Positions 1-38,492 are shown, numbered from the stretch's first letter. The stretch is DNA of 38,492 bases from Bdellovibrionota bacterium (GCA_044352465.1 JBILDU010000015.1:1-38492), one strand, 5' to 3'. The notes: a model not told the origin generated them from the letters alone. A program made the numbers and translations.

Positions 1-53
1 CGTGACTGGAAAGAAGAGCGTAGACGGCACCAAACCCGGACAACGAACCCCAT
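1..53 (-). CDS. possible 5' end of a gene running off the left edge (MGFVVRVWCRLRSSFQS...)
   Basis: ATG at 53 on the minus strand, preceded by an A/G-rich run; frame open to the window edge. Too short to identify. Confidence 0.2.
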   Translation of the reverse strand, partial: MGFVVRVWCRLRSSFQS

Positions 54-1111
54 GTGCCCCCCCCTTTTTAACCCCGTTGAGCTGAATCCCTAAAGGAGGA
101 TATGGAGCATTTCGAGGAGATGTGTCATACGGGGGGATTTGTGCGCTCGCGATATGATATCGGTCTCGTGCGCCTTTCAATAAGTTTTTTTACTATCCAG
201 AGGTGAAAGGCCCACGAGGTTCAGCTCGCCTTCCTGCGCACTTCCTTTTCTATGGAGGGCACGCTCCAAGCTTCGGAAGCTGCCCGGCCCTCCCTGGCAA
301 GGCTCGTGATTTCTCCAGAAGGTGAAAAAAACTTTCTAAAAGAATTCCTAGTTCTAAGGGGCGATAGACGGCGGATCCACGCCACTGGACTGAATATGCA
401 ATCCTCGTCGTAGACCCCAGCGCACCGCGCGGTACTGCCCATCTCGGCGAAGATGGCGCCGCCCCTTGAGGCGTGAGCCTCCGATCGAGAGCGAGTCGCC
501 GCCATAGGCGCTGCCGGTCGGGGTGGTGCCTTCGATGATGAGATCTTAGTTGATGATAACGGCGGTACCCGATTCGTCCGCTTGGACTGCCCCAGCGGTG
601 GAGCCAGTGACCAGAAACGTCGAGTGTGGGGCGGTGATAGGGGATCGTTCGAAACCCACAGCGCCACCGTGTCCTGGGTGAGATCCCCTTCGATGCTCTA
701 CTCAATATAGTCGTGCTGCCTTCGGATTAGTTTGAGGGACCGAGGCGCCTCGCCGATGTAATGCACTTAGATTGAACGGTGACCGTCCCGTCCTTTTTTT
801 TCGACACAGGCAACTGAGTTCTGGTCCGGTGCGGCTGTAGTCGAGAGGGGCGCAACAAAATTTTTGATGAGAGCGGACAGGATGAATATTATCGATGGGC
901 TGAGCCTTCGGTTCGACCTCGGGTGATAGCCCTACGAGTAAAGCGGGGTGGTGCTGGGGTTTCGAACTGAGGGATATATTAGCTTCGGTTATCTGCGGTC
1001 GTTTCTCAGGGTAGAAAGCAGGAAGCTCTCTGGAGGGGGCGCAGGCCTCATCGCTTCCAGAAGAGTCCTTACGTCGACTTGGCCGCCGGAGCTGGGACAG
1101 GCCAGCCCTTT

Positions 1112-2287
1112 TTACGGATTTTTACGCAGCCAGGTGAGCGCGGCTTCGATAAAGCCGTATCCGATCGTCGTCGGTCTTCCAACACCGACATTAACGATGA
1201 TGATGTCTCGATCGAGCACCTCGGCCCAGTCCACCGTTTCACGTCGTAAGTTGTAAAACTTCCGCTCACCTCCTTTCCGCCACTGTTTGAAGTAGAAAAA
1301 GAGCCGGGAATCTTTGGTCAGATCCCATTGGTGAATGTGATCGGCAAAAGCGAAAAGATAACTGGTGCCGACGAGAAGAGCGGACGGCTGCTTGTTCGGC
1401 GCGGGGTCGGTGTAGCGAATAGTAACGTAGGGGGTGGGATCTTCAAACCGGCTTGGGGTGAGGACGTTGGCGATCTTCAATAGATCACGATCCTTATCTC
1501 GTGGGGGAGACTCGAGGATTACGTCGTCGCAATTAAATCCTCGAAATGAAGCGCCGCCCATCGACTTGAGTTTCTCATTCGTTGCCTTAAGGGCGAGGCA
1601 TGAGCCGAGTTCGCTCCAATGCGAGCCGGAACGGGGGAAGAGCTGCGGTGCTCCCTTCGCCGCTGCTTCGCGGAGGGTGGCGACGGTGTCGATATAGGCG
1701 ATCGAGTGTTGTTCGAGGAGTGTCTTCAGCCTTTCAAAGGGATGTTGCCGGGAGTGCCGGGTCGGATCGAGAAACATCTCGGGTACGACCTCGGGGTAGA
1801 TTTCGGTGACGTTCGGAGTAACGACTAAGAGGAGGGTCTTGCCCCGTTCCTGGAGTCGCACTTGGAGCTCTTTGAGGTATTCGATACGGCGAGGAAAGTC
1901 CTTGAGCCCCTTTGGTTTGCGACGGTTCATCGCGGGGAGGTGCGCTCCTTGGATTAAGTGACGACCGCTTCCCTCCATCACGTTGCCGTTATGAAAAGCC
2001 GTGATCTGTCCAAAGAGTCGAGAGTAGAGATCGTTCGCTACCAAGGTGAGGGGGGTCCAGAGTCCTGAATTGCGCTTCGCCCGGGGCTCAACGCTTCGTT
2101 GCCAGGCCCGTTTCATAAAAGCTTCTCGGGAAAACGGTCGAGCCGGCTGTGCGGCGGCCATGCCGTGCGGCGGGGGCTCCGGAAAAACGGTTAAAATATC
2201 GTTCAGGAGTGGGAAAAAGAGGAAACTCCCGACGAGAGCGAGAAAGATTGCTTTGAGGGTCCGGTATGTTGGCATCGCTCGTTCCAT
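1112..2287 (-). CDS. AlgX/AlgJ-like SGNH-type O-acetyltransferase, N-terminally membrane-anchored
   Basis: N-terminal hydrophobic segment, LLLVVTPN, SHWSELG (His) and LLVGTSY (Ser) motifs; lies directly downstream of an AlgI-like MBOAT. Start moved to ATG 2287, preceded by GAGG overlapping the MBOAT stop. Confidence 0.8.
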   Translation of the reverse strand: MERAMPTYRTLKAIFLALVGSFLFFPLLNDILTVFPEPPPHGMAAAQPARPFSREAFMKRAWQRSVEPRAKRNSGLWTPLTLVANDLYSRLFGQITAFHNGNVMEGSGRHLIQGAHLPAMNRRKPKGLKDFPRRIEYLKELQVRLQERGKTLLLVVTPNVTEIYPEVVPEMFLDPTRHSRQHPFERLKTLLEQHSIAYIDTVATLREAAAKGAPQLFPRSGSHWSELGSCLALKATNEKLKSMGGASFRGFNCDDVILESPPRDKDRDLLKIANVLTPSRFEDPTPYVTIRYTDPAPNKQPSALLVGTSYLFAFADHIHQWDLTKDSRLFFYFKQWRKGGERKFYNLRRETVDWAEVLDRDIIIVNVGVGRPTTIGYGFIEAALTWLRKNP

Positions 2288-2294
2288 GCCGACC

Positions 2295-3722
2295 TCAAAA
2301 CTGAAAGTAGATAAACGGCGAGAAGTCGGTGCCGGCCATGGCGGCAGCCGAGAGGCCGAGGAGGACGATCGCTTGGGTCGCCCACGCATACTCCCGGATG
2401 GTCGGAGATGCCATTGAGCGCACCCGTTCAACGAGTTTGGTTAGTCCTGGGACGATCGGATAGAGGCATAAGGCGTAGGCGAGACCAACCATAAAGATCT
2501 CATATCCGGAGGTCACCGAGCCGAGCGGGGGGGCCTTGTTGACGCCCGCATCGTCCACGAGCCGTTTGAAGTAGAAGCCCGCATGGGAGAGATCGTCGGC
2601 GCGAAAGAGCACCCGGGAGAGCATCACAAAAAAGAGGGTGGTGAGTACTTGGCAGGCGTACGGAATCTTGACCAGATATCGCCCCAGAAAAAGTTTCTCG
2701 AGGGTCATAAAGATTCCATGCCATACCCCCCAAAGAACGAAGGTCCACTGGGCGCCGTGCCACAGTCCCGAGAAAAGAAATATCACCCAGAGATTGAAGT
2801 ACTGTCGGGCCACGCCGACCCGCGAGCCACCGAGGGGGTAGTAGAGATACTCGCGCATCCATCGCCCAAACGACATGTGCCACCGTCTCCAGAAGTCGGT
2901 GAAACTTGTCGCGAGGTAGGGGCGATCGAAGTTTTGGGGGAAGCGAAAACCAAACATCCGGGCGAGCCCTATCGCCATATCGGAGTATCCAGAGAAGTCG
3001 TAATAGATCTGGGCGGTATAGGCGAGGATGCCGAGCCAGGCTAGTTCGATCGAGAGGGCGTTCGATTTAAGACCAAAGATCTCGTCAGCGGTGTGTCCGA
3101 CGACATCAGCGACAAGCACCTTCTTGGCGAGTCCAATACAAAAGAGGGTGAGGCCGTGATAGATGTCGTCCAGGCGAAAAGGGCGGGAGCGCAGCTGATC
3201 TTCGATCTCGTGATACCGCACGATCGGCCCCGCAACGAGTTGGGGAAAGAAGAGGATATAGAGGAGGAAGTCGATCGGATTTTTCGACGCTGGTCGGATC
3301 TTCCGATAGACGTCGACGACGTAGCTAATCTTGTGAAAGGTGAAGAACGATATCCCGATCGGTAAGATGACCTTCTGCCACTCAATCGGAGCGCTGCCGA
3401 ACCAACCGCCGACTCGGTTCACCTCGCCGATGAAAAAGTTGGCGTATTTAAAATAGCCGAGCGCTCCGACGTTCAAGAGGAGCGATAAGGTCAGGGCTGT
3501 TTTCGAGCCACGGGGCGAGCTTCGCTCGATGAGAAGCGCCAGCACAAAGTCGAACGCGCACAGGGTAAGGAGCGTGCCAACAAAGCGAGGCTCTCCCCAT
3601 GAATAGAAGAAAAGGCTCGCGCAGATGAGCAGAAGATTTTTTAAGGGGCGGGGGACGAGGAGATACACCCCGAAAACGATCGGGAGAAAATAAAAGAGAA
3701 ATATAAACGAGCTAAAAACCAT
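2295..3722 (-). CDS. MBOAT family O-acyltransferase, AlgI/PatA-like
   Basis: MVFSSFIFLFYFLP start, LPIGISFFTF, FFPQLVAGPIVRY, YDFSGYSDMAIG, FWRRWHMS, SGLWHGA (catalytic His) and C-terminal FIYFQF. Start set at ATG 3722. Confidence 0.95.
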   Translation of the reverse strand: MVFSSFIFLFYFLPIVFGVYLLVPRPLKNLLLICASLFFYSWGEPRFVGTLLTLCAFDFVLALLIERSSPRGSKTALTLSLLLNVGALGYFKYANFFIGEVNRVGGWFGSAPIEWQKVILPIGISFFTFHKISYVVDVYRKIRPASKNPIDFLLYILFFPQLVAGPIVRYHEIEDQLRSRPFRLDDIYHGLTLFCIGLAKKVLVADVVGHTADEIFGLKSNALSIELAWLGILAYTAQIYYDFSGYSDMAIGLARMFGFRFPQNFDRPYLATSFTDFWRRWHMSFGRWMREYLYYPLGGSRVGVARQYFNLWVIFLFSGLWHGAQWTFVLWGVWHGIFMTLEKLFLGRYLVKIPYACQVLTTLFFVMLSRVLFRADDLSHAGFYFKRLVDDAGVNKAPPLGSVTSGYEIFMVGLAYALCLYPIVPGLTKLVERVRSMASPTIREYAWATQAIVLLGLSAAAMAGTDFSPFIYFQF

Positions 3723-3881
3723 ACGGAGCAAGGCAGACTATAGCAGAGGGGGCGGGATGGAGCTACCTCGGGAGCCACCGCCTCGTGTTGATCGTGTTGG
3801 GAGTTTTTTGAGGGGAGGGGGCTGGAAGGAGGTGGTGTCGTCCGTTTAAAACCGTAACGGTGGAGCTGAAAGAGCGGGCTT

Positions 3882-3918
3882 GGGGACGAATCCAGGGGGA
3901 AGCCTGAGATCCGTCCCC
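3882..3918 (-). terminator. GC-rich stem-loop downstream of the 60-aa ORF
   Basis: GGGGACG (3882-3888) pairs with CGTCCCC (3912-3918), with an inner CAGG/CCTG stem; 17 nt after the stop; no strong U tract. Confidence 0.4.
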
Positions 3919-3935
3919 GCGCCGACTGTCATCGC

Positions 3936-4118
3936 TTACCAGGACCAGCCGTTGTTCTGCTGGTTGCGCTGAGCTTCAGCCTGACGAGCCTGCTCCGCCA
4001 GGAGGTTCTGCATGTGCAGAGCTTCCTCGTACGCGCGGCGACGTGCCTCTTCAGCGCGACGCTCGGCCTCCTGACGCTCCTGCCACTCCTGCCACGACGG
4101 ATCACCAAAACTACTCAT
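3936..4118 (-). CDS. small Glu/Gln/Arg/Ala-rich helical protein, 60 aa
   Basis: AGGAG Shine-Dalgarno 6 nt before the ATG; sits in an intergenic gap; downstream hairpin; coherent charged-helix composition. Confidence 0.65.
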   Translation of the reverse strand: MSSFGDPSWQEWQERQEAERRAEEARRRAYEEALHMQNLLAEQARQAEAQRNQQNNGWSW

Positions 4119-4283
4119 AACGTACTCCTAAGAAAAAACCGCAAAAACCTTGTGATGGAACATCCATCACTTCCTTCTTCACCGTAGGGGTATTCCGGTA
4201 GGTACTCAATGAAACGGCGGTGTTTCTGAATCGCTCTCTCCGATCGGTTGCTGAAGCGCGCCCACAGAGCGTGTGCGGAGAGC

Positions 4284-5066
4284 TTAATCCTCGCGAAATC
4301 CCCATATGCCGTTCGCTATCGCCACCGCGGCGATGGCGGCGGTTTCGGCGCGAAGGACGCGGGGGCCGAGGGAGACCGGAAGGAATCCCGCCTCTTTTAA
4401 AGCTTGGTACTCGGCTGGAGTGAAGTCACCTTCCGGGCCGATGGCGATATGAACCCCTCCGTGTGGGGGCGCAAGGTGACGAAACTCGCGCGCTTCACTT
4501 TCGAGCGAGCAGACGAGGAGAGCGTCGTCTGAGGTTTGCACTCCCCGAATGTCGTTCAGGAGTTCCTCGGTTGAGAGTGCGAGTCCCACTGAGGGGACGT
4601 CGCTGCGATTTGATTGTTGTGCCGCTGCGAGTGCGATCTTGCTCCAGCGCTCAAGCTTCTTGTCCCGATCGCGTGGTGAGTCAACGCGCACGATGCTACG
4701 GGTGGTTTGCCAAAAGAGGATCCGGTCAGCGCCGAGTTCGCACCCTTTCTGGCATACGAGATCGTTCTTTTCTCCCTTACAGAGGGCGAATATGAGGGTT
4801 TTCACTCGGCTGGCGCGGGTGGGTTGGGGGCTCTCCCGCTCAAGTCGAAGAGCAACGGCTGGCCAGATCTCGGTGATCGTTGCGGCGAAGCGTCGATGGG
4901 AGCCCGTGTCGATCGCAATGACCGAATCGCCGATGCCGAGGCGCAGGACGTTGCGGGTATGGTGTGAGGCGTCGTCATCTAAAACGCACGCAAACGGAAG
5001 CGCCGCGCTTTCGGTCGGTTTCGCGAGGTTCGAAACGTTGACGAAGACGCGGCGCTCTTGAGACAC
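4284..5066 (-). CDS. rsmE: 16S rRNA (uracil1498-N3)-methyltransferase
   Basis: HHTRNVLRL, KGCELG, AAQQSNR, IAIGPEGDF and SLGPRVLRAETAA SPOUT motifs. Confidence 0.95.
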   Translation of the reverse strand: MSQERRVFVNVSNLAKPTESAALPFACVLDDDASHHTRNVLRLGIGDSVIAIDTGSHRRFAATITEIWPAVALRLERESPQPTRASRVKTLIFALCKGEKNDLVCQKGCELGADRILFWQTTRSIVRVDSPRDRDKKLERWSKIALAAAQQSNRSDVPSVGLALSTEELLNDIRGVQTSDDALLVCSLESEAREFRHLAPPHGGVHIAIGPEGDFTPAEYQALKEAGFLPVSLGPRVLRAETAAIAAVAIANGIWGFRED

Positions 5067-5083
5067 GGGGTCGTCCCGCTCTT

Positions 5084-5701
5084 TTACCGCTCTTTCTTCC
5101 GAATCGCGCCCATCTTCTCGAGGCGGGCAGCGATGTACGGAATCTTGTCGATGCCGAAGATTCGCTCTTTGTCGATAACAAAGGTCGGCGTGTCGTAGAC
5201 CCCCATCTTGCGGCCCCGCTTGTAGATGCCCTTGACCCGCTCGCGGGTGTCGGACGAGGAGACCTTGCTTAAGAAGTCGCCGAGGTCGATGTCGAGCTCA
5301 TCGCAAAGCTCGTTCATGAAGTTCTCATCGTTCGGGTTCTCGCCGAGTCCCCACCACTTATGGAACACCTTGTAGTTATATTCCATTAAGATGCCGAGGT
5401 CGCCGGCGACCACAGCCCCACGGGTCACGCGACCGGGGTCGAATTCGTTCTCGGGCCAACCCTCGGGGAAAACGAGCGGGATGTTACGCTCCGTCGCGAA
5501 TCGCTTCGTATCCTCAAAGAGGTACGAAAGCTTGTCGGGGACGATCGGGGAGGGGGTCATCTGTTGACCGGAAGCCTTCGCGGAGAACGGTTGCCACAGG
5601 AGTTCAACGTCGTACTTACTCTCGATCTCGTATATCGACTCGAGGGCGAGGTAGGAGTAGGCGCTCTGGAAAGAATAAAAAACTTCAATGCTTACAGTCA
5701 T
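5084..5701 (-). CDS. 2-hydroxychromene-2-carboxylate isomerase / GST-kappa-like DsbA-fold protein
   Basis: IEVFYSFQSAYSYL at the N-terminus and GVYDTPTFVID..IFGIDK at the C-terminus. Start set at ATG 5701. Confidence 0.8.
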   Translation of the reverse strand: MTVSIEVFYSFQSAYSYLALESIYEIESKYDVELLWQPFSAKASGQQMTPSPIVPDKLSYLFEDTKRFATERNIPLVFPEGWPENEFDPGRVTRGAVVAGDLGILMEYNYKVFHKWWGLGENPNDENFMNELCDELDIDLGDFLSKVSSSDTRERVKGIYKRGRKMGVYDTPTFVIDKERIFGIDKIPYIAARLEKMGAIRKKER

Positions 5702-6069
5702 AACGGTGAACGATGTTGTAGACACCTGGTAATGATGAGGAGACACCCAGGTGGGGACCGAGTGTTCCTACCGAGATGACGCCACGTTATTTAGCTTCGT
5801 CCTTGGAGGCGCACTCAAGCGTCCCTAGAACTAAGCTGTGCGGGCCCAACCCGACCTGTTTAAGCGGTTCGATGACGCTGTTAAAAAACAACGCAGCTAA
5901 AAACAGGAGATCGAAAGTCGAAGGTCGGTACGGCGAGTTCGAATAAATCTAAACGCCAGACGTTCCAAAAGCCCTGAAACTTCATTAGGCTAGTAAGATT
6001 TAGCGTTAATTGCAAGGATTAAAGGGTCAGAAGAACTGTACTTAGCCCTTTAAGGTCGCGGGGATACGG

Positions 6070-6981
6070 ATGGCGCTCGAGTTAATTAAAGAGGTGCTGA
6101 AAGGGGCAAAGACCCGACCTCTCCTCTGCTTAGAGGTAAATCCTCCCCGGGGAACGGGGGTCGAGGAGGTCCTGGGGCGGCTTGCCGGGCAGACCGATGG
6201 GATCGATTTCTTTAACGTTACTGATTGTGCCCTTGCCAAGATGCGGCTCGCCGCGATCCCTTTCGCCTCGATTTTAAAAAGCCGTTTTGGGATTGAGCCG
6301 CTCGTTAACCTTTCTTGTCGAGACAGAAACCTTATCGCAATCCAGGCCGATCTTCTCGGCGGATGGGCGCTGGGGGTCCGTTCCGTTATCGCCCTCACCG
6401 GAGACGCCGTGACGATCGGGGATGCGCCTGAGCGGAAAGGTGTGTTTGAGGTCAATTCAATCGGCCTGCTCTCCGCGATAACGACCTTAAACGAGGGGCG
6501 AGATCTTGTCGGGAACCCCCTGGTGGGGGCACCGGACTATTTCCCAGGGGTAGTCGTTAATCCGAACGCCCGCAACCGTGGCGCTGAGCTCAAGCGGTTG
6601 AAGCGGAAATTCGAAGCGGGGGGTAAATATGCGCTTAGTCAGCCCGTCTTCGATGAGGTTAGCTCGGTCGAGTTCTTCAAGGAGGCGCAAAGTATCGGCA
6701 TACCGATCTTCGCAGGGTTGATGCCGCTCAAGTCGGGGCGTTCCGTGGCCGGGCTCGCCAAGGTCCCCGGGGTGAAGGTTTCAGCAGCGATAGAGGCGCT
6801 CGTGAGCGCTGACCCGGAGCGTGACTTGGCTGATTTTTCGGTGCACCATTGCCTCCATCTGGCTGAGCTTAACGCGCCGTATGTGGCAGGATTCCACGTC
6901 GTAAGTGGTGCCACTCCTAAACTTGCGTTAAGGTTGGCCAGCGAGTTGGCGGCGTTCGTAAAGTCGCGTTCAACCCCGTGA
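6070..6981 (+). CDS. metF: methylenetetrahydrofolate reductase family protein (resembles the MTHFR half of YitJ-type proteins)
   Basis: LEVNPPRG, NVTD, SCRDRN, ALTGD and SQPVFD motifs. Confidence 0.8.
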   Translation: MALELIKEVLKGAKTRPLLCLEVNPPRGTGVEEVLGRLAGQTDGIDFFNVTDCALAKMRLAAIPFASILKSRFGIEPLVNLSCRDRNLIAIQADLLGGWALGVRSVIALTGDAVTIGDAPERKGVFEVNSIGLLSAITTLNEGRDLVGNPLVGAPDYFPGVVVNPNARNRGAELKRLKRKFEAGGKYALSQPVFDEVSSVEFFKEAQSIGIPIFAGLMPLKSGRSVAGLAKVPGVKVSAAIEALVSADPERDLADFSVHHCLHLAELNAPYVAGFHVVSGATPKLALRLASELAAFVKSRSTP

Positions 6982-7023
6982 CCGCCGCCGGGATATTTTT
7001 AGTTCGTTTGCACAGGTTGGGCT

Positions 7024-7611
7024 ATGAAGCGACGTGAAGAGATGTCTTTCCTTGAGCGGATTTACGTCATCGAGGTCGTCAAAGGTGTGGTTCTCACCTT
7101 CGGTCGACTCCTGCGTAATTTTACTTTGCACGTGCTCCATCTTTTCGGGCTCAAAAAAGAGATCGCTGCGGCGGCGAGTATCCAGTATCCAAACGAGCGG
7201 CGTTCCTACCCAGCGCGGTATCGTGGTCGGCACCGTTTGACCCTCAACCCTCAGGGCGACATTAAGTGCACATCATGCTTTCTGTGTGCGACGGCCTGTC
7301 CCGCAAAATGTATCTATATCGAAGCGGCTGAGCATGCTGATAAGAGCGTGGAGAAGTTTCCGCATCGTTACGAGATCGATACCCTTCTGTGCATTTACTG
7401 CGGTTACTGTGTTGAGGCGTGTCCGGTGGACGCGATTCGGATGGATACCGGTATTCATCCCGAGGTCTATCCGCCCGATCCGCGGATGTTCATCGAGGAT
7501 AAGGAGACGCTCATGGAGCGTTCACGGGTGCTCGAGGATATCGGCCCTGAGGCGATGTTCGAAGCTCATATGAAGAAGATGCAAGAGCTTGAGAAGCATC
7601 CCCTCAAGTAA
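7024..7611 (+). CDS. nuoI: NADH-quinone oxidoreductase subunit I (2x[4Fe-4S])
   Basis: QYPNE..RYRGRH, CTSCFLCATACP and CIYCGYCVEACPVDAI. Confidence 0.92.
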   Translation: MKRREEMSFLERIYVIEVVKGVVLTFGRLLRNFTLHVLHLFGLKKEIAAAASIQYPNERRSYPARYRGRHRLTLNPQGDIKCTSCFLCATACPAKCIYIEAAEHADKSVEKFPHRYEIDTLLCIYCGYCVEACPVDAIRMDTGIHPEVYPPDPRMFIEDKETLMERSRVLEDIGPEAMFEAHMKKMQELEKHPLK

Positions 7612-7895
7612 CCACTCAATCTTCTCTGAGCAGGGCAGTCAGGATTCGAATGCGGCAGTGTGAGCGAAGCGCGAAGCGTCGAGTATCCTTAAGCGCCGGT
7701 TGCCGAGAATTTTGCCCGCCTAATCCGGTTAAAAAATTTTCTGGTATCTGCGCGGCCTTCCGCGCCGCGCTCGTATCTCGTCTGCCAGACCTCTGGCGGG
7801 TGAAAAAACTTACCGGACGGGAGACGAGCAGCTCGGACAAAAGCGACTCCCAGTTGGTTGCGGGTCCTTGCCGTCTTTGCGTCGGTTGGCGCTCG

Positions 7896-9269
7896 ATGAG
7901 CGCTTTCGTGGCGCTCTATGTGTGCGCCTCGCTTCTGTTTGGGGCGGCGCTTTCGGCGCAAGAGCCGCCACTCTCTAGCGCTGAGCTTACGTTGCCGGAA
8001 GGGGTCCCACCTTTTACGGAAGGTGGCATATCGACCGTCATCAACACTTCCAATATCAACGCCTGGAGAGGCGTCGTTGTTCCGGAGCTTGTGCCGAGCA
8101 TTAAGAGTGGGGAGCTTCGTCTCGCGGCGCGCGAAAAGCTCGGCTATTTTTGGAGAATCGATGATCCCTGGGAGGGGGAGAGCTATCGTAATGCGAGCGC
8201 GAATAAGCGCGCGCTCGTGAGTGGAAGTACCGCGTTACGCGCCGAACTCGTCCTTAACCGTGGATATCCCTTTGGGGCTGAAGCGGAGATGCTGGCCGAC
8301 ACCGATCCGCAGCTCCTCGGGGCCCGCATCGTGTGGAATCTTCAGAGCGTTTGGTGGGGGCAGGGGAGTATTGAAAGTACGTTCGATCTTACCTGGCTCA
8401 AAGAGGGGCGTCCAACCAGGCTCCTCCGGGGCGAGTTTGTACGGGCCTATCCGGCATTACTCGGTGCTGAGAGTGGCGCACAGATATTTCGTGAACGATT
8501 GACCTTGACCGCTCCCGAAGCGATCGGCGGTTTGGCGTGGCTGTCGTTTCGTTTCCGCGGTGGCGATGAAGATGTGGTGTGGTTTCATTCGCCGGCGCTC
8601 CGGAAGGCACGCCAGCTGACCGGCTCGAATCGCTCCGATCCCTTTGCGCGGGGTGTTACCACGGTCGAGGATCTCCTCGTCTGGTCGGGGAAAGCGGAGC
8701 TCGTGGAAGCCACCGCCGATCGATCGGCGGTGGGGCTCGCGCCGTTTGCCAGCGCTGACTTGGGACAGCTCTCGCCTGAAGGGGAAGGCTGCTTCGGCGT
8801 CAATCGGAGTGAGGGACGTGATGACATCACGGATGCCAAGTTCGCTCCCTCGCTCGAGGATGCAAGTACACCACTCAATGGGGCGATCTTTGTGCCGCGA
8901 CGTTTGTGGCGGGTGGAGCTTGTCTCGAGCGATCCGTATAGCCACTACGGTCGGCAGCTCTTATACGTGGATAAGGCGAGCATGCTCCCGGTGTATAAGT
9001 TCGTCTACGACCGTTCCGGTCATCTGTGGAAGACGGTTATCGGTGTTTTTGGATTGGGCGCGAGCGCCGATCGTAAAACAAAGCGTCCGTATCTAGCGAC
9101 CCAGTTCGTTATTGATCATATTCGGCAGGAAGCTAACCTTCTCGATTTTTCACGTTTCGTGGTCTGCAGCACACCCCACGAGGGCTTAGGTGCCGCAAAT
9201 TTTGATCCTCGTAAGTTGTGGCCGCAGCCGACACCCGCTCCCGCAAAAGTACCCACAAAGAAAAAGTGA
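7896..9269 (+). CDS. DUF1329-like exported protein
   Basis: Signal peptide (MSAFVALYVCASLLFGAALSA); INTSNI, GYPF, WFHSPALRKARQL and YGRQLLYVDK..VYDRSGHLWK resemble DUF1329. Start moved to ATG 7896. Confidence 0.7.
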   Translation: MSAFVALYVCASLLFGAALSAQEPPLSSAELTLPEGVPPFTEGGISTVINTSNINAWRGVVVPELVPSIKSGELRLAAREKLGYFWRIDDPWEGESYRNASANKRALVSGSTALRAELVLNRGYPFGAEAEMLADTDPQLLGARIVWNLQSVWWGQGSIESTFDLTWLKEGRPTRLLRGEFVRAYPALLGAESGAQIFRERLTLTAPEAIGGLAWLSFRFRGGDEDVVWFHSPALRKARQLTGSNRSDPFARGVTTVEDLLVWSGKAELVEATADRSAVGLAPFASADLGQLSPEGEGCFGVNRSEGRDDITDAKFAPSLEDASTPLNGAIFVPRRLWRVELVSSDPYSHYGRQLLYVDKASMLPVYKFVYDRSGHLWKTVIGVFGLGASADRKTKRPYLATQFVIDHIRQEANLLDFSRFVVCSTPHEGLGAANFDPRKLWPQPTPAPAKVPTKKK

Positions 9270-9304
9270 GCGGTGGAAGTCCCCCCGATCTGCTCTCTGA
9301 GCCC

Positions 9305-10003
9305 TTACTGCCTCTTGGTTCGGCCGACGGAGGTGTTGTATCCGATTCGGGCGGAGCTTGGATTTCGATGAGCAACAAGCTTTTCGAGAAGTGCTGCAGG
9401 GGAGAGCGTCTTCGGACGACCGTCATCTCCGCCCCGTCGTCGGGCGATCTCGTGTGAGAGTATCTGCGCAAACCCGACCCTGCGGGTGAGGCCGTCGCGG
9501 GGGGCGAAATGCCACACGATCGCGAAGGGAAATGCGAGTGCCACCGTAACTCCGAGCGAGAGAGGTAGGGATGCGCCGGTCGACGCGGCGTAGAGCCCGA
9601 CCGTCACTGCGCCGAGAAGTCCGACGAAAGCCCAGTGGATCGATCGAACGCGAAAACCTTGCAGCTTTATAAACAAAGCGTCGTCCGACACGTCGATATC
9701 AAGAAGGTCCTCAAGATAACTTTCGAGAACTTCAACCGCTACAAAGGCGACCCCTTCACGAAAGCGGGTAAATGCGGCGAAGGCTTGATGCCCATACCCA
9801 CGGGTACTCGACTCGTAGCGGAGCAGCTCTCCACCGATAGTGCGGTAATCGTTCACGAGCCGCAGACTCCGTGCGTACGGGTGAGCGCCCCGGTCTGAAT
9901 CTGGAGTTCGGAGAATCATGAGAGTAAGAGTAGCATAATCGGACATGGTGGGAACCAATTCGACCGAGACCTGTCGATGGCCTTTCGACTCGCTCTCGCT
10001 CAA
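9305..10003 (-). CDS. hypothetical membrane protein with two TM helices
   Basis: 232-aa ORF filling the gap, with two hydrophobic segments; start uncertain (TTG 10003 or ATG 9946). Confidence 0.65.
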   Translation of the reverse strand: MSESESKGHRQVSVELVPTMSDYATLTLMILRTPDSDRGAHPYARSLRLVNDYRTIGGELLRYESSTRGYGHQAFAAFTRFREGVAFVAVEVLESYLEDLLDIDVSDDALFIKLQGFRVRSIHWAFVGLLGAVTVGLYAASTGASLPLSLGVTVALAFPFAIVWHFAPRDGLTRRVGFAQILSHEIARRRGGDDGRPKTLSPAALLEKLVAHRNPSSARIGYNTSVGRTKRQ

Positions 10004-10173
10004 GGCATTCCCACAGATATGGCCCCGAAAACGCTCAGATTTCCCCGCTTTTTCGCAACTGTCCTGAAGGGCTTACATAAAGTAGGAGATACTTAATCCT
10101 CTCAGATCGAAGGACGGGTTTTGGGCTTATGGTTTGTTTTTGAATGGGGCTGCGGGATTGAACAGTAGAACTG

Positions 10174-10290
10174 TTAGCGCCGGCGCGCGTTTGGTCTTAC
10201 CCGCACCGGCACCGGTCGACCAAAGAGTTGCCACGCTAGTGCCCCGACCGCTGATTTAATCGAAGATGCTATGTCTTTGATCTTATTCAT
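10174..10290 (-). CDS. possible 38-aa small protein (MNKIKDIASSIKSAVGALAWQLFGRPVPVRVRPNARRR)
   Basis: Hand-translated ATG-to-TAA ORF in a long intergenic region; amphipathic N-terminus and basic tail; no clear SD. Confidence 0.35.
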   Translation of the reverse strand: MNKIKDIASSIKSAVGALAWQLFGRPVPVRVRPNARRR

Positions 10291-10668
10291 GTTGAAGCCG
10301 TGTTCGGGATTTCGTTACCTACCGGGTAGTTACCCATAAGATGCTATCGGCGCAGATGGGAACGATGTTTAGTTTTAAAAAATCGCCCGTTCAGCTTGCT
10401 TCTCCATCCCCCGGCCACTTTTTTACTCTCAATTAGTTCGCTCAAAAAACCTGCTAAGGCTCAGTCCAGGGGGCCCACACGAGGGGTGCGCCGCAGACTC
10501 CTGATAGGCTCCGGCGATCGCGTATTCTCATAACGTCGGTATAAAACAAACCTTAGTAGTTTGGGGGGTCTATTCGCTCGTTTCCGATTATTTCGACCGC
10601 TTGTTGAGGTCAAGTTTTCAATAGAAAATGACGAAGCTTTCTTACGAGATTTTCTGTCCGATTCGCCC

Positions 10669-12372
10669 ATGACCAAAGATAAAGCCCCTGACACCGACAC
10701 TTCTTCCGCAGGGGCAGAGGGAGCGCGTAACCAACCTGGGGCCCTCGGTCTCCTTCTTCCGCCCGATCGCGCGGTGTGGGCCGAAGCGCGTCGCTTGGTG
10801 GGTAACAAAAATATTCGTGTTGAGGATCTGGCTATATGCGCGGCCCAAGATCCGATCATCGTTATCGAGCTCCTCCGCATCGCCAATGCCATGTTCTTCT
10901 CCGGCGGACGATCGCCGATCACTTCGGCAAAAAGCGCGATAATCCGACTCGGTTCGGACGTTGTTTTGGAGACCCTCGATAAAATCGGTGAGCGTCCCGA
11001 TACCGAAGATCCCAAAGTATCGGTCTATGTTGAGGAGCATCGTCAACGCGCGAAGCGTTTCTCGATCGTTGCGACGATTCTGTCTGAGGCCCTGGCGCGT
11101 AATCTGACCGAAGATGCGCAGACCTCGGCGCTCTTTGCCTCGATGGGTGAGCTGCTCGCGGCGGCTTTCTTTAAGAAAACGTACGTCGAGTTAGCGGCGG
11201 GAAATTCTCGCTCGTCGCTGCACTATCGCTTGGTGCAGGATCATAAGTTTGATTGCGAAAAGATGGGGGTGCTGTACCTTCGCCGTAACGGCATCCCTGA
11301 AGCGATTCTTTTTGCCCTCGATCGCCAGGCGGCATCGCGCGTGCCGGAACGGGCGATACTCCGTCCGCTCTGTCAGGCTGCGGTGGAGATGTGCGACGCC
11401 TTCGATGGTAAACGTTGGGAGAAGCTCGCACCGGGCAAGCCGATTCCGCCGAAGAGCGCAATCCGCATGTTGCAGATCCCCGATGCGCAGTATCTCAAGA
11501 TCTACGAGCGAGCATCTGAATACCTCTTCTCCGCCAAGGTTATCGAGGATATGCGGCGCGAAGGCGGCGCTCCTCGGCCGGCAGCGACGAGCCCAGCGCC
11601 TGCCTCGACGGGTGATAGCCGGGCGGAGCTCGACTCCGAGATAGGTGCACTCGTTAAAGGAGTGGGGGTCGAATTCGAGGAGGAGCTGGCGCCGCCTCAA
11701 CCTCCGAGTGGCCGTGCGGCATCGCCAGGTGAGCGCGCTGCTCAGGTGAAGGTCGCGGGCGCAGTGAAAGGCGTGGTCGAGTCCCGTGAGGTGCTGGACC
11801 AGTTCGGTCTCAGTGGAGCCAAGGCGCAGCCCAAGAAGGTCGCCCGTTCCAACGACGTAAAGCTTGTCGAACCCCCAGTTATTCATACCCCAAACGGCAC
11901 AACGATCGTGACCGCGATCACCGACTCGTTTGAGAATGCAACGCGAAGTGAGGATCTCCTCGCGGGACTGCTGCAAGCGTTGGTTGATAAGGGACCGTTC
12001 GAGAAGTCAGCTCTTATCGTGGTGTCGAAGGACCGTCGTTCGGCGGTGGTTGTTGCCGCGCGTGGTCCGAATATCGGTAACGGGCAAAAGTTAAGCCTCG
12101 ACGATCCGTTGTCACCGCTCGCTCAATGTTTTTCGAAGGTGCAGTCGTTCGGAAACAAAGAGAGTCCGACCTCTCCGTTCGGGAGCAAGGCATTCGCGCT
12201 TTCGCCGATAGATGCTGATCACGACACCCCGGTAGCTCTGTACGCCGATTGCGGTAACTCCGGTTCGTTGTCTTTTGAAGCGCGCCGAATCTTTCGTACC
12301 GTTGTCGATGTTTTAAACCAAAAGCTACCTTCTATCCCCGGTGGTATCCCAGTCGAGATCTCGGTCCCGTAG
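10669..12372 (+). CDS. HDOD-domain signalling protein with a C-terminal GAF-like region
   Basis: QDPIIVIELLRIANA..ITSAKSAIIRLG HDOD signature; Pro/Ala-rich linker; C-terminal ALIVVS..ALSPI..ALYAD pattern. Start set at ATG 10669. Confidence 0.8.
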   Translation: MTKDKAPDTDTSSAGAEGARNQPGALGLLLPPDRAVWAEARRLVGNKNIRVEDLAICAAQDPIIVIELLRIANAMFFSGGRSPITSAKSAIIRLGSDVVLETLDKIGERPDTEDPKVSVYVEEHRQRAKRFSIVATILSEALARNLTEDAQTSALFASMGELLAAAFFKKTYVELAAGNSRSSLHYRLVQDHKFDCEKMGVLYLRRNGIPEAILFALDRQAASRVPERAILRPLCQAAVEMCDAFDGKRWEKLAPGKPIPPKSAIRMLQIPDAQYLKIYERASEYLFSAKVIEDMRREGGAPRPAATSPAPASTGDSRAELDSEIGALVKGVGVEFEEELAPPQPPSGRAASPGERAAQVKVAGAVKGVVESREVLDQFGLSGAKAQPKKVARSNDVKLVEPPVIHTPNGTTIVTAITDSFENATRSEDLLAGLLQALVDKGPFEKSALIVVSKDRRSAVVVAARGPNIGNGQKLSLDDPLSPLAQCFSKVQSFGNKESPTSPFGSKAFALSPIDADHDTPVALYADCGNSGSLSFEARRIFRTVVDVLNQKLPSIPGGIPVEISVP

Positions 12373-12665
12373 ATCAGGCGGCCTCACTCTTCCAATGCGA
12401 AGGCCCTCCAAGGAGATGAGGGTGTGAGGAATTCAGATGCCCCGCCGCGCTGGAACCCGCATAAAAACTCATTAAAAGGGGCCCGCGGCGCGGATTGCCT
12501 CTACCGGGGCGATCGTCTACTCTGATGCAGGTATTGGAAACTTTGAGCAATATAGTTTCGTGAGCTCGGGAGCGGGGAACGATCGCTTCATGGAGTTTGG
12601 CTCACCGGGAGTCGTGCTCGTCATAAAAAGAGCTGATTCTAAACTTTCTTCAGAGGGTATCGTGT

Positions 12666-13184
12666 ATGTTCTCAACTCGTGATTTCGTCGCTGGTTTCGC
12701 GGCTTTAGTCGTGGGTGGTGCTGTTGTTGCGGCGCCGGCAGCGGCTGAGTTTAAAGTTGCGACCGTTGATGTCGGTCGGGTCCTGAATGAGTCGAAAGGC
12801 TCGAAGGAGATGCGCAACAAGCTTGATGAGATGTCATTGAAGACCAAGAAAGAGATCGAAGCGAAGCGGAGTAAATTGAAGGCCACCGAAGAGAAGTTGA
12901 AGGCGGCGAAAGTTGCTGAGGATTCCCGCGAGGCGGAGGCTTTTCGCGACGATGCGCGCGCGTTCGCTCGGTACGTAAAAGATGCCGAAGAGGACATGAA
13001 GCGGGAGTTTTTGAAAGTAAACAAGGATCTCACTGAGCGAGCGCTGGGAGCGATTAAGCGTTACGCGGAAGCCAACAAGATCGACCTCGTGCTCGATAAG
13101 AGTGAGCAAGCCCGGGGGCCGGTTCTTTTTGGGGATAAGGCCGCTGATATCACCCCGGCGATTATCGCGGACGTTAGTAAGTAA
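12666..13184 (+). CDS. skp: OmpH/Skp periplasmic chaperone
   Basis: Signal peptide, KVATVDVGRV, charged coiled coil, IDLVLD..VLFG..DIT. Confidence 0.9.
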   Translation: MFSTRDFVAGFAALVVGGAVVAAPAAAEFKVATVDVGRVLNESKGSKEMRNKLDEMSLKTKKEIEAKRSKLKATEEKLKAAKVAEDSREAEAFRDDARAFARYVKDAEEDMKREFLKVNKDLTERALGAIKRYAEANKIDLVLDKSEQARGPVLFGDKAADITPAIIADVSK

Positions 13185-14024
13185 ATGTCCGGTGCACCGA
13201 CGGTGATCGCTCCCCTTGAGCAAGCGATGTTCGATGCCCTGGAGGGCGATGGTCGAGCGGCACGCATTTTTTTCGAGCGACTCCTCGAGGGGCGTTTTTT
13301 CGTCCCGGAGAGACATCAAGAACGTGCTCTGAGCGATACACCGCTCTATCCCAACGACCTCCTCAATATCCTCGGTATTAAAGCTCCGGGGCGGGTAATC
13401 GTGCCGATATTCACCCGCAGCGAGCTCATCGAGTCGTGGTGCGGGGTGGCGCTACACCATCGAACGCTGGGGTTTGGTGATCTTCTAGCGATTATTCCGG
13501 ACGGTTGGTGGGTCTGCCTGAATCCCGGTGCTGAGGTCGAGAAGGAGCTTTCGCCGTGGGAGCTCGGGCTCTTAAAGAGTGGCGCTCAGGTCATCGATGA
13601 GCTGATCGAGGAGTTTAACTCCGATAACACCACCCCGACGGTACAGATACGCGCGCTCGAGGCGGGTGAATACGAGGATCTACGACGGGGGCTCGTAGCA
13701 TACGGCGAGGGAGAACCGGAGATCGCCCGGCTTTTGCTCCTCCGTGAAGAGGGCGGCGAGTCTCGCACCCCAACCGTTCTCATCGGAGTGGAGTGCTTCT
13801 CGAGTGAGCGCAAGGTGCTCGATCGGATTAAAGCTCAGGTCGAAGCCGAAGCCGCACGGGGGCTGATCGGTGGTGATGGTGGCAGAGTATTGGTCGGCGG
13901 CAAAGAGACCAACAACTTCGCGCTTACCCTTTTTAGTCGCGCGGAGCCTCTCTTCCTGCGCTCAAATCAGATGAAGCCGAGCCTGTGGGGGAAGATGAAG
14001 GGTATTTTTGGTGGTGGGGCGTAA
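13185..14024 (+). CDS. SseB family protein
   Basis: FFERLLEGRFFVP, VPIFT and VCLNPG motifs; start abuts the skp stop (TAAATG). Confidence 0.65.
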   Translation: MSGAPTVIAPLEQAMFDALEGDGRAARIFFERLLEGRFFVPERHQERALSDTPLYPNDLLNILGIKAPGRVIVPIFTRSELIESWCGVALHHRTLGFGDLLAIIPDGWWVCLNPGAEVEKELSPWELGLLKSGAQVIDELIEEFNSDNTTPTVQIRALEAGEYEDLRRGLVAYGEGEPEIARLLLLREEGGESRTPTVLIGVECFSSERKVLDRIKAQVEAEAARGLIGGDGGRVLVGGKETNNFALTLFSRAEPLFLRSNQMKPSLWGKMKGIFGGGA

Positions 14025-14030
14025 GCCGCT

Positions 14031-14708
14031 TTAACTGCTCGCCCGACGGAGGGTGCGCGTGCCGCCCGGAGACCCCACGATCACCTCGGTAGCAAAATCG
14101 ATAAATAGCCCGGTCTCGACGACTCCCACGATCGACTTCAATTTGAGCTCAGTTGAGCGGTCGATCAAGGGAAGTCGCACGTCGACGATAATATTCCCCG
14201 CCTCCGTGATAACCGGTCCCTTTTTGCCGTTACCCTCACGAACGGTGATCTCGGTGGGGTTAAGTTCGCTTAGTTTTTTCTCAACCACGGCGATCGCCTC
14301 CGGTACTACTTCAAGGGGGATGGCGCAGTTTTCTCCGAGCTTTGTCACAAGCTTTGACTCGTCGACGATGACGATAAACTCCTTACACCGGGCCGCGAGG
14401 ATCTTTTCTTGGAGAAGCGCACCCCCTTTGCCTTTGATGAGCCAGAGATCGCCGTTGACCTCATCGGCGCCATCGAATCCCCACGAGAGCTCACCGCGAA
14501 ATCCAGCATAGAGAACGTCGAGTCCGATCTCCTGACATCGCCAGGCCGATTGGAGTGAGGTCGGTACAACTTTAAAGTTCAGTCCTTCTGCCCTGACCCG
14601 TTTCCCTATCTCAACGAGTGCAGCATCAACGGTCGAACCGGTGCCGACCCCGATAACCTCTCCGTTTTTTACCCGCCGGGCGAGGGCTTGGGCGACGATC
14701 TCTTTCAT
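14031..14708 (-). CDS. rpiA: ribose-5-phosphate isomerase A
   Basis: GVGTGSTV, DGADEV, IKGKGGALLQEK and GVVETGLF; strong GGAGG SD before ATG 14708. Confidence 0.96.
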   Translation of the reverse strand: MKEIVAQALARRVKNGEVIGVGTGSTVDAALVEIGKRVRAEGLNFKVVPTSLQSAWRCQEIGLDVLYAGFRGELSWGFDGADEVNGDLWLIKGKGGALLQEKILAARCKEFIVIVDESKLVTKLGENCAIPLEVVPEAIAVVEKKLSELNPTEITVREGNGKKGPVITEAGNIIVDVRLPLIDRSTELKLKSIVGVVETGLFIDFATEVIVGSPGGTRTLRRASS

Positions 14709-14793
14709 AACGTTATCCTCCCTCCTGTTATGGACCATAGGGGGCGGAATTTCAAATGGAATCGGGGTGTGGTACCGTTCGCGTCGCATGGAC

Positions 14794-15303
14794 ATGAGGT
14801 ATCGATATTATATCGCTTTCGGCGCAAATCTTGGGGACACCGAGGAAACGTTCCGCCGTGCGCTGGAGGAGGTCGGAAAGCGGATCGCTCCGGTCGACCG
14901 CGTATCGAAGCTCTATCGTACCGCGCCGCTTAATCCGCCGGAACTGCAGGAGAGCTCCCAGCCGGAGTTTTTAAATGCAGCCTTTAGTTTCGTATCTTGC
15001 AGGGAGCCGCTCGCGGTTCTTGACGAGCTCCTCGCTATTGAAAAACTCTTTGGCCGCGATCGTTCGCAGACAGTGCGGTGGGGACCCCGAACGATCGACC
15101 TCGATATACTCCTGGTGGGAGATCTTACGATTAACCAACCTCGTCTTGTCGTTCCTCACTCCGAGATGCATAAACGCGACTTCGTGCTTCGCCCCCTCGC
15201 CGATATTGGGGCGAATGAGAGGCACCCTGTGCTTCGGCGGTCCATAGGTGAGCTTCTCCAACACCTTGAGCGGGGTACGGGGGGCGAGTCTTCCCTGGTA
15301 TAG
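14794..15303 (+). CDS. folK: 2-amino-4-hydroxy-6-hydroxymethyldihydropteridine diphosphokinase
   Basis: YIAFGANLG, FLNAA, RWGPRTIDLDIL and VPH..RDFVLRPL. Start at ATG 14788 or 14794. Confidence 0.95.
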   Translation: MRYRYYIAFGANLGDTEETFRRALEEVGKRIAPVDRVSKLYRTAPLNPPELQESSQPEFLNAAFSFVSCREPLAVLDELLAIEKLFGRDRSQTVRWGPRTIDLDILLVGDLTINQPRLVVPHSEMHKRDFVLRPLADIGANERHPVLRRSIGELLQHLERGTGGESSLV

Positions 15304-15469
15304 CCCGTAATATTGAGGCGAAGTCCCACCTTCCACGAGGCTATCCCCGAGTCTCCAGCGCCATAACCATAGAGAATGGCCGGTGCTCCGATTTTTTCGG
15401 GGTGAAAGGCCCCGTTGCGTCGTAGAAGTCGTCGCGGCGGGGGCGGCCAGTTGTCCGAGAGGTTGTGTG

Positions 15470-16051
15470 ATGGTTCGACTGTGTCGTTTTTTCGGGGTTT
15501 CCCTCTGTTTTGTGCAGCTTCTGATGTGGAGCCCGTTCGAGGCGGTAGCTCAAGATAGCCCGATGGACATGGCTATTCCCGACTGCTTGGCGGGAGGGGG
15601 TGGCGGGGAAGGGGGGGCAGGTTCGTCGCACGAGGAGATAATTAAGAGATTTACCGAGCTAAGTAATGAGTTTCTTCGTAATTCAGAACGACGGATGGCT
15701 GAATGTTTTTCCCTTGGTTGGGTGAGAGAGGTGCCCTCATCGACCCCGCCGCAGGAATGTCGGTTCCACTCATTTAACCCAATAAAAGACAGTCCGTGGT
15801 TGAAGTTCGAGTCTGGCACTCCGATCACCGGGGATGACAGTGGCATGATCGACAATAGAAGGACGTGGATCTCGATGCGGGACCCGATTAGCGGCAAAAA
15901 TTCTCCGATACCCGGTCTCGGTTTTGGTTACGAGGTTCATACCTACGGCTCCACCGAGCAGTCGTTTGATACCCTTAAGCGAGACGGATCCGTTGCGCTC
16001 TACTACCACCCTTTGCGCCTTATGCTTACCTGTGGAACCGATATGTTTTGA
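15470..16051 (+). CDS. hypothetical exported protein
   Basis: GAGAGG upstream of ATG 15470; signal-peptide-like N-terminus (..FEAVAQD); Gly-rich linker; four Cys in the mature part; no family recognised. Confidence 0.55.
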   Translation: MVRLCRFFGVSLCFVQLLMWSPFEAVAQDSPMDMAIPDCLAGGGGGEGGAGSSHEEIIKRFTELSNEFLRNSERRMAECFSLGWVREVPSSTPPQECRFHSFNPIKDSPWLKFESGTPITGDDSGMIDNRRTWISMRDPISGKNSPIPGLGFGYEVHTYGSTEQSFDTLKRDGSVALYYHPLRLMLTCGTDMF

Positions 16052-16104
16052 TTATGTGGGATCGCAAAAAATGTCTTATGGACACCAAGGTTTTTTCGAT
16101 ACCA

Positions 16105-16932
16105 TTAGACTCTCCGAGGTGGATTGCCCCTCGAATCCCCCGTCCGGGGTAACGCCCCACGGAGCATCTTCTCGCACACCCAGGTGGTGAAATCGATCGG
16201 CAGCAAGCGACTGCCGAGGCTCATAAACGCCGCGCGAATCCCTGGGACGATAAAAGCTCTATCTCGCTCGAGAGCACGAATCGCCTCTCGGACAACGAGT
16301 TCGACCGGATCGCGTTTCGAGCCGGTGATGTGTCCCTCAATACGGGCTACCCCAGCGAATTCTGTTTCGGTCGGGCCGGGGCACAACGTCACGACGCGGA
16401 TTCCGAATGCACGTAGTTCGTGGCGCAGGGCCATCGCCTGAACGACGTTGAACGCCTTGGTGGCGGAGTAGGTCGCCATGTAGGGGAGTGGCTGAAAGCC
16501 CGCAACCGAAGAGACAGAAAGAATTGCTCCCGCGCGACGGGCTTTCATCTGGGGGATGACCGCGTGAGCGATAAGGGTCGAGGCGAGGACGTTCGTGGCG
16601 ATGAGCTCCGCTTCGGTTTCCAGTTTGATCGATTCGAAGTGGCCGAACGAACCGCGCCCCGCGTTGTTGATGAGGATATCAACCTCGCGGGTAGGGATCA
16701 GCGCGAGCAGTTGGTCGAGGTCCTCGCGGTTTGAAAGATCAACGACGTCGAATCGAGCCGACCCAGCGCGCATCCTGTTGAGCTCCCTCGCGAGAGCAGC
16801 GAGATTCTCCGCTCGGCGCGCGACGAGCCAGACGTTGCATCCACGCCGGTGGAGTTGGCGGGCGAATTCCGCGCCGATCCCCGCCGATCCTCCGGTAATA
16901 AGAGCGGTTTTGCCATTAAAATCTAGGGACAC
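16105..16932 (-). CDS. short-chain dehydrogenase/reductase
   Basis: TGGSAGIG, NNAG, YSATK and LCPGPTETEF. Confidence 0.93.
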   Translation of the reverse strand: MSLDFNGKTALITGGSAGIGAEFARQLHRRGCNVWLVARRAENLAALARELNRMRAGSARFDVVDLSNREDLDQLLALIPTREVDILINNAGRGSFGHFESIKLETEAELIATNVLASTLIAHAVIPQMKARRAGAILSVSSVAGFQPLPYMATYSATKAFNVVQAMALRHELRAFGIRVVTLCPGPTETEFAGVARIEGHITGSKRDPVELVVREAIRALERDRAFIVPGIRAAFMSLGSRLLPIDFTTWVCEKMLRGALPRTGDSRGNPPRRV

Positions 16933-18005
16933 GGCTCCTCCTTAATCGAGAACCATCGGGCGACACGGGTTGGTGATTCCTGGGCTCGCTCCATCACGAG
17001 ACGGCGACGGTAGAGCGCTCGCGGCAGGAGTTTAAGAAGCTCCCCGATTGCTCCAAGAGATGAGCGTTCGCGCAGTGGAAGGGCTAAAAGAACGATCAGA
17101 TTACGCACGATCATTCCGTAAAGGGTCGCCTGAAGAGAGGCGGCCGGGATGAAGTTATTTAATTGAAGCAGGAATCGATTTCGCACCCCAAGGCGGTTGA
17201 GGAGGGGCGGAAGGGTCGCGCGCCTTTCCGGGGTGACCACCCGCTCGTGATACCCGAGGGCGGTAGGGACGTAGCGACACCGCACCCCGAGTATCTGGGC
17301 GCGCCAGGCGAGGTCAGCATCCTCTCGATAGGCGAAGAAAGCCTCGTCAAAGAGGGGAGCACCTCTCTCGGCACGGAGAAAGGGGTACAACGCCTCGAGT
17401 GGGGTGTCGACCGAGCTCGAGTCCACCAGCAGCGCCTCGACCGCAGCGCGCCGGATAAGCAGGCACGCCCCCGAGCCTCCAAATACGTAGCTTGGTTTGT
17501 CGTAGGCGCCGGTGTCGAGTTCGTTGGAGCCCCGATCGAAATGGCGGAGGGCGGGGGTGAGGTACATCCCCGCAGCGTCAAGTCGCCGAGGTTCGACCGG
17601 ATCGAGTGCGCCGTTCGCCCGTAAAAGTTTCGGGCAGGCGAGTCCTGCCGCCGGGTCTTTCTCGAGCGCCTCGACCATCGCTTGGAGCGCGCTCCTTTCA
17701 AGTCGTAGATCGGGGTTGAGGATGAGGAGGTAGGCTGCGCTGCTTTCTAAAAAGGCGGCGACCCCGCGGTTGTGTCCCGCGCAAAAGCCGATGTTTTCGC
17801 GCAGTGGCTCGAATGTGAGGGGAGTTTCGCGGTGGGACCTCACGTGGTCTGGGGTACCATCGTGTGAGGCGTTATCGGTGATGCGGATCGAGAGCTCTCG
17901 CCCGGGGATAAAGCCGCTCTGCTGGGATAATGCGGCAACGCACCGCCCGATCGTGCGGGCGTTGTTGAACGTCACGATGTGGGCGAAAACGCTCGGGTTC
18001 AGCAT
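16923..18005 (-). CDS. family 2 glycosyltransferase (WbbL/RfbF-like)
   Basis: IVTFN, DNASHDGT, NIGFCAGHN, LILNPD, SGACLL and FFAYREDADLAWR. Confidence 0.92.
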   Translation of the reverse strand: MLNPSVFAHIVTFNNARTIGRCVAALSQQSGFIPGRELSIRITDNASHDGTPDHVRSHRETPLTFEPLRENIGFCAGHNRGVAAFLESSAAYLLILNPDLRLERSALQAMVEALEKDPAAGLACPKLLRANGALDPVEPRRLDAAGMYLTPALRHFDRGSNELDTGAYDKPSYVFGGSGACLLIRRAAVEALLVDSSSVDTPLEALYPFLRAERGAPLFDEAFFAYREDADLAWRAQILGVRCRYVPTALGYHERVVTPERRATLPPLLNRLGVRNRFLLQLNNFIPAASLQATLYGMIVRNLIVLLALPLRERSSLGAIGELLKLLPRALYRRRLVMERAQESPTRVARWFSIKEEPCP

Positions 18006-18008
18006 CGG

Positions 18009-19775
18009 TTACTGTGAGAGCCGTTTCTTGAGATATTCGTGCTCGGCCCAGATCTCCGCCGGCAGTTTCGGCCCGAGTGAGCTTAGAAACTGGTATTGCG
18101 AATCGAGATCATCAAGCCACTCCTCGCGTTTGACCGACATGAGCTCTTTGATCGCGGCCGGTGCCAAGGTGAGCCCGGCGAGATTGAGGTCGTCGGTGCG
18201 GGGCTGACGTCCGAGCGGTGTGTCGATCGCTTCAACCGCACCGCTCGCACGGCGATGGATCCACTCAAGGACGCGCATATTGTCCCCGAAGCCTGGCCAC
18301 AGGAATTCGCCCTGGTCGCTCGTGCGGAACCAATTGACGTGGTAGATGCGGGGCATCTTTGAGCCTCCCCGCATTCCCATAGCGAGCCAATGACGGAAGT
18401 AGTCCGCGGCGTGGTACCCGATAAAAGGAAGCATCGCCATCGGGTCGCGGCGAAGCTCGCCGACTTTGCCCGCGGCTGCCGCGGTCGTATTCGATGCCAT
18501 CGTTGCGCCGATAAAGGTCCCGTGCTGCCAGTTGTATGCCTCATAGACGAGCGGTGCCCCTTTCGAACGGCGCCCGCCGAAGATGATGGCTGATATCGGA
18601 ACCCCCTCGGGCGCTTCCCATTCGGGGGCGATGCTGGGGCATTGGCGGGCCGGCGCCGTAAAGCGTGAGTTGGCATGCGCCGCTTTTTGGCCCGATGCGG
18701 GGGTCCATGGCTTTCCGAGCCAGTCGGTGACGTTCGAAGGGGGCTCGCTCAATCCCTCCCACCACGGGGTCATGTCATCGTTGTTGAGCGCCACGTTGGT
18801 GAAGATCGTGTTGGCCTGAATCGTGCCGAGCGCATTTGGATTAGTTTTGGCCGAGGTGCCCGGAGCTACTCCGAAGAAACCCGCCTCTGGATTGATGGCG
18901 TAGAGTCGGCCGTCTGAGCCGAAATTGAGCCACGCGATGTCGTCGCCGATGGTCTCGACCTTCCACCCCGCCTCAAGGTAGCTCTGTGGCGGAATGAGCA
19001 TCGCGAGATTTGTTTTTCCGCACGCTGATGGGAAGGCGCCACAAACGTAGTGCTTCTCCCCTTGGGGGTTGGTGATTCCCAAAATAAGCATATGCTCCGC
19101 CATCCACCCCTCTTGCCGGGCGATAGTCGAGGCGATTCTGAGGGCGAAGCATTTCTTTCCCTGTAATGCGTTCCCGCCGTAATTTGAATTAAAGCTGATG
19201 ATCGTGTTGTCCTCGGGGAAATGGCAGATGTAGCGGTTCTCGGGGTCGAGGGCCCCGATCGAATGGACACCCCGTACGAACGCATTCGAATGATCGGCGA
19301 GGTTTTTCAGCGCCACATCGCCGACTCGGGCCATGATGCGCATATTCGCGACCACATAGAGCGAGTCGGTAAGCTCAAATCCCATGCGGGCAAAAGGTGA
19401 GCCGTCGGGCCCCATAAGATAGGGAACGACGTACATGGTGCGCCCTTTCATGCACCCCGCCATGAGTTCGTTCAAGGTTGCATACATCTCCGCCGGGGCG
19501 CGCCAGTTGTTGGTTGGGCCGGCATCGTCCTTCGAGCGGGAGCAGATATAGGTGCGATCCTCGACCCGCGCGACGTCGTTCGGGTTTGATCGGGCAAGAA
19601 AGCAGTTGGGGTATTTTTTCTCGTTGAGGGGAATGAAGGTGCCATCTGATACGAGGCGGTCGGAGATCTCCCGCCCCTCCTCGGCCGAGCCGTTGATCCA
19701 AACGATCCGCTCCGGTTGAAGCCGTTTCGCTACGGAGTCGATCCAGTTAAGTACGTTCTTGTTTTGGCACGTCAT
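18009..19775 (-). CDS. pckG: phosphoenolpyruvate carboxykinase (GTP)
   Basis: DVARVE, YGGNALQGKKCFALR, AEHM, AFPSACGKTNLAM, GDDIAW, NSRF and DPMAMLPF. Confidence 0.97.
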   Translation of the reverse strand: MTCQNKNVLNWIDSVAKRLQPERIVWINGSAEEGREISDRLVSDGTFIPLNEKKYPNCFLARSNPNDVARVEDRTYICSRSKDDAGPTNNWRAPAEMYATLNELMAGCMKGRTMYVVPYLMGPDGSPFARMGFELTDSLYVVANMRIMARVGDVALKNLADHSNAFVRGVHSIGALDPENRYICHFPEDNTIISFNSNYGGNALQGKKCFALRIASTIARQEGWMAEHMLILGITNPQGEKHYVCGAFPSACGKTNLAMLIPPQSYLEAGWKVETIGDDIAWLNFGSDGRLYAINPEAGFFGVAPGTSAKTNPNALGTIQANTIFTNVALNNDDMTPWWEGLSEPPSNVTDWLGKPWTPASGQKAAHANSRFTAPARQCPSIAPEWEAPEGVPISAIIFGGRRSKGAPLVYEAYNWQHGTFIGATMASNTTAAAAGKVGELRRDPMAMLPFIGYHAADYFRHWLAMGMRGGSKMPRIYHVNWFRTSDQGEFLWPGFGDNMRVLEWIHRRASGAVEAIDTPLGRQPRTDDLNLAGLTLAPAAIKELMSVKREEWLDDLDSQYQFLSSLGPKLPAEIWAEHEYLKKRLSQ

Positions 19776-19851
19776 GGTGGGGCCTTTAAAAGCTGAGTAG
19801 TAGCGAGAGGATAAGCTACTTGGTCGCTGATTTCAATCGGCCTGGATCCTC

Positions 19852-20691
19852 CTAAGCCTTCGCCCCGATTGGCTTTTGTGGAGCGATAATGCGAGTGAGC
19901 GAGCCCAGGAGTTGGCGTTGCAAGGCGACGTTGTGGGTACGAATGTAGAGCGGTCCAGGTTTGTTATGGCGGTGAAGCGCCGCCGTCACGCCGGTAAGCG
20001 CTGACGCCGGGTCGCGGTCACGGGGCGAAAGCTCGTCCGCTGATTTAAGAAAACCTTTTCGGGAGCTTCCGAACATGAGTCCGCCACCACCCGCTGTTAT
20101 CTCGTCGTAGCGGTCAATAATCGTCCACGAATCTGCGGGGGCGGAGCTGACAAAAGCTCCTAGCCCACTATCTCGGATAATGTTTCCTGGGGCGACTCCG
20201 GCAGCTTCAGCAAGGTGGCTTCGGTTGTCGAGGTAGCGGTTGATGGAGTCGATGATGTTCTCCGGTGCAAGATCTTGAAAGACGTGCGGGGGGGCGCATC
20301 GGGAGAACATCACGATGATGGGACACGTGTAGCGCGCCACGACTTCAAACATGCGGGGGTCGCTGCCGGCTGAGACGTCGTTAATAAGCGTTGCGCCGAG
20401 ATCGAGAGATCGCTCGGCGACCTCAGCGTGATGAGTATCCACCGAGAGTCGGCACCGTGGGGCAAGCTCCCGGACAACCGCTTCGATACGTGTCCATTCC
20501 GTCGCAGCCCCGCAACAACTTGATCCCGGACGGGTGGAATCTCCACCTACCTCGATGATGTCGGCCCCGTCGCTGAGGAGGGCTTCGGCGTGACGGAGTG
20601 CGCTCGCCAGCGAGGTGTATTCTCCCCCGTCTGAGAAGCTATCCGGAGTGAGGTTGAGAACGCCAACGAGGAGGGGCGCTTGCGGACTCAC
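19852..20691 (-). CDS. folP: dihydropteroate synthase
   Basis: GVLNLTPDSFSDGG, GGDSTRPG, SVDT, INDVS, SRKGF and RTHNV. Confidence 0.93.
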   Translation of the reverse strand: MSPQAPLLVGVLNLTPDSFSDGGEYTSLASALRHAEALLSDGADIIEVGGDSTRPGSSCCGAATEWTRIEAVVRELAPRCRLSVDTHHAEVAERSLDLGATLINDVSAGSDPRMFEVVARYTCPIIVMFSRCAPPHVFQDLAPENIIDSINRYLDNRSHLAEAAGVAPGNIIRDSGLGAFVSSAPADSWTIIDRYDEITAGGGGLMFGSSRKGFLKSADELSPRDRDPASALTGVTAALHRHNKPGPLYIRTHNVALQRQLLGSLTRIIAPQKPIGAKA

Positions 20692-21998
20692 GGCTGCGAG
20701 GTGCTCCCACCGGTCAGGAGGTGATCGATAATCGGGATAAGGGTGGCTTTCGAGGGGTGGACGACGGCGCGGCCGTTAACCCACACCGCCGGTGTTGAGG
20801 CGAGTCCGAGCTCGATCGCTTCGTCGATATCCTCGATGATCCGCGCGCGTTGACGGTCGGCGTTCATGCACTCTGCCATCGCGGCGGTATCGAGTCCTAA
20901 AGCGGCGCCCCCCGCGGTGATATCAGCGGCAACTTTCTCAGGAGACTCGCCGGCATCGATAGATGGTAGGGTGAAGATATAGTCGGTGGCGTCCCAGAAG
21001 CGACCCTGCTCCCCAGCGCACCGGGTAAAGAGGGCAGCGGAGCACGCGTTGAGGTGAGCCATTTGGGGGATGTGCACGTTGCAGGTTTGATCGATCGGGA
21101 AGTTGCGGTGCACGACGCGAATCTTATCGCCGTACAGCCCCATGATCTCTTTGATCTCCCCGTAGAAGCGGCGACAAGCGGGGCACTCAAAGTCGGAAAA
21201 CTCAACGATGGTGACGGGAGCGTCGATCGCTCCTTTGGAGAAATCTTGTGTGGCCCCGGGAGCGCGATTCTCGGAGATCGTTACGGCGGCGGATTTTTGC
21301 CACGTTTCAACCGTATCGCGAGCGAAAGCTATCGGATCGTGGAACGGAGGAGGCGGCACCCGTAAGTTCGCTACGATGATCTTTTCCGGGATCGTCACCG
21401 TGAGAAGAGCTCCGAATATAGCTAGCGCGAGCCACCCGCACGCGGAGTTCTTATAGGTGCTCGCGCGGTACCGTCCAAGTCCGAAAGATAGCAGCGGCCA
21501 GTGCAGAAGCGCTTTGACACCCGTTGCGATCTGCTGGAGCAGCGAGGTGGGACGAGCATTGAAGTAGCTGATGAGAAGTAACGCGATATTGATTCCGTAC
21601 AGCGCGAGGCAGATGAGGCAGATCGTGCCGATGATAAATTTCGAGACAACGAAGAGGTAGATGGAAGATAACACCGCGCTGAAACTGAGAGCTGTTGCGG
21701 TCGCGCTCGATAGCTCAGAAGGGATCCGGTTTCGATCGCGCGCGAAGAGGGCAAAAACTAAAAATCCGAGGTAAAAAGCGAGCCCGAAGCTCGCGACCGG
21801 GATCCCCCCGACGGTCGACCAACGGCTCGCACTGACGGCGTCGCAGTTAAACGTCGCATTGATGTTACAAAAAGACGGTGCCGTTTGAATACCGTACTCA
21901 AGAACGATGTGGTGATGGAGGGAGTAGACCGACAGGGCCGCGCCACACAGGTTAAGCGCTGCAAGGAGGATCCATTTTGAAGAGGCTGAGTTTTTCAC
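20688..21998 (-). CDS. VKOR-DsbA/thioredoxin fusion protein
   Basis: VKOR loop pair CNINATFNCDAV, GIPVA and CLIC; C-terminal FSDFECPAC, NFPID and STP cis-Pro motif. Confidence 0.9.
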   Translation of the reverse strand: MKNSASSKWILLAALNLCGAALSVYSLHHHIVLEYGIQTAPSFCNINATFNCDAVSASRWSTVGGIPVASFGLAFYLGFLVFALFARDRNRIPSELSSATATALSFSAVLSSIYLFVVSKFIIGTICLICLALYGINIALLLISYFNARPTSLLQQIATGVKALLHWPLLSFGLGRYRASTYKNSACGWLALAIFGALLTVTIPEKIIVANLRVPPPPFHDPIAFARDTVETWQKSAAVTISENRAPGATQDFSKGAIDAPVTIVEFSDFECPACRRFYGEIKEIMGLYGDKIRVVHRNFPIDQTCNVHIPQMAHLNACSAALFTRCAGEQGRFWDATDYIFTLPSIDAGESPEKVAADITAGGAALGLDTAAMAECMNADRQRARIIEDIDEAIELGLASTPAVWVNGRAVVHPSKATLIPIIDHLLTGGSTSQP

Positions 21999-22076
21999 CC
22001 GTTTTCCCTATCTCTTGAGCAGTTGATTGTCTTGGCTAGGCCACGGGTGAACTATAACGTACCCCCCTCGCTTTGC

Positions 22077-23639
22077 TCAAGGACTTGGCCGAAACTCGTA
22101 GATGACGCCGGTCGCATCGGTATAAACCGAACGAAATTCAGGTTCGTTCAAGAGGGTCGCCGTGATCGAAAGGTCGTGAGGCAAGAGCGCGACGGTGGCA
22201 TTCCTGTCGAACATGAATTGTTTAAACAGCTCCTTTGTTTCGAGTGCTCGCTCATATTCCCGATAAAAATCAGCGCCGAGCATCGTATTGCGGTCGTCGA
22301 TGATCGGTCGTACGAACTCTCCTCCCCGCCACGTTATGAAACCACCCCACTTTGGGGGAGCGACGACGACGCTCGGGGTTCGTGGAGTGGCTGATTTTCG
22401 AAGGAATTCGACCGCACCGTAAGGAAATTCTGCGGGAGGAGGCCCAAACGGTCCGGCAAACGGGCCTACCCTCCCTCGAATGAGAGGGTCGACGATGAGG
22501 AGCGCGCACACGATGAGCGTCGTGATAATCCCACGAGACCGGGTATTTTCTTTTAAAGAGAGTCCAAGCCACGCTTGCCGTAGAGCGCCGCGCCAGCCCC
22601 GGCTCGTTGGCCCGATAACGGTGTGATTCGCCACCGAGCGGGCGAATGGGACCGCCATGACGATCCCAAAAAAAGGCACCATACGCACTGATGAGAAGGC
22701 GAGATATCCAAATATCAAGAATACAAGGAGTTCGAACGACGAAAACGAACGGGGCTTTCGCTCGGTGAGCCCGGAGATACTCCCTATAAGGCACGTCACC
22801 AGAAGCACGAGCCCAACGCCGTTGGTTGGGTCGGGGGGCAGCCACTCTTCGTGATACGTCATAAAAAATCGATCACTTCCGAGGGCGACGATCGAACGGT
22901 GGAGCTCGAGCCCGTTCGGGTTAATGCACGAACCGAGTGCTCCGCAGAGAAGCTCGCGGATTCGGGCACCGAGAGGGGGGAGTATCGTTGCGGTGTTCCG
23001 TCGAGCTGTGCAATCGAGCGCTATTCCCAGCGCTCGGAGGGCCAGGAGCAGGAGACCGAGGACGAAAGAGGGGTGGAGATTCGCCCAGACGATAAAGAGA
23101 GGTAAGAGGTAGATCTCGAACGGTACACTCCAACGCTTCGAAGCGGCGGCGGTGCGAACGTTAATCTCGCGGCGCCAGAGAAGCGCACAAAGGATCGCAA
23201 AGCAGAAGAAGCCGAAGATGACCGGGCGCAAAATGAAGTGAAGTTGCCCAAGTTTAAAAGCGAGGAGGGTAAAGGTCGCCGCCATGAGCGGGGCTCCGGT
23301 AAGTCTTACCGTCATGGGGTAGAGAATCGCGTAAAAGGTCGCCAGGTAAGTCGCCGCGAGAAATCCGTAGACGAGTGGCCACGCGCCGGCGGCATACGAC
23401 GTAAAGAGGAGTACGTCAGCCAGCCATTGGTCGGAAATCCATGGTCGGGGATGGGGGGAGAACAGAAAGGGGTCGGTCTGTGGAACTGTCTCGTGTTTTA
23501 AAACGTACTCCCCGTTGGCGAGGTGCCACCCGACCCCCGGGTCGCGTGCAAAGCCGGTCATCTGGACGGCAGTAAGAGATATAACCGCCAGCAGAGCGAG
23601 AACGTCTTGAAGTCCGAATATCCGTTGGCGTTGCTGCAT
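22077..23639 (-). CDS. multi-pass membrane protein, putative GT-C-fold glycosyltransferase
   Basis: First-loop RDPGVGWHL..G..P.TDPF..W...QWL, RP, WANLH, INPNG and EEWLP motifs; many TM segments; C-terminal soluble domain with WGGFI..IDDR. The function is inferred. Confidence 0.6.
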   Translation of the reverse strand: MQQRQRIFGLQDVLALLAVISLTAVQMTGFARDPGVGWHLANGEYVLKHETVPQTDPFLFSPHPRPWISDQWLADVLLFTSYAAGAWPLVYGFLAATYLATFYAILYPMTVRLTGAPLMAATFTLLAFKLGQLHFILRPVIFGFFCFAILCALLWRREINVRTAAASKRWSVPFEIYLLPLFIVWANLHPSFVLGLLLLALRALGIALDCTARRNTATILPPLGARIRELLCGALGSCINPNGLELHRSIVALGSDRFFMTYHEEWLPPDPTNGVGLVLLVTCLIGSISGLTERKPRSFSSFELLVFLIFGYLAFSSVRMVPFFGIVMAVPFARSVANHTVIGPTSRGWRGALRQAWLGLSLKENTRSRGIITTLIVCALLIVDPLIRGRVGPFAGPFGPPPAEFPYGAVEFLRKSATPRTPSVVVAPPKWGGFITWRGGEFVRPIIDDRNTMLGADFYREYERALETKELFKQFMFDRNATVALLPHDLSITATLLNEPEFRSVYTDATGVIYEFRPSP

Positions 23640-23898
23640 CGAATCAAATGGGGCAAACGACAGCTTTTCGTTAGGAGTCTACCCCGTTACCCAAAAAGCG
23701 GTAGGGGGAGCAGCGCTTTTTCGAGACGACGTTTTGCTTTCGAGCGACGGGGCGGCATTTTTTTCAAAAAACTCTCCCGAAATTAGATGGCGGTGGGCCG
23801 ATTGGTTCGTAACATGGCGCGACGACCTCAATACTCGATCAGTTGGGCTCATCGGCTGCTCGTTTCCTGAGGGAACTTTTTCGTAAGGATCTCCTGCG

Positions 23899-26800
23899 GT
23901 GTCTCCACAGGTCTTCAATTGGTGCCGGCTCGCCCGGGAAGGGTGGTTTATCTGGCTGCTGCTCGGTATCGCGCTGGTGCTGCGAATCGGTGGGGTCACT
24001 CACGGCGTTTCTTTTCACCCTGATGAGCGCCACATCATCTCGGTGACGGAACGAATGTTGCGCGAGGGCGATTGGAACCCCCGCTTTTTCGCCTATGGCA
24101 GCTTTCCCTTCTATCTCCATGGATTTGCAACGATCGTCTTCAAGCCGGTGTGGCCGTGGCTCGGAACGTACGATGGTCTATTCGTTGTCGGGCGTTCGAT
24201 CGCGGTGCTTTGTGGGGTCCTGACCGTTTTTCTCACTTTCCACCTCGGAAGGTTTGTCTCCGGTGCGCGCTCGGTAGGGTTCTTAGCGGCACTCCTGCTC
24301 GCGCTCAACGTTTTTCACGTGCAGCTCTCCCGTTTCTACACCGTCGATGTTGTTCTCACGACGATCTCCGTGGGTGCCACGTTACTCTTTTGTCGGATCG
24401 CGCGCGGTGGTTCGCGCCGCGATTATAGCTTGGCCGGCCTAGTGATGGGGTTAGCTCTCGCCACAAAGATTAGCGCACTTTCGTTGTTGGCACCTTTTCT
24501 TGTGGCGGTTGGAATTGAGCGGCTTAGCCGTAAAGATTGGGGCTCCTGGAGGTCTTACCGGGGAATGGTAGGGGCGTTGGTGCTGGCGTTGCTTTTCCTC
24601 TTTCTTGCGGCCCCGTACTCCTTACTCGATTATCAGACGTTTCTCCGCCACAACCACGAGCAGATCGCGATGACGCGAGGAGACTGGCGTCCCCCCTATA
24701 CGGTTCAATACGCCGAGACAGCTCCGTATACCTACGCCCTTGAGCAGATGTATCGATATACCTTTGGGCCGTTCCTTGGAATCGTGGTATTGATGGGAAC
24801 GGTGTGGCTTGGATTCCGACAGCTTCGCCGCCTCCGGCCCCTCGAATGCGTGCTCCTCGCAGCGATTATTCCGGTCTTCGTTCTCGTTGCCGGTCTGCAG
24901 GTGAAGTTTCCGCGCTACCTCTTACCGCTCTATCCGCTTCTGTGTGTGTGTGGTGCCCTTGGACTGCGTGCGCTCGGCGAGCAGTTAGCCGCTCTGGTGC
25001 GTTCGGCGCGGTGGGCGGAATCGATGCGGGTGCTCCCAGCAGCGGTGGTGATCGTGGCTAGTGCGATCTATGTGAGCGCCTTTGTCGGTATATATCGCCA
25101 GCCCCATAGTTATGTCGCCGCCTCTGAATGGATCTTTGAACATGTGCCTCCCGGAGCGCGTCTCCTGGGGGTTCACTGGGATGATAAGCTACCGCTCTCC
25201 CTCCCGGGGCGCTCGCCGCACCTGATGCGCTATCAGTATGAGGGGCCGGAGCACGAACTGGTCGTCTATGAGCCGGAATCTCCGGCAAAGCTCGACCGCA
25301 TGGCCACGCAGCTCGCGAATCACGATTTCATCATCTTGCCGACGGCTCGGACGTACGGCTCAATCCCGCGCCTCCCAGGGGAGTTTCCCGATACAACCAG
25401 GCTCTTTTCCGCCCTTTTTAGGGGGGAGCTCGGCTACGGTCTGGTGCAAAGTTTTAAAGTGCGTCCGACCGTCGGTAGCCATGTCTTTAACGACGACCTC
25501 GCCGATGAGAGCTTCTCGGTCTACGACCATCCCAAGGTCCTCGTTTTTCGGAATATCGGACGGCTCAGCCACAGAGAGATCGCTCGCCGTATCACGGCCG
25601 AGGGGACTGAAGCTCCGCTGCTCACTCGGGCAGAGATGTTGCGCTGGGATGGACCCGCGGATGATCCGCCACACTCAGCCCCGTCCTCGTGGTGGGCGCT
25701 CGTGGTGTGGTTCCTCGTTGTACAGCTCGCCGCGTTTACGGTCGCTCCCTTTATCAGCGCGCTATTTCCGCATGCGCCCGACCGCGGGCTTGGAATTGCG
25801 AAGCCGCTCGGTGCCTTTGCCCTTACCTTTGTCGTGTGGCTTCTCTGTTGGTACGGGGATGTTCCCACCTCGGGGGGTGTTGTTGGGGCGGTGCTGCTCG
25901 TCGGGATTTGTGGGGCGCATCTCTTTGTGCTCCAGCGGTGGGGCGGATGGCGTTGCTATTTCGTATGTGCCCGCCCCCATCTCCGTACCGTTGAGTTGGT
26001 TTTTATCGGATCGTTTCTTCTTTTTGCTGCGATTCGGGCGTGTTCTCCCGCGATCTTCTGGGGAGAGAAGCCGATGGATTTTACCTTCCTCAACTACTTT
26101 ACGCGGCTTCAGACCTTACCTCCTGGGGAACCGTGGGTCGCGGGGCTCCCGATGGGTTACTACTACCTCGGCTTTTACCTTCTGGGGGCTTTGCACAAGG
26201 TGACCGGTGTCGATCCAGCGATCGGCTTTAACCTCGCTATTGCAACGATCGCGGCGTGGCTCATCGCTGCGTTGTATTCACTCGGCGCATGGCTGACCGG
26301 GGCACGTCGCGGAGGGCTCCTCATCGCCTTGGGCGTTGCGCTGCTCAGTAATTGGGAGGTCTTGCGTCTGGCTTTTTTTGCAGGCCGAGCGTGGAACTTC
26401 GATCTCTTCTGGGCGTCGAGTCGGGTCCTGACTTCGCCCGCGATCACGGAGTATCCGCTCTGGTCGCTGCTCTTCGCCGATCTTCATGCCCACGTGATCG
26501 CATTACCGTTCACCGTGGCGTTGATCTTTACGGCGTTTGCTCCCTTCAAGCGCTCCGGGTGCGAGACAAGCTCCCGCGGTTTGGTCGAGAGCGCTGTCCA
26601 CGGGCTTATCCTCGGAAGCCTTTTTGCCCTCAATACGTGGGATTTCATTAGTGGGGTTGGATTTTCCATCGTTGGCGTGCTTCTCCGAGTTGTATTGGCT
26701 GATCGGGGGAGAGGGTGGTGGACCGGGGTAAAGGTGGTGGGTTTTGATGTTCTCATCATCGGTCTCACCGCGGCGCTCGTGGTGATTCCGTTCGCGGTCA

Positions 26801-27909
26801 CATCGGTAAAAACTGAGCAGATTCATTGGGGGTGGGTGCGGGGCGAATTTGCGCAGTTACCCCAAGTTGTCGGGCACCTTGGTTTGTGGTGGTTACTCCT
26901 CTTTATCGGCTCCGCCGGTGCGATAGGGCGACTCGTTCGCGGTGCTTTTTGCCGTGGCGGCCTGCTCCGGATCGGCTTCGTACTCTCGGTCGCTGCGGCG
27001 CCGCTGGGGCTCGCGATTCTGGCGAGCGGTGCAGGGGTGCGGGGATTCTCCTGGGGACTGGTAGGGATGTGGTCGCTTCTCGCGGGAGCGGCGAGTGCCG
27101 TTTTGATCGGCGCGCCCGAGCGTCTCGAACGACGGCTGATGGGAGCCCTCGCGTTGTGTGGCATCGCGCTTGGAGTTGGAGCGGAGTTTCTCTTCTTGAT
27201 GGATCGGATGAATACCATCTTTAAGTTCTATCACTTCGTGTGGACGGCTCTCGCGGTATCGTCGCTCGCGCTCGTTTACGGAGCTGCGCAAAGTGCCCCT
27301 TCACTCGGTGAGCTGTGGCGGGGGAGTTGGATGAAGCGAGCCTCCGTTGGTGTGATCAGCGGTGGTGTCGTGATCGCTGCTATCGGCACCGCAATAAATC
27401 TGTGGGCGATGGTCCCCTTTCAGCGGGTCGATAGTCCTCGCCCCACCCTCAATGGCCAACTCTATCTCGAGCGATCAAATCGGGAGGATGCGCCTATCAT
27501 CGCTTGGTTGCGGCGCAACGTCACCGGCTTACCGACGATACTCGAGGCGTGGGGGGAGTCGTACGGTCCGTACACCCGGATCGCGATGCATACCGGCCTC
27601 CCCACCGTTCTTGGGTGGGAGCATCATGTACGTCAACGCGGGGCAAGCGACGACGAGGTGAGGCGTCGTAAGCGTGATATCATGACTGTGTACCACAGCA
27701 CCGACATCGTTCAGTCGTTACGTATCCTCAAGCGGTATGGGGTTACTTTCGTCGTTGTCTCCGCACTTGAGCGGGCAACGTATCCCCATGAGGGGCTGCA
27801 GAAGTTCGACCGATATCCGCAGTACTTTAAGGTGGTACAACGCACTTCAACCGCCGCACTCTATCGGGTCGTGCTGCCTCCCGGTGGGGTTCTCGATGGG
27901 ATAAGGTAA
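23899..27909 (+). CDS. fusion of a PMT/ArnT-like (GT39/GT83) domain and a DUF2298 (Chlor_Arch_YYY, TIGR03662-like) domain
   Basis: N-half has FHPDER, NPRFFAYG, SRFYTVD, LATK and KFPRYLLP; C-half has GEKPMDF, GYYYLG, SRV, EYP.WS...DLHAH, NTWD, RMNTIFK and LGWEHH. Confidence 0.88.
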   Translation: MSPQVFNWCRLAREGWFIWLLLGIALVLRIGGVTHGVSFHPDERHIISVTERMLREGDWNPRFFAYGSFPFYLHGFATIVFKPVWPWLGTYDGLFVVGRSIAVLCGVLTVFLTFHLGRFVSGARSVGFLAALLLALNVFHVQLSRFYTVDVVLTTISVGATLLFCRIARGGSRRDYSLAGLVMGLALATKISALSLLAPFLVAVGIERLSRKDWGSWRSYRGMVGALVLALLFLFLAAPYSLLDYQTFLRHNHEQIAMTRGDWRPPYTVQYAETAPYTYALEQMYRYTFGPFLGIVVLMGTVWLGFRQLRRLRPLECVLLAAIIPVFVLVAGLQVKFPRYLLPLYPLLCVCGALGLRALGEQLAALVRSARWAESMRVLPAAVVIVASAIYVSAFVGIYRQPHSYVAASEWIFEHVPPGARLLGVHWDDKLPLSLPGRSPHLMRYQYEGPEHELVVYEPESPAKLDRMATQLANHDFIILPTARTYGSIPRLPGEFPDTTRLFSALFRGELGYGLVQSFKVRPTVGSHVFNDDLADESFSVYDHPKVLVFRNIGRLSHREIARRITAEGTEAPLLTRAEMLRWDGPADDPPHSAPSSWWALVVWFLVVQLAAFTVAPFISALFPHAPDRGLGIAKPLGAFALTFVVWLLCWYGDVPTSGGVVGAVLLVGICGAHLFVLQRWGGWRCYFVCARPHLRTVELVFIGSFLLFAAIRACSPAIFWGEKPMDFTFLNYFTRLQTLPPGEPWVAGLPMGYYYLGFYLLGALHKVTGVDPAIGFNLAIATIAAWLIAALYSLGAWLTGARRGGLLIALGVALLSNWEVLRLAFFAGRAWNFDLFWASSRVLTSPAITEYPLWSLLFADLHAHVIALPFTVALIFTAFAPFKRSGCETSSRGLVESAVHGLILGSLFALNTWDFISGVGFSIVGVLLRVVLADRGRGWWTGVKVVGFDVLIIGLTAALVVIPFAVTSVKTEQIHWGWVRGEFAQLPQVVGHLGLWWLLLFIGSAGAIGRLVRGAFCRGGLLRIGFVLSVAAAPLGLAILASGAGVRGFSWGLVGMWSLLAGAASAVLIGAPERLERRLMGALALCGIALGVGAEFLFLMDRMNTIFKFYHFVWTALAVSSLALVYGAAQSAPSLGELWRGSWMKRASVGVISGGVVIAAIGTAINLWAMVPFQRVDSPRPTLNGQLYLERSNREDAPIIAWLRRNVTGLPTILEAWGESYGPYTRIAMHTGLPTVLGWEHHVRQRGASDDEVRRRKRDIMTVYHSTDIVQSLRILKRYGVTFVVVSALERATYPHEGLQKFDRYPQYFKVVQRTSTAALYRVVLPPGGVLDGIR

Positions 27910-27914
27910 ACGGT

Positions 27915-29981
27915 ATGGTCATCGCTTTTTTTACCGCGGCGCTCGGTATTCTCGCCTGGTTACTCCGACTCCCCGTATTTGAGACGGTTATCGGGCTCCT
28001 TCTCCTCGTGCCGATAGCGGTGTATCCGTTCGTGGGCAACGGTGATATCTCGGTGCTTGCGTATGGGCTGACACTCTTTTTTCTCGGTGGCGCTTGCGTC
28101 TGGCTTCAGCGGGGTGGGGAGGCGCGATCGCGCGGAGCGTTTCTCGACTCAACCGAATCGCTTGGAGTGTTTCTCGTTTTCTTCCTTTTTAATTATTCGC
28201 TCTGCCTTCTTTGGCCTGATTTTATCGCGATGGGAGAGCGGCTGCGCGATTATGCCCTCCTCGCTTCGGTATATCATTCGCCGGTAGTTCCGCGTGAACC
28301 GTGGCTCGCCGGAGCGGCGCTCAACTATTACCTCTATTGGTATCGGTTCGGCCACCTTCTCGGCACCATCGGTGGACTCGAGGTGTGGCAGATCTATCCC
28401 CAACTTCAATCCTTCACCTTTGCGCTCTTTACCACGGCAGTTTTCCATCTGACCCGACGCACCCTGAGGTTGAGGCCGGAGCTTGCCCTGGTTGCTGCGG
28501 CGATTATCGCGTACGGCTCCAACATCGCAGGGATCGAGGCTTTTCTGAGGGACGATGATAATTGGTGGGGACCCTCGCGGGTGATTCCGGGAGCTATTAA
28601 TGAGTTTCCCGCGTGGTCGTTTCTCCTTGGGGATCTCCATCCCCATTTCATGAATCTCTGTCTGGCGCCCTTCTTGGTGGTGCTCGTGGTAGGACTGCTT
28701 GCTCGGCGAGATCGTCTGAGCGGAGCGGCGCTCGGCGCTTTACTCTTGGTCTCCCCGTGGTGGATTTATAATGCCAACGCGTGGGAGGTGCCGCTATGGC
28801 TGGGGTGGTGTGGGCTCGCCGGTCTCAGTGTTGCTGCGGCGCTATGGCGGTCGGAAACGCTCAGCGATATCCCGGGGCGGTTGCGCGCCCTATCGCGCGA
28901 CCTCCGTTTCTGGGCAGTCGTGGGAGGCGCTCTTGGACTTACCCTTTCCTTGTTCCTGTCCTCCCGGAATATCGTTCCGGGGGACACTCCGCTCAAGCTC
29001 GTGACCGGCAGTATCGCGCGCACGCACTTAGGAGACCTGCTGCGTCACTGGGGTTTTCCGCTGGCGCTTATCGGGGCAAGCCTCGTCGCCCTGCGAGCGC
29101 AGGCGAGTGAGCGGGGCCTCGCGGCGCTTCTCCTGGGTGCCACGCTGCTCTCTCCTGAGGCGCTGCCGTTTCTGAGTGCGCTCACCGCACTCGCGACGTG
29201 GCGTGCTGTGACCGCGATCCTTGAGTACCGCCAACGGCCAGCGGAGTTAACGCTTCCCGCCCTTATCGTCAACGCGTTAGGGGTCGGGGCACTCGCACTT
29301 CTTATTCTTCCCGAAGTTGTCTTCCTCGACGATCCGTACGGGGGAGAAAACGAGCGGATGAACACTATTTTTAAAGTGTATGCGGCGACCTGGTTTGCGC
29401 TCCACCTTTTCGCCTTTGCACTGCTCGCTGAGGTCGGACGTCAGCTCAGAGGTGGTACTCGAATCCGGGGTGCTCTGACAGCGCTCGGTATCGTTATGGC
29501 GATCCTCCTCACCGGATTTTTTGTGCGGACGATCGATTTACGGCGAACAAAAGAGCGTTTCATCGAGCCGTACGCCCAAGGATTAAGTGAGATTTCACGC
29601 CGCTTCGAGGGGGCCGGACCAGCGATTCAAGAGCTCCTTCGGTTACCGCGGGGAGTTGTGTTGGAGAGCCAAGGGCCGGCGTACGACTATACCACCCACG
29701 TGGCGACGTTGAGTGGGAATACCGCGTTTCTCGGCTGGGCCAATCATGTGAATCTCTTGACGCGAGCCTACGGTGAGATCTCGCGGCGCGAGGAGGTGAC
29801 GCGTGAGTTCTATCTCGGAGCGGACTGCAACGCGAAACGTTCTGTGCTCACCCGTGAGGGGATAGACTATGTGGTTCTGGGACCGCTTGAGCGCAAGGCG
29901 TATCCCGGGATCGAACCGGGCAGCTTCGATTGCCTCCGTTCCGTTATCACTCGGGGAAGTTACACGATCTTTGCGCCGTAG
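27915..29981 (+). CDS. DUF2298 (Chlor_Arch_YYY-like) membrane protein, second paralog
   Basis: GERLRDY, EPWLAG, NYYLYW, SRVI, INEFPAWSFLLGDLHPH, NAWE, RMNTIFK and LGWANH match the motif order of the upstream gene. Confidence 0.85.
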   Translation: MVIAFFTAALGILAWLLRLPVFETVIGLLLLVPIAVYPFVGNGDISVLAYGLTLFFLGGACVWLQRGGEARSRGAFLDSTESLGVFLVFFLFNYSLCLLWPDFIAMGERLRDYALLASVYHSPVVPREPWLAGAALNYYLYWYRFGHLLGTIGGLEVWQIYPQLQSFTFALFTTAVFHLTRRTLRLRPELALVAAAIIAYGSNIAGIEAFLRDDDNWWGPSRVIPGAINEFPAWSFLLGDLHPHFMNLCLAPFLVVLVVGLLARRDRLSGAALGALLLVSPWWIYNANAWEVPLWLGWCGLAGLSVAAALWRSETLSDIPGRLRALSRDLRFWAVVGGALGLTLSLFLSSRNIVPGDTPLKLVTGSIARTHLGDLLRHWGFPLALIGASLVALRAQASERGLAALLLGATLLSPEALPFLSALTALATWRAVTAILEYRQRPAELTLPALIVNALGVGALALLILPEVVFLDDPYGGENERMNTIFKVYAATWFALHLFAFALLAEVGRQLRGGTRIRGALTALGIVMAILLTGFFVRTIDLRRTKERFIEPYAQGLSEISRRFEGAGPAIQELLRLPRGVVLESQGPAYDYTTHVATLSGNTAFLGWANHVNLLTRAYGEISRREEVTREFYLGADCNAKRSVLTREGIDYVVLGPLERKAYPGIEPGSFDCLRSVITRGSYTIFAP

Positions 29982-30039
29982 CGGTGGGCGTATGCCCGTG
30001 CGGACGGCCGGAGTAAAGAAATAGCTCCCTGCGCGGTTA

Positions 30040-32046
30040 TCAGTTCGTCAGACCAACTTGAGCCGGTACCGGCACACTCTCCGACCGTCGCGCCAGGAAC
30101 GAAAGATCGGAGTAGCCCGGGTCGTTCCACGGGGTATGGTTGAGCGCGTAGGCGAGATAACGCTTGAGTGTCATCTTTGAGTAGTCCGGAACCCACCAGC
30201 CGCGTAATGGAATCTTCATGGCGTTCCACCCCGCCGGAACGTTCTCGTGGGGTTCTTTAAAGTCTTGGAAGATGTAGCTAAAGGTCGGCCGCTCCTCCGG
30301 AGTAGCGGTAAACTTATACTGGGGGATATCAACCAGATACCAGGTGATCGGCCAAACCACATCGCCTGTTCCGAGGATGGTTGGCTTCTGAGCCCCGGTC
30401 GGAGCGAGGATATCGTCCCTAATTTTCAGTACGAGATCGTGAAACTCGTGCGTGGTATGGACCTGACTGAGGAACTCGTTCGCCTTGCCGGCGTACGTGT
30501 AGTTCGTGAGGATCGCCGCTCGAAGCGAGTAGGCTGAGAAGACCAGGAGGAGCACACCTTTGATCGCGCAGCTACCGAACATACCGCGCCATCCCTCAAG
30601 ATAGCCGAGTGCAAGAATCAGGCAGGTCAGCCCGAGAAGCCCCGCATTCGGTTGATAGCTATCCTCGATAATGAAAATGAGGGTAAGGACGCCGAGGATC
30701 GACCCACCATAAAGAAGAACGGTCTCCCACGGAACCCGCTCGGGGAGGGGGCGGGCCCGGAATTCAGCCTCGAAATAGAGGGCGAGATAGATCAGCCCGG
30801 CAACGAAAGGATAAATCGTGAGCCACGGCACCTTTTCTCCGAGATAGCTGTAGGTAAAAAGGTTCGCGGTGAAGAGATAACCCCAGATGGCGAGCGCCCG
30901 TTCGCGGCGGAGGGTATGGTACACCGTGACGACGAAGGGGTGCACCAGGAGCACGAACAAGCCGATAAGATCGAGTTTGTCCTTCAGTTTAAAAAGCTGC
31001 CACACCGGCGAGGATTCAACCGGAGATCCGATGGCGTGAATCCAAGCGAAAATAAGTCCTCCGAGTGTTGCTCCACCGGTAAGCTTCGCCCACAGCGGGG
31101 CACGCCGGTAAAAGAGCGTTAGATGGAGGAGGAAAGCGAGCAGAAACGGGAGCTCGTACCACGAGAGCACATACAGATGAAAGTTAAAGGGCCCTTTGAT
31201 TCGCTCCATCGAGTGGTGTTCGAGCCAATAGCCGATACTTTCGCGATACAGTCCATCAAGAATACCCTCGCTATAGCGAAATCCTGCGGAAAAGAGGTAG
31301 CAGAACCACAACGTGGCTAATCCCAATCCGATGAGTGTCTCCCACCGATAGGTCCGCACGTAAGTCCAAAGACGCGCCACCGCGGTGTCTCTCTCTCGCA
31401 GCACGACGCGGTGAAAGAGGAGGTCGAACGTTAGGTAGCCGAGTAAGATCGCCGTCGTCACGAATGAGTTCTCTTTAATGGTGAACATCCAGGCGAACGC
31501 GAAGAGAAACACGATCGATTTGAGCCGGGCGGGCGCGAACGCAACGGCGTACACCATCAGGAGCATCGAGCAAAGGGAGGGGATATCCTCACGGATGAAT
31601 CGCGACCAATAGATTAAAGTCGGCGAGAGTGCGACAACCGCAGTGAGATAGAGAACCGTTGTTTTCGAGAAGTAGCGCCGCGAAAGATAGGGCAAAAAGA
31701 TCAAAATTGTTCCGAGAGCCGCGATCGCTGCGCGGATCGCCCACGTTGAGCTGCCCAAGGTGTTGTAGACGAAACGAAGCATGTTGTAGAGAAAAGGCCC
31801 GTGGAGCATCGGGTTGTATTTGTAGTAATTCTGCTCCGGAAAATCGAAGAAATAACGACCGTACATCCCGTGGAGCGACTCGTCGTGATGCATCGGACGC
31901 ATATCGAGGAGAAGCCAGCGGAGGAGTAGTCCTGCCAGGATGAGCGTGGCGAATATAACCCATTCGCTCGGGCTAAACCGCCAGGTCGTCGGTGTCTCCG
32001 CGCGTGGTGCCGCCGTTTCTGGTGCTGCCGTTACGGTGTGAGACAT
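30040..32046 (-). CDS. TIGR03663 family PMT-like membrane protein (Agl23-like)
   Basis: N-terminal HHDESLH (DE), MLHGP (HGP), SRFIRED, KEN and EKVPWL; strong GAGGAG SD; adjacent to DUF2298 genes, as described for this family. Confidence 0.85.
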   Translation of the reverse strand: MSHTVTAAPETAAPRAETPTTWRFSPSEWVIFATLILAGLLLRWLLLDMRPMHHDESLHGMYGRYFFDFPEQNYYKYNPMLHGPFLYNMLRFVYNTLGSSTWAIRAAIAALGTILIFLPYLSRRYFSKTTVLYLTAVVALSPTLIYWSRFIREDIPSLCSMLLMVYAVAFAPARLKSIVFLFAFAWMFTIKENSFVTTAILLGYLTFDLLFHRVVLRERDTAVARLWTYVRTYRWETLIGLGLATLWFCYLFSAGFRYSEGILDGLYRESIGYWLEHHSMERIKGPFNFHLYVLSWYELPFLLAFLLHLTLFYRRAPLWAKLTGGATLGGLIFAWIHAIGSPVESSPVWQLFKLKDKLDLIGLFVLLVHPFVVTVYHTLRRERALAIWGYLFTANLFTYSYLGEKVPWLTIYPFVAGLIYLALYFEAEFRARPLPERVPWETVLLYGGSILGVLTLIFIIEDSYQPNAGLLGLTCLILALGYLEGWRGMFGSCAIKGVLLLVFSAYSLRAAILTNYTYAGKANEFLSQVHTTHEFHDLVLKIRDDILAPTGAQKPTILGTGDVVWPITWYLVDIPQYKFTATPEERPTFSYIFQDFKEPHENVPAGWNAMKIPLRGWWVPDYSKMTLKRYLAYALNHTPWNDPGYSDLSFLARRSESVPVPAQVGLTN

Positions 32047-32103
32047 CGCATCCTCTCCTCGAAAAGATTGGGCTGAAAATCCGTGTGCCGTGGGTGGCGC
32101 GCG

Positions 32104-33489
32104 TTAGGCGCCGCCGGAGCGGGTCACGTGGTAGGTCACTTCGGGGGTGCCCTGAGCGATAAAGTTAGCCCATTCGACCCCTTGCATGAAAGTGTGATCC
32201 TGGTTGGATACCTCGTACTTCCACCCCCCGAATCGCCCGCGGGAGAAGATGCCGATCTGTTCGAGCGCGGGAATAACCCGGTCGAGGATCGCGTCACGCT
32301 CGAGAGAGGGGGTGGGATAACCGTAGGGGGCCCGATACGACCACGTTGAAACAACCTCATCGTTTGCCGAGATAAGGCGGGTGGCGCGAAGTCCGGCGAT
32401 GGTCTCAGCGATGAGGTTTGCTTGGTCAACCGGTTTTACGGGTGACTCGCTCGTCTCCGTCATCAAGGAGAAGTATCTTTCGATATCGGGGACGTTGTGT
32501 GGGCTGTACTTCGAAAAGAGGGTGACCCGGTAGAAGGGGCAGTTGCTCTCGGGAAAATACATCCAACATTTCGAAGCGAGGGGGGGGGATGGCTGGCCCC
32601 GTAGACCGATGCCGACGATGTTCGAGGAGGAGTATTTGAGTCGCCCCGCCGCTTCAACGAGGTTCGCTGGGAATGTCTCTACAAGGGTGGCGAGACGATC
32701 GACCGGGATCGTTGAGAGAAGATGGGTGTAGCCGAGCGTCTCACCGTTTGCGAGCACGACCTGTTTGGCGTGGGGATCAATTCTCACGGCGCTTGCCTCG
32801 AGGGTGATGTGTTCCCGGCCAACCAGGTCGCCCACCGCTTGCCAGATCGCTCCCGTGCCCCCGTGACGGGGAAAGCGGAAGAGGTTGTTGGGGCCCCACG
32901 AGAGATCGTCTTTATCGAGGGCGATATTGCGTGCTACCCGCTCAAGGTCCACTACCGAGACCCGCTCCCCGATCCACTGAAAGGCCATCTCCGCGAGCGG
33001 GTATGCCCAGACCTTAAAGTTATAGGGGACCATAAATTCCTCAGCGATACCCTCGCCGAAGATGCTGAGGACCCACTCGTGGAAATTAGTCGGCGGTGGG
33101 GCCGGTGTCTTCGTGATGTCGATGATCCCCTTGAGGCACCGCCACATCGCTTCCTTGGGGAGATAGCGGATATTATTTTGAAACGGGTAGGGAACGAATC
33201 GTTCCTTCATCCACACCCACGATTCCCGCTCGTGTGAAAGCCACCCCTCTTTGCCGAGAGCGCCATCCATGACCGCATCAAAATAAGGGTAGTGCGAGAA
33301 TTGTACGTGGCCGCCGATGTCCCAGGTAAAGCCGTGTGAGTCAATGAAGCTTGCGGCGAGTCCTCCCACCCACCGATTGGATTCGATGAGGTGAAAGTCA
33401 TTTTCGCCGATCTCGCGTAGCCGGTAAGCCGCGCCGAGTCCCGCGGGACCCGCGCCGATGATCAGGTATTTCACTTTACGTGAGCTCAT
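32104..33489 (-). CDS. FAD-dependent UDP-galactopyranose mutase, eukaryote (UgmA/GLF)-type
   Basis: GAGPAGL, DIGGHVQFSHY, VPYPFQNNI, PYNFKVW, WIGERV, WGPN..FRFP..GGTG, CWMYFPE..PFYR, GYPTP and RGRFG.WKYEV.NQDH. Start ATG 33489 overlaps the upstream TGA (ATGA). Confidence 0.82.
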   Translation of the reverse strand: MSSRKVKYLIIGAGPAGLGAAYRLREIGENDFHLIESNRWVGGLAASFIDSHGFTWDIGGHVQFSHYPYFDAVMDGALGKEGWLSHERESWVWMKERFVPYPFQNNIRYLPKEAMWRCLKGIIDITKTPAPPPTNFHEWVLSIFGEGIAEEFMVPYNFKVWAYPLAEMAFQWIGERVSVVDLERVARNIALDKDDLSWGPNNLFRFPRHGGTGAIWQAVGDLVGREHITLEASAVRIDPHAKQVVLANGETLGYTHLLSTIPVDRLATLVETFPANLVEAAGRLKYSSSNIVGIGLRGQPSPPLASKCWMYFPESNCPFYRVTLFSKYSPHNVPDIERYFSLMTETSESPVKPVDQANLIAETIAGLRATRLISANDEVVSTWSYRAPYGYPTPSLERDAILDRVIPALEQIGIFSRGRFGGWKYEVSNQDHTFMQGVEWANFIAQGTPEVTYHVTRSGGA

Positions 33490-34238
33490 CGGGGCTCCTT
33501 GAGGGTGGTAAGCGCATGGGGCAGGGCGCAACGAAAAGCGACGAGCTCCCGAACTGAGCGGAAGCACGCCTTGATAAGTCGCCACCGTACGATCGAAACA
33601 GCACCGGTCGTACGGTCGCGGTGAGTGACCGGAATCTGAAAGAGATCTTCGCCTGAGCGACGCGCCAGGACCGCCAGAAAGATATTCGGGGCGAACGCAT
33701 CAGCGGGGATGAGGGGGAGTAGTCGCGCGAGGAAGTCGGTGCGCATGAGCCGGAAGGGGATATTAGCGTCCGGGATGCGGGTGCCAAAAAGCAACGTGTT
33801 GAGGTAGCGCAGTATCCGTGTAATCACGAGGCGGTGAAATGCGTCGTGGCGTGCCACCCGACGGCCGGTGATAAATCGGGATTGGTCCCGCTTTGCCCAA
33901 AGGGTATCAAAGTCGGCGATCGCAAATTGATCATCGCTATCGATCTGAAATATCCACTCCGGTGAGAGGGCAAGAGCGTCGGTGTATCCGTGCAGGAGGG
34001 CGTTGCCATGCCCCCCGTTCGGCTGATGGATCGGGACGATGCGGGGCTCGACCGCAGCTAAGCGGTCGAGGATCTGCGGGGTGCGGTCGCGTGAGCCGTC
34101 GTTGACCACAATGATCTTAAAAGCTTCAAAGCGAGCGGCAAAGAAATCACGCAGCCCGGTGAGAACCGACTCGATACATCCCTCCTCGTTGTAGGCTGGT
34201 ACCACGACGCACAGTTGAAGTGAGTGAGGGGCGGGCAT
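33486..34238 (-). CDS. GT2 polyprenyl-phosphate glycosyltransferase (DPM1/Ppm1-like)
   Basis: VVVPAYNEE, VVNDGSRDRT, NGGHGNAL, DSDDQF, DANIPFRL and PVTHRDR; about 250 aa with no TM tail. Confidence 0.85.
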   Translation of the reverse strand: MPAPHSLQLCVVVPAYNEEGCIESVLTGLRDFFAARFEAFKIIVVNDGSRDRTPQILDRLAAVEPRIVPIHQPNGGHGNALLHGYTDALALSPEWIFQIDSDDQFAIADFDTLWAKRDQSRFITGRRVARHDAFHRLVITRILRYLNTLLFGTRIPDANIPFRLMRTDFLARLLPLIPADAFAPNIFLAVLARRSGEDLFQIPVTHRDRTTGAVSIVRWRLIKACFRSVRELVAFRCALPHALTTLKEPR

Positions 34239-34464
34239 GCTTTGGGTTAAAACCTCGTCAAAACTAAGATTAAGCCCCTACGCTACCATCGACTATGAGG
34301 GGGGCGCAAAAGCTCCGCACGTCGTGGTGGTGATTTGGTTTCGCCGAAAAAACGGTGCTCCAGCTCGCCGCTTCAGTCTAAAGAGTCGATTTTATTCATC
34401 GGAAAGAGGCGTGTTCTTCCTTAAGGAGAACGTAAGATATGCCGAAATAATAACGGGGTTTTGT

Positions 34465-35307
34465 ATGCTAACGGGTCACACATCGCCGGGGCGCTGCGCT
34501 GGGACGAACGAGCTGCGCCCGATTACCCCATCTTTAAGGGGGAGCCGGGGGGCGGCGCTCCTTGAGTTCGCGGTCGTGGTGCCCCTGCTCATCTTTGTTT
34601 GTCTGTGGGTCGGCTCGCTCGGTTTCGCGATATCCCAACTCGTGTGGCTATCGGAGGCGTCCTATGCCGCGGTCGTTGCGGGGGCGGAGGAGCGGTCGAC
34701 CAGTGTGGCGACAACTGAGGGATTCGTCGATGAGCTTTTCACGAGTCGCCACGGGCGGGGATTAGAGGGTCCCATCGTATTATCAAATCGGGAGGCGGAG
34801 GTTCGTAACGATTTGGGCACCGATGATAGCGGGCCATCAGGCCAAGCTCCCCTGATATCACTCACCGTTGCGCTCGAATCGAGACCGCTTTTAGGCTTTT
34901 TGCCCGTTTTAGATTTAGGTCTTACCACCGTGGTGTCGCGCCTTACGGTTGGGGGAGATCCAGGAGACCTTTCTGAGCCGGGCAACATCGAGTCCGCTTG
35001 CAGCGGGGAGTGGCAACTCCCATGCGGCAGCTGCGGAGGGGTGTGCCATCCCAACGGCGGTAATCCCGGTGGTGGTAATCCCGGTGGCACCAAGGGGAAT
35101 GGCGCCGTCGTGTCGGAGCAGGTGGAGCCGATTCCGCCGGGGCTCAGTCCCGGTGGTTGGTCGACTGATGCAACGGACCCACCTGACAATTTAGACCCCA
35201 TCCCCTCGGGTCACTCTGGTAAGGGAGGTGGTAACACCGGGTATGAGGCGGCCCCGATCAATGTCGTGCCTCCCTTACCGGGAGAGACTGAACAAAACTG
35301 GTACTAA
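34465..35307 (+). CDS. TadE-like pseudopilin with a Cys cluster and Gly/Pro-rich tail
   Basis: RGAALLEFAVVVPLL (G|xxxxE prepilin motif plus TM). Start moved to ATG 34465. Confidence 0.75.
   Translation: MLTGHTSPGRCAGTNELRPITPSLRGSRGAALLEFAVVVPLLIFVCLWVGSLGFAISQLVWLSEASYAAVVAGAEERSTSVATTEGFVDELFTSRHGRGLEGPIVLSNREAEVRNDLGTDDSGPSGQAPLISLTVALESRPLLGFLPVLDLGLTTVVSRLTVGGDPGDLSEPGNIESACSGEWQLPCGSCGGVCHPNGGNPGGGNPGGTKGNGAVVSEQVEPIPPGLSPGGWSTDATDPPDNLDPIPSGHSGKGGGNTGYEAAPINVVPPLPGETEQNWY
35059..35088 (+). repeat. 15-bp tandem duplication encoding GNPGG twice
   Basis: GGTAATCCCGGTGGT followed by GGTAATCCCGGTGGC. Confidence 0.75.
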
Positions 35308-35673
35308 ATCGTGATTCGGAGAGCGTCCGAAGGTTATGTTTGGAGGGACCCGAGCTTTCGAATTCGCGGCTATACGGGGTTTGGGAGAATCGCTGGATCG
35401 ACCAAATACCTCCCAGCCAAGTTTCGCGCCGTCTAGTCCTATTCGCAATCGTTCGGTCGCACGGTTAATTCCCCGACTCTGCGCCCGATATGGTAAAGTT
35501 TGGGGGCGATTGTTAAATGGTCGGGATTAGGTTCAGAAACAATGTCGTAGACTAGGGGTGTTTTCGCCTCAGATGACAATAAGTTATTTGTTATGCGAGT
35601 ATGAAAGCGGGGGCTTTCGTGATCGTCTTCGAAGCTTACCAGCGGCTCTGTTTTTATAGGCAAAAGCATCTTT

Positions 35674-36864
35674 GTGGTGCTAAAATTTTTATCTTCAACT
35701 ATCCGCCTTTCTCATCGAGGTGCGTCGTACGCTGAAGCGGTGATATCGATCCCGCTCTTTCTCCTTTTTATCCTTGGATTTATCGATATCTCCCGCGGCC
35801 TTTTCACCTATGTAATGCTTCAGCACTCGGCGCAACGGGCGGCGGATTTCGCTTCGAAAGTTGAGATCGAGATCGACACAACCCACGCTAAGTGTGCCGC
35901 TCCGGCGGGCGGGGGTGTGCCGGCTAACACGGCGTGTCGTCAATATCGGGAGCGGCTCGGTGAGATCGTTGCTCTCGCTACCGAGCGCGCCGCGTTGGTT
36001 GCCTCCAAAGGTGGGGACTCCGCTGCGCGACTGGTCCGGTTTCGTCATTACAATCGGGAGTTGTACGAAGGTGCGGGGTTCGGGATATGGCGAGTTCCGA
36101 GTTCCGGTCAGGGTCCCGATGGGTCGGGGCTCGTCGATTTCACCGATTATGCAGCTTTTCTAAGACCGGGTGAGATAGTTGAGGAGGTCGATGAGGGGGG
36201 AAGTCCGAGCGGTTTTAAGGTAGAGCACTTTTCAAGGCTCTTTCGTTGTCCAGATGGGTGGAACGGTACTCCCCCGTGTCCCGGACGGGGGTGGCCATCG
36301 TTTGGAGAGAGCTGGGGTTCGGTGTTAAGGGATGAGCCGGTCGAGGTTATCGTTCAAGCGGTGTTCAAACCGATTATTCCAGGGATCGGATCTTTTCGCC
36401 TCACCGGTCGAGCCGCCGCGTTTCGGCAGATTCGGGCCTTTAGTAGCGCTCCGCCTGCTCCCACAGCTACGAGAACCCCTACCCCCATTCCAACGATAAC
36501 CCCCACACCGACGATAACGCCCCTACCGACCGCCACGCCGACGATCACTCCGACGCCAACGATAACGAATACCCCAACCATCACCCCCACGCCGACAAAC
36601 ACTCCAACAGTAACACCGACCCCGACAGGAACGCTGCCCACTGCAACAGCAACGGCGACACCGACGGTAACAAGGACGCCGACGAATACCCCAACGGCTA
36701 CCCCGAGCCCAACTCCGACGACGAATTGCCTGACGCAGTGCTCCTCTCCAGAGATCGGCGCACGGTGTAGTAGCCCAGGGGGATACCCAGCTATCTGTCA
36801 GCTCTGCAGTAGTTGCCCCCAATTTTGTATCTGTCCACCTACCCCAACTCCTCTTCCAGGGTGA
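35674..36864 (+). CDS. TadE-like pseudopilin with a Pro/Thr stalk and Cys-rich C-terminus
   Basis: [24 protein letters not shown]...LQHSAQRAA TadE signature. Confidence 0.82.
36451..36723 (+). repeat. Pro/Thr low-complexity repeat (PTxT units), about 91 aa
   Basis: [23 protein letters not shown]...TPSPTPTT; about 40 Thr; codons vary between units. Confidence 0.95.
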
Positions 36865-36896
36865 TATAGTGTGATAATCTAAGGCATACAGAAATT

Positions 36897-38492
36897 ATGC
36901 GGCGTCCTCCTCGACTAAATAAGTGCCCAAGCGATCGTGGCATTTATATTACCCTCGTAGCGGTATTTGGGTTGGTGCTGCTCGGATTTGTCGCGCTCGT
37001 TATCCAACTCGGTCTCGCTGCCGCGGCCCAAAGTAGACTCCAGCTCGTGGCGAACCTTGCGGCGCTTAGCGCTATCGAGCAGTACGTCCGGTTTACGCCC
37101 GCGGACGGGGATCAAAACCCGCTTGAAGACTCACGTCGGAATGCGACAACCTCCCGGGCGAACTCGATCCTCCAAGCGAATTCGGTCTGGGGGCTCGATT
37201 CCTCGAGGTTTGAGCTCGAGCCGGGTGCAACCTCGGGGAGTCGGATCGTTTTCGGTACGTGGCACCGCTTCGATCCCGATGGGTCAGGGGGCGTTTCGTG
37301 TCAGAAATATCCGTGTTTCGTCCCGTTTGTTAATGCTGAGGCTATCTCAGGCAATGCGGTTCGCTTGGTTGTGGAGAGTGAGTCAGACAATCCGTTCACC
37401 CGATTTCTCGGGAGTATCTTCGGGCCCGACACCTTGACGATTCGAGCGGAAGCCACCGCCACCTTAGTAAAGCGGTGTATGGCTTTCTTGGTCGATCTAA
37501 GTCTCACCTCGACGAACGAGACCCATGCGGTTCCGGGGAGGACATCCTTTCCCACGTGGCGAGGGCCATCAGAGCCGCTGGATCCGTTGCGGGAATCGGT
37601 GGGTTTTTACGGTGATCTGAACGCTGATAACGCGGTAACCGTCTACGATCCCTCGCAGAAAGGGATCCCGGCGTTTCCAGGTGGCGCTTTTCCTCTGCCT
37701 TTCCCGATGAATCTTGGGCTCTATGCCTACGTTGATCCTCCGAGCGCGTGTGACTATACGACCCTTACCCCAGCGGTCGGACAGATTAATTACTCAGCGC
37801 TTTATTGGTGTAGCCTCCTTCGACACCGAGACTTCATCACCGATCCGGAGCTTCCCGATAGTGGACGGAATTATCGCACCCGGGCGGATTATCGCCTCGT
37901 CGAGACCCCGTTTAGTCAAAATGCGATCTACTTCGATTCTGTGACCCGCCCCGAGCCGTTTTCGACCTATCTTTTAGCGTTCAATGCGGCGTTACGCTCC
38001 GTCTACGCCGAGAGCTCAAACGCCGATGAAGCTATGTTCGCGGGATTCTCTAAAGCTATCCCCTACCAGAACGTTAATCGGCGGTATCCCCAATCAGGGC
38101 TCACGAGGAATATCCCTCTTCTCGTTCACCTTACGAATATGAACAATGTCGGAGGTCTCGATTCAAACGGGGATATCACGGGGGTAAATCCGCCAACTTT
38201 TATCGACCTGGGTATTTTCCCTGTCTTCGGCTCGACCGATGCCGCGACGGCATCGAACCTCGCTGGGGTGATTAAACAGACCGCAGGCATGTTAGGGACG
38301 ACTTGTGGTCCAAGTGATCGAAAGGTGATCGTCCTCGCAACCGATGGTCTTGGAAATTGTACCCAATATGGAAACTCTCCGACCTATTGTAGCCCGACCT
38401 GGTTTAAGTACCTGAGCTCTGAAATGCTCTTAGTTGGAACGAGTCCGGGTGGGGTACTAAAAGAGCTCGTTGATAAGCAGGTCGCCCTTACC
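36897..38492 (+). CDS. TadG-like pilus protein with a vWA domain, truncated by the window edge
   Basis: Absent from the ORF track; hand translation is open from ATG 36897 to the end. Shows RGIYITLVAVFGLVLLGFVALVIQLG..LQLVANLAALSA (Tad_N-like), AFLVDLSLTS (MIDAS-like) and KVIVLATDG. Confidence 0.85.
   Translation, partial: MRRPPRLNKCPSDRGIYITLVAVFGLVLLGFVALVIQLGLAAAAQSRLQLVANLAALSAIEQYVRFTPADGDQNPLEDSRRNATTSRANSILQANSVWGLDSSRFELEPGATSGSRIVFGTWHRFDPDGSGGVSCQKYPCFVPFVNAEAISGNAVRLVVESESDNPFTRFLGSIFGPDTLTIRAEATATLVKRCMAFLVDLSLTSTNETHAVPGRTSFPTWRGPSEPLDPLRESVGFYGDLNADNAVTVYDPSQKGIPAFPGGAFPLPFPMNLGLYAYVDPPSACDYTTLTPAVGQINYSALYWCSLLRHRDFITDPELPDSGRNYRTRADYRLVETPFSQNAIYFDSVTRPEPFSTYLLAFNAALRSVYAESSNADEAMFAGFSKAIPYQNVNRRYPQSGLTRNIPLLVHLTNMNNVGGLDSNGDITGVNPPTFIDLGIFPVFGSTDAATASNLAGVIKQTAGMLGTTCGPSDRKVIVLATDGLGNCTQYGNSPTYCSPTWFKYLSSEMLLVGTSPGGVLKELVDKQVALT

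Follow-up and report, generated by a model that had tools for sequence, protein, structure and literature searches.

Organization of the locus

The window analysed is a stretch of 38,492 nucleotides from a Bdellovibrionota bacterium. Six contiguous ORFs span positions 22077-34238, and the gaps between them hold no further long ORF in register, as the earlier note on this DNA had described. That note had also treated the six genes as one block; the contiguity holds, but by orientation they form three units that are oppositely oriented. The gene at 22077 is the first of a leftward series that includes VKOR/DsbA, DHPS and PEPCK, while the two DUF2298 genes, separated by a 5-bp gap, are convergent with the GT2-UGM-TIGR03663 unit. 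The features are as follows:

22077..23639, minus strand: orphan membrane protein, 520 aa, a neighbour; no family match
23899..27909, plus strand: fusion of a PMT-like GT-C with DUF2298/TIGR03662, 1336 aa; PMT_2 E 5e-11, TIGR03662 405.6 bits
27915..29981, plus strand: DUF2298 protein, 688 aa; PF10060 E 3e-58
30040..32046, minus strand: TIGR03663 (Agl23 family) membrane protein, 668 aa; TIGR03663 191.9 bits, cut-off 126
32104..33489, minus strand: UGM, eukaryote-type (long-form), 461 aa; 4dsg and 3uka matches
33486..34238, minus strand: GT2A, polyprenyl-phosphate GT type, 250 aa; PF00535 E 3e-21, ArnC/GtrB matches
34237..35307, plus strand: TadE-like pseudopilin 1, a neighbour; PF07811 E 5e-4 over ORF residues 105-145
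35674..36864, plus strand: TadE-like pseudopilin with a Pro/Thr stalk and a Cys-rich tip; PF07811 E 1e-7
36897..38492, plus strand: TadG-like pseudopilin, truncated by the contig end, a neighbour; PF13400 and PF09977

The true start of pseudopilin 1 is probably near 34467. A promoter scan of the stretch stayed at chance level, Rfam gave no match in it, and terminator-like sites were uninformative. None of the 28 ORFs scanned belonged to the Wzx, Wzy, Wzz, ABC exporter or ligase families, in line with the earlier description of the block.

The GT2A and mutase genes as a probable donor cassette

Among solved structures, the nearest relatives of GT2A were ArnC (E 4e-10, residues 8-228) and GtrB (E 8e-5), and the ArnC match covered the whole catalytic domain. 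GT2A scored below every named NCBIfam cut-off, and C-terminal membrane helices are absent from its 250 residues. From these matches, GT2A likely makes a lipid-linked donor. Its stop codon overlaps the start of the mutase gene (ATGA).

The mutase matched the UGMs of T. cruzi (4dsg, E 3e-145) and A. fumigatus (3uka, E 3e-133) over its full length. The active site of the latter comprises His63, Phe66, Arg182, Asn207, Trp315, Tyr317, Arg327, Tyr334, Tyr419, Arg447, Tyr453, Asn457 and Gln458 (PMC3322874). All 13, mapped by motif, are kept as H60, F63, R175, N200, W308, Y310, R320, Y327, Y390, R418, Y424, N428 and Q429 (numbers counted from base 33486), and none of these residues varies among 27 homologues from bacteria and archaea. 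By family, then, the protein is a eukaryote-type UDP-galactopyranose mutase, with an activity and a sugar presumed from this kinship. It shares with the eukaryotic enzymes (4DSG, 3UKA) the full-length match and every listed active-site residue; however, it is bacterial and coupled to a lipid-carrier GT2, whereas eukaryotic UGMs feed galactofuranosyltransferases that use a soluble donor. With the best GalE score in the genome at 143 bits against a cut-off of 262, the sugar itself is uncertain, and the substrate may be another UDP-pyranose.

GT2A lay directly upstream of UGM in 40 of the best 80 UGM loci, spread over many phyla. Among 37 metagenome GT2A loci with room for a neighbour, UGM was found directly 3' in 16 and a bacterial-type glf nearby in 2 more; the other 19 had no adjacent mutase, 9 of them being near-copies of one arrangement. 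TIGR03663 was a neighbour in only 5 of the best 80 UGM loci and DUF2298 in 2-3, and the surroundings of other GT2A-UGM loci include acyltransferase and polysaccharide genes. The GT2A-UGM pair thus mostly serves neighbours other than TIGR03663/DUF2298. Within the host's order, GT2A was directly upstream of TIGR03663 in all six genomes that have it, with UGM in between in four; the remaining two hold a bacterial-type UGM elsewhere. The donor half of the earlier proposal held up: the two genes are ATGA-coupled, travel together across phyla and, in the order, stand directly upstream of TIGR03663.

Predicted folds of the membrane proteins

The DUF2298 protein (27915-29981) scored 198 bits with Pfam DUF2298, above the cut-off there, and reached 249.1 bits with TIGR03662, under the cut-off of 300.25. 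The fusion (23899-27909) passed that curated cut-off with its 405.6 bits; it also matched PMT_2, PMT, Glyco_transf_22 and DUF2298, carries HPDE at residue 40, and exists as two separate genes in several relatives. In Foldseek, the AF2 model of the DUF2298 protein (pLDDT 94) matched AftA (E 7e-7, the top match) and AglB (E 3e-6). It aligned with ArnT at Z 15.1 (rmsd 5.7, 444 residues aligned), its C-terminal domain aligned with that of AglB at Z 10.1 (rmsd 2.6, 110 aligned), and the top 18 rows of the structure comparison were all GT-C proteins or their kin (Z 15.1 to 9.1). We confidently predict a GT-C fold followed by an OST-like C-terminal globular domain. Residues E108, R109, R111, D112, Y138 and Y139 are invariant in 115 sequences, and the acidic E108 and D112 belong to the first outer loop, which follows the first core helix.

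The TIGR03663 model (pLDDT 93) aligned with ArnT at Z 23.4 (rmsd 4.2, 427 aligned), and H53, H54, D55 and E56, in the first outer loop, are invariant in 120 sequences. A GT-C fold is again predicted with confidence, for a protein that could be a transferase or a flippase. ArnT was the closest fold for both models. No solved structure matched the DUF2298, TIGR03663 or orphan profiles by sequence, and the WWDYG motif of N-oligosaccharyltransferases (STT3/AglB/PglB) is absent from all four membrane proteins.

The orphan (22077-23639) had no Pfam or NCBIfam match, nor did the 50 of its 120 homologues that were scanned match Pfam. Its ESM Atlas features gave 0.92-0.93 to clusters of PMT_2, Dpy19 and STT3, where the shared counts were low, and its D33 is invariant among homologues. 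Comparison with PDB and profiles returned no match, in a profile comparison that also missed DUF2298 against TIGR03663. The orphan is possibly GT-C-like. The gene names given earlier were mostly correct, and four of the up to five GT-C domains proposed are supported; for the fifth, in this sixth gene, the fold is an ESM Atlas lead. As a member of the system the orphan was rejected: present in 38/41 genomes of the order, it occurs in 12 of the 13 without strong DUF2298 and lies beside DUF2298 in 5/28. Pentose-phosphate genes, among them transketolase and ribose-5-P isomerase, are repeatedly found next to TIGR03663 and DUF2298, which we read as synteny with housekeeping genes.

Transferase or flippase

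The function of TIGR03663 had been called poorly defined, yet NCBIfam names the family after the Agl23 flippase. According to the summary in PMC11182771, yeast rft1 is rescued by the Agl23 of Haloarcula hispanica, which in proteoliposomes also flips lipid-linked oligosaccharide. Agl22 and Agl23 likewise pair a dolichol-P-hexose synthase with a TIGR03663-named protein, and supply donors for N- and O-glycans; the description of Agl23 there is that of a flippase, with no role for a mutase or DUF2298. One possibility is that TIGR03663 flips the lipid-linked sugar, GT2-UGM-TIGR03663 being a make-and-export operon and transfer being left to the PMT and DUF2298 domains. Besides the in vitro flipping by a protein linked to TIGR03663 by the NCBIfam name, this would fit with the failure to find GtrA in the genome (94.9% complete), with a donor cassette directly 5' of TIGR03663 in 12/28 DUF2298 genomes, and with the presence of TIGR03663 in all 41 genomes of the order. 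However, the TIGR03663 model is a complete ArnT-like GT-C (Z 23.4) with a transferase-like invariant Asp-Glu in the first outer loop, and contig C35 carries a UPF0104 flippase-like gene, of a kind that precedes PRK07233 in several Chloroflexota. We consider a flippase in place of a transferase rather unlikely; it would alter the division of labour and leave the donor unchanged. In terms of a three-component system, the synthase and the GT-C are present here, and TIGR03663 or UPF0104 are the candidate flippases.

Two probable donor cassettes, never together in one DUF2298 genome of the order

The earlier note had placed TIGR03662 and TIGR03663 mainly in Archaea and Chloroflexi. Both turned out to be common in the host's bacterial order (DUF2298/TIGR03662 in 30/41 genomes, TIGR03663 in 41/41) and are no exotic imports. 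The sample of 41 genomes divides into 28 with strong DUF2298 and 13 others. Each of the 28 holds one GT2 cassette and none holds both: six have GT2A, each with a mutase, and 22 have another GT2, GT2B (best match PgfS, 284 bits, below the cut-off of 500), together with the PRK07233 flavoenzyme. The 12 genomes with a cassette directly upstream of TIGR03663 comprise six of each kind. In three further genomes, G042-G044, all of which hold DUF2298, GT2A-UGM adjoins TIGR03663 or DUF2298. The mutase of the neighbourhood proposed earlier, GT2-mutase-TIGR03663-DUF2298, is not what most DUF2298 genomes of the order have: 22/28 carry GT2B and PRK07233 in its place. Among 71 Chloroflexota genomes, PRK07233 was present in 52/52 with TIGR03662, and among 14 control genomes the two families occurred in the same two, Haloferax volcanii and Methanosarcina acetivorans, for which genetic tools exist. 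The distribution is observed; the equivalence of the cassettes would make the locus a donor-cassette swap, which we find likely. It may have a single origin, as kin are not independent.

What PRK07233 does bears on this swap. At the position of AfUGM Arg327, which binds the beta-phosphate, 36/38 PRK07233 sequences have G, A or S and none has Arg, in an alignment at 19% identity. With this Arg not kept in the 38 sequences, a UDP-pyranose mutase activity is not supported. Against solved structures, generic flavoenzymes outranked UGMs for the PRK07233 profile, and the ESM Atlas returned only its own family. PRK07233 may instead modify the lipid-linked sugar. Tentatively, and with more doubt than conviction, we suggest that DUF2298 and TIGR03663 form an ancient bacterial-archaeal machine, possibly the missing archaeal O-glycosylation machinery, which carries a lipid-linked furanose to Thr-rich surface proteins, and that PRK07233 is a polyprenyl-phospho-sugar mutase making the usual donor by changing ring size after the sugar is linked to the lipid. 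The present genome would reverse the order, mutase and then loading, to reach the same donor, and would so betray the function of PRK07233. The literature searched yielded no description of a polyprenyl-phospho-sugar mutase, and no account of what DUF2298, TIGR03662 or PRK07233 do.

A different donor also had to be considered, since the genome encodes UbiA-DprE1-DprE2, for lipid arabinofuranose. DUF2298 and TIGR03663 might use polyprenyl-P-arabinofuranose (or ribose) from these enzymes, like TfpW/AftA, with GT2-UGM as a mere neighbour feeding another GT-C. AftA was the top Foldseek match of the DUF2298 model, a DprE1-like gene is present in 37/41 genomes of the order, this one included, and DprE1/E2-like genes lie next to DUF2298 in two genomes (G015, G042) and next to GT2B-PRK07233 in two others (G013, G022). 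Yet DprE1 does not track DUF2298, because it is also present in 10/13 genomes without strong DUF2298, whereas both GT2 cassettes do. GT-C matches lie within a few Z units of each other, so that AftA gives no assignment, and different domains could use both donors. On balance, arabinofuranose is an improbable donor for these proteins.

The acceptor

Of the 94 residues (257-350) in the stalk of the second TadE-like protein (36442-36723), 41 are Thr and 26 are Pro, close to the 40 or so Thr first noted. In the C. thermocellum cellulosome, Pro/Thr linkers carry galactofuranose-containing O-glycans; with the terms used, our literature search found no paper on cellulosome or Haloferax galactofuranose O-glycans. 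In view of the Tad stalk, Thr-rich surface proteins or another surface acceptor had been put forward, with a correlation between DUF2298 and Pro/Thr-repeat proteins as a check. The check failed, and the Tad acceptor is not supported. Coding patterns for such repeats occur in 21/28 DUF2298 genomes and 11/13 others, and the link was rejected (median repeat counts 2 and 2, p 0.55). The median was 9.5 in GT2A genomes vs 2 in PRK07233 genomes (p 0.06), among kin that are not independent. The TadE family, found in 14/41 genomes, is in 9/28 with DUF2298 vs 5/13 others; judged by the co-distribution of transferase and pilin expected of a TfpW-type locus, it does not travel with the transferases.

There are reasons to suspect a locus dedicated to the adjacent stalk. 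In 4/6 GT2A genomes (G000, G001, G016, G032) GT2A and the Tad trio point away from each other, and in G016 they separate transketolase from TIGR03663, direct neighbours in ~10 relatives. A long-stalk TadE is present in 5/6 GT2A genomes, streptococcal GT-Cs target Ser/Thr-rich disordered regions, and TfpW arabinosylates a pilin. But 19/28 DUF2298 genomes gave no match to TadE, which occurs in 5/13 other genomes, once with 167 Thr; nine proteins of the present genome have such stalks; TadE lies beside 2 of the best 80 UGM loci; and long-stalk TadE is also found in the PRK07233 genomes G002, G028 and G039, near on the TIGR03663 tree, so that kinship can explain the association. We judge a dedicated function very unlikely: the stalk is a possible acceptor but probably not a dedicated target.

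Alternatively, the GT-C proteins might add sugars to a polysaccharide or glycolipid such as O-antigen, lipid A or capsule, like the Gtr, ArnT and GT136 systems. The closest fold of both models, ArnT, points this way, three-component systems usually act on polysaccharides, other GT2A-UGM loci have the polysaccharide gene neighbours mentioned above, and Wzy_C genes exist elsewhere in the genome. On the other hand, polymer-assembly genes were not found in the block, and Chloroflexota and archaea, which are not known to make LPS and have unrelated envelopes, retain this GT-C set too. Because DUF2298 genomes include these groups, a shared acceptor is unlikely to be LPS, and we give the polysaccharide reading little credence.

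Proposed pathway and related systems

We lean, modestly, towards the following explanation: GT2 and the mutase form a donor cassette for a polyprenyl-phosphate furanose, most likely galactofuranose, which TIGR03663/DUF2298 would move to glycoconjugates over the whole cell surface, probably glycans attached to proteins and not one pilin. UGM, assigned to its family by sequence, would convert UDP-Galp to UDP-Galf, and GT2A, similarly assigned, would put Galf on polyprenyl-P. The lipid would be flipped by TIGR03663 or the UPF0104 protein, and up to four GT-C domains of predicted fold would add or extend sugars outside the cytoplasm. In most relatives, GT2B and PRK07233 would replace the first two steps. 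Products of the 10 PMT_2 matches and 4 Wzy_C genes in the genome might instead be the ones to use the donor or to modify proteins.

Three-component systems (GtrA/GtrB/GtrC, ArnC/ArnT and the Citrobacter youngae pentofuranose system, PMC11127046) combine in the same way a polyprenyl-monophosphate synthase and a GT-C, with an auxiliary enzyme that determines the sugar. Here, in contrast, a UDP-sugar mutase would supply a hexofuranose donor, and four GT-C domains of unassigned families lie in a block without GtrA or a MATE flippase. The streptococcal Pgf and GtrB/PgtC2 systems, which act on Ser/Thr-rich disordered regions, also cluster a GT2, a nucleotide-sugar converter and two GT-Cs; however, Pgf GT-Cs are YfhO-type and transfer the pyranoses Glc and GalNAc (PMC12041528), whereas DUF2298 and TIGR03663 are found here. 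P. aeruginosa TfpW offers a likeness in that a lipid-linked furanose is transferred to pilin outside the cytoplasm by a protein that may also flip, but its donor comes from PRPP via DprE1/E2 instead of a UDP-sugar mutase, and it is dedicated to its own pilin (bioRxiv 10.1101/2020.04.19.049825), while the TadE linkage here is lineage-limited.

A lipid-linked galactofuranose donor, if true, would be a route for galactofuranose absent from the literature searched. The swap would predict the role of PRK07233 and so give an unstudied flavoenzyme family a testable job. DUF2298 gains a confident GT-C fold prediction, and three poorly defined families become open to direct assay.

The block and its genes

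The window is the whole of contig C160 of a 3.13-Mb genome (G000, 94.9% complete), and its close protein relatives are labelled Oligoflexia, Bdellovibrionota or Deltaproteobacteria, depending on the source. The six genes described in the earlier note were all present on reading the ORFs, in a block of uniform GC.

Genes of the block, with the basis of each assignment
22077-23639: orphan membrane protein, no family match
23899-27909: PMT_2 + DUF2298/TIGR03662, family profile search
27915-29981: DUF2298, family profile search
30040-32046: TIGR03663 (Agl23 family), family profile search
32104-33489: UDP-galactopyranose mutase (UGM), similarity to T. cruzi and A. fumigatus UGM
33486-34238: polyprenyl-phosphate-type GT2 (GT2A), family profile search

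GT2A and UGM overlap by ATGA, and UGM lies 57 bp from TIGR03663. The DUF2298 pair, with 5 bp between the genes, converges on GT2A-UGM-TIGR03663, and the orphan is oriented away from the rest. Known three-component systems have this kind of architecture. The mutase call was borne out: the gene had no match to Pfam GLF, resembled the UGMs of T. cruzi (E 3e-145) and A. fumigatus (E 3e-133), and retained 13/13 active-site residues named in PMC3322874, all invariant in 27 aligned homologues. What had been observed was largely right. Also in the window are, 3' of the orphan (16923-21998), genes for a VKOR-DsbA fusion, DHPS, PEPCK, a second GT2 and an SDR, VKOR-DsbA being found again near DUF2298 in many relatives, and, at 1112-3731, an MBOAT + AlgX-like pair of the polysaccharide O-acetylation type, which recurs directly upstream of a short TIGR03663 in G024 and G035.

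One of two cassettes accompanies DUF2298

TIGR03662 gave matches in 30 of the order's 41 genomes, with a best E < 1e-60 in 28. This threshold for strong DUF2298 was chosen after inspection of the list and excluded two genomes: G008, whose best E was 1e-4, and G014, with two fragments at contig ends (E 5e-34). TIGR03663 was present in 41/41 (above cut-off in 37) and lay <15 kb from DUF2298 in 17/28 DUF2298 genomes.

The GT2A orthologue occurred in six genomes, directly upstream of TIGR03663 in all six, with UGM between them in four; in the other two, G016 and G019, a bacterial-type UGM lies at another site. In six further genomes, TIGR03663 was preceded by a different GT2, with two helices (GT2B), and a PRK07233 flavoprotein. 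Orthologues of the latter (E < 1e-120) occurred in 24 genomes, with GT2B directly upstream in 20, and no PRK07233 passed the family cut-off in GT2A genomes (0/6 in the order, 0/3 outside). Every strong-DUF2298 genome carried one cassette, GT2A in 6 and PRK07233 in 22. The 13 others had a PRK07233 orthologue in two cases and neither cassette in 11, three of which hold a distant PRK07233-like gene. G014, devoid of either cassette, may be an exception, and G022 combines a lone UGM with GT2B-PRK07233 and no GT2A. Of the proposed conservation of the neighborhood, the junction of GT2A with TIGR03663 stood (6/6), but 22/28 DUF2298 genomes use the other cassette. Members of the window's own family (G002-G004) are among the users of that other cassette. 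A TIGR03663 tree, quickly built from 32 rows (nine genomes with no full-length ORF in the extracted loci were omitted), nested GT2A genomes among PRK07233 genomes, with three changes; the swap may nevertheless have a single origin. Of all that the analysis yielded, this likely cassette swap is of greatest use.

Neighborhoods of the best 80 UGM loci of 563 relatives came from Bacteroidota, Planctomycetota, Verrucomicrobiota, Bdellovibrionota and others. GT2A was directly upstream of UGM in 40 (69 were long enough to show a GT2); elsewhere UGM adjoined GlfT1-like and ABC-exporter genes, which commonly accompany a galactofuranose mutase. Because TIGR03663 occurred in only 5 of the 80 and DUF2298 in 2-3, GT2A-UGM is a portable cassette. 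Three of these genomes outside the order (G042-G044) have DUF2298, with GT2A-UGM adjoining DUF2298 or TIGR03663. Of 48 metagenome loci with an unambiguous GT2A, 37 extended far enough downstream to show the next gene: UGM was adjacent in 16, a bacterial-type glf was present in 2, and 19 had neither. In Cytophagales-type genomes (L107, L108, L111-L113, L117, L119, L128, L137), the pair was flanked by an acyltransferase, 900-aa and 340-aa proteins without known identity, and MBOAT; some loci also carried a second gene, long and GT2B-like, whose halves are transketolase-like. A record titled Nanoarchaeota encodes a eukaryote-type UGM at 55% identity (L170:10001-11323).

PRK07233 in Chloroflexota and on plasmids

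As an independent check, we used 71 genomes of Chloroflexota, the phylum of G041, and 14 control genomes. TIGR03662 was found in 52 and PRK07233 in 58 of the 71; all 52 TIGR03662 genomes had PRK07233, and the 13 without PRK07233 also lacked TIGR03662. Fisher values for this association are too strong, since small genomes without both mean that genome size and kinship inflate it. The two genes were <10 kb apart in 7/52, one locus being ordered DUF2298-TIGR03663-PRK07233. Among controls, both passed in H. volcanii and M. acetivorans and in no others.

Profile alignment of PRK07233 with UGM spanned 405 columns (E 5e-16), and one member matched C. jejuni UGM (E 8e-7), but non-UGM flavoenzymes matched equally well or better. 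PRK07233 retains a His in its flavin loop and conserved Arg186, Tyr414 and Arg418, and has no Arg at the UGM beta-phosphate-binding position; the UGM R327A mutant is described as inactive (PMC3322874). The two matches examined, out of eight, lay in plasmid operons of Burkholderia and Agrobacterium (L339:518-6757, L340:512-6694), comprising UbiA, DprE1-like, SDR, epimerase, PRK07233 and GtrA genes, with no GT2 within the stretch examined. From gene content, these would encode a lipid-pentose pathway to which two enzymes have been added. A one-phosphate substrate, that is, a lipid-linked sugar, would be in keeping with all three observations. PRK07233 would be a ring mutase rather than an oxidase or epimerase, a reading inferred solely from its replacement by UGM. 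Since GT-C enzymes can use more than one donor (PMC11127046), the two cassettes may yield different sugars.

Membrane proteins and the donor

AlphaFold2 models of DUF2298 (115 of 120 homologous rows listed, query included; pLDDT 94) and TIGR03663 (120 rows; pLDDT 93) each matched GT-C enzymes. Foldseek matched the DUF2298 model to AftA, AglB, STT3 and DPY19; Z was 15.1 for ArnT, 14.5 for ALG12 and 14.0 for AglB, whose C-terminal domain the modelled one resembles (Z 10.1, rmsd 2.6). The TIGR03663 model matched ArnT with Z 23.4. In homologue alignments, acidic residues of the first outer loop are invariant in both families; a motif search found WWDYG in no membrane protein of the block. The GT-C claim held for DUF2298 and TIGR03663 at model level; for the orphan, an Atlas comparison is a lead and no more. 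The orphan family, with no Pfam match, occurs in 38/41 genomes and in four copies in G000 (paralogues on C76, C138 and C7), with an invariant D33 and a DDRN motif, and may represent a GT-C family not yet listed. In G009, G022, G026 and G027 (L069, L071, L068, L070), a TPR protein gene and a YfhO-like gene have as neighbor a third DUF2298-like gene, which is divergent. A short TIGR03663 (about 500 aa), forming a separate branch, is kept in genomes without the DUF2298 pair (L083, L085, L087-L091, L224-L227) and often adjoins pentose-phosphate genes; the long form lies 3' of transketolase in about ten genomes.

A rival reading makes TIGR03663 a flippase and not a transferase: it is named after Agl23, reported in PMC11182771 to flip a lipid-linked glycan in vitro, and a profile search found no GtrA in G000 (94.9% complete). 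Elsewhere in G000, a flippase-like UPF0104 (LPG_synthase_TM) gene adjoins a DPM-type GT2 (C35, L180:1-1759); the family also lies 5' of PRK07233 in several Chloroflexota loci. G000 also offers a second furanose donor on C146 (L173:514-4866), where a GT2, a HAD-fused UbiA (PRK08238), and DprE1-like and DprE2-like genes would form a polyprenyl-P-arabinofuranose pathway, but the DprE1-like gene is in 37/41 genomes and does not track DUF2298. No GalE exceeded the cut-off in a genome-wide profile search of G000. On balance, a lipid-linked furanose donor made by the block is plausible and slightly favored.

The acceptor

The Pro/Thr-rich TadE stalk, said to hold about 40 Thr, has 41 in 94 residues, but 9/3142 ORFs of G000 pass the same Pro/Thr filter. 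The Tad trio is divergent from GT2A in G000, G001, G016 and G032. The proposal that the pseudopilin is the reason for the locus found no support: the TadE family occurs in 14/41 genomes, 9/28 with DUF2298 versus 5/13 without, and the expected correlation with PT-repeat proteins failed (Thr-Pro-repeat coding pattern in 21/28 versus 11/13). We consider a dedicated Tad acceptor very improbable. By analogy with streptococcal glycosylation of Ser/Thr-rich regions (PMC12041528) and with TfpW (bioRxiv 10.1101/2020.04.19.049825), the stalk would be a fair candidate, one of many. In G032, four TadE genes encode stalks with 108-138 Thr, and three of these genes belong to tandem trios next to the GT2 (C235, L072; L235, L253); G033, with no DUF2298 match, has one TadE with 167 Thr.

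The literature searches found no paper on a hexofuranose lipid donor, a GT-C role of DUF2298 or the function of PRK07233; if real, all three would be new.
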